Part shown: positions 1 to 64,000 of the stretch, one piece after another
How positions within the stretch are numbered: the stretch's first letter is position 1
Layout of the letters: the number at the start of each line of letters is the position of its first letter
The notes under the pieces: model-generated
The model's database searches: none
Seen by the model: the letters and a program-made list of their open reading frames with translations, nothing else
What the model was told of the DNA's origin: nothing
Translations under genes and position numbers: made by a program
From: a virus
Direction: 5' to 3' (one strand)
Virus record (IMG/VR): IMGVR_UViG_3300021142_000004
DNA: 64,000 bases

Positions 1-1
1 T

Positions 2-346
2 GAAAGTGGAAAGTCATTACATGTTATGAGAGATCATCCGGCACATGGTATACCATATGGTAATAATAAATTAGGAATATTAGGTGGTATGTGGGGTATT
101 AAATGTGATGTAATACCAATATCTGATATGGTATTAAACTTTGCAAAAAATAAAGATTTAGGTTATGGTTCTGATCAAACTTTTTTAAAAAGTGTATATT
201 CTATTTTTGAAAATGATAGGACAACACATGATGAATTTTTTGAAAGGAAACCATTTGCAATACCAAGAATTTCAGGTAGATTTATTGGAGAAAGAATTGA
301 TGAAAATGATAAACCAGTCGGTGAAGATTGGAGACAGGTAATATAA
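2..346 (+). CDS. Glycan-cluster protein (RDHPxH..GGMWG family), 5'-truncated by window edge
   Basis: Frame is open from position 2 (ESGKSLHVMRDHPAH...). RDHPxH, GGMWG and DQxFL motifs occur in putative glycosyltransferases. Confidence 0.5.
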   Translation, partial: ESGKSLHVMRDHPAHGIPYGNNKLGILGGMWGIKCDVIPISDMVLNFAKNKDLGYGSDQTFLKSVYSIFENDRTTHDEFFERKPFAIPRISGRFIGERIDENDKPVGEDWRQVI

Positions 347-348
347 TT

Positions 349-987
349 ATGAAGAAAATTTTATATGTAATTTTACATGGATCAATGAATCCCGATAGAT
401 ACTATAACGTAAAAGAAACATGGGGTAAAGACCTTGATTGTATGTTTTATTCTGACCATGAAGATAAAGAAAAGAATATTATTAAAGTATCTGACAGAAC
501 AGATTATCATTCAAATGAAGATAAGCACGTTAATGTTCTAAAATACCTTGGTGAAGATATAAAAAACTACGAATGGTTTTTTTTCTGTGATGATGATACG
601 TTTGTTAATACAAAAAAATTAGAAGGGTTATTAGATACTTTTGACAAAAATAAAGTTCATGGACAAATGTTGAAAACGGATAACTATATGGGTAATCCGT
701 TACCTCCACCAATTCTTGAATATTGTTCTGGTGGTGCTGGGTATTTAATCCATAATGAGATATTAAAAATCATTTCAAAAGAAATAAAATTTTTAAATAC
801 GGGATATAGTGATGTTACATTAGGGTTATTATTAAGAGATTTAAATATTTTAGTTTCTGATTCAGATTATTTTAGAAGTCAACCCCCATCATTATATGGA
901 TATAATGATGAAACAATAAAAAACCACGCAACATTTCATTACATTAAAACAAAAAATGAAATGTTAGAAATTTTAAATAACATTTAA
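349..987 (+). CDS. Fringe/core-1 galactosyltransferase-like glycosyltransferase (GT31-like)
   Basis: FFCDDDTFV, YCSGGAGY, SDVTLG and TFHY motifs. Likely start is ATG 349 (track start 328). Confidence 0.75.
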   Translation: MKKILYVILHGSMNPDRYYNVKETWGKDLDCMFYSDHEDKEKNIIKVSDRTDYHSNEDKHVNVLKYLGEDIKNYEWFFFCDDDTFVNTKKLEGLLDTFDKNKVHGQMLKTDNYMGNPLPPPILEYCSGGAGYLIHNEILKIISKEIKFLNTGYSDVTLGLLLRDLNILVSDSDYFRSQPPSLYGYNDETIKNHATFHYIKTKNEMLEILNNI

Positions 988-1676
988 TGAAATATATATA
1001 CCACCATTTAGGTTTAGGTGACCACATTATATGTAACGGATTAATAAGATCTTTAATAAATGAATCTGAAGAATATAAAATGTTTGTTAAATCACATAAT
1101 TTAGATACAGTTAAATTTATGTATAAAGACTTAACAAACTTATCATTTATTGTTGGTGATGATCAATTTGTTATTAAATATGTAAATGATAATAAAATAA
1201 ACACGAATAACATTATTATTGCGGGTTTCAAATATATAGAAAATACAAAAGAATTTGACGAAGGATTTTATATTCAAAATAATGTACCTTTCATGAATAG
1301 GTGGACAAATTTTAAATGTGAAAGGGACATTGAATCAGAAAAAAAACTGTTTAATTTGTATAACATAAAAGAAAATGAATATGTGTTTATTCATGATGAT
1401 GAGAGTAGAGGATTTTCAATTGATGAATCTTATATTGTAAATAAAAATCTTCCGGTAATAAGACCAAAAGTTGGATTAACAACAAACAGTTTTGATTATT
1501 GTTATTTGATGCAAAATAGTATTGAATCTCATTTTATTGATAGTTCATTTAGATTAATTTTTGACTCACTACAATTAAGGAATGATAATTTATTTTATCA
1601 TATAAATTTAAAAAACAACAAAATAAAAGACCCGTATAATAAATCACAATCAATTTTAAACTTTAAAATAATATGA
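987..1676 (+). CDS. Putative glycosyltransferase (GT-B/GT9-like)
   Basis: N-terminal HxGLGDHI and C-terminal HFIDSSF; operon context. Confidence 0.5.
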   Translation: MKYIYHHLGLGDHIICNGLIRSLINESEEYKMFVKSHNLDTVKFMYKDLTNLSFIVGDDQFVIKYVNDNKINTNNIIIAGFKYIENTKEFDEGFYIQNNVPFMNRWTNFKCERDIESEKKLFNLYNIKENEYVFIHDDESRGFSIDESYIVNKNLPVIRPKVGLTTNSFDYCYLMQNSIESHFIDSSFRLIFDSLQLRNDNLFYHINLKNNKIKDPYNKSQSILNFKII

Positions 1677-2263
1677 TACAAGGACAAATGTTACCTAATT
1701 CAGAAAGAGGTAATTCATTAAAAGAAATAATAGAAAAATATGGATGTAAAAATATTGTAGAAATTGGAACTTGGAAAGGACTTGGTTCTACAATATGTAT
1801 TATTAATTCATTATTAGAAGATTCTAATTTTATTAGTATAGAATCAAATAAAGATTTTTATAATATTGCAGTAAATAATTTAAAAGAACATTCATCAAAA
1901 GTCAGTCTTTTGTATGGTAAAATAGTAGAGGAGTCTGATATTAATGATTTTGTTTCTACATTAAATTTAGACCCAACTAAAAAGGGTTGGTTAAATGAGG
2001 ATTTAATAAACATATCAAGATGTGAGAATATTTTACATAAACTACCAGATAATATTGATTTTTTACTACTGGATGGTGGGGAATTTTCAACATATTCAGA
2101 ATGGAACATATTAAAAAAACGAACTAAAATTGTTGCATTAGATGATATTAGAGAAATAAAAACAAATAAAATATATAATGAATTAAAAATGGATGATGAA
2201 TATATTTTATTAACAGAAACTTCGGAAGGTAATGGGTTTGCAATTTTTAAAAAAATAAAATGA
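1673..2263 (+). CDS. Class I SAM-dependent methyltransferase
   Basis: VEIGTWKG motif I, LLDGGE, ALDD. Confidence 0.75.
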   Translation: MIQGQMLPNSERGNSLKEIIEKYGCKNIVEIGTWKGLGSTICIINSLLEDSNFISIESNKDFYNIAVNNLKEHSSKVSLLYGKIVEESDINDFVSTLNLDPTKKGWLNEDLINISRCENILHKLPDNIDFLLLDGGEFSTYSEWNILKKRTKIVALDDIREIKTNKIYNELKMDDEYILLTETSEGNGFAIFKKIK

Positions 2264-3033
2264 ACTATATTGAATTAAATAAATTTTCAGAATTACATGA
2301 TGGGAAAAATATATTTTTTTGTAAAATAGATTATATTCTTAATGATTTTAAAACAATATCAGAAATAAAAAATGATGTGGTTTTAATAACCGGAAATTCA
2401 GATTATGCAATAGATGGGAATCTTTTAAAAATGATGCCATCGAATATTAAAAAATGGTATGGTCAAAATGTATTAGCAAATGATCCAAGGATAGTACCAA
2501 TTCCTATGGGAATAGAAAATAAATTAGAATCATATAGGAAAGGTCATGGTATTGGATATTTTGATAGGGTTGATGAGAAAGAAAAATTACTAAACAGGTT
2601 AAATAATGTTACCCCAACCAAAAAAATATATGCCAATTTTAATCTTAACACAAATTATCAATATCGTTCAATAATAAAAAACATTTGTGTTAATGCGGAA
2701 CATATTACATGGGAAGAATCTAATTTAAGTCTTTCAAATTTTTTTGATAGGATATTAGATTATGAATGTATTGTTTGCCCTATTGGTAATGGTATTGATA
2801 CACATAGATTATGGGAAACATTATATTCCAAAAGAATACCAATAACAATCAAAGCAGGTGATTATGGAATTTATAAATTATATGAAAAATTTCCAATAAT
2901 AGTACTTAATAATGTCAATGATTTAATGGATTATGAATTGATATTAGAAAAAATTTTGAAAATTAAAAATACAAAATATGATGAAAATTTATTATCTTAT
3001 GATTATTGGTTAGACATTATAAAAACAACTTAA
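2260..3033 (+). CDS. Exostosin-like glycosyltransferase (GT47-like)
   Basis: CPIGNGIDTHRLWETLY..IPI motif. Confidence 0.6.
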   Translation: MNYIELNKFSELHDGKNIFFCKIDYILNDFKTISEIKNDVVLITGNSDYAIDGNLLKMMPSNIKKWYGQNVLANDPRIVPIPMGIENKLESYRKGHGIGYFDRVDEKEKLLNRLNNVTPTKKIYANFNLNTNYQYRSIIKNICVNAEHITWEESNLSLSNFFDRILDYECIVCPIGNGIDTHRLWETLYSKRIPITIKAGDYGIYKLYEKFPIIVLNNVNDLMDYELILEKILKIKNTKYDENLLSYDYWLDIIKTT

Positions 3034-3034
3034 T

Positions 3035-3925
3035 ATGAGAAAAATAATTAATAATAACTTAGATCTGTACAAACCAGATAAAAAAAATTGGTTAGGTTCA
3101 TTAGAATATGCAAAAAAAATGACTAATCAAACAAACGAAAAATTGATATTTCATTGTTTTTGGAGAGTTCCTAAAGATTTTGGAAGGAAACAATTAGCAG
3201 TGTTAAAATCAATTTTAGTTAATCATATTGATAACCAAGATAATTTAGAAATAAATTTATGGTCAAATGTTGATTTAACCAATAACACATATTTTAAAGA
3301 AATTTCAGATTTTGTTAATTTAAAATATTGGAATTTAAATGAAGAGATTAAAGGAACTATATTAGAAAACCATTTTAATAATGATGCAATTTTTGATGAT
3401 TTATGTTATTTGGAAGGAGATTTATTTAGATTATTAATTTTACACAAATATGGTGGATTTTATATTGATATGGATGTTTTGGTTTTAAGAAATATGTGTC
3501 CATTAAATCACTTAGAATTTTTATATCAATGGGGTACTTCTGGATTTTCAAATTTTGAACCGGAAATAACAATGAATGGCGCCATTATGAGATTTAATAA
3601 AAATTCACCATTATCTTTGGACTTTTTACAAAAATTAAAAATAACCCAACCATCAAAAAACACGACTTCATGGGGTAATCAATTATATTCAAAAATTAAT
3701 AGTGATGATTTAACAATATTACCAGGTATTTGGTTTAATCCAGAATGGGGGTTTGAAGGTACTGAAAATAATCCTTTTAAATTTAAAGAAAAAATTGAAT
3801 TGTTTGATGGTTCATATACGTGGCATTGGCATAATAGATGGAATGACGAAATAGAAAATGGTTCAAAATTTGAAATTTTAGAAACTGAAATAAATAAAAA
3901 GTTTAATTTTATAAAAAAAATATAA
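3035..3925 (+). CDS. DXD glycosyltransferase (GT32-like)
   Basis: DLFRLLILHKYGGFYIDMDV signature. Confidence 0.8.
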   Translation: MRKIINNNLDLYKPDKKNWLGSLEYAKKMTNQTNEKLIFHCFWRVPKDFGRKQLAVLKSILVNHIDNQDNLEINLWSNVDLTNNTYFKEISDFVNLKYWNLNEEIKGTILENHFNNDAIFDDLCYLEGDLFRLLILHKYGGFYIDMDVLVLRNMCPLNHLEFLYQWGTSGFSNFEPEITMNGAIMRFNKNSPLSLDFLQKLKITQPSKNTTSWGNQLYSKINSDDLTILPGIWFNPEWGFEGTENNPFKFKEKIELFDGSYTWHWHNRWNDEIENGSKFEILETEINKKFNFIKKI

Positions 3926-3926
3926 T

Positions 3927-4775
3927 ATGATAAAAAATATAACCGTTGGAGTTATTTCTAATTTAGATAACTCACCTGCATTATCTAGTTATTACTACGC
4001 ATGTTTAAATTTATTTAAAAACGTTAAAAATGTTAAAAGTGTTAACGATTTAGATAGTGTAGAAATATTATTGTGTGGTAATGATCATCATCATATAAAG
4101 ATTTGGAAAGATGATAATTTTATATCAGAATGTAACATCAGAAATATACCTTTTTTTGTACATACTGTGGAACATATTGATACACCTTTATATCCTTGGA
4201 ATTTAGATATACAAAAAAAATTAGAAAATTTTAATGTACTAAATCAAAGATGTTGGGATATTGGAGATTGTAAAAAACAAAAAAGAAATATTGCAAGAGT
4301 TTTATTGTCTAAAAACTATTATGATTTTAGAAAACCAAATGTTAAAAAAAACAAAATAGTTTTTATTGGTAAAATGTATAAAAATAGATCAGAACTGATA
4401 AATAAATTAAAAAATCATATTGATATTGATATAATTGAAAGGGGTTCATTACCTAATGATTCATATTTTGAATTTATTTCAAAATTGGCTGAATATAAAT
4501 ATGTTTTATCACCTAAATCTCAATTTGTTAATGGGATACCAGGTAGATTTTATGAAAGTCTATGGGTCGATTCTATTCCAATACAAGAAATTAATGATGA
4601 CACATTAGATCATTATAATATTGAAAGAGACATAAATGGTGTTATTTTTTTTAAAACAGTAGAAGAATTATTATTAAAATTAGAAAATAATAACAATGGT
4701 CAATCTTATGATTTTCCAAAAATGTTTTTAGAAAATGAATTAATTGATTTTTTTAAAGAATTTAATGTAATATAA
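3927..4775 (+). CDS. Putative GT-B glycosyltransferase
   Basis: VFIG..R and YKYVLSP...RFYESL C-terminal motifs; context. Confidence 0.5.
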   Translation: MIKNITVGVISNLDNSPALSSYYYACLNLFKNVKNVKSVNDLDSVEILLCGNDHHHIKIWKDDNFISECNIRNIPFFVHTVEHIDTPLYPWNLDIQKKLENFNVLNQRCWDIGDCKKQKRNIARVLLSKNYYDFRKPNVKKNKIVFIGKMYKNRSELINKLKNHIDIDIIERGSLPNDSYFEFISKLAEYKYVLSPKSQFVNGIPGRFYESLWVDSIPIQEINDDTLDHYNIERDINGVIFFKTVEELLLKLENNNNGQSYDFPKMFLENELIDFFKEFNVI

Positions 4776-4785
4776 AATAAAAAAT

Positions 4786-5439
4786 ATGATAGTAGTACAA
4801 ATTGGAACAAATATGGCTTCATGGGAAGTCTACGATAATGGATCTGCTGGTCCAGTTAAAAAAGATAATGGTAACATTCATTGTGATTCTTGTCTAAAAT
4901 TTGTTAAAGAAAATAAAGACGAAATTGAATTTATTCACCTAATCGAACCAGTTAAAGATTGTTTTCCTTATATTGAGAAATCTTATGATTTTTTTGAAAG
5001 AAAAACAATTTATAACATCGCAATAACAAATGATAAAGATCAAAAAGAGTTGAAAATTTATTTACCTAATAATGATAAAACATCAGGTCATGTGTCTTCA
5101 AATCCAAACCATCTATCTGTGCATGGTCATACCGACTTGGAAGTTAGAGATGTTAATTGTTTCACATTAAATGATTTTTTAACATTAAATTCGATTAATA
5201 GATGTGATAGATTATATATTGATACTGAAGGATTAGATTGTTTAATTTTATTAGATTATGATTACAATAAATTTAAAACAAATTACATCGAATTTGAAAT
5301 TATTCATTCTGATGGTCCTTATAATAAATCCACAAATGCGGAAAAATGTATTAATAGATTAATAAATGATGGTTTTACAATAACAAATAGTACAGAAGAT
5401 AATTTAAACTTAATTGCAAAAAGATATAAATATGAATAA
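4786..5439 (+). CDS. FkbM-family methyltransferase
   Basis: VQIG, LIEP and LYIDTEGLD motifs. Confidence 0.75.
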   Translation: MIVVQIGTNMASWEVYDNGSAGPVKKDNGNIHCDSCLKFVKENKDEIEFIHLIEPVKDCFPYIEKSYDFFERKTIYNIAITNDKDQKELKIYLPNNDKTSGHVSSNPNHLSVHGHTDLEVRDVNCFTLNDFLTLNSINRCDRLYIDTEGLDCLILLDYDYNKFKTNYIEFEIIHSDGPYNKSTNAEKCINRLINDGFTITNSTEDNLNLIAKRYKYE

Positions 5440-6364
5440 ATTTATAGTTACAACAACAATAAATAACCCAACAATTGCAACATTAAAATTTTGTGAAATT
5501 GCAGATAAAAAAAATTGGCAATTTGTTATTATTGGTGATACAAAAACGCCACATCAAGAATATCGTTTATTAGAGAAAAATTTTAAAAATGTAAAATATT
5601 TAGACCCACAACAACAAGGAGAGTTATATACTGAATTAAGTGAAATAATTGGTTGGAAAACAATACAACGAAGAAATATTGGGTTTTTATATGCATATGA
5701 TAATGGCGCAGATGTTATGGCTACAGTTGATGATGATAATATACCATACGAAAATTGGGGGATTAATTATATTGGTCAAACAATTGAAGTTGATATGTAT
5801 GAACCTGAGTTAGATATTTTTGATCCATTATCAATAACAAAAGATAATTACATTTGGCATCGTGGTTATCCTATTGAATATTTACATGGTAGACATCGTG
5901 TAATTTATAAGGGTAAAATTAACAGAAAAGTTTTAATACAAGCAGATTTGTGGGATGGAGATCCTGACATTGATGCTATGGCTAGATTGATACATAAACC
6001 AATTGTAAAATATAGTGATATTATAAATCCATATTGTTCAAATAAAATTTCTCCATTTAATTCTCAAAACACATTTTTATCAAGAGAAGTTATTCCATAT
6101 TATGCGGTGTTACCGTTTATAGGTAGAATGGATGATATTTGGGGTGCATATATTTTACAAGAAAGATTTCCAAATTCATTAATATTTTCACCAGCTAGTG
6201 TTTATCAAGAAAGAAATGTACAAGATTTAATTGTTAATTTAGAAAAAGAAATAATTGGTTATCGAGATACTTTACAATTAACGAAAAATTTATTAAATTT
6301 AGACAGGGTTTTACCAAAAGAAACGTTAGATTTCTATAATTTATATAAAAAAAGTTTTAAATGA
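5432..6364 (+). CDS. STELLO/DUF288 (GT75/RGP-like) glycosyltransferase
   Basis: IVTTTIN, GDxKTP, RRNIGFLYA, DDDN, DPDIDA, PFNSQNT and RMDDIW motifs. Confidence 0.75.
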   Translation: MNKFIVTTTINNPTIATLKFCEIADKKNWQFVIIGDTKTPHQEYRLLEKNFKNVKYLDPQQQGELYTELSEIIGWKTIQRRNIGFLYAYDNGADVMATVDDDNIPYENWGINYIGQTIEVDMYEPELDIFDPLSITKDNYIWHRGYPIEYLHGRHRVIYKGKINRKVLIQADLWDGDPDIDAMARLIHKPIVKYSDIINPYCSNKISPFNSQNTFLSREVIPYYAVLPFIGRMDDIWGAYILQERFPNSLIFSPASVYQERNVQDLIVNLEKEIIGYRDTLQLTKNLLNLDRVLPKETLDFYNLYKKSFK

Positions 6365-7392
6365 AAAAAATATTAATATTAGGTGGTGGTGGTTTTATTG
6401 GTGGTCATCTAGGTAAAAGATTAAAATCCGAAGGTAATTATGTTAGGATTGTTGACATAAAAAAACATGAATATTTTGAACAAAATGAAATATGTGATGA
6501 ATTTATTATTGGTGATTTAAGAAATGAAAATCTTGTTTCAGAAATTATGTGTCCTCCTTCACAATTAACAATAGACGATTCATTTGATGAAGTATACCAA
6601 TTAGCTGCAGATATGGGTGGTGCTGGATATATTTTTACTGGTGAAAATGATGCGAACGTAATGCACAACTCGGCAATGATTAACTTAAATGTTAGTTATT
6701 ATGCATCAAAATTTAAAGTTAAAAAACTTTTTTATAGTTCATCTGCATGTATGTATCCTGAACATAACCAATTAGACCCAAATAATCCAAATTGTGAAGA
6801 AAGTTCGGCATACCCAGCAAATCCAGATTCAGAATATGGATGGGAAAAATTATTTAGTGAAAGACTTTTTATGGCATTTAATCGTAATTATGGTTTAGAT
6901 GTTAGAATCGCTCGTTTTCATAATATATTTGGTCCACAAGGAACATGGAAGGGTGGGAAAGAAAAATCACCCGCAGCAATGTGTCGTAAATCGGGAGAAT
7001 TAAATGATGGTGATGAACTTGAAGTATGGGGAGATGGTCAACAAACGCGTTCTTTTTTATATGTTGATGAATGTATTGAAGCCATTTTAAGATTGATGAA
7101 TAGTGATTTTAAAGGTCCTGTAAATATTGGTTCAGAAGAAATGGTGACAATAAACCACCTTGCACAAATAGCAATAAATTCATCCAAAAAAGACATAAAA
7201 ATTAAAAATATTGATGGTGATGAATTTAAAAAAAAATATGGATTTAAATGTCCAACAGGTGTTAGGGGTAGAAATTCAGATAATAATCTTTATAGAGAAA
7301 AGATTGGGTGGGAACCAACTCAATCATTAAAACTAGGAATGGAAAAAACATATAATTGGATACAAGAACAAATTAAAAATAATATCATATAA
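6361..7392 (+). CDS. GDP-mannose 3,5-epimerase-like NAD-dependent epimerase
   Basis: GGGGFIG, LAADMGGAG, SSSACMYP, YGWEK, GGKEKSPAAMCRK and GVRGRNSDN are the characteristic GME motifs. Confidence 0.9.
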   Translation: MKKILILGGGGFIGGHLGKRLKSEGNYVRIVDIKKHEYFEQNEICDEFIIGDLRNENLVSEIMCPPSQLTIDDSFDEVYQLAADMGGAGYIFTGENDANVMHNSAMINLNVSYYASKFKVKKLFYSSSACMYPEHNQLDPNNPNCEESSAYPANPDSEYGWEKLFSERLFMAFNRNYGLDVRIARFHNIFGPQGTWKGGKEKSPAAMCRKSGELNDGDELEVWGDGQQTRSFLYVDECIEAILRLMNSDFKGPVNIGSEEMVTINHLAQIAINSSKKDIKIKNIDGDEFKKKYGFKCPTGVRGRNSDNNLYREKIGWEPTQSLKLGMEKTYNWIQEQIKNNII

Positions 7393-8579
7393 TGGAAAAT
7401 CAAAAAATACCTTTATTTAAAGTTTATATGTCACCAACAGCGGGTGAGGAAGTTGTTAAAGTATTAAATAGTGGTTTTATAGGTCAAGGACCAAAAGTAG
7501 AAGAGTTTGAACATCTGCTTAAAAAATATTTTAATCATGATTATGTATTGTCTTTAAATTCAGGAACATCTGGACTTCATTTAGCACTACATTTATTAAA
7601 AAACCCATCAAATAATATAAAACAATATGAAGGTGTTATTTTTAATGAAAATTATTGGCCAGGTCTTCAGGATGGTGATGAGGTTTTAACTACCGCACTA
7701 ACATGTACCGCTTCAAATTGGCCTATTTTAGCAAATGGATTAAAAATTAAATGGGTAGATATTGATCCAACAACTTTAAATGTTGATCTTGATGATTTAG
7801 AAAGAAAAATCACATCAAAAACAAAAGTTATAATGTTAGTTCATTGGGGTGGTTATCCGAATGACTTAGATAAAATTAAAAATATACAGGATAGAGCATT
7901 TAAAACATTTGGTTTTAAACCGGCAATAATTGAAGATGGTGCACATTCTTTTGGTTCTAATTATAAAAATAAACCAATAGGTTCACATGGTAATATTACA
8001 ATGTATTCATTACAAGCTATTAAACATATGACTTCTATTGATGGTGGGTTATTACTATTACCTCATAATGAATTGTACAAAAGAGGTAAACTTTCAAGAT
8101 GGTATGGTATTGATAGGGATAGTGATAGAAAAGATTTTAGATGTGAATCAAATATAGATGAATGGGGGTTTAAATTCCATATGAATGATGTGTGTGCGAC
8201 AGTTGGTATTGAAAATTTAAAAGATATTAATAAAATAGTTTCTAAACATAAAAATAACGCCAATTATTATGATAATAATTTAAAAAATGTACAAGGTGTT
8301 AAATTATTGGATAGACACGAAGGACATGACTCTTCATTTTGGATTTATAGTATGTTAGTCGATAATAGAGATGGTTTTTATAAATGGATGGATGAATGTA
8401 AAATAGCAGTTTCTCAAGTACATGAAAGAAATGATAAACATACTTGTGTGAATGAATTTAAAACATTCTTACCAACATTAGACAAAACAATTGGTAAAAT
8501 AGTTTCAATTCCAGTTGGGTGGTGGGTTAGTGATGAACAAAGAGAATATATTGTTGATTGTATTAAAAAAGGATGGTAA
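7392..8579 (+). CDS. DegT/DnrJ/EryC1/StrS PLP-dependent sugar aminotransferase
   Basis: NSGTSGLHLAL, IIEDGAHSFG, SLQAIKHMTSIDGG (catalytic Lys). Confidence 0.92.
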   Translation: MENQKIPLFKVYMSPTAGEEVVKVLNSGFIGQGPKVEEFEHLLKKYFNHDYVLSLNSGTSGLHLALHLLKNPSNNIKQYEGVIFNENYWPGLQDGDEVLTTALTCTASNWPILANGLKIKWVDIDPTTLNVDLDDLERKITSKTKVIMLVHWGGYPNDLDKIKNIQDRAFKTFGFKPAIIEDGAHSFGSNYKNKPIGSHGNITMYSLQAIKHMTSIDGGLLLLPHNELYKRGKLSRWYGIDRDSDRKDFRCESNIDEWGFKFHMNDVCATVGIENLKDINKIVSKHKNNANYYDNNLKNVQGVKLLDRHEGHDSSFWIYSMLVDNRDGFYKWMDECKIAVSQVHERNDKHTCVNEFKTFLPTLDKTIGKIVSIPVGWWVSDEQREYIVDCIKKGW

Positions 8580-9061
8580 TGTTAGAATTTAAAAAAATAT
8601 CTAGAGAAGATATTAAAAAACTTAACGAAATTAGGAATTTATGTGTTGATTATTTACACAATTCAACAAAATTCTCTTTAGAAGAGTCATATAAGTGGTT
8701 TGACAAAGAAACACCCAACTATTATTCTATTTTTTTAAATAATGAAATGATTGGTTACTTTAGAATTAGTAATTATTCTATTAGTAATAAGAATTTATAT
8801 TTAGGTGCGGATTTACATCCAAATTTTTGGAATAAAGGAATAGGGTTTAAATGTTATCAAAAAATGATACCATATTTATTTAATGAATACAATTTAAATA
8901 AAATAACTTTGGAAGTTCTTTCAACAAATGAAAGAGCAATAAAACTTTATCAAAAATTAGGGTTTAAGGTAGATGGTATTAAACGAGAAGAAGTAATGAA
9001 AAAAAACATATACATTGATTCTATAATAATGTCAATTTTAAAAAAAGAAATGAAATTATGA
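8573..9061 (+). CDS. GNAT N-acetyltransferase (PseH/RimJ-like)
   Basis: FWNKGIG and NERAIKLYQKLGF motifs; follows the aminotransferase. Confidence 0.85.
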   Translation: MVMLEFKKISREDIKKLNEIRNLCVDYLHNSTKFSLEESYKWFDKETPNYYSIFLNNEMIGYFRISNYSISNKNLYLGADLHPNFWNKGIGFKCYQKMIPYLFNEYNLNKITLEVLSTNERAIKLYQKLGFKVDGIKREEVMKKNIYIDSIIMSILKKEMKL

Positions 9062-9849
9062 TTATAACAAAACCTTATGGTGGAATATCAAATAGATTAA
9101 AATGTTTATTATCTTCGTTAAGTATTGATGAAGATATAAAAATTGTTTGGGATCATTCTCTTTATGATGGTGGTGTTTGGTGTAAATTCTCAGATTTATT
9201 TGAAAATAATTACGAAGAATTTTTTACAATGGACGAATGTTCTTTAATTTATCCAAACTTATCATTTTATACGGAATGTAGGTTTTTTGGTGAAAATAAT
9301 TGTAATCATTTAGATTTGATTCATGGTAACAACTGGGGAGATAAAATTCCTGATAATATTAAAAATAATTATAAAAGTTTAATTAATGGATTAATACCCG
9401 TCAAATATGTTAGAGATAAAATTAATGAGTACTCAAAATTATTTGATGAACATACAATATCAGTTAGTGTTCGTACTTGGAATGATAGAGAAGTTACTAA
9501 ACAAAAAAAGGGTATATATTTTGAAATTGAATCTTTATTCAATTATTTAAACTCATATGAAAATAAAAAATTTTTTTTAACATGCGATGATCAAGAAACA
9601 TTTAATAAAATAATTGATAAGTATAGTGAAAAAATTATATATACCACAAAAAGAACAAAATTTGGTGATTTTTCAACTGCAGAAGGATTACAAGATGCTC
9701 TTATTGATTTATATTTAGGTGGAAAAAATAAAACTATCTTATCGTCATATGGAAGTAGTTTTTGTGAATTACAATGGTGGTTTGGTGGGTGTCAATCTGA
9801 CATTATAATGATGGATTTACATCCTAAATATGGTATAGGTATTCCATAA
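9058..9849 (+). CDS. Fucosyltransferase-like protein (GT23/NodZ/O-FucT-like)
   Basis: GGISNRL, SVSVRTW, FFLTCDD and DL..GSSF motifs. Confidence 0.55.
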   Translation: MIITKPYGGISNRLKCLLSSLSIDEDIKIVWDHSLYDGGVWCKFSDLFENNYEEFFTMDECSLIYPNLSFYTECRFFGENNCNHLDLIHGNNWGDKIPDNIKNNYKSLINGLIPVKYVRDKINEYSKLFDEHTISVSVRTWNDREVTKQKKGIYFEIESLFNYLNSYENKKFFLTCDDQETFNKIIDKYSEKIIYTTKRTKFGDFSTAEGLQDALIDLYLGGKNKTILSSYGSSFCELQWWFGGCQSDIIMMDLHPKYGIGIP

Positions 9850-9853
9850 AATA

Positions 9854-9881
9854 AAAAAGGGACTTTAATTAGTCCCTTTTT
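9854..9881. terminator. Bidirectional intrinsic terminator
   Basis: AAAAAGGGACT-TTAATT-AGTCCCTTTTT between convergent genes. Confidence 0.8.
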
Positions 9882-10356
9882 CTATTAGTTTAAATATTAC
9901 CTTATAATTATCAGTTGTCACAATATTATCGAATTCCTCCAATTTAAACGGTCTATATTCAAGTTCTTTTTCCTGTCCAAATAACTCATTTAACTCATTT
10001 TGATAACCAATAAACGAAGGATTAACCACTTTTAATGGTACTTGAACACCATCCTGTTCGATCATCTCTATTTCATTCTTTTCATTTAGTTTATCAACAG
10101 TAAATGGTATTGAATAATTACCATTTTCATCTACAGTTGCATATTTTATTACCAAACCATCTTTTAATTTATCAATAGAAGTCTTTTCAACTGTTACTTT
10201 ATTCAATAAATCATCTAACCAATATTTTGTGGTTAACTTTATTTTTTCATTCAATAAACCAGTTATTAAAACTTCATTAGTTTCCTGATTTTTAGAACCA
10301 TTAATCTCCGCTTCCAATGAATAATATTCACCTAATTTTAATACTATTTTCTCCAT
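9865..10356 (-). CDS. Hypothetical phage protein (tail-fibre associated)
   Basis: 163-aa ORF directly downstream of a fibre gene. Confidence 0.5.
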   Translation of the reverse strand: MEKIVLKLGEYYSLEAEINGSKNQETNEVLITGLLNEKIKLTTKYWLDDLLNKVTVEKTSIDKLKDGLVIKYATVDENGNYSIPFTVDKLNEKNEIEMIEQDGVQVPLKVVNPSFIGYQNELNELFGQEKELEYRPFKLEEFDNIVTTDNYKVIFKLIEKGTN

Positions 10357-10409
10357 ATTTCTTATTTTTATTAAATATAATTAATTATATGTTATTTGTA
10401 AAGTTATAT

Positions 10410-11828
10410 TTATGGTGTTTTATTTTCTAATGATTTTAATCTTGTTTCTAAATTGTTATTTTTTTCAGTTAATTCTTTAATTGAAGCAATTAATAATGGT
10501 ATTACTTCCGTATATGAAAGTCTTAATGTTTCTTTTTCATCATCATCTTTCCAAACTGCTTCCGGTAACACTTTTTCAACATCTTGTGCAATTAAAAATG
10601 CTCTAGATGTACCCTCAATATCTTCTTTATAACGACCTGTAACAGTTCTTAACGTATTTACTTTATCCAATGCATCGGTTATTGGTGATAAATTAATTTT
10701 ATCTCTTTCATCTGATAATGTATTCCAACTTGTACCATTTGAAGGTAATTGTACTCCAGCGGATACAGCGATTACATTTACTTTACCACTTGTAAAAGAA
10801 TTATATAGGACGATATTACCGGCAGTACTACTATTATATAAACCAGCATCATGTGTTGTAAAATAAGTATACTGTGAAGTCGCTGTTGAACCCATTTTTA
10901 ATAAATTACAATGTCCTCCAGAATCATTAACAACTTGAAACCTACAATCAGACGTACTATCATTATTCCTTAACCTTACTTTATAGTTATCCTTTCCCGA
11001 AATAGAGTCTTCAATATCTATACCATTACCTATTGTTCCATTAGCACCTAATGCCATACTACCAGTCACTCTTACGTTAACACTTGTAATAGATGTTGTC
11101 GCAGAAAATGCATTTGCACTAATTGTACCACCTGATATTGTTGTTGCAGTCAAACCAGTAACAATTCCACCTGTAAATGGTGTTGTAAATCCACTTACAT
11201 TAAATGTTCCACCTGTATTATTTGTAAATGTTGCAGTTCCATTAGAATATGTACCACCAGTTATGTATGTATCAGTATATCCTGTTATATAACCATTTGG
11301 ATTTGTTGAATTGTATGGTGTATAACCTAATGCAGCATTTATTTGTTGTTGTGTTAAACCTGTGATACCCGAACCATTACCATAGAAAGTTCCACCACTA
11401 ATAGTTGTGGCAGAAATTGAAGTACCATATAATGTTCCCGTTAATGTACCACCAGATAAGAAAAGATATTGACCATTATCAGTATATCCACTATATAATC
11501 CAGTAACGGTAAATGTATTTCCACTATTGTTAGTAAATGTTATAACACCATCAGAATAAGTACCTCCAGTAACATATGTATCAAAACCACTACTTGTACC
11601 TGATACCGGTTTCCAACTTGCATTACCATTAGCATCGGAAGTTAATACAAACCCATTATATTCACTACCATCAGAATATGTGAAAACGTTATTTATAGTC
11701 AATCCTGACTGAAATATTGGGTTAATAGGTACTTCTCCTCCAAGTCGATAAACAACTCCCGTAGATAGGTCTGATTGAAGTACATAATCAAAACTATCTT
11801 TTATAAATTCATTTGAAATATCTGCCAT
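10410..11828 (-). CDS. Tail fibre/spike with C-terminal intramolecular chaperone (Peptidase S74)
   Basis: G/T-rich repeats; SDERDK...LIAQDVEKVLPEAV...LSYTEVIPLLIASIKEL followed by a coiled coil. Confidence 0.85.
   Translation of the reverse strand: MADISNEFIKDSFDYVLQSDLSTGVVYRLGGEVPINPIFQSGLTINNVFTYSDGSEYNGFVLTSDANGNASWKPVSGTSSGFDTYVTGGTYSDGVITFTNNSGNTFTVTGLYSGYTDNGQYLFLSGGTLTGTLYGTSISATTISGGTFYGNGSGITGLTQQQINAALGYTPYNSTNPNGYITGYTDTYITGGTYSNGTATFTNNTGGTFNVSGFTTPFTGGIVTGLTATTISGGTISANAFSATTSITSVNVRVTGSMALGANGTIGNGIDIEDSISGKDNYKVRLRNNDSTSDCRFQVVNDSGGHCNLLKMGSTATSQYTYFTTHDAGLYNSSTAGNIVLYNSFTSGKVNVIAVSAGVQLPSNGTSWNTLSDERDKINLSPITDALDKVNTLRTVTGRYKEDIEGTSRAFLIAQDVEKVLPEAVWKDDDEKETLRLSYTEVIPLLIASIKELTEKNNNLETRLKSLENKTP
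11336..11459. repeat. 124-bp identical repeat shared with 22355-22478
   Basis: Direct sequence comparison; lies within a longer (~450 bp) homologous block. Confidence 0.85.
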
Positions 11829-11854
11829 CTATTTAAATTTAAGTAAAAATTTAC

Positions 11855-11866
11855 TATTTATAAATA
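11855..11866. promoter_or_regulatory. Palindromic TATTTATAAATA, candidate divergent late promoter
   Basis: Lies between divergent genes; the same TATTTAT motif precedes many virion genes. Confidence 0.45.
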
Positions 11867-11870
11867 CTAT

Positions 11871-12224
11871 ATGATATCCTTTTGTTATACATGGAGTGAT
11901 GCTGATGTTGTTTGGAATCAAGTTGAGATAACTTGGAGGGAAGCTTGTGTCCTTCAACAAGTTATTGGTGGTGGGGGAACATTTTCAAGAGCACCACATT
12001 CCCCACTCACATTAAGAAACAGAATTAAAAAACTTGATAAGAAAGATCAAGAAGTATTAATTAATTTAATTACAAGAGTTGTCGAAAATGATAAGACAAT
12101 TGAGAGTAAAATAAATAAAAAGAAAAATACTAAAGTAAAAATAAATATAAAAAAAGTAGAATTGGTGTTAAGAGAAGCGAAAAAGATCAATTTGAAGATA
12201 TTTATTAATGAAAACAAATCATAA
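11871..12224 (+). CDS. Hypothetical protein
   Basis: 117-aa ORF with Trp every 7 residues at the N-terminus. Confidence 0.6.
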   Translation: MISFCYTWSDADVVWNQVEITWREACVLQQVIGGGGTFSRAPHSPLTLRNRIKKLDKKDQEVLINLITRVVENDKTIESKINKKKNTKVKINIKKVELVLREAKKINLKIFINENKS

Positions 12225-12688
12225 TGAGTTATAAATTATATACAGACAAAATAAATAAGTTTAGTTGTTCAATCCAAGTGGAAGGAACTTCATTATCAAA
12301 ATCTAAAGTAAGATTGGTAGTTGAATCTGAAGATATGACATATATGTTCAATGGTCAACTGTTTGATACCGGTGTTTGTGAAGTAAAAATACCAAAAACT
12401 AAATCGTTTTTATCAGAAGGTAAAAAAGGTAACATGTATTTGGAAGTAATCGCAGATGATGTATATTTTGAACCTTGGAATTCTGATTTTGTTGTTGAGC
12501 AAGATAAAAAAGTTAGTGTTGTTGTTAATGAACAAATTGAATCAAAACCAAAATTAAGTGTTATTGTTAATGAACAAGAACCAACAAAAAAAATAATCGA
12601 AGAAAAAAAGATTATTAATAAAAAACCTGTTACCGAAACAATGTCAAAATCGGAATTTATAAAACATCTATTATCTAATAAGAAATAA
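12224..12688 (+). CDS. Hypothetical protein (beta-rich)
   Basis: 154-aa ORF, TAATG-coupled to the upstream gene. Confidence 0.6.
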   Translation: MSYKLYTDKINKFSCSIQVEGTSLSKSKVRLVVESEDMTYMFNGQLFDTGVCEVKIPKTKSFLSEGKKGNMYLEVIADDVYFEPWNSDFVVEQDKKVSVVVNEQIESKPKLSVIVNEQEPTKKIIEEKKIINKKPVTETMSKSEFIKHLLSNKK

Positions 12689-12716
12689 AAAAATCCCCTT
12701 TAAAGGGGATTTTTTT
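12687..12716. terminator. Bidirectional intrinsic terminator
   Basis: Perfect palindrome AAAAAAATCCCCTTTAAAGGGGATTTTTTT at a convergent junction. Confidence 0.8.
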
Positions 12717-13152
12717 TTATATATTCTTTTATACTATTTAAACAATTATCTTTTGTCATTTCTGATGTCGGTAAATGAAGATAAGATTCATTTTCAGGTT
12801 CTTCAAAATCTTCAACATGAAATTTTTCTCTACCCCTTATTTCATGATAAGTTAAAAATATCCATTTAACATCATCACATAATGAATTAAGATAGTCTCT
12901 AGTTTCTTTATATGGATAAACTAATGATAATACAGGATCATGTCCAATACTATTTAAAAACACTGCAATATCAGATGCTCTATTTAAATTTTTAATCCTA
13001 CCCTCTCTACTAAAATCTTTATTATTAAATAAAGATCTTAACTTATCACCATCAATATTAACAGGGAATCTTAAAGGATCAATACCTTCACACAATTCCT
13101 TTGCTAATGTTGTTTTACCACTATGTGGTTGTCCATATATAACTACTATCAT
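12700..13152 (-). CDS. cysC: Adenylyl-sulfate (APS) kinase
   Basis: P-loop GQPHSGKTT, IDGDKLR, FSREGRIKN, SLVYPY, FEEP. Confidence 0.8.
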   Translation of the reverse strand: MIVVIYGQPHSGKTTLAKELCEGIDPLRFPVNIDGDKLRSLFNNKDFSREGRIKNLNRASDIAVFLNSIGHDPVLSLVYPYKETRDYLNSLCDDVKWIFLTYHEIRGREKFHVEDFEEPENESYLHLPTSEMTKDNCLNSIKEYIKKNPL

Positions 13153-13974
13153 TTACTTTCCGTATCTAAATTTATCGTTATACCATTTATAATTATTCAT
13201 TATCCAATCACAAACATCCTTACCTAGTATTTCTTTTGATTTAGATGGTACTGGTTCCAATTTAGTTCTAATAACATGGTCACCATACACACCATATACT
13301 TCATCATCCTCTTTAGTTATTTGTACAATATTATCAAAATCATGATCGAAATATGGTATATCTAAATAATGATATATTTTACCCATTGTTTGCTCAGGAT
13401 AAAGACACAAGTCTTCAAATCTTACAAAATGAATTTTACTATCAATACCCATTCTAATCATTTCACCTAAACGTTCAAATGCCATACCAACTGGTGGGTT
13501 TTGAACCCACATATCAATACGTTTAGGTGTTGTTGTTCCTTGCATTTTACCCCAATCAACCATTGGACTAGCCTTATCACTTGATTTCCTAAAATTCTTC
13601 TCCATAGAAGAAAAAATATCTCTTGGATCTCTAACCATACAAATAATTTTAGGATTTGGATGTACCTGATTTAAAAAATCATAATGTATTCCCCATCCAC
13701 GACTTTTATCAATTACATATTTTTTATCTGTAATTCCATTATAAAATCCAAGCATTCCTTCTTTGCAAAAATTTAAGAATCCTGATTTCATCAATTCAGG
13801 GTCTTGTGCTTTAAACTCAGGTGATGAGGTGTAATTACCTCTAGCAGCAAAAATTAATTCAAGAACACCAGATGTTGGTGTTGCATATATATCCGGATTT
13901 TGTGCTAAAATGTTTTGTAATAGAGTTGAACCCGCACGAGGCATTGAACTCTGATAAAATATTTGTTCTATCAT
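13153..13974 (-). CDS. PAPS-dependent sulfotransferase
   Basis: 5'-PSB loop PRAGSTLL, 3'-PB motif VRDPRD..SS, VRFEDL. Confidence 0.88.
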   Translation of the reverse strand: MIEQIFYQSSMPRAGSTLLQNILAQNPDIYATPTSGVLELIFAARGNYTSSPEFKAQDPELMKSGFLNFCKEGMLGFYNGITDKKYVIDKSRGWGIHYDFLNQVHPNPKIICMVRDPRDIFSSMEKNFRKSSDKASPMVDWGKMQGTTTPKRIDMWVQNPPVGMAFERLGEMIRMGIDSKIHFVRFEDLCLYPEQTMGKIYHYLDIPYFDHDFDNIVQITKEDDEVYGVYGDHVIRTKLEPVPSKSKEILGKDVCDWIMNNYKWYNDKFRYGK

Positions 13975-13975
13975 A

Positions 13976-14884
13976 TTAAAGTAAATTTGGGTCTATATAA
14001 TCTTCATTTCTTCCAATGAAATAATCATACATTATTTTATTATATTTTTGTGGGTTTACAAATTCTAAAACCCCATCATTATTTTTTTTTATTTCACTAT
14101 CTAATTGTAATCCTTGTAAAAGTACGTGTCTATCCAAATATTTCCTATCTAACGCATTACCATGATATAAATGATAAACAATACCACCTAAATAAGAATA
14201 AGTTAAATTTAAAGATTTTAGTTTTTCAATATATTCATCTTTCTTTGTTGAATTAAATGAATTAATCATTATTGGTCGTCTGATATAATTAACTAAGTTC
14301 ATTTTATCTCCACCACCAAATATCGCATATTCATACATACCAATGGTTTCAAAAAAACTACGTTTAAATGCAATTGCATAACCTGAACAAAAAGGTCCTT
14401 CATCTGTATCATATCTAACATCTAAAAGTGTCTTAGCATGAAATAAGATTTTATCAAAATATGGATCTAAATTACATCCATCATGATAAGGGACAACAAC
14501 ATCATAATTTTCAAGTTCAGTATGGACATCATTTATCCAATCTTCATTTTCAAAAATAACATCACCATCTAAACAAACAATTTTTGTAATATGTTGAGGT
14601 AATTTACTTACTAAGATATTAAATAAATTTTCCTTATGAAACATATAAGAATTTGATTTGACATGAAATACAAATTCACTTTCAATAAATGTTGGTTTTT
14701 GATTTGGATAGATTAATTCAATCATATAATGTGGAATTTCACTCTTTTTCAATAAATTACTAACATAAAGGTTATTCATTATTGTTTTAGTGAAATTACC
14801 AGCATTAAAAAACACAGAACAAACCGCAATGTTATCATTTTTGGGTTTGTTATATGATTTGATATTTTTAAACGGACTTTGCAA
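13976..14884 (-). CDS. GT-A glycosyltransferase (GT2/GT7-like)
   Basis: LDGDVIF DXD motif, GGGD, YHLYHG. Confidence 0.65.
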   Translation of the reverse strand: MQSPFKNIKSYNKPKNDNIAVCSVFFNAGNFTKTIMNNLYVSNLLKKSEIPHYMIELIYPNQKPTFIESEFVFHVKSNSYMFHKENLFNILVSKLPQHITKIVCLDGDVIFENEDWINDVHTELENYDVVVPYHDGCNLDPYFDKILFHAKTLLDVRYDTDEGPFCSGYAIAFKRSFFETIGMYEYAIFGGGDKMNLVNYIRRPIMINSFNSTKKDEYIEKLKSLNLTYSYLGGIVYHLYHGNALDRKYLDRHVLLQGLQLDSEIKKNNDGVLEFVNPQKYNKIMYDYFIGRNEDYIDPNLL

Positions 14885-15760
14885 TTACTTTTGTTTTTTA
14901 ATTGAGTTAATTATTTCGTCTACGTTAAAAATTTCTTTTTCACTATTATATGGAAATTCTAATAAATCTCCACCAATGTTAAATTTTTGTAAATATGAAC
15001 TTTTAAGTTCGGGTTTGATTGTGAATGGATTTGATTTTATATTATCATGTAAATCATATCCAAATACCTCTGGTTTATTGGTGATCCAACAAACTGTTGA
15101 ACTCATACCTAATGCTGCTGCGGTATGTTGTGCAAAACTATCTAAGAATAGTCTTTTTCTACTAAGACTTATCAATACTGCTAGTGACCTAAAACTATCT
15201 GTTACTGGTATTGTATTCTCTAAAAGGAATTGATCATCCCTTCTTATGTGTAAAATTGTGTAAGAATCTTTAAATTCTTCTATTACTGAAGATGCAACTA
15301 CAACAGGAATATCCCTTGCCCAAGAATACTTCATATCGGTACTTGCTCCACCATTTGTTTGAAGTAAAAGAATCGGTTTTTCAAAAACATATTTATTACC
15401 GAAAAATTTCTTTTCTCTATCACTAAGATAAATTTTAGGTTGTTCACCATTATAAGTAATACCAAACATATTACACCATGTAATAATAAGGTGTTCATTT
15501 TGTAACAAATGAGTTGTTTCTAAGTACGGGTCGTGAGCTAAAACTTTAAATTTTTTATTTTCTATGTAATCTTCATAGAAATAAGAAAACCCATTAAATG
15601 CGTATGTTCTATCAATATTTGGGTTATTTAAAAACACGTCTGGGTAGCCAGATACTACAATTAAAGTATCATCTGGGTATTGTTTTTTTATAGCTTCACA
15701 TACTGCGGTGGCCATGATACACTTACCCATACCACCATTAATTTGAAAAATTATATTCAT
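14885..15760 (-). CDS. GT9-like (heptosyltransferase-fold) glycosyltransferase
   Basis: GGMGKCIMATA..AIKKQYP and DSFAQHTAAALG. Confidence 0.7.
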   Translation of the reverse strand: MNIIFQINGGMGKCIMATAVCEAIKKQYPDDTLIVVSGYPDVFLNNPNIDRTYAFNGFSYFYEDYIENKKFKVLAHDPYLETTHLLQNEHLIITWCNMFGITYNGEQPKIYLSDREKKFFGNKYVFEKPILLLQTNGGASTDMKYSWARDIPVVVASSVIEEFKDSYTILHIRRDDQFLLENTIPVTDSFRSLAVLISLSRKRLFLDSFAQHTAAALGMSSTVCWITNKPEVFGYDLHDNIKSNPFTIKPELKSSYLQKFNIGGDLLEFPYNSEKEIFNVDEIINSIKKQK

Positions 15761-15799
15761 AGGGTAAATTTATGAATATAAATCCTATTTGTCAATACT

Positions 15800-16138
15800 T
15801 TAGAACATATTTCTAGTGGCACCACTTAAAATTTCTGTAACTGATGTTCCTAAACTTGTTGCAATAATATTAAGTACTACTGAATCATCAGAACCCCAAG
15901 TAGATAATTGTTCAGAAGTTAATATTGATTCACTTGATAATATATTATTAAATTTAATTACAATGTTATTTTCATCTAAAGTTACGTTACCATATTTAAC
16001 TTCAAATCTAGTTTTATCTGAACCTAAAATATATGGACGAGCAATTGCAGTTATTGTATCTGCTGTTATTGTCGTACTTGAAAATGGTGTAATTTGTTCT
16101 ACCTTTGTAGCAACTGGATTAATTTTAGCGTAAATCAT
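15800..16138 (-). CDS. Hypothetical tail-fibre accessory protein
   Basis: 112-aa ORF after a fibre gene, with WGSDD motif. Confidence 0.5.
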   Translation of the reverse strand: MIYAKINPVATKVEQITPFSSTTITADTITAIARPYILGSDKTRFEVKYGNVTLDENNIVIKFNNILSSESILTSEQLSTWGSDDSVVLNIIATSLGTSVTEILSGATRNMF

Positions 16139-16192
16139 TTTTTTTATTTTTTTTTATTTTTATTATTATAAATATGTTATTAAACACATTTA

Positions 16193-18667
16193 TTATGTTA
16201 ATCTTATTTTTAATACACCTGCGGTATGATATACCCCACCTACTGGTATTCCACCAGTAGCGGCTGTTGTGTCATTTGTATAATTTTTAGTTTGTATTGT
16301 TGGTGATACTAAATTATTTATATATAAAGTGCACCAACTAGTTGCATTTAACCCAAATCCTATAGCTGCTGAGTAACTACCTGATACTGTATTACCATAT
16401 CCAGCAGCAAATGAATATTGCCCAGAAATACAATTACTATAACCACCAGCTATTGTAGAATATTGTGAGTATGTACCACATATACAATTACCTACACCTC
16501 CATTTATCGTTGAACCCCATGAATTTATACCATTAATATAATTATGTATCCCACCACTTATTGTTGAATATCGTGAATTAGTTCCAGTAATCTGATTATT
16601 ATAACCACCACTTATCGTTGAATAAAGAGTATAACAACCAGAAATTGTATTAATTATACCACCACCTATTGTTGAGAGGTATGAATTATCTCCAGAAATC
16701 TGATTATCGTAACCACCACCTATTGTTGAATAACATGAATTAGTTCCAGAAATGTAATTTACCCTACCACCAGATATTGTTGAATAACATGAATTTGTAC
16801 CAGTAATCTGATTACCATGACCACCACCTATTGTTGAATAATATGAATATTGTCCAGAAATTTGATTACCAACACCACCACCTATTGTTGAATACTGTGA
16901 ATTTGTTCCATTAATATAATTATTATATCCACCACTTATTGTTGAATACTGTGAATTTGTACCAGTAATCTGATTACCATGACCACCACCTATTGTTGAA
17001 TAAAGAGTATAACAACCAGAAATTGTATTAAATCTACCACCACTTATCGTTGACCAACCTGAATTATATCCAGAAATACTATTATTCCTACCACCACTTA
17101 TCGTTGAATAACATGAATTATATCCAGTAATCTGATTACCATAACCACCACTAATTGTAGACCAATAGGCGTACCAACCAGAAATACTATTAAAAGCACC
17201 ACCACCAATGAATGAATTAGCAGAATCATAACCACTTATTGAATTACAAGTCCCACCACCAATGAATGAAAACCCACTAGAACTACTAGAAACACTATTA
17301 TTACGGCCACCAACTATTGACGATTGACAATTATACGTACCACTTATACTATTACCACCACCACCACCAATAAATGAACCCGAACCATTTGAACAATTAT
17401 AACCACCACCAACAACTATTGAACAATAACCAGAAGCGGTATTTCTATATCCACCACCAATGAATGAACTCGGACTATATTTACCAGAAATTGTATTCAT
17501 TTTACCACCAACAATTATTGAATGATGATAACATTTATTGGTATTAGTTAATGAAGTTAAATCATATAATTTATTACCACCAGCATTGTTTCCCGCATAA
17601 AAAGTTGTTGAAAAAATTGAATAACCTCCATAATACGATGAATATATTATACGTCCACCATATACTAAACAATCACTGTTATTATAATATTCAACATAAT
17701 GTTCATTTAATTGTGGTTGATTTCCTTGAACACAAATTGAATTATTACAATTACTAATAATATTATAAGTTTGTAATCCACAACCTATAGTATTCATCAC
17801 ACCACCCCCAATAAAATTATTATAACCGACTAAAGCGTTACCTTGACCACCAGCAATAACACTAGCACCGCTACCGCAAAGAGGTGAAGATACAGTACCA
17901 TTTATATCTTTTCTTATTTTATTGTGTCTACCACCACCTATAAATGAATAATTACAGTAAGCCGAATTACTTAACCCACCAACAACTGTTGAATAAGCAT
18001 TTATTGCCTTAACAAATCTACCACCACCAACTGTTGAAAAATAACCCGATGATGAATTATTTTGTCCACCAATTAGTGCTGAATTAAAACACTTACTACT
18101 ATTATAAGTACCACCACCAATAAATGAACAATAACCAGAAGCGGTATTACTTAACCCACCACCTACTGTTGAATAATAAGCAACAGATGCATTACCATAA
18201 CCACCACTTACTGTTGATGCATAACCTGATGATGAATTGGTATGACCACCACCTACTGTTGATGCGTAACCTGATGACGAATTAGTATTACCACCACCTA
18301 TTGTTGAATACTGATTAGATGATGTATTAGAGATACCACCATTTACAGCACTTGCCGTACCACTAGCAACATTATGTGTACCACCACCAACAAAAGAATT
18401 GGCATTTGTTGCACAGTTATAAGTACCACCAACAACAGCGGAACAACTAGCACTTGCACAGTTGTTATTACCTATTCTTACAGTACTACCAGCGCCAGAA
18501 TCTTGAACTATAAAAGCAGTTGCACCTGTTACCGTACCACCCGTTAGATTAGTTGTAAGTGTATTAATACTTGCACCTGTTGTTACTAATAATGATGTGG
18601 TAACACCAGTTGCATTATTGGTTGTTATAGTTAAACCAGATGTCGTAAAATTTAAACCGTATGTCAT
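16193..18667 (-). CDS. Repeat-rich tail fibre/adhesin (beta-roll-like)
   Basis: Tandem S-T/F-I/V-G-G-G-x-x-N repeats with 15- and 18-aa periods. Confidence 0.75.
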   Translation of the reverse strand: MTYGLNFTTSGLTITTNNATGVTTSLLVTTGASINTLTTNLTGGTVTGATAFIVQDSGAGSTVRIGNNNCASASCSAVVGGTYNCATNANSFVGGGTHNVASGTASAVNGGISNTSSNQYSTIGGGNTNSSSGYASTVGGGHTNSSSGYASTVSGGYGNASVAYYSTVGGGLSNTASGYCSFIGGGTYNSSKCFNSALIGGQNNSSSGYFSTVGGGRFVKAINAYSTVVGGLSNSAYCNYSFIGGGRHNKIRKDINGTVSSPLCGSGASVIAGGQGNALVGYNNFIGGGVMNTIGCGLQTYNIISNCNNSICVQGNQPQLNEHYVEYYNNSDCLVYGGRIIYSSYYGGYSIFSTTFYAGNNAGGNKLYDLTSLTNTNKCYHHSIIVGGKMNTISGKYSPSSFIGGGYRNTASGYCSIVVGGGYNCSNGSGSFIGGGGGNSISGTYNCQSSIVGGRNNSVSSSSSGFSFIGGGTCNSISGYDSANSFIGGGAFNSISGWYAYWSTISGGYGNQITGYNSCYSTISGGRNNSISGYNSGWSTISGGRFNTISGCYTLYSTIGGGHGNQITGTNSQYSTISGGYNNYINGTNSQYSTIGGGVGNQISGQYSYYSTIGGGHGNQITGTNSCYSTISGGRVNYISGTNSCYSTIGGGYDNQISGDNSYLSTIGGGIINTISGCYTLYSTISGGYNNQITGTNSRYSTISGGIHNYINGINSWGSTINGGVGNCICGTYSQYSTIAGGYSNCISGQYSFAAGYGNTVSGSYSAAIGFGLNATSWCTLYINNLVSPTIQTKNYTNDTTAATGGIPVGGVYHTAGVLKIRLT
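16440..17300 (-). repeat. Coding tandem repeat, ~54-bp/18-aa unit (YSTIGGGxxNxISGxNSx)
   Basis: Recurring ccaccacctattgttgaata units on the + strand. Confidence 0.8.
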
Positions 18668-18695
18668 TTAATATAAATATGTTTGTTTTTTAACT

Positions 18696-21600
18696 TTATG
18701 CTATTTGTACCCAACCAAATGATTTATATAAATATAAACCTTCTGTCGCATCTGTACAATATACAATTGTTCCCGTTGGCGGTGTTCCTAATGCCGTCCT
18801 TTGTGCATTAGTCATTTTATTTGGTATAAACCCTGATAAAACTGATGTTAAAGATATTGTATTTGCAGTTAAACCACTTATAAATGTTGTTGGTCCTGAA
18901 ACTGTACCACCTGTAAATGTTCCACCACCACTAATTCCAGTCAAATGACTACCATCACCATAATATGTTGTTGCAGATACTGATCCTGATACATATGTAT
19001 CACCACTTATTTGTAATTTAGTACCATTATCATTAGTTGTACCAATAAGAACATTACCATTACCTTTAACTGAAAATCTATTACCACCTGTTAATGTATA
19101 TGATTGACCTGTTAATCCTGTTACTGCAGCCGGTGTTGAGAGACCTAATGAAGTATCTGAAGTCACACCCGTTATTGTATAAGTTGTACCACTTATTGTG
19201 ATTGTGTCATTTATTTTAAATGTATTTGTAAACTGAGTATTAGTACCAGTAACAGTAGTTGAACCAGATGTAATTGTAACAGTACCAATACCTGTTATAG
19301 GTTGATAAACTTGAAATACTGTATTTCCCGTTCCTCCAACCGATACATTACCCCCACTTGTGATATTAAATATTCTAAATGTCGGTGTAAAGTTATTCCA
19401 AACAGAAAATGAATTAGTATTATGTGTCGAACCATTACCATATATTGAAACCGCCGAACCAGAACTATTATAAGTTCCACCTAATGTTATATCGCCACCA
19501 TAAGGGTTTATAGTTAAACCACCCGTATTACTAATTGCACCACTATGAATATATGTATTATTACTACCTTGGTTAAATACCGCTATTGACCTAGCAGGTA
19601 AATCAGCAGACAATGCTGGACCATATGGATTTGCACCTCTACTTACGTATAATCCCGGTTGAGCAGCATTTATTGTATTTGTTCCAATTATTGATAAAAT
19701 ACCGGTAGTTCCTTGTATTGTTGAACTACCACTTATACTTAAAGTTTGTCCTGTTATATTCCAAGTAAAACCAGTACTTCCCGTTATTGTTGTTGAACTA
19801 TTTGCAAAAACTACCTGACTTGATGTTAAACCATTAATTGTACCGGCAATACCCGTTATATTAGCACCATTACCATAAAAAGTACCACCTGATATTGTTG
19901 TTGCAGATACTGATCCTGATACATATGTATCACCACTTACTTGTAATTTAGTACCATTATCTATTGTTGTACCAATAAGAACATTACCATTACCTTTAAC
20001 TGAAAATCTATTACCTCCTGTTAATGTATATGATTGACCTGTTAATCCTGTTACTGCTGCCGTTGATAATCCTAATGACGTATCAGATGTTATACTGGTT
20101 ATTGTATATGTTGTACCACTTATTGTAATGGTATCATTAATTTTAAATGTATTTGTAAACTGAGTATTAGTACCAGTTAATATCGTTGATCCTGATGAAA
20201 TTGATACTGTTCCAACACCAGTTAATGGTTGATATACTTGAAATAAAGAAGATACTGTACTAGTACCAATAGATACATTACCCGCCACTTTATTACTTGT
20301 ATCTATACCAAGAATAATATCACCCGGATTATTTCCCCCGTTTCCACCAGCTAAATAAATACTTCCACCTTTAATATTAACCCCACCAGGTGCTTGACCA
20401 ATAATATAAAACGGATTAGATGAGATAGCACCATTTTGTAGACCCGCAGTAAGTATAATATTATAATTAGTCGCAGAGTTAGAAAACGATAATTGAGTAC
20501 CGTTCCATGTTAAACCACCACTATTACCATTAGGTCCCGCAACTTTAAAACTTTGAGCATTAACAGATAAACCACCTTGAGTAATGGTTACACCTGCTGC
20601 TGCGGTCATAGTTATTGAACCATATATAGAGTTAGTAGAATTTAGAGTTAAACCACCTCCAGTTACTTGTAACGTACCTGTTGAAGGTGACCATGTTAAA
20701 CCACCAGATAAAGTAATATTTCCATTACCTTTAGCACTAAATACAGTTCCACCTATTAAATTATAGTTTATAGCAGTCGGTATAGTTGGTAATGTAGTAG
20801 TTGTTAAGTGAGTATCATCTGTTACTGTTAATATTGTAAATACGTTATATGCAAAGTAAGGACCAGTTCCATTAGGAAATTGAGTAGGGGTAATACTTAT
20901 ACCAGTAGGTCCAGTTCCACCTGTACCACCAGTAGTTACTATATAAGTATTACCCCCATTACTTACAGATTGTCCAACCGAATATGTTGTACTATTATTC
21001 CAAATTGTTGGTAAAGACCCTAATGAAATAGTATCACCTACTTTAAATGTATTTGTAAATTGGGTTCCTAAACCAGTTATAATTGTCCCTAATGTAGTTA
21101 CTGTGCCAATACCTGTTGTAGGTTGTGTGACACTTAATAATGATTTTGGATCTATATTATTAGTACCTATACCAACATTACCGGTTTTAAATAATTCCAT
21201 TACCAATTGGCCACTAGTTATTGTACTTGGAGGAACACCATTTAATGTTTGAAGTCTAAATTGAAGTGAACCATTAGAACTACTTTGAAATCCCGTAGAA
21301 GTTCCTAATAAAGCACTTGTATAGTTACCATTTTCTCTAAATGTAATATATTGACTATATCCATTATTCGATAATAAAGATAAAATTGCATCAGTAGATT
21401 GTGGTCCTATTGTTAATGTTCCATTACTATTTACATTTGTTGCTGTTATTGCTGAATTAAAATTAAAACCATTATTTACTGTTAATGTTGCTCCACCACC
21501 ACCATTTATAAAAAAGTTTAATACGTGCGATGAATTATTATCACTTGCTTGTGTATGGGAAAAATAATTTGAACCTGATGATCCATAAAAATAAGTACCA

Positions 21601-23360
21601 TCAGTAGTAACTAAATGTAAATTATATAAAGGATTTGATGTTCCTATTCCTAATCTATTATTTGTATTATTCCAAGTAAGTCCAGTACTACCACTAAATA
21701 GACCATTATTATTAAATTGAATTTGACTATTTAAACCACCGGCAGTTGTACCCGTAGTAAATCCACTTACATTAAATGTTCCACCAGTATTATTTGTAAA
21801 CGTTGCAGTACCTGCACTATATGTACCACCAGTGACATATGTATCCCTTATACCTGTTAAATTAGATCCATTACCATAAAATGTACCACCTGATATTGTT
21901 GTTGCAGATAATATACCGTTTATTGTTAATCCAGTAAAATTATTTATATTTACAGATATATTTTGTTGACCATTATTTTGTAATAATGTTAAAGTATTAC
22001 TTGAATATGTAAGACCTGTAACATATGTATCTGTATATCCTGTAATATATCCATTTGGATTAGTACTATTATAAGGGGTATAACCTAATGCAGTTGTTAT
22101 TTGAGAAGTTGTTAACGTTACGCCTGATGCGTTTCCATAATATGTACCACCTGATATTGTTGTTGCAGTTAAACCAGTAACAATACCACCTGTGAATGGT
22201 GTTGTAAATCCACTTACATTAAATGTTCCACCTGTATTATTTGTAAATATTACTGTTCCATTTGAATATGTACCACCCGTAACAAAGGTATCTGTATATC
22301 CTGTAATATATCTATTTGGATTTGTACTATTATAAGGGGTATAACCTAATGCAACATTTATTTGTTGTTGTGTTAAACCTGTGATACCCGAACCATTACC
22401 ATAGAAAGTTCCACCACTAATAGTTGTGGCAGAAATTGAAGTACCATATAATGTTCCCGTTAATGTACCACCAGATAAAAAAAGATACTGACCATTATCC
22501 GTATAACCTGTATATAAACCAGATACTGTAAATGTGTTTCCACTATTATTTGTAAATGTTATAACACCATTATTATAAGTACCACCAGTGACATATGTAT
22601 CCCTTATACCTGTTAAATTAGATCCATTACCATAAAATGTACCACCTGATATTGTTGTTGCAGATAATATATTATTAATTACAACTAAATTATTATCAAA
22701 TTGTCCATATATTAATGGTGTTGTTGTTGCGGTATTAGATATATAAAGTTTATTTGAACCTGTTTCTTTATACCCAGATTGAAACCCTAAAAAAAGATTA
22801 CCACTACCTAATGAATTAAAACCAGCCTGATTACCAAAAGCAGTATTAGTATTACCAGTAACATTACTATATAATCCACTAGTACCGAATACCGCATTAT
22901 TATTTGCGGTTGTAATGTTAGTTAATGATAATCCACCATAAGCCGTATTATTTTGTCCCGTAATTCCTGAAAAATTACCAGATAATACACCAAAAAATAA
23001 ATTATTTATACCATACGATTGAAATATAGGAACATTATTTTGTAATATAACACCATATGTTGAACCAGTTGTGGTCGGTATCGAAAGGGCATTACTATTA
23101 ATATTACTGTTACTATCAAGTAATTTAACCCAATTACTAAATACAGTAGAATCCCCACCTTTAAAATAATAAACACCATTATTAGTGGTAGACCCGGTGT
23201 CTCCATATACAGATACAGTCATACCAGAATATTTAGAACCAAAAGTTGTTGATCCTGTTAAATCTGACTGATATTGCACCCATTGTCTAGCATCTAATGG
23301 TGCTGAATTTTGTATTTCATATGAAGAAATAAATCCTACATTACCTTGTATTCTACTCAT
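18696..23360 (-). CDS. Long tail fibre protein with internal duplications and a CBM5/12-like motif
   Basis: 1554 aa, G/T/S-rich; GNVGIGT repeats; WNNSTTYSVGQSVSNGGNTY. Confidence 0.8.
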   Translation of the reverse strand: MSRIQGNVGFISSYEIQNSAPLDARQWVQYQSDLTGSTTFGSKYSGMTVSVYGDTGSTTNNGVYYFKGGDSTVFSNWVKLLDSNSNINSNALSIPTTTGSTYGVILQNNVPIFQSYGINNLFFGVLSGNFSGITGQNNTAYGGLSLTNITTANNNAVFGTSGLYSNVTGNTNTAFGNQAGFNSLGSGNLFLGFQSGYKETGSNKLYISNTATTTPLIYGQFDNNLVVINNILSATTISGGTFYGNGSNLTGIRDTYVTGGTYNNGVITFTNNSGNTFTVSGLYTGYTDNGQYLFLSGGTLTGTLYGTSISATTISGGTFYGNGSGITGLTQQQINVALGYTPYNSTNPNRYITGYTDTFVTGGTYSNGTVIFTNNTGGTFNVSGFTTPFTGGIVTGLTATTISGGTYYGNASGVTLTTSQITTALGYTPYNSTNPNGYITGYTDTYVTGLTYSSNTLTLLQNNGQQNISVNINNFTGLTINGILSATTISGGTFYGNGSNLTGIRDTYVTGGTYSAGTATFTNNTGGTFNVSGFTTGTTAGGLNSQIQFNNNGLFSGSTGLTWNNTNNRLGIGTSNPLYNLHLVTTDGTYFYGSSGSNYFSHTQASDNNSSHVLNFFINGGGGATLTVNNGFNFNSAITATNVNSNGTLTIGPQSTDAILSLLSNNGYSQYITFRENGNYTSALLGTSTGFQSSSNGSLQFRLQTLNGVPPSTITSGQLVMELFKTGNVGIGTNNIDPKSLLSVTQPTTGIGTVTTLGTIITGLGTQFTNTFKVGDTISLGSLPTIWNNSTTYSVGQSVSNGGNTYIVTTGGTGGTGPTGISITPTQFPNGTGPYFAYNVFTILTVTDDTHLTTTTLPTIPTAINYNLIGGTVFSAKGNGNITLSGGLTWSPSTGTLQVTGGGLTLNSTNSIYGSITMTAAAGVTITQGGLSVNAQSFKVAGPNGNSGGLTWNGTQLSFSNSATNYNIILTAGLQNGAISSNPFYIIGQAPGGVNIKGGSIYLAGGNGGNNPGDIILGIDTSNKVAGNVSIGTSTVSSLFQVYQPLTGVGTVSISSGSTILTGTNTQFTNTFKINDTITISGTTYTITSITSDTSLGLSTAAVTGLTGQSYTLTGGNRFSVKGNGNVLIGTTIDNGTKLQVSGDTYVSGSVSATTISGGTFYGNGANITGIAGTINGLTSSQVVFANSSTTITGSTGFTWNITGQTLSISGSSTIQGTTGILSIIGTNTINAAQPGLYVSRGANPYGPALSADLPARSIAVFNQGSNNTYIHSGAISNTGGLTINPYGGDITLGGTYNSSGSAVSIYGNGSTHNTNSFSVWNNFTPTFRIFNITSGGNVSVGGTGNTVFQVYQPITGIGTVTITSGSTTVTGTNTQFTNTFKINDTITISGTTYTITGVTSDTSLGLSTPAAVTGLTGQSYTLTGGNRFSVKGNGNVLIGTTNDNGTKLQISGDTYVSGSVSATTYYGDGSHLTGISGGGTFTGGTVSGPTTFISGLTANTISLTSVLSGFIPNKMTNAQRTALGTPPTGTIVYCTDATEGLYLYKSFGWVQIA
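18966..19127. repeat. Near-identical repeat with 19896-20057 (930-bp offset)
   Basis: Direct comparison; few mismatches. Confidence 0.8.
21823..21915. repeat. 93-bp identical repeat shared with 22579-22671
   Basis: Direct comparison within the long fibre gene. Confidence 0.8.
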
Positions 23361-23374
23361 TGTTTAATATTTTT

Positions 23375-24676
23375 TTAAGTCCATGTTAAATAAAGAAGTG
23401 GAGAACTTGTCGCACCTCTAGTTGAACCATTATATGTATATTTTTTATAATTTATTCCATTATATGTGTATGGTGAACTTAACACCCAATTATTAACTTC
23501 ATCACCCCAACTTTGTCCACCCCATAACCATATATGTAATGTTTTTGTTATTCCCGTTGGTACTAATAATGTTTGTCTATAACCTAATCCATTACCCCCA
23601 CCATCAAGTTCTGATGCAAAATTCACTCCAATACCATTACCAAGAGAAGTTAATGATGAAGGTGCAATACTTGGTGGGTTTATCATTGATATCAATGATA
23701 ATTTAGTAAATCCACTAATTGCACTTAAACTACCATTATAAACTGTGGCATATAACGGATAAACACCCTCAACTTTTAATGTATTTGTGGGATATATAAT
23801 AGTTCCACTTGGTAATGGTGTACTATATACATTACCTTTATTATCATATGGTTGTGGACCAGCACTATAAGAAACACTAGAATTAAAATACATATATCCT
23901 GTTTGTCCTGTTATAGTATATGTATACCCACTTCCAACTTGTGAAATTGTTGTACCAATATTTTGTCCACTAAATGTATAACCTGTCTCAGTACCCGATC
24001 TCGGATTTTGAGTTTGACCATTTAATACAATTGTTCCTCCACTAAAACGTCCAGTAATTGTTGTATTAAATGTTGTTGTTACAGCACTAATTTCTAATAA
24101 TGAAGATAAATTAACACTAAGAAAATATGATGGTGCGTTTAATGTGGGGTATACTGTTGGAAACAATAAATCATCAAATATACTTGTAAATGTTCTCCCT
24201 GACAATTGAGCAACTGTCGTACCTCCAGAAATACCACCAACACCATTACTTGTTAAACCTGAAAATAATGTTGTTTGGTATGTATCAACCATACCAGTGG
24301 TAAAACCTGATACCTGAAATGTACCTCCACTATTATTTGTAAAAGTTGCATTACCTGTTTGAGGGTCAAATGTACCACCAGTTATTGTTAAATCACTAGA
24401 CAATACCGATAAATCAAGTGTAGAACCAGTACCACCAGTTGAATTATATAACGTAATTTGATAATTAGATGAATTGAATGTACCTCCAGTAATGTTATTT
24501 GGATTGTTTTGAGTATTACCACTACTAATAAAATCAAATATACTAGTACCACTTATATACAAATTTTTAGCATATACATTATCAATCGGTGTATTTAATT
24601 GACCGATATCTATTGTATAACCAGAAGGAATGTTAACACTATCTATTTGTGTCCAATCTATTCTACGTAATGACAT
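23375..24676 (-). CDS. Tail-fibre-associated virion protein
   Basis: G/T-rich; shares the ITGGT..ATFTNNSGGTF module with the fibres. Confidence 0.65.
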   Translation of the reverse strand: MSLRRIDWTQIDSVNIPSGYTIDIGQLNTPIDNVYAKNLYISGTSIFDFISSGNTQNNPNNITGGTFNSSNYQITLYNSTGGTGSTLDLSVLSSDLTITGGTFDPQTGNATFTNNSGGTFQVSGFTTGMVDTYQTTLFSGLTSNGVGGISGGTTVAQLSGRTFTSIFDDLLFPTVYPTLNAPSYFLSVNLSSLLEISAVTTTFNTTITGRFSGGTIVLNGQTQNPRSGTETGYTFSGQNIGTTISQVGSGYTYTITGQTGYMYFNSSVSYSAGPQPYDNKGNVYSTPLPSGTIIYPTNTLKVEGVYPLYATVYNGSLSAISGFTKLSLISMINPPSIAPSSLTSLGNGIGVNFASELDGGGNGLGYRQTLLVPTGITKTLHIWLWGGQSWGDEVNNWVLSSPYTYNGINYKKYTYNGSTRGATSSPLLYLTWT

Positions 24677-24725
24677 ATTTACTTATTATTATTAAATAAA
24701 TAGTTTATAAATAGTTATGGGCATA

Positions 24726-24753
24726 AAAAAAGGAAGATTAATCTTCCTTTTTT
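24726..24753 (-). terminator. Intrinsic terminator
   Basis: Palindrome AAAAAAGGAAGATT/AATCTTCCTTTTTT at the end of the glutaredoxin gene. Confidence 0.7.
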
Positions 24754-25025
24754 AAAATATATTCATTAATTAAATTAATTATATCATCTTCACTTTGATA
24801 ATCTCTACCAGGTACAAATACCGTTCCATCTTCACTACCTTCATTTCGTATAAAAACTGTTGGTAAAAGATTATAACCTGTTTGTTCAACTACTTGACTC
24901 CAAATATCAGGATTTTGTGTTATCTCAATTTCATTAAAAAATATATTTTGTGTAATTAGTCTTTTTTTTAAACTTTCACAATGTCCACAACCTAATAATG
25001 TGAACACAATCACATCGTTTCCCAT
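24738..25025 (-). CDS. Glutaredoxin-like protein
   Basis: CGHC active site, LPTVFI. Confidence 0.85.
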   Translation of the reverse strand: MGNDVIVFTLLGCGHCESLKKRLITQNIFFNEIEITQNPDIWSQVVEQTGYNLLPTVFIRNEGSEDGTVFVPGRDYQSEDDIINLINEYILKKED

Positions 25026-25330
25026 TATAAAGTATTTAATACATCTTTATAGAACTTGTCTGAATTAACACCTGATGATCTATGTTTTAATTCTTTTCCA
25101 TTATAAATTAATACTGTAGGTATTCCAGTTACACCTAATGCGACGGCAAAATCTCTATTTTGATCAACATCTATCTTAATAAATGTAACATCTGGATATT
25201 CTTTTTCGATTGACTCCAATCTTGGTATTAGTTGTTTGCATGGGCCGCACCAAACACCGAATAGATCCACCAAAATTTTTTTACCACCTTCTTGTAATTC
25301 TTTTAATTTTTCTGCATTTACATTTTCCAT
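25025..25330 (-). CDS. trxA: Thioredoxin
   Basis: WCGPC, GIPT. Confidence 0.92.
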   Translation of the reverse strand: MENVNAEKLKELQEGGKKILVDLFGVWCGPCKQLIPRLESIEKEYPDVTFIKIDVDQNRDFAVALGVTGIPTVLIYNGKELKHRSSGVNSDKFYKDVLNTL

Positions 25331-26175
25331 TACTTAAATCCTATTTTACTTGTGTTATTTGTTTTGAATAATTCAACATCTATATTATATATATCCGCTA
25401 ATACCATTTCTTCATTAACAGTTTCCTCTTTACCTAAATGTTTTAATAATTTATTTGTTTCTTCTACATTTAATTTACCAAATTTATGTTCGGCAATTAA
25501 CCTACCCTTACGAAGTAATGCAGAATCAATTCTTTCTCTTTTCATATTAAAGGTTGCAATTATCTGTATATTAAGACAATCACCTAAAATACCATCAGTC
25601 AAATTAAGTATATTTGAAACACCTGTTGGTGATCCACTTGTCTCTCTATCACTAATTACCCTTTCAGCATCTTCAATAATTAATATTGAATTTTTGTTTT
25701 CCATTAAGAATGGGATAATACTTGGTTCAGATAATGAATCCGCCATTGATGGTGGAATAAATAATATTTCTTTATCTGTTATTAACTTGGAAAGATATTT
25801 TAAATATGATGTATTATGTGATAATATATCGTTTGTATAATATCTGTGATTAGAATCGTCATCTAATTCTAGATCAAACATATTTTCTTCATAATCAAGT
25901 TTAGTTACTTCAATTACTTCAGATTCTGTTAATAAATCATCACCAAAACAACATATTTTATCACCAATTTTTAAATCTTTAACAAAAACCTCTTCCATAT
26001 CATCCATATAAAAGACAATATGATTATCTGCACATTTTAATTCATTACCATCCGATAATTTAATATGGTAAACCTCATAAGGTATCGTTTTATGTATAAC
26101 ATTAATATCTACCCAACCATTATCTGTTAAAACTTCAATATCTTCTAATATTGTACTCTGTATAAATTTTTTCAT
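25330..26175 (-). CDS. Split intein C-half (121 aa) fused to AAA+ ATPase C-extein
   Basis: VLTDNGW, block B CADNH, block F MFDLEL, block G LSHN|T; then Walker B LIIEDAE, sensor ATFN and Arg finger ALLRKGR. Confidence 0.92.
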   Translation of the reverse strand: MKKFIQSTILEDIEVLTDNGWVDINVIHKTIPYEVYHIKLSDGNELKCADNHIVFYMDDMEEVFVKDLKIGDKICCFGDDLLTESEVIEVTKLDYEENMFDLELDDDSNHRYYTNDILSHNTSYLKYLSKLITDKEILFIPPSMADSLSEPSIIPFLMENKNSILIIEDAERVISDRETSGSPTGVSNILNLTDGILGDCLNIQIIATFNMKRERIDSALLRKGRLIAEHKFGKLNVEETNKLLKHLGKEETVNEEMVLADIYNIDVELFKTNNTSKIGFK

Positions 26176-26181
26176 TTTTTT

Positions 26182-26440
26182 TTATTTATTTATAAATTCG
26201 TTACAAATTTTTATAACCTCATCTTTATTTTTTTTCATACTCACGTTTTTTACCTTTTCCTCTATTTTTAAAAATAAATTCAGATTTTTCAATTCCAAAT
26301 TTATTTATGATTTCTTGTTTATTTAAACCTCTACTAATATTAATTTTTTCTCTTTCTTCATTTGTTTTACTATAATAAGTTTCATTTCTTTTTTTAATAA
26401 TTTCATTAATTTTTTCTTTTGAACATATTAAATATGCAGG
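26182..26440 (-). pseudogene. Decayed homing endonuclease relic between the split-intein halves
   Basis: ATG-less frame ...INKFGIEKSE... followed by frameshifted KNKDEVIKICNEFINK*, resembling the C-terminus of Vsr-like homing endonucleases. Confidence 0.5.
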
Positions 26441-26451
26441 AAAGGGTAGAA

Positions 26452-27132
26452 CTACATTAAATCTTCAATATTTATTATTGATACTTCTTTAGTTTTTTTA
26501 TTTCTTATTTTAATTTTTGTTTTACCTATGACACACTTACCTGTACCCGGATCTCCATGTAAAAGGATAATACCCTTGTCATTTTTCTTGTTTAATCTGT
26601 CAACAATAACATTATGTATCTCAAGAAATTTCTTCCCGTAATTCAACTCTAAATCAATATCTGGTACTATCAAATCATATTCTTCTTTATCCAAATGACC
26701 CATATCTGTTTTAACTAGGTTTATATTAGATTTCTTTTTAGGTCTTTCATATGTTTTAATGACATTAAAATCTAATTGTTCTTCCAAAGACCCTCTAGTT
26801 AGATTGTAATAAAAATCAATAGAGATTAGATCATTCTTTTTATCATTATCAAAATTAACAACAAACATTAATGTTTTTTTACGATTAACATATAATGTTA
26901 AATGATACATACTATGTTGTCTTTTGTTTGACTCAATCCTAACTTCTTTACTAAAACCTTCTTTATTAAAATATTCTAATATTGTTTGATCATAAAACAA
27001 TGTAGTTGAACGTTTTGAAGGTAATGAATCAAATAAATGTGTAAATAATTGTTCCGTTGGTAGATCTGCACCATATGCCTCATCATAGAAATTATAGTCT
27101 GTTGGTAAATAATTACCTATTTTTTTACTCAT
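26452..27132 (-). CDS. AAA+ ATPase N-extein fused to a 27-aa split intein N-half
   Basis: ILLHGDPGTGK|CVIGKTKIKIRNKKTKEVSIINIEDLM*. Likely start MSKKIG at 27132 (track 27192). Confidence 0.9.
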   Translation of the reverse strand: MSKKIGNYLPTDYNFYDEAYGADLPTEQLFTHLFDSLPSKRSTTLFYDQTILEYFNKEGFSKEVRIESNKRQHSMYHLTLYVNRKKTLMFVVNFDNDKKNDLISIDFYYNLTRGSLEEQLDFNVIKTYERPKKKSNINLVKTDMGHLDKEEYDLIVPDIDLELNYGKKFLEIHNVIVDRLNKKNDKGIILLHGDPGTGKCVIGKTKIKIRNKKTKEVSIINIEDLM

Positions 27133-27169
27133 AAAATAATAATAATTGAAAATAATGATAAAATAAAGA

Positions 27170-27478
27170 TTAATTAAGACATACTGGTTCAAAACCAGTT
27201 ACATCCATGAAAATATTGTTTTTTTCTTCCTGTGGGTATTCTTTTTTTGCAATTGATATAACTTTTGTTGTCTTTCTCAAAAGTTCAAATTGAACTTCCG
27301 ATAACATTGGTTCACCATTCTTATCAAAATTCTTTTGAGCAATTTCTTCCAAATATTTGAAGAATATTTCTTCATCACCGTTATCTAAAAAATAACGTTT
27401 TGATTCTTCATTACTATTAAAGAATTTCTTTACTGTTTGGATATATATTAAAACTTCGGGTGACATATTCTCTATCAT
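27170..27478 (-). CDS. Hypothetical protein
   Basis: 102-aa ORF in operon. Confidence 0.6.
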   Translation of the reverse strand: MIENMSPEVLIYIQTVKKFFNSNEESKRYFLDNGDEEIFFKYLEEIAQKNFDKNGEPMLSEVQFELLRKTTKVISIAKKEYPQEEKNNIFMDVTGFEPVCLN

Positions 27479-27483
27479 AAATA

Positions 27484-28329
27484 TTAATAATTCATAATTA
27501 ATAATTCCAAACCTTCATTTTGTGTACCATCTTTTTTCGCTGATGCCGCCTTCTTAAACGCCTTAACTTCCCATCTATAACTTAATTTTGGAAACCATTG
27601 TTCCAATTTAGGGAAATCATAATATGATAGACTAAATCTACCCTGAATACGTTTTAAACGTGAAGCAAGTCTTTCATGGTCAGCACTATCAAAATCATGG
27701 TTGGAATAATAGTTTTCAGTTTTCCAATATGGTGGGTCCATGTAAAAATATGTTTTCTCAGAGTCATATTTCTTAATTACTTCCTCAAAATCCATATTTT
27801 CAATGAATGTAATCTTATCAAAATGTGCACGATATTCAGGATGTTTAAGTTTATCCAAGAAAATTAATACCTTACAACGATACTTCCCTTTATAATCCGT
27901 ATACTTTGCAGTCTCAGGTTTTGAACCAGAAAAAACTTGTGATAAGACATATACATATTTACAAGCAACTTCAAAATTAGGTTCATCTCCAATTACAAAC
28001 TCAGGATCAAATATTTCTTTTTGATACTGATTATACATTTCTCTATACTCTGGTGGTGTATTCTCAACACCTAATTGTTGACAAGGGTATTTACTTAATT
28101 CTTCATGTAATCTGTCATAATGTTTAGCACATTTCATTAAATTTGAATTAAGACCATTAAAGTCATTATATACCACCGTTTTTAAGTTTGGGTACTTATT
28201 CAAATCCATGTTAAAAAACACCCAAAACATACCTGAAAATCCTTCTACGTATGTTTCTATGTCTTGAGGGATGTATTCTACTATCCATTTACCTATTCTT
28301 GACTTACCACCAATGTAACTAATACACAT
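27484..28329 (-). CDS. dam: DNA adenine methyltransferase (Dam/D12 class)
   Basis: SYIGGKS, YVEGFSG, YNDF, DPPY. Confidence 0.88.
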   Translation of the reverse strand: MCISYIGGKSRIGKWIVEYIPQDIETYVEGFSGMFWVFFNMDLNKYPNLKTVVYNDFNGLNSNLMKCAKHYDRLHEELSKYPCQQLGVENTPPEYREMYNQYQKEIFDPEFVIGDEPNFEVACKYVYVLSQVFSGSKPETAKYTDYKGKYRCKVLIFLDKLKHPEYRAHFDKITFIENMDFEEVIKKYDSEKTYFYMDPPYWKTENYYSNHDFDSADHERLASRLKRIQGRFSLSYYDFPKLEQWFPKLSYRWEVKAFKKAASAKKDGTQNEGLELLIMNY

Positions 28330-28334
28330 AATTT

Positions 28335-28640
28335 TTATTTTTTTCTGTACTTTTTTTTATTTTTTATTATTTCAATAACCTCATCAAATATAATTTTTTT
28401 TCTTGATAAAAAGAAATTACTTTCAAAATAAAATCCCTGATATATTTTTTCAGGAAACATTCTACCAACAATAAACATATTAACTAAACACTTTTTAATA
28501 TTTTCATATTGTTCAATTTCCCCCATTTCAGATAATAATTCATCTGCAACTTAGTATATAATATTAAATTCAGTATTTTCGGTAATTAACTCTTGTTGTT
28601 TTACTGACTGATCAAAATCTTTTTTTTTAATTAATTTATA
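28335..28640 (-). pseudogene. Small ORF, possibly a pseudogene with an in-frame TAA
   Basis: Frame KYKLIKKKDFDQ...NIIY*VADELLSEMGEIEQ; only the 63-aa part from 28526 is open. Confidence 0.3.
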
Positions 28641-28654
28641 CTTTTATTGTGTGA

Positions 28655-28662
28655 CAAATATA
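28655..28662 (-). promoter_or_regulatory. Bacteroidota-type -7 element TATATTTG
   Basis: Matches TAnnTTTG at the head of the leftward dam/AAA operon. Confidence 0.5.
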
Positions 28663-28740
28663 AATAAAATATTTTAAATAAAAAAATGAATCAAAAATTT
28701 TTTATTGATTAAATGATTTTTATTTTATATATTTAATATT

Positions 28741-28893
28741 ATGGGATGTACAAGTTGTAAAAAGAATTCAAATTATAAAGATCAAATAATTCAAAGTACT
28801 AAAAATGTTGAGAAAGGTATTGTATGGTTTAGTGTTATCTGGACATTATTAGCATTATATGGTCTATATAGTTTAATTAGAAATATTTTTTAA
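28741..28893 (+). CDS. Small membrane protein (50 aa, MGCTSCKK... plus TM helix), absent from ORF track
   Basis: ATG 28741 to TAA 28893, TAATG-coupled to the next gene; hydrophobic C-terminal helix. Confidence 0.65.
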   Translation: MGCTSCKKNSNYKDQIIQSTKNVEKGIVWFSVIWTLLALYGLYSLIRNIF

Positions 28894-29531
28894 TGAAAAA
28901 TGGTAAATATTTTATAGTACTCTTTTGCAATAAAAAAAGAGTAAAAACGTTATATAGATGTAAAAAAAGACATACTGTTTATGAGTATTGGTACGAATTC
29001 AAGACTCAAAAGAAACCCCCATTTATAAAACTCCAAGGTAGAAAACGTAACCTAGAATTAACATATGAATTAGCACTGATCTTTCCAAATAATAGATGGG
29101 CAACAAACCCTTGGGTTAAAGATAGTTTAGGTAGAAATATTGAAGCTAAGATTGAAGATAATAAATTCCGTATAAAAGAAATGATCCCATATTGGGAAGA
29201 AGAACTTATATATGATTTCAGTATTAAAAAAAGAATACGTTATCATATTATGATGGAATATATTGAATCAATAAATGATGTTGCCCAAATATTCACATTA
29301 AATAATAAATTATTTGTTCAAGTTGAAAATGATATACGTTTATTTGGTAATAAGAATATTGCAGATACAGAAAGATTATTTGAAATTGTTCGAGCAGACT
29401 TATTGAAAAAGAAAAAAGGTAATTTTATCTTTGTTAAAGACATAACTACCTCTCAGAGAAAACAACTCTATGAACTATTAGAATCAAAAGGATTTAAAAG
29501 AACAGAATTATTTAGACACTATTCTTATTAA
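28893..29531 (+). CDS. Hypothetical basic protein
   Basis: 212-aa ORF. Confidence 0.6.
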   Translation: MKNGKYFIVLFCNKKRVKTLYRCKKRHTVYEYWYEFKTQKKPPFIKLQGRKRNLELTYELALIFPNNRWATNPWVKDSLGRNIEAKIEDNKFRIKEMIPYWEEELIYDFSIKKRIRYHIMMEYIESINDVAQIFTLNNKLFVQVENDIRLFGNKNIADTERLFEIVRADLLKKKKGNFIFVKDITTSQRKQLYELLESKGFKRTELFRHYSY

Positions 29532-29745
29532 AGATAAAATCGGTATCACCAACTTTAACATTAAATGTTTCTTCTGGTAATTCCATATTCATTGCAAATT
29601 TACTTTGTATTGTAGAAAACATCTTTTTATATTCTTCCACACCTACTTCCAAAATCACCGTTTTAGATTTTGGTTTAATTTTTAATTTATCAAGCAAATC
29701 GGAAACTTGTGCAAGATCCACTAATAACTCATCTTTCTTTTCCAT
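29512..29745 (-). CDS. Hypothetical protein
   Basis: 77-aa ORF, TAATG-coupled. Confidence 0.55.
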   Translation of the reverse strand: MEKKDELLVDLAQVSDLLDKLKIKPKSKTVILEVGVEEYKKMFSTIQSKFAMNMELPEETFNVKVGDTDFIFNKNSV

Positions 29746-29948
29746 TATTTAATATTAAAAATTCTTTTTATTTTATCAAAAAAAGTTAATTTCTTTTTTG
29801 GTGGAAACATCTTGGTTTTATCCAATTGTTTAATTTCCTCAATCATCTTCTTCTTCTGAATCTGAATCTCTATCGAATCCTTCGTCAATTCCTTGTCCAA
29901 CCAAGTTAATGCTTGTTGAATCCTCCTGTCCGGTTTCTTGTTCTCCAT
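29745..29948 (-). CDS. Hypothetical protein
   Basis: 67-aa ORF overlapping the upstream gene by 110 nt. Confidence 0.5.
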   Translation of the reverse strand: MENKKPDRRIQQALTWLDKELTKDSIEIQIQKKKMIEEIKQLDKTKMFPPKKKLTFFDKIKRIFNIK

Positions 29949-30309
29949 TATCTGATATAAAATTTAATTCTTTTAATTTATCTAATGATTGATTTTTAAA
30001 AAGAAGTTCTAACTCTTTTACTTTTGACATAAAGAGTTTATGTTTTTCTTCTTCTTCTTTATTAGTAACAATTATATCTAATGCACATGTTAATGCAACA
30101 TTATATCCTTCTTCAGTACCAACTGCAATCAATGATAGTAATGTAAATCTTTCATTCTTATCTTGTATCTTTGTCTTTATTGACCTATAAGGTTTAATTA
30201 TCTCATCATATGACCAATTTATTGGAACTTTAATATCCAAACTAACATTATTGTCAATCTCCCTTAATGAGAAAAAATAGGGTTTCAATTTTCTTATATA
30301 TTCAAACAT
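29839..30309 (-). CDS. Hypothetical protein with acidic tail
   Basis: Likely start MFEYIRK at 30309 (track 30330). Confidence 0.6.
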   Translation of the reverse strand: MFEYIRKLKPYFFSLREIDNNVSLDIKVPINWSYDEIIKPYRSIKTKIQDKNERFTLLSLIAVGTEEGYNVALTCALDIIVTNKEEEEKHKLFMSKVKELELLFKNQSLDKLKELNFISDNGEQETGQEDSTSINLVGQGIDEGFDRDSDSEEEDD

Positions 30310-30314
30310 TTCTT

Positions 30315-30491
30315 TTAATTTAAAAAACAAGTTATTATGTATGATGATGAAAAATATAAAATAATTTTTTCAATCTCATTTATTTTTATTGGAGTTGGTT
30401 CTTCTTGAAAGAATTTAAGACCAAACTCAATTAGAAATCGTAATGAATAAATAATACTCAATACGAATAAAAATACTTTAATCTGATGCAT
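30315..30491 (-). CDS. Small two-TM membrane protein (58 aa), absent from ORF track
   Basis: MHQIKVFLFVLSIIYSLRFLIEFG...IILYFSSSYIITCFLN*; fills the intergenic gap. Confidence 0.55.
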   Translation of the reverse strand: MHQIKVFLFVLSIIYSLRFLIEFGLKFFQEEPTPIKINEIEKIILYFSSSYIITCFLN

Positions 30492-30666
30492 TTTGTGATT
30501 GTATGTTTTTTAATATATCCTTTCTATAAACTGGTATCAAGGATTTTATTTCTTGAGCATATTTCCTTGCTCTTATTGATGCAGAATGGTTACCTTTTTG
30601 AGTAACTTTAGTTGTTTCAACAGACATTTTTTCTATAAGGTCTTTTATTTTTTGTAATGATTCCAT
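30478..30666 (-). CDS. Hc1-like (histone H1-like) nucleoid protein
   Basis: KGNHSASIRARKYAQEIK resembles the Hc1 core KGNKAAGTRARK. Confidence 0.7.
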   Translation of the reverse strand: MESLQKIKDLIEKMSVETTKVTQKGNHSASIRARKYAQEIKSLIPVYRKDILKNIQSQNASD

Positions 30667-30704
30667 ATAATTACTGTTTTCAATATCAATATACGGAAAA
30701 AAAA

Positions 30705-31157
30705 TTATTTTTTCAAGTTTTGTTCTAAAATTTTATAAACTTCTAATAAAACATCCAATTCAGATCTAGTTTTTACATTGTTTATATTAAATAAATTATT
30801 CAAATAATTATTTATCTTAGTTTCATTTCCTTTAACTTGACATATATAAAATGCCTCAAGAAAGAAAACCCAAAAATATTCATAATGAGTTCCCCTTTCT
30901 CTAAAGAAAATTCTTTCTTTTTCAAAATTATTGATTGTTTTGTCCCAACACCAAGTGAAGTGTATTTTTTCATCCTTATCCTGAATGAATTTAGGACCAA
31001 GGTAAGTTGAATCTATTAACTCATATAATGAAATAAGAAAGTCGTGAAAGAGTTCTAATTTTTCACGACTTATATTATATGTTCTACACCAAACATCAAG
31101 TTGATGTTTGAAATTATCTAATGATATATCGTCTAAGTTTTCTTCTTTATATTCCAT
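30705..31157 (-). CDS. Hypothetical protein
   Basis: 150-aa ORF. Confidence 0.6.
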   Translation of the reverse strand: MEYKEENLDDISLDNFKHQLDVWCRTYNISREKLELFHDFLISLYELIDSTYLGPKFIQDKDEKIHFTWCWDKTINNFEKERIFFRERGTHYEYFWVFFLEAFYICQVKGNETKINNYLNNLFNINNVKTRSELDVLLEVYKILEQNLKK

Positions 31158-31207
31158 AATTCCATAATATTAACAATATAAGAATAAAAGAAAACAAAAA
31201 GAAGATA

Positions 31208-32800
31208 TTATTGAGATTTTTTATTATAAGAATAAAGTTTCTTCATTTTATCTATCTCACTTTCAAGAATAACCTTTTTTTGAATAGATTCTTTAACCAC
31301 TTTTACTGGTTGAACATCTTTTTCATACATTGGTTGGTCTTCAATTTCCTTTTTCTTTCTTTTAGCAACTTTACCTATATTTTCTCCGGTTTTAGTTTTT
31401 ATTGAATTACCATTTTTTTGTGAATTACCCATTGTCGAATCCCCTTCTAACGCTTTTTTAACTCTTTCTTTAAATTGTTCTGATGGTTCATGATCATACT
31501 TTGCATCTTGTAATCCCATACCTCTGTTATCCTCAACATACTCATCTTCTTCTTTATTATTATTGAATTTAACAACTTCTTTTGTATTCTTACCTTTACC
31601 TATATGATGTGGAAATTCAGGATTATCATTACCCTCAAAAGATAAATAATCTTTCATTTTTTTATCAACATCTTTAATGTGTTGATCATTTTCTTTACCA
31701 CTATCATTTCTTGATTTTTTTGCCGCAGTTAAACCTGGTATTGATTCTTTAACAATTTGTTTAATTACCTCAGCAAATTCACTTTCACTTAAACGAATTG
31801 TTCTTTTACCTTCATTTAATGATGGTTCACCCATGATATTAGAAATATCTTTATAGTGTTCTCTTGGTGATTTATGGTAACTTGAGAATTTATCTGTACC
31901 CATTTCATGTTTTTTACCTTTACATTTCTTACATACAGATCCAAATTGGTTTTCACCAGTTCCATGACAATGTGAACATGGTTTTGGAACATTTAATTCC
32001 ATATGTTCAGGATCTTCTTCCTCTGGATATCTTTCATCATCATCTTCAAAATCAATTTGTTCATCCATTTCAAAACTATCTTCTTTTGGCATTTCAAATT
32101 CTTCTTCCATTTCATTTCCCCAACATTCATCACATTCTTCTTCATCAACCTCATCTTGATAAGGATCTCCACCCACATGACCTTCACCACCACAATGTTG
32201 ACAAGTTTCACCACCCTCATCTTGACCAAAACCTTCACAATGTGGACATTCTTCTAACATTTTATCTGAAGATTGTGAATCACCATCTTCTTCATACATT
32301 TGACCATCACCACATTCATCACATTCCTCATCTTCATAAACATCATTCAAGTACATACCATCTGTGGTTTGTTCTTCTTCTTCCATGTTTTTCCAACACT
32401 CATCAACATCATAAATGTTTTCATTAATCTTAACTCTTTTAAGACCTTTATTTTTTGCAAATGCAATTGCTTCTTTAATTGTTTTTATTTTTGGTTGTTC
32501 CATATTTTGATTTGTATTTTCTTCTAATTTATCACACATTTCATCCAATTTATCTAACATATCCTCATGTGAATCATAATCACCCTTTTCAATAATAAAT
32601 TGTTTGCCAGGATGTTCTTTCTTCCATTTATCTAAATGTTCACTAGCTTCATCTTCTGAATTAAATGTTTCGACAGGTTCACCATCACACATAATGTGAT
32701 AATATTCTTTTTTATCTTCTTCCATTTCAGAAATTATTCTTTTTCTAACTTCAGTTGAAATAATATTTTCTAAAATCGTATTTAATTGATTTGTTTTCAT
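31208..32800 (-). CDS. Acidic head-associated/scaffold-like protein with DnaJ-type CxxCxGxG zinc fingers
   Basis: CPHCEGFG/CQHCGGEG, CSHCHGTG/CKKCKG, EEECDEC repeats, IRLSESEFAEVIKQIVKE. Likely start 32800. Confidence 0.6.
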   Translation of the reverse strand: MKTNQLNTILENIISTEVRKRIISEMEEDKKEYYHIMCDGEPVETFNSEDEASEHLDKWKKEHPGKQFIIEKGDYDSHEDMLDKLDEMCDKLEENTNQNMEQPKIKTIKEAIAFAKNKGLKRVKINENIYDVDECWKNMEEEEQTTDGMYLNDVYEDEECDECGDGQMYEEDGDSQSSDKMLEECPHCEGFGQDEGGETCQHCGGEGHVGGDPYQDEVDEEECDECWGNEMEEEFEMPKEDSFEMDEQIDFEDDDERYPEEEDPEHMELNVPKPCSHCHGTGENQFGSVCKKCKGKKHEMGTDKFSSYHKSPREHYKDISNIMGEPSLNEGKRTIRLSESEFAEVIKQIVKESIPGLTAAKKSRNDSGKENDQHIKDVDKKMKDYLSFEGNDNPEFPHHIGKGKNTKEVVKFNNNKEEDEYVEDNRGMGLQDAKYDHEPSEQFKERVKKALEGDSTMGNSQKNGNSIKTKTGENIGKVAKRKKKEIEDQPMYEKDVQPVKVVKESIQKKVILESEIDKMKKLYSYNKKSQ

Positions 32801-32801
32801 A

Positions 32802-33557
32802 TTATATAAATATACGTTTAATTTCATTTAATACGATTTTTTCCACTTCTGATGTTGGTATTCCCAAACTTTTTGAAGTTTCTAGTATTGCTTCACGTAA
32901 TGGTTCAATCGCATTAATATCTCCTTGATTACAATAAGGAAATTTTTTACATTTATCTTTTACTTTAACAAACACACCACCAGGTCCACCGAACTTAGGA
33001 AAATTCTTATCCTTAACCGCTCTTGAATTTCCAATTGACTTTACACCATCAATTGCCAAAGGATCTTTACGACCACCTTTAGATGTTTTACCAAATGCTG
33101 GAACAGTATAAGCACCTGATGAACTGGCATCTGTTACTTCATCAATATCTTGTTGTGGTTTTGAATTGTTAATTGTGGTAATTTTTCTTTTAATAGGACT
33201 TCCACTCAATGCACCTGAATATGATCCTGATGAACTTGCAGTTGTTTGTTCTTTAGTTTCTTTTTGTTTCATTTTTTCTTCATGTATATTTATCCCCATA
33301 AGTTTATTATAATAATTCGTTTCATCATTTGGTGATATATAATTAATAGTTTGTTCTTTTTGTTCTAACTTATTATTTAGTTTATCTATATAATTTTTAG
33401 CATATTGAATAGCACGTTCTGATGAATTCATTGGTCCTTTAACAGCTATCACATATTCACCATTAGAATTATCACCTTTATATACTGCACATAACCAACC
33501 TTTTGTAATTTGTTTAATTTCACAAAAAAAACCTTTATATTTAAAACTTTTATCCAT
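32802..33557 (-). CDS. Hypothetical protein with repeated ExTxASSSGxY motif
   Basis: 251-aa ORF; CKKFPYC. Confidence 0.6.
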   Translation of the reverse strand: MDKSFKYKGFFCEIKQITKGWLCAVYKGDNSNGEYVIAVKGPMNSSERAIQYAKNYIDKLNNKLEQKEQTINYISPNDETNYYNKLMGINIHEEKMKQKETKEQTTASSSGSYSGALSGSPIKRKITTINNSKPQQDIDEVTDASSSGAYTVPAFGKTSKGGRKDPLAIDGVKSIGNSRAVKDKNFPKFGGPGGVFVKVKDKCKKFPYCNQGDINAIEPLREAILETSKSLGIPTSEVEKIVLNEIKRIFI

Positions 33558-33796
33558 TATCTAACATTCTTTAACGCACCTTCCCAAAATGACTTTCTTT
33601 GCCATAATGTTTTAAATAATTCAACAACCACTTTGGTGGAAAGATCAATTATTTTATCATCAATTTTTTTTGTACCCAATTCATCTTGAATGATTTTAAC
33701 AACAATTCTATGAGCATCAGTAGAATCCAAAAAAGATTTTATTTCTTTCTTGGATATTCTTTCAATTTCTTTTTTATCTTGGTCCGTTAATGCCAT
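33557..33796 (-). CDS. Hypothetical protein
   Basis: 79-aa ORF, coupled. Confidence 0.6.
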   Translation of the reverse strand: MALTDQDKKEIERISKKEIKSFLDSTDAHRIVVKIIQDELGTKKIDDKIIDLSTKVVVELFKTLWQRKSFWEGALKNVR

Positions 33797-34308
33797 TATA
33801 TATTATTTTTTCTTTCAGTAATTAATGGATTCATTGCATCTTGATATACTGTTAAAAATTTACTTAATTTTGTTATTAAATCAAGTTGTTCTTGTTCAAG
33901 TTTAAACATTTCCGCATTTAAATAAAGACCATCATTTTGACCCGTAATTAAAACAAATTTTAAATCATCAATATGTCCATCTAATCTAATTTGTTCGGTA
34001 GAAATTACCATACCGGGTTCAAATTCTGTTAACTGAGATACTTGTGCTTTAAAATTATCTATTAATTGTGATATTTTATTTTTTTGATCATCAGTTAATT
34101 TCATATCTGATGGGTCATTTGAATTTAACTTAACCTCAACGTCATTAATAACAGTAACATCATTTTGTTCGTTATCTGAAGATTGTTGTTCAGGTGTGTT
34201 TTCGATTTGTTCTCTAAGTATATTTGATGATTGTTTACTTTCATTAAGTCTTCTTAATGTGTTTAACATTTTTTTGGTCTCATCATAACCTATGTATTTA
34301 CTTTTCAT
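33796..34308 (-). CDS. Hypothetical protein
   Basis: 170-aa ORF. Confidence 0.6.
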   Translation of the reverse strand: MKSKYIGYDETKKMLNTLRRLNESKQSSNILREQIENTPEQQSSDNEQNDVTVINDVEVKLNSNDPSDMKLTDDQKNKISQLIDNFKAQVSQLTEFEPGMVISTEQIRLDGHIDDLKFVLITGQNDGLYLNAEMFKLEQEQLDLITKLSKFLTVYQDAMNPLITERKNNI

Positions 34309-34897
34309 TGTTAAAAAATATTCTAAAATTAAACGAAGGGTTTATATCTGTATAAATATCTGAGAAATTTGATTTACATACAATTCCTTTAAAATTAGAT
34401 GCATTTTTAAAATATCCTTGGGAGGGAACAACCTGTTTGAAGATATTATGTTTTTCACATAATTCATTTGTCAATAAAGAAATGGAATTTAATTGTTCTT
34501 CTGTGTACTTATCCCACCAATAATGATTTCTCCAATTTTTTAATAATGGTGTTAATCTATAAGGGTCACCTATCCAATTATAATGTACACCGGTAATCGT
34601 ATTTTTCTCTAACCAACCCAAATTTTCTACAGCAATCTTTATTATTCGTCTATCTTTTATAGGATCGTTAAAAGTATTGGAACTATAATTTGTGTCAAAT
34701 ATTTTAAATATTTCACCACTCTTAGAAACAACAAAATGGGGAGCACTTTCGTACTTCCCATTTCTCCTATATTTTATCATTTTAATAAAATCTTCCGTTC
34801 TCCTATTAGTGTCGTATAATAATATTTGTGTTTTTTTATATTTCTTCTTAACTACATTTATATTATCTAATATTTCTACGTTGTGAATCACTAACAT
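34298..34897 (-). CDS. N-acetylmuramoyl-L-alanine amidase-like protein (degenerate Zn site)
   Basis: APHFVVSKSGEIF, IAVEN, YTEEQL and TDINP fit the Amidase_2 fold; expected His ligands appear replaced. Confidence 0.6.
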   Translation of the reverse strand: MLVIHNVEILDNINVVKKKYKKTQILLYDTNRRTEDFIKMIKYRRNGKYESAPHFVVSKSGEIFKIFDTNYSSNTFNDPIKDRRIIKIAVENLGWLEKNTITGVHYNWIGDPYRLTPLLKNWRNHYWWDKYTEEQLNSISLLTNELCEKHNIFKQVVPSQGYFKNASNFKGIVCKSNFSDIYTDINPSFNFRIFFNNEK

Positions 34898-35081
34898 GTC
34901 GTGATATTAATTTTTTCCCACTTGGGGTTCTTATGCTATCGTAGGAAATGTTTCTACCAGGTCCATGTGTGTAATAAAGTTGAAAGTTAGTACCTTCATT
35001 CGGTGTTTTTTTTATATTCTCTTCAACAACAGGTTCATCTACCACTTCTTCTATAACTGGTTCAACTATTTCCTCGATTAC
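34863..35081 (-). CDS. -1 frame extension of the 35078-36463 membrane protein
   Basis: VIEEIVEPVIEEVVDEPVVEE... opens directly at the A10G run in the -1 frame. Confidence 0.55.
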   Translation of the reverse strand, partial: VIEEIVEPVIEEVVDEPVVEENIKKTPNEGTNFQLYYTHGPGRNISYDSIRTPSGKKLISRHVSDSQRRNIR

Positions 35082-36463
35082 TTTTTTTTTTCTTCAGGTT
35101 CTTCCTGAATTGGTTCTTCAATTGTTTCAACTTTTGAAACTTCTTCAATAGGTGTATCAATAACTTGTTCTTCCACTTCTTCCGGTGTTGCAAATGATTC
35201 TGTTACCGTTTCATTTTTCCAATCTTCAAATTGACCCTTATAATCCTCTTGTTGGAAATTATTTTCCATTTTAGGTTTTATAATGGAAAAATTTGTATCA
35301 TTCAGTTCTTCTGGTGGTGTTATAGTGGAAAAATTTTGTTCTTCTTCTTCCTTTGTTGGGATATACTCATCATCATTATTTTCCTCAAAATTAGATAAAT
35401 TATGACCATTATAGTTTTCATATTCATCTTGATTCATTTCCTCTACTTCTTCATCACTTACAGCAGGATAAACTTCTCTTGACTTTGGTGGAGTATATGT
35501 ATCTTTAGGTAAATTTGTCTCACCATCAGGTTTAATTTCCCCATAAACTTTAATTTTATGATCATCATTAGATTTAACGATATCTTCCCTATTAATATAT
35601 TGTTTTTTACTTAATATTGATTCAATGTTATTTAATTCGTTTTCATTTGGTTTTAATCTATCAGATTCAGAAATTACATTTTTAATATCATCAACATCAA
35701 TATCCACTTTTTCATCTTCTTTTGGATCATTCTCACCCATAACCAATTGATTGAATGCAATGATTAAAGCAAGTGCCAAAGGGTCAAATACAATAACAAT
35801 TAATATAATAAAGAATTTAACCACACTATTAAGTTCAACACCAAATGCTTCAGCAACAAATCTAAAACCACCTACTTCTCTTTCAATTCCGATATTGTTA
35901 TTTTTAACATCATTAATTTTAGAATTATAAACAACAGAACTATCTTGTAATGAACTAATTTTATTACGAATTAAAGAGGCTTCTTTATCTCTATTATCAA
36001 CAGATCTTAATAAACTTCTATTAACCTTACCATTTTCAATAATTTTACCTTGATTTGATTCAAGGTTATTTAATTGATTGGTCAACATATTAATCTGAGT
36101 TTCATTTGATTTAATCTTATTATCCCAAACAGATACTTCTCTTTTAACTTGCTCCAATTTAATATTTTGTTGTTGGAACGCATTTGACAAATAACCAAAT
36201 ATACCCGCAGATGTGATAACCATAAGAATACCAACCGCACTAGTCAAATACCATTTATTAAAACCACGAACAGTATCCCATGATTGTTTAAGATATGTCG
36301 CTGTAGTTAATTTTGCAAATTCTAACGAACCTGCCATTATCATCACAGCAGTAGATGCACCACTAAAAAGTACACCTAAACCTGTCACCGAGAAAAATGC
36401 GGCACTACCCGCAATTAAAAATGCAGATATTGCCACCATTGCTTTTAACCAATTCTTTTTCAT
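35078..36463 (-). CDS. Membrane protein (3 TM, coiled coil, TM) with acidic tail
   Basis: Hydrophobic N-terminal helices, IVFDPLA motif, E/P-rich C-terminus. Confidence 0.75.
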   Translation of the reverse strand: MKKNWLKAMVAISAFLIAGSAAFFSVTGLGVLFSGASTAVMIMAGSLEFAKLTTATYLKQSWDTVRGFNKWYLTSAVGILMVITSAGIFGYLSNAFQQQNIKLEQVKREVSVWDNKIKSNETQINMLTNQLNNLESNQGKIIENGKVNRSLLRSVDNRDKEASLIRNKISSLQDSSVVYNSKINDVKNNNIGIEREVGGFRFVAEAFGVELNSVVKFFIILIVIVFDPLALALIIAFNQLVMGENDPKEDEKVDIDVDDIKNVISESDRLKPNENELNNIESILSKKQYINREDIVKSNDDHKIKVYGEIKPDGETNLPKDTYTPPKSREVYPAVSDEEVEEMNQDEYENYNGHNLSNFEENNDDEYIPTKEEEEQNFSTITPPEELNDTNFSIIKPKMENNFQQEDYKGQFEDWKNETVTESFATPEEVEEQVIDTPIEEVSKVETIEEPIQEEPEEKKK

Positions 36464-36464
36464 A

Positions 36465-37283
36465 TTAATCTTGATAATTTAATAAAACAAAACTTTCGTT
36501 TCTTAATTTCTTTATAGACTTATCTCTAAGTTGTCTAACCCTTTCCTTAGTACAACCAAATTCTTCACCCAAATCATCCAAATTCGATTCATACCCACAT
36601 AACCCATAATATTTCTCAATTATTACCTTTTCTCTATCATCCAAAACAGATAATAACATATTAACCCTCTTTTTTATTTCTTCTGGTGAATTAAATAAAT
36701 CATCAGGACTTTTAATGTCATTATTTGGTATCAAATCAATTATCTGATCTCCATCCTCATTTATTGGGTCAAATAATCCAACACAATAAGGTAAATCAAT
36801 TGAACCTGATTCCTCTGTTGGGTTAATCTTTGTATCGTCACCTCTTTCTTCTTGTCTTTTCTTCTTTTGTGAATCTTGAATCACATTTGTTGGGAGTCTT
36901 ATTGTTCTTGAATGGTCATTCAATGCGGCAATAATTGATTGTCTAACCCACCAAACTGCATATGATATAAATTTTAAACCACTTGTAGGGTCAAATTTCT
37001 CCGCTGCCTTAATTAGTCCTATATTACCTTCAGATATTAAATCCAAAATTTCAAGACCTTGACTTTGATATGATTTTGCAACTGATATAACAAAACGTAA
37101 ACAACCAGTCACCAATTCATTCTGTAACTTTTCTTTACGTTCTTTACTAATGTTAGTTGTTCTTAATTCTTTAAAGATTTCTTCTTCTCTTTCTAATGTT
37201 AAGAGTGGATACTGACGAATATCTTTCATGTATTGTTTTACTTCGTCTGTGTGATTTAAAATCAAGCTTATGCTACGTGTCAT
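36465..37283 (-). CDS. RNA polymerase sigma-70 family factor, Bacteroidota RpoD-like
   Basis: LRFVISVAKSYQ..DLISEGNIGLIKAAEKFD..KFISYAVWWVRQSI; region 4 TKERVRQ. Confidence 0.93.
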   Translation of the reverse strand: MTRSISLILNHTDEVKQYMKDIRQYPLLTLEREEEIFKELRTTNISKERKEKLQNELVTGCLRFVISVAKSYQSQGLEILDLISEGNIGLIKAAEKFDPTSGLKFISYAVWWVRQSIIAALNDHSRTIRLPTNVIQDSQKKKRQEERGDDTKINPTEESGSIDLPYCVGLFDPINEDGDQIIDLIPNNDIKSPDDLFNSPEEIKKRVNMLLSVLDDREKVIIEKYYGLCGYESNLDDLGEEFGCTKERVRQLRDKSIKKLRNESFVLLNYQD

Positions 37284-37302
37284 ATAAAATAGTTATTTAA
37301 TA

Positions 37303-37333
37303 CAAATATAGTAAAAAAATCCAATAAAACAAA
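37303..37333 (-). promoter_or_regulatory. Bacteroidota housekeeping promoter TTTG-N19-TATATTTG
   Basis: Exact -33/-7 consensus with a 19-nt spacer upstream of the sigma gene. Confidence 0.7.
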
Positions 37334-37370
37334 TCTATTTTATTGGTATGTGTAGTGATAAAAGAATGGT

Positions 37371-37820
37371 TTAGTGTCTAATAATTAAAATTAATGTAAG
37401 TATTAAAATGATTCCACCTGAAAAAATTGATGTAAATTTATTTTTTGTTTGTTGTACACCCAAATTGAATTCGAGATTTTTAACTCTATTTTCTGATAAA
37501 TTATTTTCAATTTTTTCTTGATTAATTATGGAATCATAATTAACTTCTTTAATTTTCATTTTATTTATAATACTATCTTTTAAAGATAATTCATTATAAA
37601 CCTCCATTAATTCTTCATTGGTTTTTTCAAGATTTTCTTTACAAGAATCAAATCTTAATAAATCTTGGGTTATTTTTTTAACTATTGGAATAGGAAAAAA
37701 TTTATAATGTGTGGTATCTTTTTTAGTGTTGTGGGATGTATCCGTAACGGATTGTGAAAAAACTGTCGAGTTGATCGTCAGTATAATTATTAACATCATT
37801 AATCTTTTCATGATAAACAT
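37371..37820 (-). CDS. Exported coiled-coil protein with C-terminal TM (spanin-like?)
   Basis: Signal-like N-terminus and C-terminal hydrophobic helix; overlaps the upstream gene. Confidence 0.5.
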   Translation of the reverse strand: MFIMKRLMMLIIILTINSTVFSQSVTDTSHNTKKDTTHYKFFPIPIVKKITQDLLRFDSCKENLEKTNEELMEVYNELSLKDSIINKMKIKEVNYDSIINQEKIENNLSENRVKNLEFNLGVQQTKNKFTSIFSGGIILILTLILIIRH

Positions 37821-38094
37821 TATTTATTGTTGTTTTTTCAATTTTTATTTTATTTATGTTTGAATCAATTTTATTAATTTCAACATTATAATGCGTAATA
37901 TTACTATCTAATTTTTTCTGTTTAACTTCAATCCTATTAATAGACTCATTTATTGAGTCTATTTTTTGATAAAATTCTGGATCTCTATTTTTTCCACTTA
38001 TATAATTAAAAATAAAATAGGAGATAATACAGATTATTATTAGTGAAAATATAAATTTATAATATTTTGTAAAAAAATTAAAAATAAGTGACAT
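37723..38094 (-). CDS. N-terminal TM coiled-coil protein (i-spanin-like?)
   Basis: TM helix followed by heptad repeats. Confidence 0.5.
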   Translation of the reverse strand: MSLIFNFFTKYYKFIFSLIIICIISYFIFNYISGKNRDPEFYQKIDSINESINRIEVKQKKLDSNITHYNVEINKIDSNINKIKIEKTTINNVYHEKINDVNNYTDDQLDSFFTIRYGYIPQH

Positions 38095-38131
38095 AATATT
38101 GTTTTAAAATAAATATGTCACTTATCTAAAA

Positions 38132-38806
38132 TTATCTTTTCTTGGTTATAATTTCATCAATTATACCATATTCAAGAGCGTCTTGTGATGATAACCATAG
38201 GTCTCTTGATGTATCACTCTTAACTTGTTCTGCAGTCTTACCACAATACGAACCAAGTAATTCAAATAGGGAATCATTTAATTTCTCCCACTCAATCATA
38301 TCAATTTTTGCGTCTTGGATATTACCTCTAAAACCACCACTTGATTGGTGTAACATTGTTCTTGAAAATCTCAAAGAACTTCTTTTTCCTTTAGTACCAG
38401 CACCCAATAGAATTGAACCCATAGATGCTGCCATACCTGTGTTAATCGTTCTAATGTCAGAGATAATGTAATCCATAACATCTACCATCGAAAGACCTGA
38501 TTTCACAGATCCACCGGGACTATCAATGTGCATGGTAATATCGTTTGTATCGACACTATCAAGGAACATCAATTGTGCTTGTGTTATTACCGACATATTG
38601 TCATTAACTTCACCAGCAACCCATATAATTCTTTCCATCATCAAACGAGAAAACACATCAAGTTGTGCAATGTTCAATTGACGTTCCTCAATTACATAAG
38701 GAGTAAGACTATTCTCAACTTGTTTGTTGTAATAGTGTAAATTCAAGGAACTAATTCCTTTGTCTTTGGCAAATAAACCAAAATTCTTGTAATCCGTTGG
38801 ACTCAT
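38132..38806 (-). CDS. clpP: ATP-dependent Clp protease proteolytic subunit
   Basis: DVFSRLMMERII, IDSPGGSV, GMAASMGS (Ser), MLHQ (His), RDLWLS..ALEYGIID. Confidence 0.95.
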   Translation of the reverse strand: MSPTDYKNFGLFAKDKGISSLNLHYYNKQVENSLTPYVIEERQLNIAQLDVFSRLMMERIIWVAGEVNDNMSVITQAQLMFLDSVDTNDITMHIDSPGGSVKSGLSMVDVMDYIISDIRTINTGMAASMGSILLGAGTKGKRSSLRFSRTMLHQSSGGFRGNIQDAKIDMIEWEKLNDSLFELLGSYCGKTAEQVKSDTSRDLWLSSQDALEYGIIDEIITKKR

Positions 38807-38828
38807 AATTATTTATTTTTTTGTGTTG

Positions 38829-38836
38829 CAAATATA
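38829..38836 (-). promoter_or_regulatory. Bacteroidota-type -7 element TATATTTG upstream of clpP
   Basis: TAnnTTTG match ~23 nt before the ATG. Confidence 0.55.
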
Positions 38837-38852
38837 TGGTAAACTTTTTAAA

Positions 38853-41105
38853 CTACGAAATATTTTTTGTGATGAAATCTATTGAAGATATATTTTCTTC
38901 TTTTTTAATCATGATTAAATTATCTGACCAGTTTCTTATCAATGTATTATGAGAAATTACAAATATGTGTTCAAAGTAGGTTCTAATCTTCTTAAAGAAC
39001 TCACCAACCATTTCTATATTCTCATCAGCAACTTTACCAAATACTTCATCCATTACAACAATGTTTGGTTTAGGTAATGAAGATATTTTAGTTAATACAC
39101 TTCTTAATGCCAATGATGATATTGTCTTTTCATAACCTGAACCTGAATTCAATGGCTTAACTACTCTTGACTCATTATCAATCATTAAGAACTCAACCTC
39201 ATTCTTTTCATTAATATTTAATTCCAACATGAAATGACAACTATCAGTCAACAATCTAGATAATTCTTGATTTAATAATGGTATCATATTTTTAAGAATA
39301 ATCTTAGATATACCATTCTTACCATAAATTGTTAAGTAGGTTTTAAATACTTGTATCAATTCCTCTTCTGATTTAATCTTTTTAACCAAATCATCATTAA
39401 CCTTTATCTTTTCACCCATATTGGTGATTTGATTTTTGTGTTTTTCGATGAAACCATTAGTTTGTCTGATATCACCATTGGTAGTTTCAATCAATGTTTT
39501 TAAAGTAACAACTTCATTATCAATTTTTTGATTCTCTTCTAATTTTTTCTTGTTACTTTCAAAGTTATCAAGTTTAACTTGTTTCTTGTCAATGTCCAAT
39601 TGTTTTTGTTCTGCCTCCAATTCATGACGAGTTCTACGAAGTTTATTCTTCTCATACTCATCATATTCTTTCTTCAGTAAATTCAATTTTTCATCTTCTT
39701 CTACCCTAAACTTCAATGATGTTTCTACTTCACTAATATGTCCTTCACAATCTTTTATTTCGTATTTTAAATCATTGATTTCATCTGTATGATCCACTTC
39801 TTCTAATGAACGTTTACAAGTTGGACAAACACTTCCTTCCTCTAATTCTTTAATCAATTTAAGTTTTTGATCAATATCATTACGAGTTACTTTAAGGTCA
39901 AAATTAAAGTCAGAAATAGTACTTTTAATACCTTCATGTTTATCTTCATAATAATATTCAGAAGGTTCAAGAACAGAAATTTCATTGGCACTATCTAATG
40001 TTAATTGTTTTTGTCTTTTTAAATCATTAATTTCTTTTAAAAGAACTTCCGGATTAACTTTTATTAGTTCTTGGTCAATGTTATTATTCCTTAAACGTAA
40101 TGCGGTTTCTCTTTTTTCTTCAAGATCTCTTAACCTAACATTAAAATCACCCAATTTTTCAGTTAATTTAATGATTTCACTTTCAGATTCAATTATAGTA
40201 TTTCTACAAAGAGTATTATCATTTTCTAATTGTAATAAGTTATAAGTGTTAGATACCAATTTCTTAGACCATTCATTATAAATTTCTTTACAATTATCTT
40301 CCTTTGCTTTAAGTGCTTCCAAACCTAAAAACTTAGTTAAAATCTGTCCTCTTGCAGTAGGTTTAGATTCAATCAATTCTTCCAAATTATAACCAGTCGT
40401 AAGAATGGTTGAAAGGAAGTCTTCTTGTGTTCCTATTGCAGATTCAATAAACTCTTCTGTTTCTCTTCTTTGTTCACCACTTAAATTAGTTATAGTCCCA
40501 TCTGTATTTTTCTTATAGAACTCCAATTTATTTGTAACAGTATAATCACCCGACCTACTTTTCTTCCTTGTTAAGATCCTTTCAATGAAATAATCCTCAT
40601 TATCAATTGTTATTTCCCCTTTAACTGATAACTCATTTTCATCAGAAAACCTATTGAATATTTCAATATTGGTTTTAGTTTTGGTTGTTGTATTAAAGAA
40701 TAAGAACATCAATAAGTCTACGGACATCGTAGAATTATGCGATAATATCCCATTTGAATAATATTGTTTTACCTCATCTACCTCAATATCTAATAAATCT
40801 TTATAAACACCCGTTGTCATAACAGATTTAATAACATCATTCCCATTTTCTGTTTTTATAATTTGTCCAGGAATTAATTCTTTAACTGGTAAGAATCTAC
40901 CATTTTTTAATTTTATTCTATGGTTTTTAGAACAATTTAAAAATAACCCATCGGAAGTTTCAATTCTATGAACCTCTGAGTTTTTTTCTGTAATTTGACA
41001 ATCCATTATTTTTTTAAATCCATATGGTGTTTTTACTTTTAAATTTAAATCACCATATTTTTCAAATATTGTCTTAATATCACCTATTTTTATTTTTTTA
41101 TTCAT
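38853..41105 (-). CDS. sbcC: Split intein C-half (124 aa) fused to Rad50/SbcC (gp46-like) C-extein
   Basis: VKTPYGF, CSKNH, LLDIEV, LSHN|S; coiled coils, zinc hook CPTC, signature SGSGYE, Walker B VVMDE, ISH. Confidence 0.92.
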   Translation of the reverse strand: MNKKIKIGDIKTIFEKYGDLNLKVKTPYGFKKIMDCQITEKNSEVHRIETSDGLFLNCSKNHRIKLKNGRFLPVKELIPGQIIKTENGNDVIKSVMTTGVYKDLLDIEVDEVKQYYSNGILSHNSTMSVDLLMFLFFNTTTKTKTNIEIFNRFSDENELSVKGEITIDNEDYFIERILTRKKSRSGDYTVTNKLEFYKKNTDGTITNLSGEQRRETEEFIESAIGTQEDFLSTILTTGYNLEELIESKPTARGQILTKFLGLEALKAKEDNCKEIYNEWSKKLVSNTYNLLQLENDNTLCRNTIIESESEIIKLTEKLGDFNVRLRDLEEKRETALRLRNNNIDQELIKVNPEVLLKEINDLKRQKQLTLDSANEISVLEPSEYYYEDKHEGIKSTISDFNFDLKVTRNDIDQKLKLIKELEEGSVCPTCKRSLEEVDHTDEINDLKYEIKDCEGHISEVETSLKFRVEEDEKLNLLKKEYDEYEKNKLRRTRHELEAEQKQLDIDKKQVKLDNFESNKKKLEENQKIDNEVVTLKTLIETTNGDIRQTNGFIEKHKNQITNMGEKIKVNDDLVKKIKSEEELIQVFKTYLTIYGKNGISKIILKNMIPLLNQELSRLLTDSCHFMLELNINEKNEVEFLMIDNESRVVKPLNSGSGYEKTISSLALRSVLTKISSLPKPNIVVMDEVFGKVADENIEMVGEFFKKIRTYFEHIFVISHNTLIRNWSDNLIMIKKEENISSIDFITKNIS

Positions 41106-41169
41106 ATATATTTTAACTTTTATTTATAAAAATATAATATTAGTGGAAAAACTACTGTTAGAAAAAAAA

Positions 41170-41721
41170 TTATTTTAATTCATCAGGTAAAAACCCTAAT
41201 ATTTTAATTATTTCATTTTCATCATATTCAATATCTATTAAAGTTTCTTCATCAACACATTTTCCACCAAAGTTTTTTGGGTTAGATTCCACAGCGGTAA
41301 TACCTTCAAGTTCTGTAAAATCAATAACATTATTACCACCAAATGATAAGAAATTTGAAAATTCAATTCTCTTTATGTACCATTTGTTATAACGAACTTT
41401 ATTTTCATTTAACAAATCAATTGCACCATTAACTTTATTATCTAACCTATCAATCATATCCCATTTAATGTTGATTTTATTTTCTTCAATAAAATCTTTC
41501 ATTAATTTCTTTTGGAACTGATGATCGGTGATACTATCAGAAACTTCCAATGATTTTAGTTTAGTATCATCAGTATTGATGATGTGTTTTGGAACGATTT
41601 GTACGTTTCTTGATCCATACTTATGTTGGAAGTATGTTTTTATTCTTTTAACCTTTTCTTCAGTAAAATTCTCAGGTACATCTTCCCATGTAACCTTAAT
41701 AACCGGTGATTTATATTTCAT
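41170..41721 (-). CDS. sbcC: Rad50/SbcC N-extein (with N-terminal extension) fused to a 29-aa split intein N-half
   Basis: WYIKRIEFSNFLSFG..IDF..GITAVESNPKNFGGK|CVDEETLIDIEYD... Confidence 0.88.
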   Translation of the reverse strand: MKYKSPVIKVTWEDVPENFTEEKVKRIKTYFQHKYGSRNVQIVPKHIINTDDTKLKSLEVSDSITDHQFQKKLMKDFIEENKINIKWDMIDRLDNKVNGAIDLLNENKVRYNKWYIKRIEFSNFLSFGGNNVIDFTELEGITAVESNPKNFGGKCVDEETLIDIEYDENEIIKILGFLPDELK

Positions 41722-41723
41722 AT

Positions 41724-42047
41724 TTAATTTATTCTATTTTCTTCAAAAAATTCTATTATTGCGTTTATTGACCAAACTATACCAGCAGTAAACATACCAT
41801 CAAAAAACATATTAATAAACCATCCAAAATCTGTAAAATATTTGGATACTAAACCACCAAATACTAACGATAAGAAAAATCCAATCCATGTGGATGTACA
41901 AAGTACACATTCAATCAATGCCCCGAAAAACAATGAATTATCTTTTATCCAATTTCTTGGTTTATCAAATATTGACCCATATACCAATATGGTACTCATT
42001 CCGTATGCCATAAATGACCATACTAAAAAAATTACTAAATCTTTCAT
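41724..42047 (-). CDS. DUF1360-like membrane protein
   Basis: TM helices with LIECVLCTSTWIG (CxxC..W). Confidence 0.6.
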   Translation of the reverse strand: MKDLVIFLVWSFMAYGMSTILVYGSIFDKPRNWIKDNSLFFGALIECVLCTSTWIGFFLSLVFGGLVSKYFTDFGWFINMFFDGMFTAGIVWSINAIIEFFEENRIN

Positions 42048-42092
42048 ACTTTTTTTTTTACAATTATAATTAAAAATTTTTATTATACCAAA

Positions 42093-42446
42093 TTATTCAT
42101 CATAAAGATCTTTTTTTGGTGTTACTTTTACCACTGGTTTCTCACCTTCTTTTATCATTTTAGTTGGTGGTGGTTCGGGTGTGTTTGGTGTTGTTTTAGC
42201 AAAAACTTTAATAGCATGTGGGAATGGTAAATTAGATTGATCTAAAAAACCAGCATCTTCCCATTTCTTTATTGTCTCTTTTTTTAAGTCATCCAATGTT
42301 TTTATATTAGGTTTTTCTCCATATTTTAATATTGTAAAACCTTGTTTAAAAACTTCATTTGCTTTACCTTCAATATCTTCAATGTTGTTTAATTTACAAT
42401 ACTGAATAAATTCTTTATCCAAGGTTAAGGAATACTTCTTCTCCAT
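42093..42446 (-). CDS. Hypothetical protein
   Basis: 117-aa ORF. Confidence 0.55.
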   Translation of the reverse strand: MEKKYSLTLDKEFIQYCKLNNIEDIEGKANEVFKQGFTILKYGEKPNIKTLDDLKKETIKKWEDAGFLDQSNLPFPHAIKVFAKTTPNTPEPPPTKMIKEGEKPVVKVTPKKDLYDE

Positions 42447-42711
42447 TCTCTATATCTTTTATATCGTTTATTTTAAAATGTAAAAAAGGACTTTCATTCA
42501 ATACATCATGAAATGTATATTCATCACTTTCCACATCATACAAACCATAACCATGATGGTTAACTGTTTCACCAAAATTTTGTTGTATTAATGAACCTAT
42601 TTGGATAATAGGTATTTTTTTTAATAATTTAATTTTTCCCATAATTCTTTTAATTTTTCTTTTATTTTTTGGTTGATAATTTTTTTTACATTGTATGCAT
42701 TCTTTCTCCAT
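42415..42711 (-). CDS. sbcD: Mre11/SbcD second fragment (probable start MGKIK at 42642)
   Basis: IGSLIQQNFGE..HGYG is the post-motif-V segment of SbcD/gp47 nucleases. Confidence 0.75.
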   Translation of the reverse strand: MEKECIQCKKNYQPKNKRKIKRIMGKIKLLKKIPIIQIGSLIQQNFGETVNHHGYGLYDVESDEYTFHDVLNESPFLHFKINDIKDIENGEEVFLNLG

Positions 42712-42759
42712 GTTTTTGTTGTTTATTATAAAAAAAAGGGATTCAACAAAATTTTAGTG

Positions 42760-43425
42760 TTATATTCTTTTCCAACCTTTTTTTAAATATCCATCAATAT
42801 CTTTTTCATCTATTTCAATTTCTCTTTCTAAATATTTTATATCTCTCTTATGTATATCTCCACATAAAACAATATCACACCCAACAAAGTTTAATTTATC
42901 ATATGCAGTTTCATCAAATTCATATCCCGTATTGGTAGTAAATCCTTGAATAGGACCATGAAATAATCCAACATGAAGTTTATCCTCTTCTACCTCAAAT
43001 TCAGGTCTATTATTGTGTTGGAATAACGAATAGACTATCCAGTTAACATTATCATCAGAATACATTCCACCGTCTCTATAATAGGTTATATTCGGGTTGT
43101 TTAATGTTTCCACAATTGGTGTGATTGTATCTAATCTATTCATATTATTTTCCAAGAAATCATGATTACCCGGTATAATGATAAGTTTACCTATTTTACT
43201 TAATTCATTGAAGAACCAAGTAACTAATACGACTTGTTCATTGGAAATATTAATTTTTTGGTGCACCACATCACCTGTTAAAACTATTCTTATTTCATCA
43301 TATTCAAAACCTTTTAATTTTGGTCTTAAATCAATTAAGAATTCATTTAATTGTTTGTGATAATGTTCGTGTAATAAGAATGTACGAACATGCAAATCTG
43401 AAATGTGTACTATTTTTTTTATCAT
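42760..43425 (-). CDS. sbcD: Mre11/SbcD (gp47-like) phosphoesterase, first fragment
   Basis: HISDLH, TGDVVH, PGNHD, LFHG and GDIHK motifs I-V. Confidence 0.9.
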   Translation of the reverse strand: MIKKIVHISDLHVRTFLLHEHYHKQLNEFLIDLRPKLKGFEYDEIRIVLTGDVVHQKINISNEQVVLVTWFFNELSKIGKLIIIPGNHDFLENNMNRLDTITPIVETLNNPNITYYRDGGMYSDDNVNWIVYSLFQHNNRPEFEVEEDKLHVGLFHGPIQGFTTNTGYEFDETAYDKLNFVGCDIVLCGDIHKRDIKYLEREIEIDEKDIDGYLKKGWKRI

Positions 43426-44279
43426 TTGTTTAAATATTTTTTTACATCCATTGTTAATACTGTGTTTATTATATCCATAGGAACTCTATATTCCTCAAAT
43501 GTTGCATCATCTTTTAACAATACAACAATACACCCAAGTAATTTTAAATTCTCATATTTAGTACCCTTTAACATCTTTAATAGTAGTTTTACATATAATG
43601 GTAACTGAACATAATAATGTCCTAACGCTGTATTATCATATGATTTAAATGGTGGGTACATTTTTTTTGTATATGGTTGTGCAATAAAGTTTTTTGGTTG
43701 GTTTGTTTTATAATCTGAAACACATAATGATATATTAACATTTTGTTTATCCATTATTAACCAAACTTTATCAGGTTGCCCAGTATATCCTAATTCAGGA
43801 TCACCTAACACAATTTCCGTATCCAATAAAACAGCATTCCTTTCTTCCATTAAATCTAAAAATTTATTTCCGGCAATAATCATCGAATCACTTTTTATAA
43901 TTTGACTTTCATCACATTCAAAAATAGGTTGTCTAACTTCTTTATAATTACCATATCTTTTTATCAATTCTTTTTCCAATTCATAATGAACTCTACTACC
44001 CATATTCGTCGAGTAATCTGCAGCATCTTTCCATTTTTTTAATAATAATTCTTGTTCATATAAATCACCTTTTGCCATAGATAGTGATATACCTTCACTA
44101 TCAAAATGTTCATGGAAACATTTAATAACTTTGGATACTGATGGGAATGTATTCTTAACTACACCATCAGTATCTTTCATGAAATAAACGTGTTCATCTT
44201 CAATGAATGTTAATTCTAATTCTTGTCTTCTTTTTTCTAATAACTCTTTTATTTCTTTTGAAGCTTCTTTTAAATCCAT
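43422..44279 (-). CDS. PD-(D/E)XK exonuclease
   Basis: PSVS, GSRVH, E..GQPD..DYKT, YYVQLPLY. Confidence 0.8.
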   Translation of the reverse strand: MDLKEASKEIKELLEKRRQELELTFIEDEHVYFMKDTDGVVKNTFPSVSKVIKCFHEHFDSEGISLSMAKGDLYEQELLLKKWKDAADYSTNMGSRVHYELEKELIKRYGNYKEVRQPIFECDESQIIKSDSMIIAGNKFLDLMEERNAVLLDTEIVLGDPELGYTGQPDKVWLIMDKQNVNISLCVSDYKTNQPKNFIAQPYTKKMYPPFKSYDNTALGHYYVQLPLYVKLLLKMLKGTKYENLKLLGCIVVLLKDDATFEEYRVPMDIINTVLTMDVKKYLNK

Positions 44280-45220
44280 TAATCTAATTGTTTAATTTTG
44301 TAATCACTAAGATTACCTTGTAAATCTGCAATATCCTTATCAATAGGTAATTTTACAATCCATACTTTACCCATTAATTTACCGCAATTTATTTTATGGT
44401 ATAATTTTTCAGCATTATCCCAAGCGTCCCCATCTAACACTATTACAATTTTTTTTGCAGAATCATAAAGTTTTTTAAATAACTTTTCATGTAAAACCTT
44501 ACCTAACATTGGGATTGAATTAGGAAGAAATATACTATCAAAAACTCCTTCAACCAAGTAAATTGTTTCATCCCAATTTATATGATCTTCATTCCATATT
44601 ATAACTTCTTTTTGTGCTTCCGGGTTTTTATATTTTAATTTTGGTTTATTTTGATACGATCTCGCAACAAAATAATTTATCTTATTGTCCTCATCATATG
44701 ATGGGATAATTATCCTACCACCATATTCACCAAGATAACAAAAACCAATATCATATTTTTCAATCATTTCATTGGTTATGTTTCTTTTTTTAAGGTAATT
44801 CCATGCCTGTTTAAAATATGGGGTCATTTTAAAACCAGCACTTACATCTTTAAATCTAATAAACTCTTTTGGTAATCTAACTGGTTTATATTCTCTCTTT
44901 GGAGAATCCTCGTTACTTTCAGGTCTTAGTAATTGAAACTTACCAAGTTGTTTTTTATTTCCGTATTTTTTAATTAATTTAAATAATGTACCATGTGTAC
45001 TATGTGTTTCCGAACATGACCAACATTTAAAGACTTCTTCTTTATAATTGACTTCTAAATTACCTTTTCCATCACCATCATCTAAACCTTTGATTTCATG
45101 GGAGCATACAGGACAATCAAAAGATATTTGTCCTTTATAATCATTATGTAATTTATAATCTCCGAAAATATCTTCGAGAATATCAATCACTGGTGAATAA
45201 TCTACTAATTGTTCGGTCAT
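44279..45220 (-). CDS. DNA primase (Zn-finger plus TOPRIM)
   Basis: CPVC..CWSC, RIIIPS, KYKNP, LVEGVFD, LDGDA. Likely start MTEQ at 45220. Confidence 0.88.
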   Translation of the reverse strand: MTEQLVDYSPVIDILEDIFGDYKLHNDYKGQISFDCPVCSHEIKGLDDGDGKGNLEVNYKEEVFKCWSCSETHSTHGTLFKLIKKYGNKKQLGKFQLLRPESNEDSPKREYKPVRLPKEFIRFKDVSAGFKMTPYFKQAWNYLKKRNITNEMIEKYDIGFCYLGEYGGRIIIPSYDEDNKINYFVARSYQNKPKLKYKNPEAQKEVIIWNEDHINWDETIYLVEGVFDSIFLPNSIPMLGKVLHEKLFKKLYDSAKKIVIVLDGDAWDNAEKLYHKINCGKLMGKVWIVKLPIDKDIADLQGNLSDYKIKQLD

Positions 45221-45225
45221 AAGAA

Positions 45226-45233
45226 CAAATATA
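45226..45233 (-). promoter_or_regulatory. Bacteroidota-type -7 element TATATTTG, 5 nt before the primase ATG
   Basis: TATATTTGTTCTTATG. Confidence 0.55.
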
Positions 45234-45248
45234 GACAAAAAATGTGAG

Positions 45249-45286
45249 AAAAAAAAATGGGTAGAAGTACACCACTACTCCTACCC
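45249..45286 (-). terminator. Intrinsic terminator
   Basis: Minus strand GGGTAGGAGTA-loop-TACTTCTACCC followed by a T run. Confidence 0.7.
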
Positions 45287-45342
45287 CATAAAAATTCAAA
45301 AAGAATCTTTATAATTATTAACCAACCAAAAATAAAAATAAT

Positions 45343-45852
45343 TTAATATAATAACTCCGCACTATTAACCATGATGGTTAATTTTAATTCAGTTGAATAA
45401 TGACTATCGTAACTTAGTGAACCACTATCCAACCTACTTATACTTCCATAAAAAGACCATTCACTTACGACATTGTGAGTATTATCTAACATTTTAATTT
45501 GAAAATGATGATTATTACTTGTTAAATTGGTCATTATTTGATAAAATCTTTTTTGTAATGATGGTGATATTGGATCATGAAAAGTAACAACAACATCATC
45601 CCAACGAATCATACCGTTATTAATTTGACATGATGGTCTTGTAAGATTTTTTACAAAATATTCAGGTATATTAAATTCGGATGGAAAAATCATTAAAAAC
45701 CTATTTTGTTTTAAAGATTCAAAATTATTTGGGGTAAAGTTAATATCTCTTTCAACTAAAAAAACACCAGGGGGTCTAAAACTAGTTCCAATATTAATTA
45801 CAGGTGCCAATGTTTTTTCATCTTCCCTGTATAATTTAAATGGAGTCCTCAT
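45343..45852 (-). CDS. Tail tube protein-like (T4 gp19-like) paralogue
   Basis: KQNRF..FP, TRP, WDDVVVTFHDPISPS, IKMLD..VVSEW, LSYD pattern. Confidence 0.55.
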   Translation of the reverse strand: MRTPFKLYREDEKTLAPVINIGTSFRPPGVFLVERDINFTPNNFESLKQNRFLMIFPSEFNIPEYFVKNLTRPSCQINNGMIRWDDVVVTFHDPISPSLQKRFYQIMTNLTSNNHHFQIKMLDNTHNVVSEWSFYGSISRLDSGSLSYDSHYSTELKLTIMVNSAELLY

Positions 45853-46519
45853 CTATTTTTTTACTTTTCTTTTTAAACTTATTGACAGGTGGTTTATCAC
45901 CTTCTAATTTAATCATATTAACATAACCAATAACGCAAGTTGCAGCATCCGCCATATCAAAGTTTTCTTTTTTCAAATTTCCTTTCTTACCATATAACCA
46001 TTTAATATCAGGACATACCGCATTAACGTGATCCCAAATTACTTGTTTCTTATCAATATCTTTTGGATAACCACCAAATAGAACATTACGTCCTTTTGCA
46101 TTAGGTCCAACTAAACCTGGAAATGCAAACTTTCTTGAGTTATATGTGGAAATAAAAGTTGGGAGAATACCCAGTTCATCATAACATGCCTTTAAAATTA
46201 AAGTATTATACCTTAATAAGGTACTAACAGTATAAACATTATTTGAATTTAATAGAGGTTCTTCAATGATAATTTGAGTGATACCCAAATCTTTATAATT
46301 GGTTAAATGTTTTTTGAAAGCATCTGCCTTCTTAATCATTTCTTCAATTTTATCAACAGGTTGTGGTTTTACTTTGGTGAAAAAGTGTGTTAACTCCAAA
46401 AGATTTGAACCAGTTAAATCAAACAATGCAAAACCGATAACTTTTGTACTAATATCTAAACCGAGTATTTTAGGTTTATTTTTAAATAATTTAATTTTTT
46501 CTTCTATATTTTTTTCCAT
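45836..46519 (-). CDS. RuvC-like Holliday junction resolvase
   Basis: ILGLDIST, IIIEEP and DMADA acidic motifs. Confidence 0.75.
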   Translation of the reverse strand: MEKNIEEKIKLFKNKPKILGLDISTKVIGFALFDLTGSNLLELTHFFTKVKPQPVDKIEEMIKKADAFKKHLTNYKDLGITQIIIEEPLLNSNNVYTVSTLLRYNTLILKACYDELGILPTFISTYNSRKFAFPGLVGPNAKGRNVLFGGYPKDIDKKQVIWDHVNAVCPDIKWLYGKKGNLKKENFDMADAATCVIGYVNMIKLEGDKPPVNKFKKKSKKIDEDSI

Positions 46520-46529
46520 TTTAATTTTT

Positions 46530-46781
46530 TTAACAATATTCCCATTTATAGCCTCCAGCAGATTTAACTTTTCCTAAACAACATTCTGAAATATGCCCGT
46601 TTTTTATTTTTTTTTTCGCCTCATTTATACTATCCCATTCTTTAATTAATTTACCATCCATAGTTAATTGTTTAACTCTTTTTTTTGATGTTGATGAATT
46701 AGAAAGTTTTAAACATAATTCATTAGAAAATTTTTTTCCTTTATTTGGTGATACTCTACCTTTTAAAACTAAATAATAATT
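46530..46781 (-). pseudogene. Homing endonuclease relic (NUMOD3 plus NUMOD1/HTH DNA-binding tail only)
   Basis: LKGRVSPNKGKKFSNELCLKLS..KKRVKQLTMDGKLIKEWDSINEA..ISECCLGKVKSAGGYKWEYC*; no upstream in-frame start or nuclease domain. Confidence 0.8.
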
Positions 46782-46795
46782 TCATATTTGTAAAG

Positions 46796-48979
46796 TTAAA
46801 AGTCTAATTTAATTCCAAATACTTGTGTACCACTTCTTGTTACTGGTGATGCTGTCTTACCTATAACCATAACTTCTTTATTATCATTTAATAATGCAAT
46901 TTCAGTTATTTTTTTAGTTTGACCATTCGTATATGTTGGGTTTTGAGTTGTTGTGAATTGTGATGATGGTAAATTAACCATAAATCTCATTGATTCAATA
47001 TCGGTTGCTCTAACAAATTTAACACTACCAGGGAAAGGTTGTTCATCTCCAAATTGTGTTGCTGGTGTTACTGTATTTTGAAAATCATCTCTATATGATG
47101 ACATATCATATAAATGACCACTTAAATCAGATTTTTTAATTGTAAATGTGTTACCAATAATATTACTTGGAATTAAGTAATTTTGTCCGGTATCTATGTC
47201 TAAAGATGTAAATGCAGAACTTCCACCTAAAATATCGTACATATTAATAATACCCCAATTATCATTTGTTGGTAATTGTCCTGTATTTGTAATTTGTAAT
47301 AATACTTGAAAATCTGTAACAACATATCCAGAAATAGTTTGTGTAAATGCTGTCACCATATTTGCAAATTCATTTGCTCCAAAAGTAATTAATACGTTTG
47401 ATGGTGTTGTTGTACTTTCTATTTTTGTAAAATAATTACAAGGTAAATTATTATAAGTATTTGCAATATTATCACTAAAGTTTATGAAATTATATGTTAC
47501 CCATATTGTTTTACCAGTTGTTCCATCCAATATTGAATTTCCGGAAAGGTCATTACTTGGTGTTAATCCTAATTTTGGTGCTGGTAATGAAAATCTTCTA
47601 TTTGATTTATAATCCAATATTGCAACCAGTTCTTGATCATCTATAACAATTGTTTTATTATTATGAAAAACTTTACCAACACGATTTCCTAATTCATCAA
47701 TTAAATATGAAAATTCTAATTGGTGTTTTTCATTTATATTTGATTTTATATAATAAGGTTGATTATTATCGTTTACATCCATTGTGAACTTTGCTCCAAT
47801 AGTATTACCAGTATTTCTATGATAATATATAAATGGAATATACAATTCAAAATATTCCATATCTGATATGTTATTACCATTATCATCTACTATTATTGAA
47901 TCATCATTTGTTGATGTATTTGTACTGATATAATCATCATATTTAAAAAATCTTTCAGGATCATTAACAATATCACCCAATTTTGAATAATGTATTATTG
48001 CTATTGTTCTTTGTTCTTCAGAAGGGACATTTATTATTTCACCTAATGTATTTACATAAGATGTTGAATTTGTTAAAGTCCCACCAGTAAAATCTGTAAA
48101 TGTTTGTCCTGATGATGTGGTATATCCTAATAAACTTTTTGTTGAGACATGTATATTACCACTATAACCTGATAAACTTTGAGATAACCCTGCCGTATCC
48201 ATACCAATTGGTTTATCTCCCCAAACAATGTTCATTGTCCAAGGATTTAATTGATCACCAGATGTAATTGGTTCAGGTAAACATGCTGGTGATGTTAGGG
48301 TTGATAATGGATATTCAACTTCACAACTATTACATATTACTTGAAATTTTGTATTAGATGGTAAATAATCCAATTCAGGTACATTTCTATCAACATAGAT
48401 ATTATTACCTACAATATTTGTTATTTTATAAATATAACTTATTGAATTTCCTGTTACAATTTTTCTTGTTGGGTCTGGACCTACAAAAGTATTTCCAACA
48501 ACTAAAGTAATATATTTACAATTTTGGAAACTTGATCCACTAAGTACGGTAATATAATTATATGTACTATCAAAATTTGCTACAGTAACTTGCTGTACTG
48601 GACAATAAATTGTTGTGCCCATTGCAGATACGGAATCAAAATCCATATAATCTGATATGTATCCTGCTGGACCCATAACATTTCTAATTGATTCTGTTAT
48701 TTGATTATTAATTGGAACACCATATGTTGTTCCTGATGTAGTTGAATCAAATGTATATGGATATTTAACACCAGATTCTTTATCAAATGGTGAAAAAACT
48801 TTTTGGTATGGAGTACCATTTAGACCATTTAAATTATCAAATGGTGTTGTATAATCATATTCGGAATCTCCAATTTGGAAATAACTTATATTAAAATTAC
48901 CACTAGCAATTGATCTTCTCCCCTTTTGGGTTATTCTTGCCGATAAAAACTCTGCGTTATTGTTATTTAAAAAACTCAT
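46796..48979 (-). CDS. Virion structural protein (baseplate/tail-like)
   Basis: ARITQKGR..FQIGDSE N-terminus and ITEIALLN..VIGK..P..KLDF C-terminus, typical of large-phage baseplate proteins. Confidence 0.6.
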   Translation of the reverse strand: MSFLNNNNAEFLSARITQKGRRSIASGNFNISYFQIGDSEYDYTTPFDNLNGLNGTPYQKVFSPFDKESGVKYPYTFDSTTSGTTYGVPINNQITESIRNVMGPAGYISDYMDFDSVSAMGTTIYCPVQQVTVANFDSTYNYITVLSGSSFQNCKYITLVVGNTFVGPDPTRKIVTGNSISYIYKITNIVGNNIYVDRNVPELDYLPSNTKFQVICNSCEVEYPLSTLTSPACLPEPITSGDQLNPWTMNIVWGDKPIGMDTAGLSQSLSGYSGNIHVSTKSLLGYTTSSGQTFTDFTGGTLTNSTSYVNTLGEIINVPSEEQRTIAIIHYSKLGDIVNDPERFFKYDDYISTNTSTNDDSIIVDDNGNNISDMEYFELYIPFIYYHRNTGNTIGAKFTMDVNDNNQPYYIKSNINEKHQLEFSYLIDELGNRVGKVFHNNKTIVIDDQELVAILDYKSNRRFSLPAPKLGLTPSNDLSGNSILDGTTGKTIWVTYNFINFSDNIANTYNNLPCNYFTKIESTTTPSNVLITFGANEFANMVTAFTQTISGYVVTDFQVLLQITNTGQLPTNDNWGIINMYDILGGSSAFTSLDIDTGQNYLIPSNIIGNTFTIKKSDLSGHLYDMSSYRDDFQNTVTPATQFGDEQPFPGSVKFVRATDIESMRFMVNLPSSQFTTTQNPTYTNGQTKKITEIALLNDNKEVMVIGKTASPVTRSGTQVFGIKLDF

Positions 48980-49012
48980 ATTTTATAAATATATTAATTA
49001 AAATTATTATTG

Positions 49013-50914
49013 TCAACTAGATGCCGATACATACGGTATGTTAGCACAAGTTCGTAACACATTTTTATTTGAATCTAAATATTGAAATGTTAAACTTGTA
49101 ATACTTGTAATTTCATTAGCTGGGTAATTAGTTGTATTTGTAAAATAATAAATACGATTAGATGTACTATTATTAGGACCAGTAAAACCTGAAAAATGTG
49201 ACATTGGAATTGAACCAGTCATAATTGCGAATGTATCACTATATCCTGTTAAAGTAACATAAGTAATACCAGTGGTATTAATTACTTCATTTGGTAAATT
49301 TAATTCATATGAAATTATTGTTGGTGTGGGTGTCCCTCCTGTAGAACTATTATTGTAAGGGATTCCACTAAATGTAACACTAAAAATACTTGGACATGTA
49401 TAACCTGTGGTTAATGGACAACGATTTACACTCGTATCAGTATAACTATCAAAAAATCCACAAAAATTCCCTACTGTGTTTTTAGTGTAAAACCCCATAG
49501 GAATATTACCATTTGTCACATCTACTTGTTGTAAATCTGTTGGGTTAAATTGTCCTGTATTACCACTTACCGCTTCATTATTAAAAAACGTAATTGTTCC
49601 ACCAGTTGAATATACATTACCATTATTACCATATGGTACAGCAAACGTACCCATTAAACTATTTGATTGTCCATCATTTACAGTATTTAAAGTTTGGACG
49701 TTGGTATGTTTTAATAAATTTTTAAATAATAAATTATTTGAATCTCTATCAGTTTCATAGGACTTAAAAAATGTTGTAGTACTAATCCCATCAGGTGTTG
49801 AATAAAAATTGGTATATAACTTATTACTTATTGGGTCAATTGAAAATGTTAAACTAGTATAATAACTATTATTCATCGTTTCTAAATATGGTACAATTGA
49901 TGTTACAGCGGAATACGTCACTGAAGAATAATGTATTGTATCGGGTATTAATGTTATTAGATTATTACTACCAATATCATTTAAATAAAATTTATTTTTT
50001 AATTGATCATAAAATCCATTTTGCCAATCTCTATTACCACTATTTGGGGACGATATGTTTAATGATTTTAAATAAGAAGAAACGTCTATTCTTCCTAAAA
50101 GATTAAAATATTTGTCATATACTTGTGGGTTCCATGGCCCCGTGTTATCTCCACCACCACTTGATCCACCAACAACCCAAAATGTATAATTTGTCGCAGT
50201 TCCGACTTGTATAATTGAATTGCCAGAACCACCAAAAGAAGTTGTTTTTGATGTTCCGGTATTTCCAAGTTGACCCGGAATTATGTTATTTCTATCAAAA
50301 TATCGTATATATTGTGTTGATGTGTCTTCATTAAAATACGAATAATAAATATTATCATTAGTTACCAATAAATTTTGGATTAGATATTGTGCATTTGTAC
50401 CAGATGGTAATGTACCAGATGGTAATGTATCATGATATATCGTATTACTAATCATATCATAAGTCAATAACCCTATCTTTGTTAAATCAATCCCATTATA
50501 TGGACTACTAGTTCCAGCAAATTGGTTCCATCCAACAAAATACATTCTTTTGTATGTTGTATCTATATATGTACCATATAAATCAGTTATATTTAAAATT
50601 GGTGATCCACCTGATTGTATATAATTCATATCATTACTGTTAATAGCGGTAACAGGGTTGAAATTATAAATATTACCTCTTTTAAAGTCTGATGTGTCTA
50701 TAACCCAAACTTTACCTGGATTTGTTAATTCATTATTACTATCAAACCAAGTCTGATTTGGAGCAGTTAAACCACTAATCACTTTTTTTATCCCAAAAGA
50801 CGTTATTGTTGTACATGTACCCGTAACTACAGTACAACCACTAGTAATACCAGTAGGACATGTTATTGTTAATCCAGTCGAACTCATTGTCAAACCCGTA
50901 ATTGTTGTTGGCAT
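49013..50914 (-). CDS. Virion protein (beta-propeller-like, putative receptor binding)
   Basis: 633 aa, T/S/N/G-rich; structural operon. Confidence 0.5.
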   Translation of the reverse strand: MPTTITGLTMSSTGLTITCPTGITSGCTVVTGTCTTITSFGIKKVISGLTAPNQTWFDSNNELTNPGKVWVIDTSDFKRGNIYNFNPVTAINSNDMNYIQSGGSPILNITDLYGTYIDTTYKRMYFVGWNQFAGTSSPYNGIDLTKIGLLTYDMISNTIYHDTLPSGTLPSGTNAQYLIQNLLVTNDNIYYSYFNEDTSTQYIRYFDRNNIIPGQLGNTGTSKTTSFGGSGNSIIQVGTATNYTFWVVGGSSGGGDNTGPWNPQVYDKYFNLLGRIDVSSYLKSLNISSPNSGNRDWQNGFYDQLKNKFYLNDIGSNNLITLIPDTIHYSSVTYSAVTSIVPYLETMNNSYYTSLTFSIDPISNKLYTNFYSTPDGISTTTFFKSYETDRDSNNLLFKNLLKHTNVQTLNTVNDGQSNSLMGTFAVPYGNNGNVYSTGGTITFFNNEAVSGNTGQFNPTDLQQVDVTNGNIPMGFYTKNTVGNFCGFFDSYTDTSVNRCPLTTGYTCPSIFSVTFSGIPYNNSSTGGTPTPTIISYELNLPNEVINTTGITYVTLTGYSDTFAIMTGSIPMSHFSGFTGPNNSTSNRIYYFTNTTNYPANEITSITSLTFQYLDSNKNVLRTCANIPYVSASS

Positions 50915-50933
50915 ATTTTAATATTTTTTTTTA

Positions 50934-51491
50934 TTATGGATTACATCCATCTGGTGATGAATTATATTTAACGAATACATTTGTATTTGTACCATCATAA
51001 ACATATGAAAAATACACATAATATATTCCATTATTATATAATGGATGACCATTATTTCCTATGTTTGTAATCTTATATAATGGATTATATGATGGATAAT
51101 AAATATCAAATCTTGTACATGCAGAGTTCGATGGTGTTATAGTTGTTCCACTCACTTCTAAAATTGACCATAAATTTGAACCAGGTATTGTACCCAAAGA
51201 AATTGTCATACCTGTTTGACCTGTAAAATTAATAATTGTTGATTGACACCCTAATGAAGGTACACTCCAATTCAATGTATTACTAGAATAACAATTATAA
51301 CAATTACTATAAACATAACCACTATATGAAATATTTTCATTTAATCCTGTTAATGTATATGATGTTGTGCCAGATGGGATACCACTAATTATATGGGGTG
51401 TAGTATTGCCACTAAAATATACTAAAGTATAGTTAGTAACAGTATTTCCTGTTGTACTTCCTGACCAATTAATTGTTAAATTTGATGCCAT
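50934..51491 (-). CDS. Fibronectin type III domain virion protein
   Basis: LTINWS..YTLVY..TSYTLTGLNENISY pattern. Confidence 0.7.
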   Translation of the reverse strand: MASNLTINWSGSTTGNTVTNYTLVYFSGNTTPHIISGIPSGTTSYTLTGLNENISYSGYVYSNCYNCYSSNTLNWSVPSLGCQSTIINFTGQTGMTISLGTIPGSNLWSILEVSGTTITPSNSACTRFDIYYPSYNPLYKITNIGNNGHPLYNNGIYYVYFSYVYDGTNTNVFVKYNSSPDGCNP

Positions 51492-51507
51492 TATTTATTA
51501 TTTTTAT

Positions 51508-51780
51508 TTAAGTTGACCATGTTGTTGTAACTCCTGTTGGTGTTGAACATGGTGGTACATATACATTTATTGGTTGTATAACAGTATTACAAGTTCCACC
51601 AGAAATTTTTACATAAAAAGTTGTTCCGGTAAAACTATTAATAGACGTACCACTAATAGTTATACTTGTACCAGTAAAATTAGTTTGATATGGACTATAT
51701 GTTGCACCAGAATTACTTGATGTGAATATAGTACTACCACTACATGGATTACTAAAATTAATTTTTATTATTTTACTCAT
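51508..51780 (-). CDS. Small virion protein
   Basis: 90 aa, T/S/G-rich. Confidence 0.55.
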   Translation of the reverse strand: MSKIIKINFSNPCSGSTIFTSSNSGATYSPYQTNFTGTSITISGTSINSFTGTTFYVKISGGTCNTVIQPINVYVPPCSTPTGVTTTWST

Positions 51781-51790
51781 TTTTTTTTAT

Positions 51791-54700
51791 TTATTGTGCA
51801 CAATAATTACCCGGTCCTACCGTAAATGTTATTGGTCCTGATGTTGCATTACATAAATCAGTAACATAAACAGTATAATCATCATATGTTAAACCATACA
51901 CATTTTGGTTGTTACTTATTAGATTACCATATGAATCATACCAAGAATAATAATAAGTTCCACATCCATTACTAACAGTTATTTCTATTGAACCATATGA
52001 TATAATATTAGTGTCTTCATCACAAACTTCATCTGTAACATTACCACTTACTAAAATTGGAGAACCTGAACAATACGTTGTTTCAGTTAATATATGTTTT
52101 GATGATGTGCCATTAAATACGTGTAGATCTGTATTTTGTCCACTATATGTTATATTATAATACATATTTGGATTACAATAATCAACACTAACATCAATAA
52201 CATCAATTAATTCACCCGATAAACCAATTAAACGATCACCATTAACATAATAATTATTTGGATAATTACAACATGGTGTAATTTGTGATGATGTAATTTG
52301 TAAATCTTCCGGGTATCTTGAATCAAAGAAATATGAATCCGTTAAAGTTGGTTCATGGTTATCAACTGAATATCTTGTATAAACTCTAAGTTTTGTTGTT
52401 GGTAATACTTCAAAAACAAAATTTCCACCGTATTGATAAAGGTCATGTGAAAAACCTGTTATTGAATATTTCTTAATTGATGCCATTGGTGTAATACTAG
52501 TTACTACCACATTTTTTGTTGTAAATGCAACACCACTAATGATATTAGTCCCACCACTCAATGAATTACTTATACTTTGACTAACAATTTGTGAATTTGG
52601 TATATATTCCGCCACTGCAATTGTATTACCGGTTTTTAATTGATATATTGGTGTTTCAACGTATGAACTACCAGTATATGTTCTTAACATAGTATCCCAT
52701 TTTAAACCAAAATTTGTTGGTTGTTCATAAACAACATTTAGTGTTACTGAACTATATGTTGATATTGTTGTTGCTGTCTTAGTATCTATAACACATAAAT
52801 CAGGATTTGGTGTACTGGTATCTTCCGATTTAAAAGTAATATTAACATTACTTGATGAAGATACTTCTTGTTGTGTAAATTTCATTTTAACTTGACAATT
52901 TGCACCATCTAAAAATAAAAAATCACCAATACTTGTTGATGTGAAACCTGTTATTTTTTCAGTACATGGGTCAACATATTGCCATGTATTTCCTGAATAT
53001 GTATTAAATAATGTTGGACTACTACCAGAATATATAAATATTCTAATTCCGTTAGTTGGGTTTGATTTTATAATTCCAACAGGATTTACATTATGTAAAA
53101 TAATATCTCTAGTTGTTGTACCACCTGTATATGTTGGATTAACTACTTCTGGCACAACATTATATAAACAAATTGGTGTAAATGGATCATATTCAGTTTT
53201 AATTGTAAAACTAAATGATTTCATTATTGTACAACTATTAGGTCCATATTTTAATGATGAAAATTTAATTTTTTGAATACCATCTACATCAGTAAAAAAA
53301 GAATAATTTAACAATGGATCAGTTGTAAGTGTTGCACTTTGTCCCGTAGTTGCGGTATATGGTGCATAGTTTTCATAACCAGCGGTATATCCTGTATGTA
53401 TAGTATTAATAACATTATCTATAAGTCCACTTAATGCTTGTACCCATAAATTTTTTATTTGTGCAATATCTGGATTTAAATAACCTTCATAACCACATAC
53501 TAATGGTAATTTATTATTAATATTATATGTTCCTCCTGTTAATATTGTACAACCAGTTAATCCTGTTATCGTATCATATAATTTAGCATTAGTTAAATAA
53601 CTATAATTTCCTGATACATTAACACTATATGTTGTACTTGAGTATGGTATACCGTCTATTTCAATTACCGGATATAATTTTATTCTACTAATATCAATTA
53701 ATCCTCTAAAATTTTCTTCATAACCAATTAAATCTAATAAATCATCAGTTAATATTGTTGAAAAATCTGGATATAAATTTTCAATTATTGTTTTTGGTTG
53801 ACAACCCAATCTATATCCATACTTAGAACGACCAAATACACTATTTTGGATTAGATTACCACCTGTCCATAAAGTTGTTGATGGAATCATTTGATCAATA
53901 ATAGAAGCCCAATATGGACTCATTTTATTAATAAATTCATGAACGTCTGTAATATTATATGGTGTGAATCCGGTACTACTAATATAACTTTGATAAACAT
54001 CTTCCAATGTGATATAATTCTTTTTATATCTAATCACATTGGAATTTGGTATTTGTTCACTTAATAAACGACCAGCAAACTCTGCAAATGTTACACCTGT
54101 TTGAGGGTATAATGTATTTGAACCAAATGTTAATAATAAATCTCGTGATTTTCTATATATGTCAAAATTAACCCCATTTGCGGAATCCAAATAAATACTA
54201 ATATTTTTTCTATTAAGAATATATGATGATTTAATATCATCTACCGAACCTTTAACATTATCTATCCTTGACGTAAGTTCAAAACCACTATCTAAACCTG
54301 GTAAAGTTCTAAACACATCAAAATATTGTTCACCATAAGTATATGGTGCAGCAATCGTTTTAATTGTTTTTGTTCTACCAGTTAAAATTGAATTTTCAGT
54401 ATCTAAAATATCAGGTGTTCTATGATTTGTTGTAATATCATACCAACCAGAACCTTTTTGGAAAAAAATGTCACTAGCAACATTATTTGCACGTCTAGGT
54501 AAACCAGTTGTTTCATCAATTGGATAATCTGATCTTACAAATGTTGTTGATGGTTTAGAAATTGTTTGAGTATATGTAAACCCAGATGGATCAAAACTCA
54601 ATATTACATTTTTTTTATTTCCTTGAATAACATCATAAATTTGATTTTCAATATCATTCAATTTAGGTAAATTTGTTACTTCGTATACATATTCATTAAT

Positions 54701-56113
54701 ATTTATTAATTGTTCAGGTGCACCTAAAAATTTTAAAAAGAAATTTAACGATGATTTTGTACCTTTTGATTTATAAATGTGTGCTAAATTAATTAATAGT
54801 CTCCTATAAAATTCATATTCCGCCTCAATAAATGTTTTACCTTCTGGTACACCACTATATTGATTAGTACTTCTTGTATATAATGTTTGATCTATTGTGT
54901 TTTCATCAAATAAATTAATGGTTTCTAAACCTAAATTATTTGCTAAATTTTTTAATAAAATATCAGGTAAGTTATTAATACCATCATAACTTACATTTCT
55001 CATAAATGCAATGTTATCAATATATTTTTTTACACTATCAAAACTTTGTCCATATAATTGAAATACTGATGTTATTTTTTGGTCTGGTGTATCGTATTCA
55101 AATAGTTGTGGTGCAGATAAAAATCTAACCATTAAATTAGATTTATAATCATCAATCAAATCAGCGGTATCACTTAGATTTTGAACATATTGATCAAATT
55201 TTAATCCAACAATTTGTAAATTCCAATTATCATCTGATATTGGCCAATTATATTCAACTCTTACTAATGCGGTATTTGAACTATCAAAGGTATCTTTTGG
55301 AATATAAAATCCCGCATTATATTTTGGACTAGTGTCTTTTGTTAATAACGTACCTTCAACATCATCTAAATTATTAAAAAATTCTTCAGTGATCCCATTA
55401 TTTGGCCTAAATAATAAATTTTGATTATATGTAGTTCCGGTTCCAAATGGATTACCATTAACAGTAAAAGTAATTATATTATTAACTGGTTGTACATAAT
55501 TAATGATATCATATGTTGTGCCATTAATGTCTAATACATATTTTTTATATGACGAATAAAAATTCCTTATTGGATTGTCAGTTTCAATTATAGTATTTGA
55601 ATTTGGTTTTAATAAAACAATTTCAAATGGATTAAATAATTTAGAATTTTCAATTTGAAATTGTGTTGTTTTAGAATATGTGTTATAACTGATATTAAAT
55701 GCAGAATTTAACGAACCTCCAATCGGTGCATTGACATTAACCACAAAACCAGCAGGAAATTTATTGATAATTCTTGTTATTGAAACTAATAATCTACTTT
55801 TTAAAGAACCGAATAAAGATTTACCAGCATCATCTTTAGCACCTTTAAAAACAATAAGATTTTGTTTTTCTTGATCGGAAATTGTTGTTGGTGCATCTAA
55901 TTCTTGTTTTAAATTATCTAATGTTAAAAAATCTGAAAATGGACTTGTTTTAAATTTTTTAGAATCTTTTTCAGGAATGACATTATCAATAGCAAAACTA
56001 GTCATAGTCATTTGACTTGACCCGTCTGTAATTTGTACACCCACAAGATTATCTGCGAAAGTATCCGCCCCACTTGCTGCTTGACTTGGAACTTTATATC
56101 TTACTGTTGCCAT
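51791..56113 (-). CDS. Large baseplate wedge-like protein with C-terminal SprB-like repeat
   Basis: IYKSKGTKSSL..FL.FLG wedge-type motif; GSIEITVSNG..YYYSW..GLTYDDYTVYVTD. Confidence 0.6.
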   Translation of the reverse strand: MATVRYKVPSQAASGADTFADNLVGVQITDGSSQMTMTSFAIDNVIPEKDSKKFKTSPFSDFLTLDNLKQELDAPTTISDQEKQNLIVFKGAKDDAGKSLFGSLKSRLLVSITRIINKFPAGFVVNVNAPIGGSLNSAFNISYNTYSKTTQFQIENSKLFNPFEIVLLKPNSNTIIETDNPIRNFYSSYKKYVLDINGTTYDIINYVQPVNNIITFTVNGNPFGTGTTYNQNLLFRPNNGITEEFFNNLDDVEGTLLTKDTSPKYNAGFYIPKDTFDSSNTALVRVEYNWPISDDNWNLQIVGLKFDQYVQNLSDTADLIDDYKSNLMVRFLSAPQLFEYDTPDQKITSVFQLYGQSFDSVKKYIDNIAFMRNVSYDGINNLPDILLKNLANNLGLETINLFDENTIDQTLYTRSTNQYSGVPEGKTFIEAEYEFYRRLLINLAHIYKSKGTKSSLNFFLKFLGAPEQLININEYVYEVTNLPKLNDIENQIYDVIQGNKKNVILSFDPSGFTYTQTISKPSTTFVRSDYPIDETTGLPRRANNVASDIFFQKGSGWYDITTNHRTPDILDTENSILTGRTKTIKTIAAPYTYGEQYFDVFRTLPGLDSGFELTSRIDNVKGSVDDIKSSYILNRKNISIYLDSANGVNFDIYRKSRDLLLTFGSNTLYPQTGVTFAEFAGRLLSEQIPNSNVIRYKKNYITLEDVYQSYISSTGFTPYNITDVHEFINKMSPYWASIIDQMIPSTTLWTGGNLIQNSVFGRSKYGYRLGCQPKTIIENLYPDFSTILTDDLLDLIGYEENFRGLIDISRIKLYPVIEIDGIPYSSTTYSVNVSGNYSYLTNAKLYDTITGLTGCTILTGGTYNINNKLPLVCGYEGYLNPDIAQIKNLWVQALSGLIDNVINTIHTGYTAGYENYAPYTATTGQSATLTTDPLLNYSFFTDVDGIQKIKFSSLKYGPNSCTIMKSFSFTIKTEYDPFTPICLYNVVPEVVNPTYTGGTTTRDIILHNVNPVGIIKSNPTNGIRIFIYSGSSPTLFNTYSGNTWQYVDPCTEKITGFTSTSIGDFLFLDGANCQVKMKFTQQEVSSSSNVNITFKSEDTSTPNPDLCVIDTKTATTISTYSSVTLNVVYEQPTNFGLKWDTMLRTYTGSSYVETPIYQLKTGNTIAVAEYIPNSQIVSQSISNSLSGGTNIISGVAFTTKNVVVTSITPMASIKKYSITGFSHDLYQYGGNFVFEVLPTTKLRVYTRYSVDNHEPTLTDSYFFDSRYPEDLQITSSQITPCCNYPNNYYVNGDRLIGLSGELIDVIDVSVDYCNPNMYYNITYSGQNTDLHVFNGTSSKHILTETTYCSGSPILVSGNVTDEVCDEDTNIISYGSIEITVSNGCGTYYYSWYDSYGNLISNNQNVYGLTYDDYTVYVTDLCNATSGPITFTVGPGNYCAQ

Positions 56114-57033
56114 TATATATTTGTAATAGTATCAAAGTTTAGTGTTTCATCAATATCTGTTCTTTCTTCTCTAACCTCAAATAACGTATCATTAAATGTA
56201 TCTTTAATTTCATAAAGGTTATATTGTTTGTAGATATTATTGTCCTTATCATATATTGTGTATATACCCGGAGTAACCGCTTTAGTTTGATTACCATAAA
56301 GAGCATAAGCCAATGTATTTGTATCGTATTCAACCATTTCAACCTCCAAAGTTGTTGGGTTAACATATGTATTTGTTAATATAATTTTCTGAGATGGTTG
56401 TCCAATAAATGGTACTGTATTTGGTTTATTAGATGGGGCAGATGATGGTGTTATTGTTAAAAACATTAAGTTTGTTGCATTTTCACTATATTGATATCTA
56501 ATCGCCTTTTGTGTTGTATTAGTTAAATTTGATGTAATTGGTGTACAATAAAAAGAAGATGTTACAATCTTATAAAAATTGGGTGTTTTCTGATTTGTAT
56601 TTGTATCAATATATTCCACTCTATACCCAACTAATCCTTGTGGTGTGAATTTATTCATATCGGCAGTGGGTACAGTACTTAAATCAATAACCAAACCCCT
56701 AACAGAAGGTAATGATGCCAATATACCACAATCTGTAATTGTTGTTCTTATTTGTTTTGGTCTAATATGTATTGTATATATACCTAATTCATTAAAATCA
56801 GAAGAATTTAATTTTAAATTATATAAACCACCTAATATTTCAACATTTGGTGCATTTACGTCATCCGTGGTATCTGAATTATGATACACAGGAGTTAAAA
56901 TGTCTGTTGACGTTAATTTTTTTAACGTAACCGCAGAAGTTGTTAATCTATCCGCAGTATAATGATAAAAAATATCCACATCTGCCGGTGAAACATCACT
57001 TGGTCTTATAATCCCGTAGCTACCTATCGCCAT
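56113..57033 (-). CDS. Virion structural protein
   Basis: 306-aa ORF in the structural operon. Confidence 0.55.
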   Translation of the reverse strand: MAIGSYGIIRPSDVSPADVDIFYHYTADRLTTSAVTLKKLTSTDILTPVYHNSDTTDDVNAPNVEILGGLYNLKLNSSDFNELGIYTIHIRPKQIRTTITDCGILASLPSVRGLVIDLSTVPTADMNKFTPQGLVGYRVEYIDTNTNQKTPNFYKIVTSSFYCTPITSNLTNTTQKAIRYQYSENATNLMFLTITPSSAPSNKPNTVPFIGQPSQKIILTNTYVNPTTLEVEMVEYDTNTLAYALYGNQTKAVTPGIYTIYDKDNNIYKQYNLYEIKDTFNDTLFEVREERTDIDETLNFDTITNI

Positions 57034-57082
57034 CCTATTTATTTTTTAATTAATTTATTTGTCTCTTTTATAAATATAAAAT

Positions 57083-58003
57083 TTATTGTTTTTGAATATT
57101 AAAAAATCCATCCCCGTATATTTCTAACTCTCCTGTATTTTCTATTTCACCCAATCTTAAATTATTTTCCATTATACTTAATTTACCTCTTTCCACGAAT
57201 ATGTCAGAATAAACAATTGGATCATCAATAAACCCTATAAAATGTTCATTTCTTGTTAACATTTGATTAAACACTTCTTCTTTTTGAAAATTATTTGTAT
57301 TTCCAGTAATTGATGTAATCCCATCCGCATAATCAGTATAAAATAAATTATCAATTGTATATGAACTATAAACAACACCATCCGTAGTTATTCCACCTGT
57401 TACTCCTGAATATGTATCAGATCCATATAATTTCAATTCACTAATCCTACTTCTACCTAATGCTGCAAATGAAAATGTAGTATATCCTGTGTTATTTGTA
57501 TAGTCTAAATCATTAATATAATCTTGTGTTTGACCTGTTATATCTGTATATGGAATTGTAAAACCACTAAATGTACCTAATGGATTTACAATAGTTAAAT
57601 TTAGTGGTACATTTATATTTTTACTTAATGTTTGTGAATTCCAAGGAGAATTTAATAAAATAGATAAAGTATATCCAGAAGGTATACTATATGTATGGGT
57701 TAATGTTGGAAGATTTTCACCAATATTTTGACTAACAGTAATACCAGATATATTACCATCTCCCCAATCAATTGTAAATTCTTGAGTTACAATCGTTCTT
57801 AATTGTGTTGAATCAACAGTATTATAAACTTGAATAGTATTACCAGTTTGTGTGTAAGAAAAATTACATAATTGTTCTACCTGCGTTAAATTCCCATCAA
57901 ACCCAACCATGACACCCATTTCATCCACAGTTGATTCTAAAAATATGGGTATTTGATACGATGTTGACCCTGTAACATATAATAATTGATAACTATTTTC
58001 CAT
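57083..58003 (-). CDS. Virion protein with PKD-like domain
   Basis: FTIDWGDG..LTHTY. Confidence 0.6.
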   Translation of the reverse strand: MENSYQLLYVTGSTSYQIPIFLESTVDEMGVMVGFDGNLTQVEQLCNFSYTQTGNTIQVYNTVDSTQLRTIVTQEFTIDWGDGNISGITVSQNIGENLPTLTHTYSIPSGYTLSILLNSPWNSQTLSKNINVPLNLTIVNPLGTFSGFTIPYTDITGQTQDYINDLDYTNNTGYTTFSFAALGRSRISELKLYGSDTYSGVTGGITTDGVVYSSYTIDNLFYTDYADGITSITGNTNNFQKEEVFNQMLTRNEHFIGFIDDPIVYSDIFVERGKLSIMENNLRLGEIENTGELEIYGDGFFNIQKQ

Positions 58004-58800
58004 TATTGTCTTTTTTCATAAAATATTATTGGATCTCCAGATTCACCTATTCTAGAACCAACATTAACTCCATCAAATCTAAAAACTTGATAAGAATAAT
58101 CTGTTCTATCTATCACAACTTTATAATACATATCACTACTTTCATTAACTTCTTGTACTGAAGTTAATCCAGTAGTTGTAAAATCTGCAATTGTACCATC
58201 TTTTGCATTAAAGAATTTACCAGTCATCCAAAATGTGTCTCCAGTTAATGTTGTTGGTACAATTGCACTATCATCTTGAAACCAAAATAAATACATATTT
58301 TCTTTATTTCTATAATTATTACCTGTAAATACAGGTAAATATATATACTCATTTAACGGACCATAAAAATACTTTTCACCATTTGGTAATAATAAATTTC
58401 TTGTCATCACTAATCTTCTATTACTTCTATCAGGAGTCGCACCACTAGGTGTTTTATAAAATTCTAACCTAAAAAAACTTTTAGTTGAATCTTTTAACAT
58501 TAAAGCATTTTCTTGTGTTGTTATACCAATAAGACTGTAATCTAAACCATTCGTATATGTTGAACCACTATCTAAAAAATAAAAATAAAACCAAATATCT
58601 GTTTGATTTATATTGTTTGTTGATGTGTATGGTTTATGGATATATCTAAATGTTTCAAAATTATTTATCGGGTTAATAACGCTATTTAACACCTCAATTT
58701 CAAAATCAACTAAATTCTCCTCCCAACCTGCGTCAGTTTTAAAATTTTGTTCTGTGTTTAATATTACACTTATGTCATTTTTTGATTTTAAAAGTTCCAT
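58003..58800 (-). CDS. Virion structural protein
   Basis: 265-aa ORF, coupled. Confidence 0.55.
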   Translation of the reverse strand: MELLKSKNDISVILNTEQNFKTDAGWEENLVDFEIEVLNSVINPINNFETFRYIHKPYTSTNNINQTDIWFYFYFLDSGSTYTNGLDYSLIGITTQENALMLKDSTKSFFRLEFYKTPSGATPDRSNRRLVMTRNLLLPNGEKYFYGPLNEYIYLPVFTGNNYRNKENMYLFWFQDDSAIVPTTLTGDTFWMTGKFFNAKDGTIADFTTTGLTSVQEVNESSDMYYKVVIDRTDYSYQVFRFDGVNVGSRIGESGDPIIFYEKRQ

Positions 58801-60602
58801 TAGCAGATTATATTATTATTGTTATTGTTATTGTTATTAAAATTATTATTATTAAAATTGTTAATACCATCTTTTTTATTTATATAATATTGTTCATTTC
58901 TTAAATAAAAATTTATATCTATTTTAACGGCATGACAATTATTTAAAAACGGAAAATCAGTTCCATTACCATCAATATCTACATAACCATGATCATACAA
59001 ATCTCTCCATTTCCAAATACCTTCATTAACAAAGTATTTGGAATTTTCAGGTAAACCATAAATTTGATTAGTATCCGAAGTTTCAATATATGGTGATTGT
59101 TGTCTTAATTTAACCCTATAATGTGGTTGATAAATTAAACCAAACATATTATCAGGTGTTGCCCCTGAAAAACCTGATGTATCACCAGTTTGTCCATAAT
59201 AAAAAATATTAGGAGGATTACTTATTTGATGAAATGACTCCGATATTATTCTTTCTTTTAATTCATTAACATTATATTCAACAAATGCACCTGTTAATAA
59301 TGTACCAATAGGTAATGTTTCTCCACTAATAAAAGTATAACCTGATGCAGAGGGTGTATTACCTGTAAATGTAACACCACTAATTGAAGTTTCTAAAGAT
59401 GTGTTTCCACTAAATTGTTGATCTATGTATGTATCATGGAAATTAAATTTATAACCTACTTTAGGTGGATAGTTAAAAAATCCGTTTCCATTTCTAAAAA
59501 TACTTGTAACATACACATCAGTAGGTGTATAACCCAAATTATTTGTTATACCAGTTAAAGTAAATGGTGTCGTAAAATCAAATAGAACCGATTCCATTCT
59601 ATTTTTTTCAACTAAAAAATCATACGTACCGTCAACATTTTGAAATAGTAATTTTTTTTCATCTCTAAAAATTGGTGATTCAAAACCAACTTTATCCATT
59701 AACATATCATTAATACCTGTTAATGTTTTATGTTTATGTACATAATATTGTGATGTGGTACCACTAATATCATTAATATCTAAACATCTTTTACCAAATA
59801 TAACTGATGATAAAGTAGTTCCACTAGGAAATTGACTATTTTGAATTATAATGACATATTTTTCAGAATTATATGTTTCATTACCAACGGTGTCAATATA
59901 AAAGGTTTTTCCACTTATTGGTACTGAATCATTAAAACTACCACCAGATATAATAAGATATTCACCAGAGCTGATTCCATGTTCAATTGGTGATGTAAGT
60001 GTATAATAGGTGGAACCTGTTGTAACTCTAAATGGGATACCATCTTGTGCGGTAAAACTATAATTTGTTCCACCACTTAATGTATAATTCATTTTAAAAT
60101 TTGGATCACCTGAATAAATATAACTTAAATATAAATTCCAATTTTGATACGGTGCCGTTATTGGTGTTATAACAGTATGTCCTGTATATCCTGATAATTG
60201 AATATCTGGCGTAAATGTACCCAATGTATTTCCACTTACAGGATTATTAACTTCTCTTAAAACATCATTTCTTAAAAATGCAAATTCATTATATGGAATA
60301 TAACCATGTGTATAATCATAATCAGAACCATCACCGTTTAAATATAAATTTCTAACAAGAGGATAATATTGTGTTTCACCTGAATATAAATTCCTAAAAA
60401 TAATTTTTATTTTACCATAGACTTTATAATTATAACAATTATTTCTTTCTTGTTCAAATAAATCACTTAAATTTAATGATATATCCATATCACCTTCTCT
60501 AAGTAAAACTTCTTCTTTTTCAAGATCTAATCTTAAATCAATGTCTTGTTCATCCGCCTTAAAATACCTTTTTGTAGGTAATAATATTCTTTTATTTTCC
60601 AT
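58800..60602 (-). CDS. Virion structural protein with poly-Asn tail
   Basis: 600-aa ORF, [ST]GxT-rich. Confidence 0.55.
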   Translation of the reverse strand: MENKRILLPTKRYFKADEQDIDLRLDLEKEEVLLREGDMDISLNLSDLFEQERNNCYNYKVYGKIKIIFRNLYSGETQYYPLVRNLYLNGDGSDYDYTHGYIPYNEFAFLRNDVLREVNNPVSGNTLGTFTPDIQLSGYTGHTVITPITAPYQNWNLYLSYIYSGDPNFKMNYTLSGGTNYSFTAQDGIPFRVTTGSTYYTLTSPIEHGISSGEYLIISGGSFNDSVPISGKTFYIDTVGNETYNSEKYVIIIQNSQFPSGTTLSSVIFGKRCLDINDISGTTSQYYVHKHKTLTGINDMLMDKVGFESPIFRDEKKLLFQNVDGTYDFLVEKNRMESVLFDFTTPFTLTGITNNLGYTPTDVYVTSIFRNGNGFFNYPPKVGYKFNFHDTYIDQQFSGNTSLETSISGVTFTGNTPSASGYTFISGETLPIGTLLTGAFVEYNVNELKERIISESFHQISNPPNIFYYGQTGDTSGFSGATPDNMFGLIYQPHYRVKLRQQSPYIETSDTNQIYGLPENSKYFVNEGIWKWRDLYDHGYVDIDGNGTDFPFLNNCHAVKIDINFYLRNEQYYINKKDGINNFNNNNFNNNNNNNNNIIC

Positions 60603-63600
60603 TAGTTAACAGGTGTAAATGCATTTTTAGGACCGAATCTTTCAATTAATTTATCAACGCCAGTATTACCAGGTCTTAAACCAAAATAAAACATAAATGG
60701 TGTGGATAAAATTTGTTTAGTAGTATTATATGGGTCTTTTGTTGGATATATACTTAAATCCGTACTATAATCGTTTCCATTATGATAAATAATCGGATCA
60801 GTCCATGAACCTCCATCACCATTTCTAATATAAACATAACCATCAGTAGGATCTGTTACCGTACCACTATATGCAATTAATAATTTAAAATTTAATGGTG
60901 TTTCTTCATATAAATTAAGAGTATCACTAACACTTACAAAAGTAGGATCTACATTACCACTCATAACAACTATATCAAATTCTTCGGCCAAATTTAACGT
61001 TATACCTGTTATTGTTTGACCAGAATAATCATAACTTATTGGTGGTAAAAGATATGCATCATTTGGATTTGTTGTTATACCAGTAAAACGATAACCATAT
61101 GTCATACCTTGTAAATTTTGTACTTGTATATTTCCATAATCAAAAACTTGATATCCATTTCTACCGAACCCATATCCACCTTTATCCCATAAATAAAATG
61201 GTACAGGTTGAGATGATTCTGTTAAATGACCAGGTGCGTTTAAACATTCTCTAATTCTTATTCCATCCTTTTCATATTGTAACGTTATTGGTACTGGTCC
61301 ATATGTACCATTTCCTGCAGCATAAAACGGAGAAGGATTATCAATAGGGTCTAAATAACCCATATCATATTCAACATAATGTGCAAGATTCAAATCAAAT
61401 CCTTCAATACCAGCTTCACTATTGATTGATATAAGTTGAAGTAAATCCGGTTCAAAAACAGATATATTTGGTAAATAATTATTAATTATTCCATTTGTGA
61501 AAAAATTCTTAACTGTTGATAATCCAGTCGCATCAGTTGTTGTATCCATCTTATAATTTATTGCAAATGCAACTAGTTCACCAAAACTTTTAAATGATGT
61601 TGGTCCTATTGAACGAGCAACTGAACAATTTGGATCTAACGATGGGTCAGTACAAATTTCTCTAACAAATTCATCTCTTGGACCTAAATCAACAAATGTC
61701 GTTGGATGTGCAAGTATTTTAATATTATTCGTAGACTCAATACCCCAAGTTCCATTATTATAATATGTTGATCTATAGTACATAACACCTTGTCCTAAAT
61801 TATTTTGATTTGGTATATATGTAATTAAATCATGACAAGCTTTAACCCTAGTATTATTACTTTTAAATTTTGCTTTAAATTGTGGAAAATATAACGAACC
61901 AGATAACCAATTATCCATAAATGAATAATTAACAATACCACCACAAAAAGATATACCAACAACTTTTCTTCTAAACCATTCTCTTAATGCATTCAAATTT
62001 TTACCAGATATTCCCGCTAAAGATGGAACTATCGTAAAAACACCGGATCTAAATTCCGAATAACCTGTTTTAGTTTTTCTATTATAATATTTTGTTCCGA
62101 TTTCACTAAAATTATAATAACTTGGTAATCTAGGTTGTCCACCAATAGACCAAACTTCACCAGCAATGTAATATTCTGGACTTGGTCTATCTATTAATAA
62201 ATTAGTTGGTGTTGTTATTGATTTTTCTATTATGCCAGGTGTGTTTGTACTAATACCACTTAAAGGATAATTTTTATTACCATTGCTATATGGTAAAGTA
62301 GGAGATCCATATGTTGTTGTTTGTCCATCAAACCATAATACTTCATCGGCTATAGATTTATCATATAATCTATTATATATGTTACAACTTTCCAATATTG
62401 TAGAACCTGTATATTGTTTATTTGTTTTTTTAAACATTCTATCTTCAATATAACCATATGTTGTTCCACTTATTATTGTTCCATTATTAGGTGAATCACC
62501 ATTAAATGTTATACCAAATAAATTTAACATATCATTTTTACTAATTATCATATATGGTGTACCATCAGGATAAATAGTTGTTAAAGGGACATTATTGATG
62601 GCAACTTCAGTTAATATAGTAACATTACCTTTATAAAAACCAAATATTGAACCACTTGGGTAACCATTTTGTTCAACAAGATAAATTTGATTTGTTTGAT
62701 TTGTATTTGGATCCATACCACCTATAGGACCTTTATTATTAAGATAATATGAAACTTCATTAATTGGTGATCCTGATGGAGAAAGACCTAAATCAATAAA
62801 AAATCTTGGGAAAACTTCACCATTATCCGGGTCGGTAAACTCTTCAGCACTTCCTAAATATGTGTAACCACTTTGTGAAATTTGATATGAACCATTATTT
62901 ACACAACCGGATGCAGTGTAACTAGAATAAACACAATAATCTCTTGCGTTTGTATTAGTTAAAATATTGGAAGTATTACCACTAATATCTTCATTTAAAC
63001 TAGTCGTACCTGTACTTAAAAACAAATACATATAATCAGTATCATTATTTCTAAAAGTACTAATACTATTTCCTATAATGTAATTAGATGTATTAGGTAC
63101 CCAAGTTTGTAAAATATCAAATTTTAATTCACCTATTTTTGCATAAACACCCGTATTAAATCCTGTGGTATATGACGTATCATCATCTGAACATAATTCA
63201 CAATCATCATAAATTGTTAATGGTAAAACTTTTTGTCCAGCAACACATACATTAAAGGCTGCATTTATAAATTTTTCACCAATTGCGGCAAATGGTCTCC
63301 AATTAAATGGCCAACCAAAATATATTCCATATAATCCCTTTCCGACATCATATAAAAATGTACCAACAAATTCAAAAACAACTAATTTTATAACAGCAAA
63401 AACAAATGTTATAAATGCAACTAATGTACCTATTAAAATATTAAAATTTAATCCACTATGTTTTGTTGCAAAATTTGTTGGTAATGTGTTAACACTACTT
63501 ATACAATCTTTTTCTTCGGATGGTACAATATCTTTTATACCGACATACTTATTACTATTATTTGTAATATCACCAGGTAATCTACTGTGGAATGAAGAAA

Positions 63601-64000
63601 CTGTATAAACTTTATTATATGTAAATCTATAAAAATAATCTTGGGGATAATAAAACCCTTCATAATTATTTAATATTAAAGAAATCCCATTTGAAGGATA
63701 TCCTGAATAGTCTGTTGTCCATGCATATGAATTTAAATCAATACCATTTTCATCATTAAATTCTCTAATATTTGGTACTAAAAAACTTGCTCTTGCCCTA
63801 ACTCTAGCCAATCCTTCATCTTTTAATGTGAACCTAAAACGATAACAAGATGAGGTTGGTATACCTTTATTTGGATCATTGGTATATTCATTTTCACCAA
63901 ATTCATTCGTATATAAATAATCCATATTCATCTCAATACTAAATGCAAAAGCACCGTCATCTCCAATGTCTTCATTTAAAATAACTTCTTCTAAATATGG
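60602..64000 (-). CDS. Large virion protein with hydrophobic segment, 5'-truncated by window edge
   Basis: Frame is open from 64000; contains ILIGTLVAFITFVFAVIKLVVF. Confidence 0.6.
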   Translation of the reverse strand, partial: PYLEEVILNEDIGDDGAFAFSIEMNMDYLYTNEFGENEYTNDPNKGIPTSSCYRFRFTLKDEGLARVRARASFLVPNIREFNDENGIDLNSYAWTTDYSGYPSNGISLILNNYEGFYYPQDYFYRFTYNKVYTVSSFHSRLPGDITNNSNKYVGIKDIVPSEEKDCISSVNTLPTNFATKHSGLNFNILIGTLVAFITFVFAVIKLVVFEFVGTFLYDVGKGLYGIYFGWPFNWRPFAAIGEKFINAAFNVCVAGQKVLPLTIYDDCELCSDDDTSYTTGFNTGVYAKIGELKFDILQTWVPNTSNYIIGNSISTFRNNDTDYMYLFLSTGTTSLNEDISGNTSNILTNTNARDYCVYSSYTASGCVNNGSYQISQSGYTYLGSAEEFTDPDNGEVFPRFFIDLGLSPSGSPINEVSYYLNNKGPIGGMDPNTNQTNQIYLVEQNGYPSGSIFGFYKGNVTILTEVAINNVPLTTIYPDGTPYMIISKNDMLNLFGITFNGDSPNNGTIISGTTYGYIEDRMFKKTNKQYTGSTILESCNIYNRLYDKSIADEVLWFDGQTTTYGSPTLPYSNGNKNYPLSGISTNTPGIIEKSITTPTNLLIDRPSPEYYIAGEVWSIGGQPRLPSYYNFSEIGTKYYNRKTKTGYSEFRSGVFTIVPSLAGISGKNLNALREWFRRKVVGISFCGGIVNYSFMDNWLSGSLYFPQFKAKFKSNNTRVKACHDLITYIPNQNNLGQGVMYYRSTYYNNGTWGIESTNNIKILAHPTTFVDLGPRDEFVREICTDPSLDPNCSVARSIGPTSFKSFGELVAFAINYKMDTTTDATGLSTVKNFFTNGIINNYLPNISVFEPDLLQLISINSEAGIEGFDLNLAHYVEYDMGYLDPIDNPSPFYAAGNGTYGPVPITLQYEKDGIRIRECLNAPGHLTESSQPVPFYLWDKGGYGFGRNGYQVFDYGNIQVQNLQGMTYGYRFTGITTNPNDAYLLPPISYDYSGQTITGITLNLAEEFDIVVMSGNVDPTFVSVSDTLNLYEETPLNFKLLIAYSGTVTDPTDGYVYIRNGDGGSWTDPIIYHNGNDYSTDLSIYPTKDPYNTTKQILSTPFMFYFGLRPGNTGVDKLIERFGPKNAFTPVN

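Follow-up and report, generated by a model that had tools for sequence, protein, structure and literature searches.

Two ATPase genes in the window, the 64,000-nucleotide stretch of IMG/VR virus record IMGVR_UViG_3300021142_000004 analysed here, are each interrupted by an intein that is encoded as two separate halves, and the halves of the two inteins carry opposite charges. These loci raise the question of whether the phage has reversed the charge of one intein and shifted where it is split in order to keep AAA/Rad50 chimeras from forming, as the first-pass annotation proposed, or whether both properties were inherited along with each intein.

Insertion of the inteins in Walker A motifs

Both genes, an AAA+ ATPase (25333..27132, minus strand) and a Rad50/SbcC (38856..41721, minus strand), had been read as cut at the same functional position, between the GK and the S/T of Walker A, and the uninterrupted relatives bear this out. 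The insert is absent from all 69 of the 69 IMG/VR relatives (44 of 44 for Rad50 and 25 of 25 for AAA), where the N- and C-extein matches abut exactly at GK-S/T with zero gap and in frame. Cys1 directly follows GK in both genes of the window, while GK is joined straight to S/T in the uninterrupted forms. At +1, AAA has Thr and Rad50 has Ser. Residues H52 (block B His), D101 (block F Asp), S119 and N121 were observed to be invariant across both intein lineages and H120 nearly so, the last three forming the terminal SHN. Block B reads A/S-x-x-H in both inteins as opposed to the classic T-x-x-H. Similarity to known inteins was found in a PDB sequence search with gp41-1, CatC, VidaL and the Pho RadA intein, and a family HMM run over the window returned two inteins of this family only, those of AAA and Rad50. 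These comparisons support the view that both are true atypically split inteins sitting in P-loops, so that a complete Walker A would be absent from each lone fragment. The features of the two loci are listed in Table 1.

Table 1. Coordinates of the fragments, intein halves and spacers at the two interrupted ATPase loci
Feature	Position	Strand	Description
AAA N-fragment	27132..26455	-	N-extein ending GK plus 27-aa IntN
AAA+ ATPase N-extein, 199 aa	26536..27132	-	C-terminal end is Walker A ...GTGK; homologous to N-part of 25 uninterrupted AAA genes
AAA IntN, 27 aa, net charge +4	26455..26535	-	Cys1 first, ...DLM last; stop at 26452-26454
AAA spacer, 276 nt	26176..26451	-	relic of Vsr-like free-standing homing endonuclease gene
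AAA IntC, 121 aa, net charge -19	25813..26175	-	ends SHN; then Thr+1
AAA+ ATPase C-extein, 160 aa	25333..25812	-	first residue Thr+1
Rad50/SbcC N-fragment	41721..41173	-	N-extein ending GK plus 29-aa IntN
Rad50/SbcC N-extein, 154 aa	41260..41721	-	C-terminal end ...GGK
Rad50 IntN, 29 aa, net charge -8	41173..41259	-	acidic first hairpin and conserved extension ending GFLPDELK; stop at 41170-41172
Rad50 spacer, 64 nt	41106..41169	-	halves in different frames; AT-rich non-coding DNA
Rad50 IntC, 124 aa, net charge +5	40734..41105	-	KIKIGDI strand first, SHN last; then Ser+1
Rad50/SbcC C-extein, 626 aa	38856..40733	-	Ser+1 first; zinc hook and Walker B/signature region

The relatives of the AAA gene are named SpoVK/Ycf46/Vps4-family AAA+ ATPases by JGI, and its C-extein is up to 97% identical to intein-free relatives (P0174). 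The 27-residue IntN with an identical C-terminal end is also present in five other contigs carrying the same allele (L164, L165, L167, L168 and L171), and the IntC start and catalytic residues are kept in 24 other clusters. The IntC scores 35.7 bits against Pfam Intein_splicing, marginally below the gathering cutoff of 35.8, and matches the solved inteins gp41-1 (E 7.5e-8) and CatC (6dsl_B; E 3.1e-7). The AAA halves share a frame, yet the spacer between them holds five stops (one TAG and four TAA). The endonuclease relic in this spacer is clearest at about 26237-26422, and the same-allele endonucleases of relatives match one of its frames with 44-55% identity over 55-62 aa (pairwise E 1e-12 to 1e-14). 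A possible frameshifted C-terminal tail at 26185-26244 matches weakly (E 0.07), being the top match among all window ORFs.

At the Rad50/SbcC locus, the 90%-identity cluster of the N-extein includes 780-aa intein-free proteins, one of which is named SbcCD ATPase subunit. The SbcC_Walker_B and Rad50_zn_hook matches in the C-extein both lie under the Pfam cutoffs. The IntN is 29 aa long in 44 of 60 unique Rad-type pairs, and its extension is invariant or near-invariant in 10 split relatives and present in the contiguous forms too. The IntC, in which the catalytic residues are conserved, has no Pfam intein match at E<0.1; among solved inteins it matches CatC (E 6e-6) and VidaL (E 0.005), and a library search returned 512 matches, with about 30 clusters of 740-770 aa proteins aligning at residues 1-124. 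No endonuclease was found in the 64-nt spacer, whereas the halves of most relatives of this intein are separated by a gap of 0.9-1.4 kb carrying a Vsr-like endonuclease ORF. The adjacent SbcD/Mre11 gene (42415-43425) is also split, without any intein.

Authenticity of the splits

The splits at both loci are real. The stops and the frame change between the halves might be sequencing or assembly errors in contiguous inteins, and the shared frame of the AAA halves would fit such errors, but the five-stop AAA spacer shows homology with an endonuclease, not with an intein, and the Rad50 halves are out of frame with each other across AT-rich non-coding DNA. Identical fragment products were observed in independent JGI, ENA and Logan assemblies, and variants of the same length with at least 90% identity occur on other contigs. 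Furthermore, the ends of the fragments have been kept in dozens of diverged contigs, and the IntC starts in 24-30 clusters. We regard an assembly artefact, the outcome on which the first-pass annotation would have been abandoned, as scarcely credible in view of this recurrence and of the conserved ends.

Split sites and closest known systems

The two inteins are cut on opposite sides of the IxIxDL strand, which had been assigned to IntN in AAA and to IntC in Rad50; the family HMM, the contiguous relatives and an alignment with VidaL all agree with this assignment. In the HMM the Rad50 IntC has 10 additional N-terminal residues. The contiguous relatives show the order hairpin, extension, strand, in which the strand comes after the IntN segment. 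Residue 3 of the Rad50 IntC aligns with residue 24 of the VidaL chain, where the IntC methionine is residue 20, and the alignment places the Rad50 IntC start within about 2 residues of that methionine.

The AAA intein is assigned to the S2 region, with its cut after the strand, like AceL-TerL, GOS-TerL and Cat. It shares with these a short IntN (27 aa here, 25-37 aa in the known cases and 27-38 aa in its own lineage) that holds the first hairpin and the IxIxDL strand, together with a long IntC, Cys1 and an origin in phages or metagenomes; its relatives, too, have halves separated by an endonuclease in the manner of fractured genes. It differs from them in that its host is the P-loop of an AAA+ ATPase and not a terminase, its +1 residue is Thr and the endonuclease at its locus is a relic only. 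In an alignment with CatC the AAA cut precedes that of CatC by a few residues, falling where the first helix begins and not behind it.

The Rad50 intein has its cut before the strand, at the S1 site, like VidaL (UvsX) and PolB16, and has a similarly long IntC of about 124 aa. Its 29-residue IntN is longer than the 15-16 aa of VidaL and PolB16, and thus not ultra-short, because a conserved 13-residue segment ending GFLPDELK comes after the hairpin; the same segment is found in cis-splicing relatives. In addition, the host gene here is Rad50/SbcC, and VidaL is matched weakly in sequence, with E 0.005 for the Rad50 IntC and 7.6e-6 for a contiguous relative.

Fractured phage genes with Vsr-like homing endonucleases between the halves were described by Dassa et al. 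2009 (PMC2677866), who also remarked on the charge complementarity of intein halves and reported an SbcD-like gene fractured without an intein, a case paralleled at 42415-43425. The relatives analysed here share that arrangement, with N-extein-IntN, an endonuclease ORF and IntC-C-extein on one strand in phage DNA-metabolism genes, and homologous endonuclease ORFs, with a weak DUF559/Vsr-fold signal, lie between the halves in most relatives of both lineages. In contrast to the cases of that study, which have the canonical cut site in all except the terminase, neither cut here is at the canonical site and the endonucleases are either decayed or gone, the window holding no intact endonuclease.

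Charge patterns and their inheritance

The hand-counted charges of the first-pass annotation proved exact. The AAA IntN has 7 K/R against 3 D/E and its IntC 10 against 29, and the corresponding counts are 2 against 10 and 21 against 16 for Rad50. The first hairpin alone carries +6 in the AAA IntN and -8 in the Rad50 IntN, while its pairing strands in IntC are acidic in AAA and Lys-rich in Rad50.

Each intein is a member of a widespread and common metagenomic lineage, with at least 401 IMG/VR matches for the AAA type. The AAA-type polarity, a slightly basic IntN with a strongly acidic IntC, is found throughout its lineage in unrelated contigs and host genes (mean charge +1.5 for IntN and -9.4 for IntC, n=64). 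The polarity of the Rad50 intein is common to about 20 adjacent tips of the intein tree, where the IntN is acidic and nearly all IntC are basic. The acidic IntN and the split site of this intein are found as well in relatives that are contiguous and splice in cis, with no partner to choose, which argues against an origin in partner avoidance. Charge patterns and split sites are therefore inherited traits of lineages or subclades.

Probable orthogonality of the two inteins

Could the phage, or selection in phages with several inteins, nevertheless have inverted the polarity and offset the split of one intein to stop cross-association? The opposite hairpins and their oppositely charged partner strands would fit such selection, and the Rad50 IntN of the window lies at the acidic extreme of its lineage, with -8 reached by only 4 of 61 pairs. 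The problem itself is real, as residual cross-talk was found to involve mainly atypically split, short-peptide inteins (Pinto et al., PMC7090010). Among 61 Rad-type pairs the net charges of IntN and IntC are strongly anticorrelated (raw Spearman -0.69; -0.79 in the 29-30-aa subgroup), which shows that complementarity counts to some degree and that the Rad lineage can change its polarity, so that selection on charge is conceivable. This correlation is weak, however, once phylogeny is corrected for (contrasts r -0.23, p 0.07, with only 4 independent supported pairs). The two polarities and the two split sites are also older than this genome, as they recur across many contigs, other host genes and cis-splicing forms, and either allele occurs alone in complete genomes: G027 carries that of AAA but not that of Rad, and G003 the reverse. 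Genomes with multiple split inteins are common, and the proposed check for mirrored polarity in phages carrying both inteins gave none in the two other contigs with both types, G038 and G036, where the Rad-type halves carry 0/-1 and -3/-7. Since charge pattern and cut site travel with each lineage everywhere, the notion of a designed orthogonal pair is not supported, and we consider selection against chimeras to be very improbable.

Cross-splicing between the two inteins looks unlikely all the same, because the IxIxDL strand would be duplicated in one cross pair and missing from the other, and because both pairs would bring like charges together at the modelled strand interface. The two inteins are likely to be orthogonal, and this would be a by-product of divergence, as they are about 34% identical, differ in split site and have opposite local charges, and orthogonality is expected at such identity. 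That association is largely electrostatic, as had been assumed, holds for canonical split inteins, but a review of the atypical Cat intein reports association via clustered hydrophobic residues (PMC11766414). The description of a ready-made orthogonal short-IntN pair also overstates the novelty, as natural S1/S2 atypical inteins and large orthogonal sets have been published (PMC13014065, PMC7090010). The published sets (gp41-1, gp41-8, NrdJ-1 and IMPDH-1; Pinto et al. 2020) likewise consist of diverged split inteins from phage metagenomes; they are mutually orthogonal and mostly canonically split, while AAA and Rad50 are predicted to be orthogonal from their sequences. Interface charge patterns have been used deliberately to engineer orthogonality in charge-grafted NpuDnaB (bioRxiv 10.1101/546465).

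Model of the Rad50 complex

Complex modelling, suggested as a check on the pairing, favoured the cognate Rad50 halves, with an ipSAE of 0.85 against 0.01 for the best control. Of 80 solved complexes 58 reach this mark, as do 2 of 110 mismatched pairs, although the pass may mirror likeness only, as solved look-alikes exist. Contact agreement between runs was at least 94% and partner pLDDT at least 76. In the model, IntN residues 6-12 are sandwiched by IntC residues 4-8 and 22-25, and the IntN extension, which is probably helical, contacts IntC.

Proposed origin and mechanism

We think it probable that the two loci carry class-1 mini-inteins of the phage fractured-gene type, acquired independently of each other, split by endonucleases and splicing in trans, with charge and split site inherited. 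Each intein would have inserted at GK-S/T in Walker A of a DNA-metabolism ATPase and then been split by a free-standing Vsr-like homing endonuclease gene, which later decayed (AAA, the 276-nt relic) or was lost (Rad50, the 64-nt gap). The N-fragment (N-extein and short IntN) and the C-fragment (long IntC and C-extein) would be translated separately, and the Hint fold would be completed when the short IntN docks into IntC, which is almost whole. In Rad50 the lineage-specific 13-residue extension is predicted to pack on IntC. Splicing, which both inteins presumably perform, would proceed from the Cys1 thioester through attack by Thr+1 or Ser+1 to cyclisation of the terminal Asn, giving an intact P-loop ATPase.

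The fragments might instead not splice at all, the genes being in decay, the halves associating non-covalently or the inteins acting as conditional switches that gate the ATPases. The decayed endonucleases indicate loci past active homing, and the intein-less split of the neighbouring SbcD/Mre11 shows that at least one split gene is tolerated by the phage with no splicing. None of the four ORFs is disrupted, however, the catalytic residues are invariant in both lineages, the IntN extension is conserved and the architecture has been kept over 40-75% sequence divergence; P-loop biochemistry also suggests that an unligated Walker A cut between Lys and Ser/Thr would be unlikely to work. We therefore judge the absence of splicing to be very unlikely and retain trans-splicing as the preferred reading.

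Implications

Split inteins with a short IntN are of use in the semisynthesis and labelling of proteins, and to our knowledge only a handful of natural ones have been characterised. The AAA and Rad50 inteins add new host genes and new sequences to this group. A potential panel for work on partner recognition by short fragments is offered by the Rad50 lineage, in which the IntN extension is conserved and natural charge variants are numerous. A larger claim, which we hold to be improbable, is that the Rad50/SbcC P-loop lineage is an undescribed abundant family of naturally S1-split inteins with a conserved GFLPDELK clamp in IntN, whose halves have switched between acidic/basic and basic/acidic. 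Should these charge states follow the other split inteins of jumbo phages that carry several, natural selection would have favoured electrostatic discrimination between partners, and the inteins of the window would then form a working natural orthogonal S1/S2 pair. No new principle is revealed by the present data, as atypical S1/S2 sites, charge complementarity between halves and orthogonal intein sets have all been published.

The loci would be an example of homing endonucleases that break up genes and later degenerate, after which essential ATPases depend on splicing in trans. Several fracture events are gathered in one jumbo phage, the window holding two atypical inteins and the intein-less split SbcD.

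Architecture and exact insertion of the two split inteins

The AAA+ ATPase, which belongs to the SpoVK/Vps4-like family, is coded on the minus strand by two ORFs. The first ends in GK followed by a 27-residue peptide with Cys at its first position, and the second starts with a 121-residue Hint-like segment that runs to SHN and is followed by Thr and the remainder of the AAA domain. The 276-nt spacer is in the same frame as both halves and contains five stops. Linkage of the halves by readthrough or an alternative genetic code was ruled out, as these stops are of two kinds and the spacer shows endonuclease homology. The Rad50/SbcC gene, located downstream of an SbcD/Mre11-like phosphoesterase gene, is interrupted in the same way. 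Its N-part carries GK, then a Cys-initiated 29-residue peptide and a stop; the frame changes across a 64-nt spacer, and the C-part consists of a 124-residue segment to SHN, followed by Ser and a stretch of 626 residues that bears the zinc-hook and Walker B signatures.

Coordinates of the features in the window
Feature	Position	Strand	Basis
AAA IntN	26455-26535	minus	
AAA spacer	26176-26451	minus	
AAA IntC	25813-26175	minus	
Short frame like endonuclease C-terminal tail	26185-26244	minus	E 0.07
Rad50 IntN	41173-41259	minus	
Rad50 spacer	41106-41169	minus	
Rad50 IntC	40734-41105	minus	
SbcD/Mre11-like phosphoesterase	42415-43425	minus	
Endonuclease C-tail in SbcD region	42624-42722		HMM, weak match, E 0.44
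Context genes (glutaredoxin- and thioredoxin-like ORFs; Dam-type D12 methyltransferase, sigma-70 family factor, ClpP protease)	24738-25330, 27484-28329, 36465-37283, 38132-38806		sequence reading (glutaredoxin-, thioredoxin-like); Pfam (the others)
212-aa ORF, Lys/Arg-rich	28893-29531	plus	no Pfam match

Both genes had been described in the first-pass annotation as cut at the Walker A motif between GK and S/T, and relatives in IMG/VR bear this out. Neither intein is present at any of the 44 loci for Rad50 relatives (58-94% identity) or the 25 for AAA relatives, and in all of them the N- and C-extein matches meet in frame with zero gap between GK and S/T. The Rad50 N-fragment clusters at ≥90% identity with uninterrupted 780-aa SbcC proteins, and AAA exteins with 97% identity are known without the intein. 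Because such near-identical intein-free exteins exist, both inteins are presence/absence polymorphisms in a tight phage population.

Age of the splits and endonuclease remnants

From their recurrence, the splits in both genes are judged to be real and old. Identical fragment proteins were found again in independent assemblies (JGI, ENA and Logan), which shows that the separating stops are genuine and not assembly errors, and variants of the same length are present on other contigs. AAA-allele C-fragments of 275-284 aa with a common start methionine form dozens of clusters, and five IMG/VR contigs carry an AAA IntN of 27 aa with an identical end point. Rad50 proteins of 740-770 aa with the intein from residue 1 form ~30 clusters, while the Rad-type IntN has 29 aa in 44 of 60 unique pairs and its tail varies little or not at all.

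In most relatives of both lineages (AAA-type and Rad-type), the halves are separated by ~0.9-1.9 kb carrying endonuclease ORFs of one family, homologous to each other and with a weak DUF559/Vsr-fold signal. This is the layout that Dassa et al. (PMC2677866) described for fractured genes. The AAA spacer of the window aligns to residues ~111-170 of same-allele endonucleases (44-55% identity, E 1e-12 to 1e-14) and, by this homology, is a decayed endonuclease gene. When 16 endonucleases drawn from the two lineages were used as queries against the window, nothing significant was obtained; the relic was detected only with endonucleases of the same AAA allele as queries. No endonuclease remnant is left in the 64-nt Rad50 spacer. 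A short frame immediately before the first codon of the AAA IntC resembles the extreme C-terminal tail of Vsr-like endonucleases and scored highest of all window ORFs; since its frame differs from that of the main relic, a frameshifted remnant is suggested.

The SbcD/Mre11-like gene is itself broken, without an intein, and its two ORFs code for 221 and 98 aa. In the 13 listed relatives, from 42 loci with matches and with L001 (93% identity) among them, residues 1-194 and 36-98 of the two parts share one frame with ~11 codons between them, and therefore the break in the window carries ~27 additional C-terminal and ~35 additional N-terminal residues. This split is of the same kind as the intein-less SbcD-like fractured gene of Dassa et al. 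2009.

Split sites and predicted splicing

The two IntC segments share ~34% identity over 89 residues. Position 1 of the family HMM corresponds to residue 2 in the AAA IntC versus residue 11 in the Rad50 IntC, and contiguous relatives of the Rad50 intein show the order hairpin, segment ending in GFLPDELK, short linker and IxIxD strand. The Rad50 cut therefore precedes this strand and the AAA cut follows it, so that the proposed offset of the split sites holds in the HMM, the contiguous relatives and the solved structures. Among the latter, residue 24 of the VidaL chain, whose IntC methionine is residue 20, pairs with Rad50 IntC residue 3, and CatC is the alignment partner of the AAA IntC. Natural atypical sites have been named S1 (VidaL, PolB16) and S2 (AceL-TerL, GOS-TerL), with IntN of 15-37 aa (PMC13014065). 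The window thus carries one S2-type intein (AAA) and one S1-type intein with an IntN extension (Rad50). The strand-like look of the Rad50 IntN tail raised the possibility that the IxIxDL strand is present twice, once in each half; this was ruled out as both segments occur in series in the contiguous relatives.

Both inteins have the full catalytic set of Cys1, block B His, block F Asp, terminal SHN and +1 Thr/Ser, where the His, Asp, Ser and Asn do not vary in either lineage. A complex model of the cognate Rad50 halves reached an ipSAE of 0.85 versus 0.01 for the best control, with contact agreement between runs of ≥94% and partner pLDDT ≥76. Among solved complexes, 58 of 80 attain that ipSAE mark, compared with 2 of 110 mismatched pairs. 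Because similar complexes have already been solved, this pass may reflect mere likeness to them. In the model, IntN residues 6-12 are flanked by IntC residues 4-8 and 22-25, and the spacing of further contacts (IntN positions 16-17, 20-21, 25 and 27-28) is consistent with a helical IntN extension. Trans-splicing, which would rebuild both P-loops, is the best-supported mechanism we infer.

Charge polarity and orthogonality

A recount gave net charges of +4 (IntN) and -19 (IntC) for the AAA intein and -8 and +5 for the Rad50 intein, exactly as counted by hand in the first-pass annotation, whose observation is correct and careful. Its reading of this inversion as an adaptation of the phage against AAA/Rad50 chimeras is not borne out, as the polarity is a lineage or subclade trait, the alleles occur independently and two other contigs with both types are unmirrored. 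The AAA-type lineage is very common, with at least 401 confirmed stretches in IMG/VR; its host genes code for terminase, DnaB-like and other P-loop proteins, and its basic hairpin motif is conserved across the family. In 64 automatically paired members, the IntN averages +1.5 (70% positive) and the IntC -9.4 (94% negative); an initial set (n=10) gave +3.2 and -12.6. Rad-type means over 61 unique pairs are -3.1 for IntN and -1.7 for IntC. On the intein tree the charges group in about three clades, and the intein of the window lies among ~20 neighbouring tips with IntN -4 to -8 and IntC 0 to +9. Either allele also occurs by itself in a complete genome: G027 (405 kb) carries the AAA allele and lacks a Rad-type intein, and G003 (339 kb) carries the Rad-type allele and lacks an AAA-type intein. 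Contigs with multiple inteins are common. The 94-kb fragment G038 (the IMG/VR contig behind locus L217; loci L221 and L222) carries four or more inteins of the family, hosted by a terminase-like, a DnaB-like, a Rad50 and a further P-loop gene. Each of these IntC heads its own ORF, and a short IntN was identified upstream in three cases. Its Rad-type halves (IntN/IntC net charge 0/-1) accompany an AAA-type intein of +4/-13, and in contig G036 Rad-type halves of -3/-7 accompany an AAA-type IntC of -11; in neither contig is the polarity mirrored.

Co-evolution of IntN and IntC charge within the Rad lineage was also considered. The strong raw anticorrelation (rho -0.69; -0.79 in the 29-30-aa subgroup) was lost under phylogenetic control (contrasts r -0.23, p 0.07; four supported independent pairs) and remains a trend over roughly three clades.

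For canonical split inteins, complementary charges on the two halves have been documented (PMC2677866), association of Cat fragments has been reported via clustered hydrophobic residues (PMC11766414), and charge grafting has been used for engineering orthogonality (bioRxiv 10.1101/546465). A previous study found 15 of 16 diverse inteins mutually orthogonal, the leftover cross-talk involving mainly short atypical fragments (PMC7090010). Cross-reaction between the AAA and Rad50 inteins is improbable, as the strand would be doubled in one mixed pair and missing from the other, and like charges would meet. Such non-cross-reaction is the expected by-product of two diverged lineages combined and no adaptation of this phage.

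No mention of a Rad50 or SbcC intein was found in the literature searched. This abundant lineage, S1-split with a conserved IntN extension and covering both charge states, is the most interesting outcome left over from the analysis. Elsewhere, contig G034 has three intein matches within a single 865-aa open frame. We also noticed a RecA/UvsX-like gene on the minus strand of locus L135 (G007:C1:9500-15500) with an apparent IntN of 13 residues and an IntC that starts with an IxIxE strand; if real, this natural IntN would be smaller than the VidaL and PolB16 IntN.

Genomic setting

The window is AT-rich (G+C ~27%) and its proteins map to a 163,505-bp metagenomic contig. A jumbo-phage-like virus is indicated because the contigs of its relatives in IMG/VR reach 200-405 kb, some with terminal repeats. 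The glutaredoxin/thioredoxin, D12 methyltransferase, sigma-70 and ClpP gene set is typical for large phages. A promoter/terminator scan of the intein region was not informative: shuffled sequences contained more promoter-like sites than the region itself. The 212-aa ORF is oriented opposite to every neighbour and could be an insertion of mobile or endonuclease-like type.

Follow-up and report, generated by a model that had tools for sequence, protein, structure and literature searches.

Introduction

Natural inteins can be split at two sites named S1 and S2, with N-terminal fragments (IntN) of 15-37 aa (PMC13014065). The S1 splits include VidaL, whose IntN measures 16 aa, and PolB16, whose IntN measures 15 aa (PMC13014065, PMC10189870), and short IntNs have already been made by peptide synthesis, as for AceL-TerL (25 aa) and Cat (30 aa) (PMC13014065). 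Among the fractured genes described in 2009 by Dassa, London, Stoddard, Schueler-Furman and Pietrokovski, one terminase was split unusually early, leaving a C-part of 122 aa (PMC2677866). Few natural atypically split inteins of the S1 and S2 kinds have been characterised: VidaL, PolB16, AceL-TerL and GOS-TerL.

Here we analyse a 64,000-nt stretch of DNA (the window) from an uncultured AT-rich phage (25-31% GC), in which an earlier, sequence-only reading had seen an SbcC/Rad50 gene fractured by an intein. A literature search for SbcC, Rad50 or gp46 with a split intein found no report of such a host. We consider it likely that the gene was fractured in Walker A by a naturally split class 1 intein, which is divided at the S1 site, carries an inserted helix and has since lost its endonuclease.

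Results

An SbcC/Rad50 gene divided within Walker A

The gene occupies two open reading frames (Table 1), which lie in different frames because the stop codon and the gap together measure 67 nt. The insertion point falls in Walker A (GK/ST, the slash marking the site). The layout proposed from sequence, namely NFGGK followed by a Cys, 28 further residues and TAA, then a 64-nt gap and a 124-aa IntC ending SHN/S, proved exact in the ORF coordinates, and the presence of a split intein in the Rad50/SbcC P-loop was borne out by the junctions, the catalytic residues and the gapless join of the exteins. An sbcD homologue, the partner gene, lies two small genes upstream of the sbcC halves and is likewise broken in this phage. 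The same genome carries several other fractured genes, and a co-resident AAA+ split intein at 25330-27192 of the window is of the S2 type, with a 27-aa IntN.

Table 1. Features of the fractured SbcC/Rad50 locus (positions in the window).
Feature	Position	Strand	Remarks
N-half ORF, 183 aa	41170-41721	(-)	ends NPKNFGGK, then CVDEETLIDIEYDENEIIKILGFLPDELK, TAA
N-extein, SbcC/Rad50 (gp46-like) residues 1-154	41260..41721	(-)	stops within Walker A, first half (NFGGK)
IntN, 29 codons	41173-41259	(-)	CVDEETLIDIEYDENEIIKILGFLPDELK; adjoins NPKNFGGK
IntN residues 1-13	41221..41259	(-)	CVDEETLIDIEYD; catalytic Cys1 and first HINT-fold strands
IntN residues 14-29	41173..41220	(-)	ENEIIKILGFLPDELK; inserted helix and GFLPDELK cap, up to the fracture
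TAA stop	41170..41172	(-)	directly after Lys29
Gap, 64 nt	41106..41169	(-)	no endonuclease gene
C-half ORF, 750 aa	38853-41105	(-)	opens MNKKIKIGDI
IntC, 124 aa	40734..41105	(-)	residue 124 is the Asn of GILSHN, then STMSVD
IntC elements			beta3 and helix alpha1 (KKIKIGDIKTIFEKYG), block B S59-x-x-H62, block F D106, block G H123/N124
C-extein, SbcC/Rad50 residues 155-780	38853..40733	(-)	first residue Ser+1 (ST of GKST)

Joined, the two exteins (154 + 626 = 780 aa) align with two intein-free homologues, P0274 and P0275, with 0 gaps and 735-741 identities in 780 positions (94-95%), and Walker A in these homologues reads NFGGK/TT and NFGGK/ST, respectively. The longer homologues, 120/120 among the matches listed, are without the intein and mostly 777-780 aa long, and a syntenic relative (L005) has an intact 780-aa gene. 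The name given to the homologues by JGI is 'DNA repair exonuclease SbcCD ATPase subunit'. The C-extein matches the PHROGs family phrog_77 (E 3.6e-36), and the Pfam models SbcC_Walker_B (22.1 bits) and Rad50_zn_hook (19.5 bits) match it in the right places, both below their cut-offs. It holds a zinc-hook CxxC, with C430 invariant in the aligned C-halves. The joined protein has the features of SbcC/Rad50: a Walker A GK(S/T), a long coiled coil that contains the zinc-hook CxxC, and Walker B in the C-terminal region.

Catalytic residues and fold of the intein

The intein has the anatomy of class 1, with Cys1, block B, the block F Asp, the block G His-Asn and Ser+1, and its removal leaves an uninterrupted host protein. 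Cys1 is Cys155 of the N-half, follows NFGGK, and is found in every one of 51 aligned N-halves and of 72 IntN sequences (100%; T6 is conserved at 97% in the same 72 N-halves). In IntC, H62 of block B (S59-K-N-H62), D106, H123 and N124 are invariant in 26 C-halves, and the +1 residue, Ser in the window, is either Ser or Thr in relatives. The solved inteins matched by the IntC sequence include CatC (6dsl, the best PDB match, E 6e-6), gp41-1 and VidaL (6vgv), and an IntC search matched 512 cluster representatives (best E 6e-37). The Pfam model PF14890 (Intein_splicing) scores 22.1 bits on IntC (E 1.4e-4), over residues 88-124 only and below its curated cut-off of 35.8; the other features given here are what place IntC in the intein superfamily.

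The HINT fold was judged on the AF2 model of a contiguous relative, P0126, which is 56% identical to the window's pair in IntC. The N-extein of this relative looks error-ridden, and an assembly or frameshift artefact could account for its contiguity. The model shows a HINT domain with pLDDT above 90 over the intein. Its best structural match is VidaL 6vgv (VIA-align Z 22.2, rmsd 2.0, 144/145 residues aligned), with 22 model residues left over; the NrdJ-1, DnaB and gp41-1 inteins follow at Z 20-21.5.

Position of the split

Alignment to VidaL pairs residues 3-123 of IntC with residues 24-141 of the VidaL chain, in which IntC begins at residue 20, and residue 3 of the window's IntC corresponds to residue 5 of that of VidaL. 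The split intein in UvsX of phage PA5oct, with a 17-aa IntN, has an IntC beginning at the same place as that of the window, and IntN residues 1-13 are equivalent to the whole 16-17-aa IntN of VidaL and PA5oct UvsX. The break thus lies about 13 residues into the canonical HINT fold, where the sequence-only reading had placed it. CatC, of the S2 type, aligns from IntC residue 16 only, which leaves about 15 residues of beta3/alpha1 ahead of the match; in the P0126 model, beta3 and helix alpha1 fall in the IntC-equivalent part. The break therefore comes before beta3 and helix alpha1, both of them within IntC, as in S1-type inteins and unlike the S2 type, in which the break follows helix alpha1 and the next strand opens IntC. 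In length the IntN departs from the S1 type (about 15-17 aa), having 29 aa, of which the 13 extra make up the helix and cap. Among the best 150 IntC-like cluster representatives, 80 begin at the S1-equivalent position.

Judged by these alignments, the intein is atypically split at the published S1 site, as are VidaL and PolB16. The description 'cut very early' accordingly stands for the position but not as a novelty, because VidaL (16 aa) and PolB16 (15 aa) are split at the same site. The 29-aa IntN is already within the length range used for peptide synthesis.

A conserved helix and cap at the end of IntN

An IntN of 29-31 aa occurs in at least 79 N-half clusters at 90% identity. Among 72 N-halves, G22 and P25 are conserved at 100%, equal to Cys1, and F23, E27, L28 and K29 at 96% or more. 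The stop codon directly follows K29 in 17/18 loci and in 72/79 N-half clusters. The residues are fixed while synonymous codons vary, with four codons for G22, four for L24, three for P25 and four for L28 in the 18 loci, a set picked by the motif itself; a motif-independent set shows the same invariance.

In the P0126 model the equivalent of IntN residues 14-29 forms a helix (188-195) and a turn (200-202) at pLDDT around 95. The helix and cap are present in the contiguous relatives P0126, P0147 and P0155, with a comparable helix after the first strands in many of the more distant contiguous relatives. They are absent from VidaL, from P0240 and from the allelic contiguous SbcC intein P0149, in which CVTKETKIKIKIND is joined directly to DIKEITIGELNDIF. 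Contiguous relatives differ in the spacing between Cys1 and the position that aligns with IntC residue 1, which can be anything from 9 to 49 aa. The segment ENEIIKILGFLPDELK is extra to the minimal fold, because P0149 joins without it and because beta3 and alpha1 fall in IntC; the helix was not added for the split state, since contiguous relatives retain it. The helix and cap are an insertion in a length-variable loop and are not unique to split forms. The alignment that would have spoken against the sequence-only reading, with all 29 residues of IntN falling on ordinary intein strands, was not obtained.

The sequence-only reading had proposed that these residues are an added association element with an acidic character. 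The segment is indeed extra to the minimal fold, but it is not special to the split state, given the contiguous P0126, P0147 and P0155. The acidic tail was not borne out: residues 14-29 have a net charge of -2 in the window and of -1.1 on average in 79 relatives, and the acidity of IntN is located in residues 1-13. Truncation to 13 aa would probably fail in the window's intein, because G22, F23, P25, E27, L28 and K29 are strongly conserved; it is conservation that points to a need for the helix here, while P0149 and VidaL show that the fold is possible without it.

The gap between the halves and its endonuclease in relatives

No endonuclease gene was found in the 64-nt gap of the window, and tblastn with the gap ORF of relatives gave no match in the window. 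Among the 16 related IMG/VR loci in which both halves were found, 11 carry an endonuclease-like ORF of about 336 aa between the halves; the inserts at the gap position in relatives measure 1.06-1.6 kb, and gap lengths among relatives run from 30 to 1593 nt. The free-standing endonuclease between the halves, the hallmark of the fractured-gene arrangement, is present in 11/16 relatives and absent from the window, whose locus most likely derives from one that had it. The cap is kept and the endonuclease lost in the window and in L086, L091, L092 and L114.

The ORF at this place in relatives has a homologue in PA5oct, where it separates the two UvsX halves (E 1e-14). It has no Pfam match, a PDB sequence search returned nothing, and in PHROGs it matches only phrog_22677, a family of unknown function; its putative assignment to the Vsr-like family of Dassa et al. 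draws on the motif E-Y-N-G-D-x-Y-H with W-D-S-E-Y, seen by eye. The non-coding DNA just past the stop is strikingly conserved in the endonuclease-bearing loci.

Within the gap, TATAAATA lies at 41121-41128, 15 nt ahead of the IntC ATG; it was considered as a T4-type late promoter and dropped, since it is no commoner in the window than chance predicts (25 found vs 28.6 expected), and a sigma-70 promoter scan was at chance level. The RNA of the gap showed no more structure than shuffled sequences (z 0.5). Given the differing frames, this z value and the 30 to 1593 nt span of the gaps of relatives, we rejected translational bypass and read-through.

Discussion

How the halves may act together

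We infer splicing activity, a role for the helix and an order of events as follows. The halves would be translated separately, one as a 154-aa extein with the 29-aa IntN and the other as the 124-aa IntC with a 626-aa extein, IntC holding nearly the whole HINT domain and IntN bringing Cys1, the first strands and one extra helix. After docking, an N-S acyl shift at Cys1 would be followed by transesterification to Ser+1 and then by cyclisation of Asn124 and an O-N shift, the outcome being a 780-aa ATPase with its P-loop intact. If the joined 780-aa ATPase is the product, an active SbcCD complex would therefore need both halves. The split lies in a loop ahead of beta3/alpha1 whose length varies in the intein family, and the inserted amphipathic helix and its GFLPDELK cap stayed with the IntN side, presumably packing on the HINT core and serving intein folding or docking, for which they would be needed. 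A candidate contact of the helix and cap is the K-Y-G-D loop that follows alpha1 and is absent from the tail-less P0149. The fracture itself was probably made by a free-standing endonuclease gene, which is still present in the gaps of most relatives and would have been lost in the window.

Other readings of the IntN tail give it a different origin or purpose. Residues 14-29 could be a dedicated association, or capture, element added for a very short IntN, with 13 residues holding all the catalytic and fold information; we regard this as possible though unlikely. The tail equals Cys1 in conservation and stops right at the fracture in 17/18 loci, the window's IntN carries a net charge of -8 against +5 for IntC (+5 in its first 35 residues), a pattern that resembles the charge complementarity of canonical split inteins (PMC13014065), and VidaL works with 16 aa. 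Yet the helix is kept in contiguous P0147, P0155 and P0126 and has similar counterparts in many distant contiguous relatives, the tail is nearly neutral (-1.1 on average), the conserved I17, L21, G22, F23, L24, P25 and L28 look like a packing surface, and the net charge of IntC varies from -15 to +10 across relatives. That the last 6-8 residues (GFLPDELK and the stop) are instead a scar of the endonuclease cassette, kept mainly by descent and by co-conversion during homing and dispensable for splicing, is less probable still: synonymous codons vary at G22, L24, P25 and L28 while the residues stay fixed, the motif-independent set has the same invariance, the cap persists without the endonuclease (in the window, L086, L091, L092 and L114) and in contiguous forms, and the P0126 model gives it pLDDT around 95. 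Such a scar would accord with the strikingly conserved non-coding DNA after the stop in endonuclease-bearing loci, with the control elements and the extra terminal residues that Dassa et al. report as having arrived at fracture points (for example 25 and 9 extra at an SbcD-like locus; PMC2677866), and with the 10 residues that can be removed from the GOS-TerL IntN (PMC11766414).

We think it very improbable that the 29 residues are ordinary strands and helix alpha1, as in the S2-type AceL-TerL and Cat, the surplus unit being the first ~15 residues of IntC. A strand followed by I-I-K-K-L-G does resemble a strand followed by I-F-K-K-Y-G, the co-resident AAA+ intein is of the S2 type with a 27-aa IntN, and one MAFFT alignment put the IntN of the N-halves on the beta3/alpha1 segment, a placement that we judged misplaced. 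But the matches of IntC to the VidaL and PA5oct IntCs and to contiguous P0149 and P0240, both of which lack a second unit upstream, begin at residues 1-3, CatC aligns from IntC residue 16 only, and in the P0126 model beta3/alpha1 is formed on the IntC side while the IntN segment forms a helix of its own. An internal duplication, with the IntN strand and helix copied from beta3/alpha1 of IntC, was rejected, since hhalign gave 8 columns (P 0.17, not significant). Least credible of all is a dead gene, in which SbcC was broken by a mobile element and the halves no longer splice. Splicing is here deduced from sequence, and the partner sbcD is also broken in the phage; against this, neither extein is shortened, the two match intact homologues without gaps at 94-95% identity, all catalytic intein residues are intact, and the arrangement is retained in dozens of diverged clusters, which implies purifying selection.

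Meaning and comparison with known systems

The window's intein is a member of a real, widespread family within the known kinds of split intein, and it leaves the general understanding of inteins unchanged. If the splicing predicted from sequence takes place, an uncultured phage lineage would have no SbcC ATPase until two proteins had been joined at the catalytic P-loop. Several fractured genes in one genome are a natural record of homing endonucleases breaking genes and then leaving. The dozens of natural Cys1/Ser+1 variants with a 29-aa IntN are enough for a consensus design in the style of Cat, and the family is a clear test case for the contribution of an extra conserved helix on the short fragment. 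It is conceivable, although we hold it doubtful, that the helix and GFLPDELK form a portable docking module, by which a peptide-sized IntN binds a nearly complete, pre-folded IntC with high affinity. If true, this would be an S1-type assembly route unlike the charge-driven capture and collapse of canonical split inteins, and the module might be transplantable to VidaL-like inteins for faster or tighter semisynthetic trans-splicing.

PolB16 OarG (PMC10189870; IntN 15 aa) shares with the window a natural S1 split and a very short canonical N-part, but is a Ser1/Ser+1 intein that lacks cysteine; its host is PolB, its IntC measures 168 aa, and no sequence relationship to the window's intein was seen. 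As in the fractured genes of Dassa et al. (PMC2677866), a split intein here interrupts a phage enzyme of DNA metabolism, and in relatives of the window locus the halves are separated by a free-standing endonuclease gene, which overlaps the start of IntC; SbcC/Rad50 is not among the eight host types of that paper, and the window copy has lost the endonuclease (64-nt gap). AceL-TerL, GOS-TerL and Cat (S2; IntN 25, 37 and 30 aa) resemble the window in their short IntN, which is also of similar length, their long IntC and their phage P-loop enzyme hosts; they differ in being split after helix alpha1, with an IntC lacking beta3/alpha1, which the window's IntC keeps. In GOS-TerL 10 aa of IntN are dispensable (PMC11766414), whereas the window's tail is highly conserved.

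VidaL (Lake Vida metagenome, UvsX host, 6vgv) is, like the window's intein, of class 1, with Cys1, a P-loop ATPase host, an S1 split with the two IntC starts within two residues of one another, and Ser at +1 (SGK in the crystal chain). The differences lie in the 16-aa IntN as against 29 aa, the window having an extra conserved helix and GFLPDELK of about 13 aa, in the host (UvsX vs SbcC/Rad50), and in an identity of about 19% between VidaL and the modelled relative P0126 in structural alignment. The VidaL-intein relative of phage PA5oct has a gap endonuclease of the same family as that of relatives of the window locus.

An atypically split intein in the Walker A motif of phage SbcC

Both ORFs of the split sbcC locus were re-read on the minus strand, and the coordinates and letters that the sequence-only reading had assigned to them proved exact.

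Broken genes in the window
Feature	Length	Position	Strand	Remarks
N-half ORF	183 aa	41170-41721	minus	NPKNFGGK, then 29 residues from Cys to LGFLPDELK, then TAA
Non-coding gap	64 nt	41106-41169	minus	shifts downstream ORF into another frame
C-half ORF	750 aa	38853-41105	minus	first 124 residues end GILSHN, then STMSVDLLMFLFFN
sbcD/mre11, two ORFs		42415-43425	minus
AAA+ ATPase with second split intein		25330-27192	minus

The C-half matches phrog_77 (SbcC-like subunit; E 3.6e-36) and, weakly, the Pfam SbcC_Walker_B and Rad50 zinc hook families. Longer homologues of the N-half numbered 1283, and 120/120 among the matches listed were intein-free, mostly 777-780 aa long, many carrying the JGI name SbcCD ATPase subunit. 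In L005, a syntenic IMG/VR relative, the primase and exonuclease genes are followed by sbcD, two small genes, an uninterrupted sbcC of 780 aa and then clpP. Joining residues 1-154 of the N-half to residues 125-750 of the C-half yields 780 aa that align to the intein-free proteins P0274 and P0275 with 0 gaps and 735-741 identities, the P-loop NFGGK being followed by TT in the former and ST in the latter. Judged by this gapless join and the intact P-loops of the homologues, the insertion point is Walker A, between GK and S/T, with exact boundaries.

IntC matches solved inteins in sequence (CatC 6dsl, E 6e-6; gp41-1; VidaL 6vgv), as well as 512 cluster representatives of a 1.8-billion-protein library, and none of the catalytic residues (Cys1, S59-x-x-H62, D106, H123, N124, Ser+1) is missing or varies among relatives. 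With Pfam Intein_splicing, IntC scored below the cut-off, only its last 37 residues being matched; membership was therefore assigned on features other than this score. The element is an authentic class-1 intein in phage SbcC, atypically split and widespread.

Position of the split

The crystal chain of VidaL, a split intein with a UvsX host, reads ESG, then ALPKEAVVQIRLTKKG (the 16-aa IntN, C1A), then MIEEKKVTVQELRELY. Residue 3 of the SbcC IntC aligns with residue 5 of the VidaL IntC (residue 24 of the crystal chain), which puts the start of both IntC at one point of the structure. The UvsX IntC of Pseudomonas phage PA5oct aligns from residue 1, and CatC (S2 class, split after helix alpha1) from residue 16 only; these alignments bear out the very early break proposed by the sequence-only reading. 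Known natural atypical split sites lie right after beta2 (S1: VidaL, PolB16) or after alpha1 (S2: AceL-TerL, GOS-TerL), and the IntN of atypically split inteins are 15-37 aa long (PMC13014065).

The layout is the same in PA5oct (NC_071039.1 134722-137728; L001/L004), where an S1 split intein resembling VidaL interrupts uvsX: the 82-aa 'hypothetical protein' gp276 has a 17-aa IntN at its C-terminus, gp275 (477 aa, likewise hypothetical) is an endonuclease-like gap gene, and gp274, annotated 'UvsX-like recombinase', opens with IntC. The annotation of record NC_071039.1 does not mention an intein. The 150 top-ranked cluster representatives resembling IntC comprise 80 that begin at the S1-equivalent position, 7 that begin at the S2-equivalent one and 57 that are internal. 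Natural splits of the S1 type are thus abundant in metagenomes, and to our knowledge few have been characterised so far.

A conserved helical insertion at the end of IntN

The tail of IntN (residues 14-29) is missing from P0149, a 931-aa SbcC with an allelic contiguous intein 48% identical to IntC, in which CVTKETKIKIKIND is directly joined to DIKEITIGELNDIF. It is present in three other contiguous relatives, P0126 (SbcC; LGFLPDELK), P0147 (FGFLPNELK) and P0155 (IGFVPKELK), the last two hosted by other P-loop proteins, with 3-9 residues between tail and beta3. More distant contiguous relatives carry a helix-like D-P-E-x-x-x-L-F motif after the first strands, and in contiguous relatives 9 to 49 aa separate Cys1 from the position that corresponds to IntC residue 1. 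Given this variable spacing and the occurrence of contiguous forms with and without it, the tail is inserted in a loop whose length varies within the intein family, and the fracture lies at the tail's end. The N-extein of P0126 looks error-ridden; the contiguous forms, P0126 and others, are presumably real. P0147 (1017 aa) reads FGFLPNELK-KLENA-MKKIITIKQ at residues ~418-460, with Met exactly at the split-IntC start position, which suggests re-fusion of a formerly split intein.

P0126 was modelled with AlphaFold2 from a checked alignment. The model has a strand at 181-185, then a helix formed by PEFIISKL (188-195), a turn at DEL (200-202) and a linker of lower confidence; a strand (212-216) and a helix (217-227) lie downstream, and pLDDT is ~95 over 181-200. 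Its best structural match is VidaL (Foldseek E 2e-11, TM-score 0.88 on target; VIA-align Z 22.2, rmsd 2.0, 144/145 residues aligned over a 166-residue model span), and the 22 model residues lacking a VidaL match are the helix, cap and linker. We infer docking of IntN with IntC, and likewise the contacts of the tail helix.

The 29-aa IntN was compared across 72 N-half clusters that had been retrieved via their exteins. Positions C1, G22 and P25 never vary in this set, T6, F23, E27, L28 and K29 reach at least 96% conservation, and I17 reaches 92%. Codons of G22, L24, P25 and L28 vary synonymously in 18 loci, so the constraint acts on the protein. The sequence-only reading had called the tail an added acidic association element. 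The window IntN does carry a charge of -8, mostly from residues 1-13; the tail itself is nearly neutral (-1.1 on average, -2 in the window) and is kept in contiguous P0126, P0147 and P0155. Its conserved residues are hydrophobic, Gly and Pro, a composition more in keeping with packing than with an electrostatic element. The tail is more aptly described as a conserved helical insertion in the loop, of putative role.

The gap gene and the origin of the fracture

Scanning IMG/VR with a degenerate DNA pattern for GFLPDELK returned 30 places, 17 of which are IntN tails after GGK and the intein Cys, in two SbcC subfamilies (NFGGK, NQGGK). A stop lies at most 2 codons on in 17/17 and directly after K29 in 16/17. 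A downstream IntC was found in 15/17, giving, with the window, 16 loci with both halves. The gap spans 1.06-1.6 kb in 11 of these 16 and holds a ~336-aa ORF, which overlaps the IntC start, shares homology with the gene in the PA5oct gap (E 1e-14) and has no match in Pfam; by eye only, its motifs E-Y-N-G-D-x-Y-H and W-D-S-E-Y are reminiscent of the Vsr-like family in Dassa et al. 2009.

In the other five, including the window, the gap is 30-99 nt. The 43-nt gap of locus L091 (5200-5290, minus) ends in AAAGAAAAAGTTATAAAAAA, which matches the 3' terminus of the L102 gap ORF letter for letter, that is, the last endonuclease codons. Read in this way, the L091 gap end is a footprint of endonuclease loss after fracture, and since endonuclease codons are left there, the short gaps appear to be derived by loss. 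About 35 nt of non-coding DNA directly after the IntN stop, ahead of the gap ORF (roughly CTTTACCTTTTTGGTTAAACGGTTATATTTATA), are strongly conserved across diverged loci L085-L114, and L114, whose gap ORF is lost, retains them. This DNA probably serves as a control element that travels with the endonuclease gene, in line with what Dassa et al. proposed for other loci (PMC2677866).

Other broken genes in the window

The window sbcD/mre11 consists of two ORFs (221 and 98 aa) with a 48-nt gap and no intein. In the close relative L005 sbcD is one 268-aa ORF, with GDIHKR, then 13 residues, then IGSLIQQNFGE; in the window, the broken ends carry additional residues, an acidic C-tail (EREIEIDEKDIDGY...) and an N-head that is very basic (KKNYQPKNKRKIKR...). 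An SbcD-like locus of similar kind was described by Dassa et al. 2009 (PMC2677866).

A second atypically split intein, detected within the window by tblastn of the SbcC IntC (E 2e-5), lies in the Walker A of an AAA+ ATPase. The N-half ends GDPGTGK, then CVIGKTKIKIRNKKTKEVSIINIEDLM, before a 276-nt gap; this 27-aa IntN includes beta3/alpha1, so the split is S2-type. The IntC starts MKKFIQSTILEDIEVLTDNGW and ends SHN, before T. The octamer TATAAATA stands upstream of both IntC start codons on the minus strand (41121-41128, 15 nt; 26187-26194, 11 nt) and has chance frequency in the window overall; it may be a coincidence or a shared leftover of endonuclease cassettes.

Comparison with known split inteins and fractured genes

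The related SbcC loci show the same arrangement as the fractured genes of Dassa et al. 2009, who listed eight fractured host types, SbcC/Rad50 not among them, and noted one terminase with an unusually early split point (PMC2677866). Compared with VidaL, the SbcC intein is S1 on the IntC side, yet its IntN is 13 residues longer. The kind is already known from VidaL and fractured genes; the SbcC host and the conserved extension are new details.

Follow-up and report, generated by a model that had tools for sequence, protein, structure and literature searches.

An SbcD-like locus without an intein, split by a Vsr-like homing-endonuclease gene and carrying extra residues at the ends of its halves, was described by Dassa et al. 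in 2009 (PMC2677866). It was one such locus, and the extra residues were given no role (PMC2677866). In the split NrdA of phage Aeh1, the tails are essential, and Crona et al. (2011) proposed that the mobile element supplies an 'antidote' (PMC3045599). The Aeh1 halves bind each other without the tails, which are needed only for higher-order assembly (PMC3045599). Tail-like extensions were reported by the same authors in gp39/gp60 of phage T4 too (PMC3045599).

The window analyzed here is a stretch of 64,000 nucleotides from an uncultured AT-rich phage (IMG/VR virus record IMGVR_UViG_3300021142_000004). Its translation revealed that the Mre11/SbcD repair nuclease is encoded as two same-frame ORFs of 221 aa and 75/98 aa on the minus strand (43425..42415). 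The C-terminus of the 221-aa ORF consists of CGDIHKR and DIKYLEREIEIDEKDIDGYLKKGWKRI, and downstream of it follow, in order, TAA, CAC, TAA, 14 codons, MEKECIQCKKNYQPKNKRKIKRI, and MGKIKLLKKIPIIQIGSLIQQNFGE. The second ORF is 98 aa long if the ATG of the endonuclease stub at 42711 is used as the start. The sequence AAAAGAAT is present twice, at 42764-42771 and at 42644-42651. The features of the locus are listed below.

42844..43425, minus strand: core of Mre11/SbcD fragment 1, residues 1-194, with motifs I-V and GDIHKR as the last residues
42763..42843, minus strand: acidic C-terminal tail of 27 aa, DIKYLEREIEIDEKDIDGYLKKGWKRI, cassette-borne; predicted strand, helix, and short strand
42760..42762, minus strand: stop codon TAA of fragment 1, at a position common to L093, L098, and L125
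42712..42759, minus strand: spacer of 48 nt, former 5' untranslated region of the endonuclease gene, with the second in-frame TAA and the motif CTAAAATTTTGTTGAAT
42661..42711, minus strand: stub of a Vsr-like/DUF559 homing endonuclease, first 17 codons, MEKECIQCKKNYQPKNK, assigned by alignment with the endonuclease genes of L125 and L093
42660..42667, minus strand: microhomology AAATAAAA at the junction of an 824-nt deletion, from alignments with L093, L098, and L125
42643..42660, minus strand: last 18 nt of the former endonuclease gene, identical to the 3' end in L093/L098 and now read as RKIKRI in the frame of fragment 2
42601..42642, minus strand: basic N-terminal leader of fragment 2, 14 aa, MGKIKLLKKIPIIQ, with an ATG from the cassette-border repeat
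42415..42642, minus strand: Mre11/SbcD fragment 2, 75 aa and stop, comprising the last core strand and the capping domain

Fragment 1 matched Pfam Metallophos PF00149 (1e-11) as well as an SbcD-like PHROG, and its core was 93% identical to the unsplit homologue P0001. All phosphoesterase motifs I-V (DxH, GD, GNHD, H, and GDxH) are on fragment 1, their residues being invariant in the family alignment. Fragment 2 aligned with the C-terminal third of unsplit homologues and was 92% identical to fragment 2 of the related contig L093. The Rad50/SbcC partner is encoded nearby (38853-41721 of the window), as judged by a SbcC-like PHROG match (4e-36) and matches to the Rad50 zinc hook and Walker B. Search of GenBank phages with the locus gave no match by blastn, and tblastn returned only relatives at 26-34% identity. 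The exact 98-aa ORF was seen in five contigs from at least four samples; therefore, the split is no assembly artefact, an objection foreseen in the original prediction and now ruled out. The stub allele occurred in several samples, on contigs of up to 163 kb. As the original prediction had described, Mre11/SbcD is split without an intein: two ORFs are separated by two TAA codons, no intein motifs are present, fragment 1 extends through motifs I-V to GDIHKR and then into an acidic tail, and fragment 2 opens with a basic leader.

A full Vsr-like/DUF559 endonuclease of 294-304 aa lies between the halves in close relatives. A contig 99% identical to the window (L125; 99.4% upstream and 96.9% downstream) has a 294-aa ORF in the gap, and two contigs of 85-94% identity (L093 and L098) have a 304-aa ORF. 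The gap ORFs of L093, L125, L037, and L142 matched PF04480 (DUF559) with 21.8-28.3 bits at a cut-off of 20.6, the one in L142 also matched Vsr (5e-6), and matches of gap ORFs to PHROG homing-endonuclease families were obtained as well. Against PDB, phmmer gave only a weak DUF559 match for the endonuclease (3hrl, E = 0.18). The order half, endonuclease, half and the orientation are kept in L125, L093, L098, L001, L003, L006, L037, and L038 and in 21 metagenome loci. The 3' end of the endonuclease gene overlaps the start of fragment 2; the overlap measures 4 nt (ATGA) in L125, 22 nt in L093, and 19 nt in both L001 and L003. In most lineages, the insert is bordered by a direct repeat of 9 nt, TGGGAAAAA.

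In the window, the 17 stub codons matched the endonuclease start of L125 (294-aa gene) exactly and that of L093 at 94% identity, and the 48-nt spacer aligned upstream of the full-length gene in L093, L125, and L001. The stub itself is without a Vsr/DUF559 domain. The counterpart of the last 18 nt in L093/L098 sits upstream of the fragment 2 ATG. The spacer motif CTAAAATTTTGTTGAAT was not found in the window as a repeated promoter-like element. In alleles with the full insert, 817-957 nt separate the halves, whose frames differ, and a complete ORF occupies the gap; the shared frame of the halves in the window is an accident due to the 824-nt deletion in this allele. The common frame emphasized by the original prediction thus holds for the window but not for the full-insert relatives, and the K-R-I repeat that it saw at the gap ends is real, with AAAAGAAT at both edges, but is a part of the general cassette-border repeat. 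Judging from these alignments, the split of Mre11 is the work of a predicted free-standing homing-endonuclease cassette, the stub of which is retained in the window, and the two-protein form of Mre11 is apparently the result of a past insertion of a selfish homing-endonuclease gene. This maker of the split had been missed, and MEKECIQCKKNYQPKNK represents the first 17 residues of the nuclease.

The empty site was found in a sister phage, L086, collinear with the window (81-89% identity), whose gene is unsplit and encodes 268 aa. L086 has a 13-aa hairpin where the window has tail, gap, and leader (53 nt vs. 257 nt); in unsplit (A-type) homologues, a linker or hairpin of 13 aa leads from GDIHKR to IGS. 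The co-conversion signal beside the cassette was weak, as identity to L086 fell only to ~82% in the last 45 nt upstream. The cassette ends were 97-100% identical to those of L093, vs. ~90% in the flanks.

In an IMG/VR survey, 77 of 80 loci were unsplit, with a linker of 30-33 nt (42 nt in one of them). Metagenome loci fetched by a pattern requiring the tail (n = 36) comprised 21 with a full endonuclease gene, three with remnants, one split without a detectable endonuclease gene, three re-fused, and eight that end before fragment 2. Approximately 42 split, 70 unsplit, and six re-fused proteins were present among the best 120 protein matches. Split and unsplit states interleave in the 132-row gene tree, with at least 24 changes, at least 10 of them forced by starred branches; this tree comes from a quick search, SH-aLRT is its only measure of support, and its topology can be blurred by recombination.

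Homologues with tail and leader as one contiguous loop, which the original prediction had named as a possible ground against it, do exist in small number (e.g., P0056 and P0080), but at least three contiguous homologues (P0019, P0004, and L103) are, on the evidence of their junctions, demonstrably secondary re-fusions after endonuclease loss. The re-fused forms are nested inside split clades, and the junction differs in each: P0019 holds 12 residues of the C-terminus of a TnsA-like endonuclease, while P0004 and L103 keep an internal ..R-MGK.. start. Most of the tail was lost in re-fused P0049; therefore, the arm formed by tail and leader (see below) is dispensable once the chain is continuous, which says nothing about the split state.

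The tail was present in every split homologue and in none of the A-type ones. It has a net charge of -1 and a pI of 5.1 in the window, where the leader has +4 and 10.5; in relatives, the charge is -2 to -6 for the tail and +4 to +5 for the leader, and the pI values span 4.1-5.1 and 10.5-11.3 overall, respectively. The G and W residues are invariant in 42 of 42 tails, and E, D, E, and Y are near-invariant. With a single exception in each set, tails measure 26-30 aa in the 42 aligned split proteins and 27-28 aa in the split loci of the metagenome set. The window tail differs from that of L093 at one of 81 nt, the flanks being ~90% identical, and the ATG and leader of fragment 2 are conserved in about 30 split loci. 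In a Mre11-Rad50 fusion lineage, the core is 34%, the endonuclease gene 32%, and the tail 58-71% identical. The acidic strand-helix-GW tail and the basic strand proposed by the original prediction are therefore real and conserved; they are no local invention, since tail and leader, as far as the alignments tell, are constant parts of a mobile cassette in many phages, Mre11-Rad50 fusions included.

Structure prediction with AlphaFold2 (AF2) was run on a single continuous chain. The model of re-fused P0080 (pLDDT 88) contained a strand (197-209), a helix (210-217), a strand (222-227), a 2-residue turn, and a strand (230-242), and the split point corresponds to the 2-residue turn of this arm. The read-through of the window gave the same elements (pLDDT ~80), with the leader strand at 264-276 and the stub disordered; it was folded with an alignment omitting the C-type tail rows because MAFFT misplaced those tails. 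Foldseek with the model of the homologue P0080 as the query retrieved Mre11/SbcD nuclease-plus-capping structures (3auz, 4tug, 7dog, 1ii7, and 4m0v; probability 1.00, TM ~0.55). Tail and leader are thus predicted to be two sides of one β-arm cut at the turn, which supports this part of the original prediction, with putative pairing and salt bridges read from the secondary structure only.

Compared with L093, dN/dS was 0.05 for the fragment 1 core and 0.085 for fragment 2; across comparisons of core and fragment 2 it was 0.05-0.19. By this measure, both halves are under purifying selection.

The account that follows is, as a whole, likely in our estimation. A free-standing homing-endonuclease cassette would have inserted in the β-hairpin after phosphoesterase motif V (GDIHKR). 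Its parts would be, in order, 27 codons for the acidic tail with their stop, a brief spacer, the endonuclease ORF (~300 codons), and the start codon and 14 codons of the basic leader. The start codon of fragment 2 would lie within the cassette, overlapping the endonuclease 3' end. The native 13-residue hairpin would have been replaced by the cassette, and one gene would have become two. In the alignments, a later 824-nt deletion between the AAATAAAA microhomologies destroyed the endonuclease in the window allele, of which 17 codons remain, joined in frame to fragment 2. Because the ORFs are intact, conserved, and under purifying selection, we infer that two polypeptides make up the enzyme, with all metal-binding motifs on fragment 1 and the last core strand plus the capping domain on fragment 2. 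The halves would reassemble non-covalently, with the tail (strand-helix-strand) and the leader (strand) as an extended β-arm with alternating acidic and basic residues; this arrangement probably stabilizes the junction in the manner of the tails of Aeh1 NrdA, which is split by mobE. A stapling role of tail and leader, an idea already published for Aeh1 NrdA, is inferred; since the Aeh1 tails are not needed for the binding of the halves, 'staple' may be too simple a word. More tentatively, as an idea that we take seriously while holding it slightly short of probable, the tail-leader pair may be a portable, cassette-borne protein 'zipper', selected since it neutralizes the fracture without splicing. 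The nuclease domain would be interchangeable (Vsr-like, TnsA-like, possibly HNH), and Mre11 genes down to 34% identity, including Mre11-Rad50 fusions, would have been invaded repeatedly.

Tail and leader could also be passive passengers, that is, halves of a β-arm that pre-existed in the first-invaded Mre11 and were dragged along by co-conversion, with the core interface holding the halves and the tails unneeded. The 9-nt repeat TGGGAAAAA is what an insertion in an uninterrupted coding sequence for ...GWEKIKL... would be expected to leave, P0056 and P0080 are contiguous forms, and P0049 lost most of the arm after re-fusion. However, contiguous forms are rare (six of 120) and nested in split clades, each has its own junction, and at least P0019, P0004, and L103 are secondary. 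Moreover, in the deepest comparison the tail retains 58-71% identity vs. 34% for the host core and 32% for the endonuclease, and 41 of 42 split proteins keep a tail of 26-30 aa, so we regard passive carriage as unlikely. Derivation of tail and leader from a degenerate split intein, which lost the splicing residues and kept electrostatic docking strands, would suit the locus layout, which is that of the intein-containing 'fractured genes' observed by Dassa et al. (PMC2677866), and the idea was raised for Aeh1 by Crona et al. (PMC3045599). The 27-aa tail is about as long as the short N-inteins of the same genome (29 aa in Rad50) and shares their acidic strand-helix character. Yet the first tail residue varies (A, N, S, D, or Q) and is never Cys, a TxxH block is missing, the leader end lacks HN + C/S/T, and the leader has 9-14 aa vs. 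the roughly 120-aa C-intein that goes with short N-inteins, which makes such an origin improbable.

Whether the gene is simply broken, with fragment 2 or the whole Mre11 a decaying pseudogene, has to be considered in view of the two in-frame stops and of the endonuclease, which is clearly decaying in the window. Both ORFs are, however, intact in all split loci showing both, in lineages down to 47% identity, with dN/dS of 0.05-0.19 for core and fragment 2 and a conserved fragment 2 ATG; the stub allele persists in several samples (contigs up to 163 kb), and the partner Rad50 is also maintained. We consider decay very improbable. Bypassing of the T4 gene 60 type has matched take-off and landing codons, a stop right after take-off, a gap of ~50 nt, and a take-off stem-loop. 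Production of a single continuous Mre11 across 42643-42762, whether through such ribosomal bypassing, RNA splicing, or stop read-through, would agree with the shared frame of the halves in the window and with AAAAGAAT at both gap edges, and the T4 bypass element is a part of a homing-endonuclease cassette (bioRxiv 10.1101/2022.08.31.505936). But the frame is shared only in the deletion allele, full inserts being 817-957 nt long with a complete ORF and differing frames; the gap in the window is 117 nt with a second TAA, and the codon before the stop (ATA) does not match that before the ATG (ATT). No intron or other RNA family was found by Rfam in 41000-44500 of the window or in the L093 cassette (E <= 1), and the spacer showed no significant structure (z = +0.44). 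A continuous product is hardly conceivable, and bypassing and splicing, which had already been ranked as less likely in the original prediction, are rejected.

Two further candidates were discarded. An intein at the break was rejected, as the splicing residues are absent, and an alternative genetic code is unnecessary because relatives hold a whole gene in the gap.

Under the preferred reading, of cassette insertion and non-covalent reassembly, one phage population shows how a homing-endonuclease gene passes through the stages of its life cycle within an essential gene, from the empty site via entry of the complete endonuclease and its decay with the host gene still split (the window) to re-fusion of the halves. 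Dozens of natural variants become available to test whether element-derived tails let a fractured enzyme work, for which Aeh1 NrdA is so far the one biochemical case. For annotation, the two Mre11 ORFs should be read as one functional gene in pieces, neither as a pseudogene nor as evidence of recoding. If the zipper idea is true, the pair would be a natural minimal (27 + 14 aa) split-protein assembly tag, and a second, far more populous test case for the Aeh1 model in which the element brings its own antidote.

The arrangement was already sketched in print in 2009-2011, and the window locus is a further example. By its published description, the SbcD-like locus of Dassa et al. has the same features: N- and C-half ORFs of a SbcD-like exonuclease with a Vsr-like endonuclease ORF between them and no intein, extra residues next to the break that unsplit homologues lack (25 at the C-terminus and 9 at the N-terminus in their locus, vs. 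27 and 9-14 in the present one), and an endonuclease 3' end overlapping the downstream fragment. Unlike that locus, the window retains of its decayed endonuclease a 17-codon stub, which is joined in frame to fragment 2. With NrdA-a/MobE/NrdA-b of Aeh1 (Friedrich et al., 2007; Crona et al., 2011, PMC3045599), it shares an essential DNA-metabolism gene cut between adjacent β-strands by a free-standing homing endonuclease, the overlap of the endonuclease with the downstream fragment, and C- and N-terminal tails of opposite charge that unsplit homologues do not have and that are proposed as an antidote to the split supplied by the element. The host protein differs, MobE is of HNH type whereas Vsr-like/DUF559, TnsA-like, and possibly HNH nucleases occur here, the C-terminal tail is basic there and acidic here, and the active site is partitioned in NrdA whereas all catalytic residues are on fragment 1 in Mre11. 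Aeh1 is a single case with biochemistry; here, dozens of natural alleles are known from sequence.

In T4 topoisomerase gp39/gp60 with mobA and the gene 60 bypass, a cassette likewise fragments a phage DNA enzyme and brings mitigating sequences (PMC2988022; bioRxiv 10.1101/2022.08.31.505936); in Mre11, by contrast, no bypass signals are present, and the fragments would be translated separately. Split-intein fractured genes have the same order of half, (endonuclease), half, and one of them, Rad50/SbcC (38853-41721), belongs to the same phage population and the same DNA-repair complex. Its intein, like the Mre11 cassette, is polymorphic among near-identical genomes, L086 and L125 being without it. 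In contrast to Rad50 with its split intein, the Mre11 break has no splicing residues, and therefore the Mre11 halves must stay two chains.

Translation of the window revealed a single frame across 43425..42415 on the minus strand, in which the gene of the DNA-repair nuclease Mre11/SbcD is divided into two ORFs.

42760-43425, minus strand: first ORF (fragment 1), 221 aa
between the ORFs, minus strand, same frame: TAA, one codon, TAA, then 14 codons
42415-42711, minus strand: second ORF, 98 aa

The 221-aa ORF matched Pfam Metallophos (1e-11) and a PHROG SbcD-like family. Its full set of five phosphoesterase motifs extends to GDIHKR, after which come 27 additional residues, DIKYLEREIEIDEKDIDGYLKKGWKRI, hereafter the tail. 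The second ORF had the N-terminus MEKECIQCKKNYQPKNKRKIKRI, followed by MGKIKLLKKIPIIQIGSLIQQNFGE.., and continued to the protein end. The sequence AAAAGAAT was present twice (42764-42771 and 42644-42651), and the G+C content of the window was 27.9%. The ORFs, motifs, tail, and repeats were thus re-found as the original prediction had described them. The identical 98-aa ORF with the same neighbours recurred on five contigs (one of 163 kb) that came from four or more samples; therefore, the arrangement is not an assembly error.

In split loci of related contigs (L numbers), a complete ORF of about 260-320 codons separates the Mre11 halves, and its 3' end overlaps the ATG of fragment 2, the C-terminal piece, in every case. 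Contig L125 shares 99.4% identity with the window on the upstream side and 96.9% on the downstream side; its gap contained a 294-aa ORF, the first 17 residues of which are those of the second ORF of the window. L093 and L098 (85-94% DNA identity to the window) carried this gap ORF in a 304-aa version. Both versions scored above the Pfam cut-off for DUF559, a domain with a Vsr-like restriction-endonuclease fold, and also matched PHROG families with homing or HNH endonuclease annotations. The window aligned collinearly with L093, L098, and L125 through the tail, the stop, a 48-nt spacer, and the first 17 endonuclease codons (the stub). Past codon 17 it skipped to the last 18 nt ahead of the fragment 2 ATG, lacking 824 nt of the endonuclease, and the deletion junction lay within an 8-nt microhomology, AAATAAAA (42660-42667). 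By these alignments, the window carries a decayed copy of an endonuclease cassette. With the full insert, the Mre11 halves are not in the same frame; the deletion happens to set the stub in frame with fragment 2, and therefore the halves are co-framed in the window.

Other nucleases were found at the same Mre11 site. A second type (L003, L006, L038, and L104) had an N-terminal zinc-finger region of about 110 aa in common with the DUF559 type (37% identity) and a TnsA-like C-terminal domain. A third type (L143) contained an H-x-D-H..N motif suggestive of HNH, without Pfam confirmation. In L125 (1469-1693), the basic N-terminal leader of fragment 2 differed and the usual IGS motif was PSS (MKIKIKKKVPIIYPSS..); the endonuclease had just 63% identity to its L093 counterpart. 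These differences point to recombination within the cassette.

A homologue search with fragment 1 yielded 1,562 relatives, the best 120 of which were classified into three forms.

Forms of Mre11 among the best 120 of 1,562 relatives
Form A, unsplit: 266-277 aa; GDIHKR-to-IGS distance of 13 residues, e.g., QTFTLPNGGKGIM; about 70
Form C, split: 207-236 aa, mostly about 220; tail of the window's kind at the end; about 42
Form B, contiguous: 270-302 aa; tail running on into leader within a single chain; 6

Form A was present in 77 of 80 related IMG/VR loci, with a linker of 30-33 nt (42 nt in one), and the best match overall, protein P0001 (93% identical to the window), was also form A. Contig L086, collinear with the window at 81-89% identity, carried an unsplit 268-aa gene. 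Here, 53 nt matched 257 nt in the window, the native hairpin being replaced by tail, spacer, stub, and leader together. Endonuclease remnants at the 3' side were found in L112, L113, and L116, a split without detectable endonuclease in L005 and L110, and in-frame re-fusions in L101, L127, and L103. The contiguous protein P0019 included the last 12 residues of a TnsA-like endonuclease (cf. L006), and P0004 and L103 retained ..R-MGK.. internally, which marks all three as healed genes, not ancestral forms. In P0049, most of the tail was lost in addition.

On the catalytic core tree (132 rows; a quick search, hence approximate numbers), split and unsplit forms were thoroughly interleaved, requiring at least 24 state changes, at least 10 of them forced by well-supported branches. 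Between the window and L093, cassette ends were 97-100% identical and flanks about 90%; the tail had one difference in 81 nt, and core synonymous divergence was 0.56. Searching with the tail motif revealed tail, Vsr-like endonuclease, and leader also in a different lineage (L142 and relatives), where identity was 34% for the core, 32% for the endonuclease, and 58-71% for the tail. Taken together, tail and leader are part of the mobile unit, or always co-converted with the endonuclease, and they are more strongly constrained than the nuclease moving them. In L142 (9696-10379; also L137 and L139-L141), fragment 2 is continuous with a Rad50-like ATPase (Pfam AAA_23). Although a natural Mre11-Rad50 fusion, this locus is cut by the same cassette.

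Wherever both Mre11 ORFs of a split locus were seen, neither was disrupted. The dN/dS values against L093 were 0.05 for the core and 0.085 for fragment 2 (0.08-0.19 in deeper pairs), and such selection and conservation contradict a pseudogene. Across 42 tails, G and W were invariant and E10, D12, E13, and Y19 nearly so, with a mean pairwise identity of 50% vs. 68% for the core. In each of the eight split loci compared, an acidic tail (pI 4.1-5.1) was accompanied by a basic leader (pI 10.5-11.3).

Structural models
Contiguous homologue P0080: pLDDT 88 (85-96 over the insert); strand 197-209, helix 210-217, strand 222-227, 2-residue turn, strand 230-242
Window, TAA read as Gly: pLDDT 84 (about 80 in tail and leader); tail strand and helix as in P0080; leader strand 264-276; stub and spacer disordered

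Foldseek grouped the P0080 model with Mre11/SbcD nuclease-plus-capping structures, and the stop of the split form maps to its 2-residue turn. According to the models, the two chains would rebuild an extended β-arm with tail and leader as adjacent strands.

A 117-aa ORF (42093-42446, minus strand) shares 32 nt with the end of fragment 2, and its homologue adjoins Mre11 in every family locus examined, split or unsplit. Its N-terminal region, about 45 aa long, is helical and is joined by a variable linker to a C-terminus in which ..LY(D/G/S)E is conserved; neither Pfam nor PHROG gave a match. Since the Mre11 proteins end early (about 268 aa), this ORF might supply their missing C-terminal module, possibly Rad50-binding.

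Ribosomal bypassing or RNA splicing, kept by the original prediction as a less likely alternative, and read-through are ruled out by the full-length ORF in the gap of sister genomes and the conserved separate ATG; mismatched gap-edge codons, no Rfam match at the locus, and no significant RNA fold in the gap spacer also count against them. The tails might be passive, each being half of an ancestral arm and carried along by co-conversion. In most lineages, a 9-nt direct repeat, TGGGAAAAA, lies at the fragment 1 end and at the ATG of fragment 2, which would be consistent with insertion into an uninterrupted ..GWEKIKL.. sequence. A degenerate split intein is a possible origin of the tails, for which this analysis gave no positive evidence.

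The cassette borders were compared in about 20 loci.

42764-42774 and 42640-42651: cassette-border direct repeat, TGGAAAAGAAT / ATGGGAAAAAT in the window, TGGGAAAAA in most lineages
42570-42588 and 42741-42759: 19-nt inverted repeat, 89% complementary

The fragment 2 ATG is A plus the TG of a copy of the Trp codon ending the GW motif of the tail, and the border-repeat nucleotides double, in another frame, as the endonuclease C-terminus (..WEKLN). One arm of the inverted repeat, CTAAAATTTTGTTGAAT, lies in the former endonuclease 5' untranslated region and the other in the fragment 2 codons for IQQNFGE; the repeat recurs in L125 (19 nt, 89%) and L001 (21 nt, 81%), and more weakly in L093. Its arms could base-pair in the mRNA with the endonuclease ORF between them; the repeat could also reflect the cassette origin or be due to chance.

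Further mobile elements were observed nearby. Rad50/SbcC of the window (38853-41721, minus strand) is split in the P-loop by a short-N split intein, the N-fragment ending in ..GGK|CVDEETL.. and the C-fragment resuming at ..SHN|STMSVD... L086 has one 780-aa gene at this position (7446-9788), and in L125 (1-777, 97-99% identical) the coding sequence crosses the junction uninterrupted by an intein (..GGKTTISVD..); therefore, the intein is polymorphic within the population, like the Mre11 cassette. A 43-aa ORF with IENR1/NUMOD1-like sequence (46530-46661, minus strand), in a stretch of about 230 nt not present in L086, is apparently what is left of a further homing endonuclease. A complete GIY-YIG/NUMOD endonuclease is encoded elsewhere in L086 (3118-3966), at a position that is unoccupied in the window (about 45156-45175). 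In L093 (12654-12968) and L003 (7983-8714), the 117-aa-ORF homologue and a membrane-protein gene are separated by an additional zinc-finger ORF (MNKYCIKCE.. / MKKICKKCG..), a further probable endonuclease that the window lacks.

Among 'fractured genes', Dassa et al. (2009; PMC2677866) described a Lake Gatun SbcD-like locus split by a Vsr-like endonuclease with no intein. Its halves carry additional residues at the break, 25 C-terminal and 9 N-terminal, and the endonuclease overlaps the downstream ORF; compared by its published description, the locus is almost certainly the same system. I-Bth0305I is an experimentally characterised member of the Vsr-like family (PMC3239194). In NrdA of phage Aeh1, split by mobE, equivalent tails are essential, and such tails were proposed as a general, element-supplied remedy (Crona et al., 2011; PMC3045599). 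Thus, the originally predicted non-covalent reassembly of the Mre11 halves through their tails is reasonable yet not new, and the original interpretation as a whole gained support in part. To these precedents, we add a population picture with empty, full, decayed, and healed alleles, the interchangeability of nuclease domains at one site, the spread of the cassette into a distant Mre11-Rad50 fusion, and a predicted structure of the tail-leader arm.
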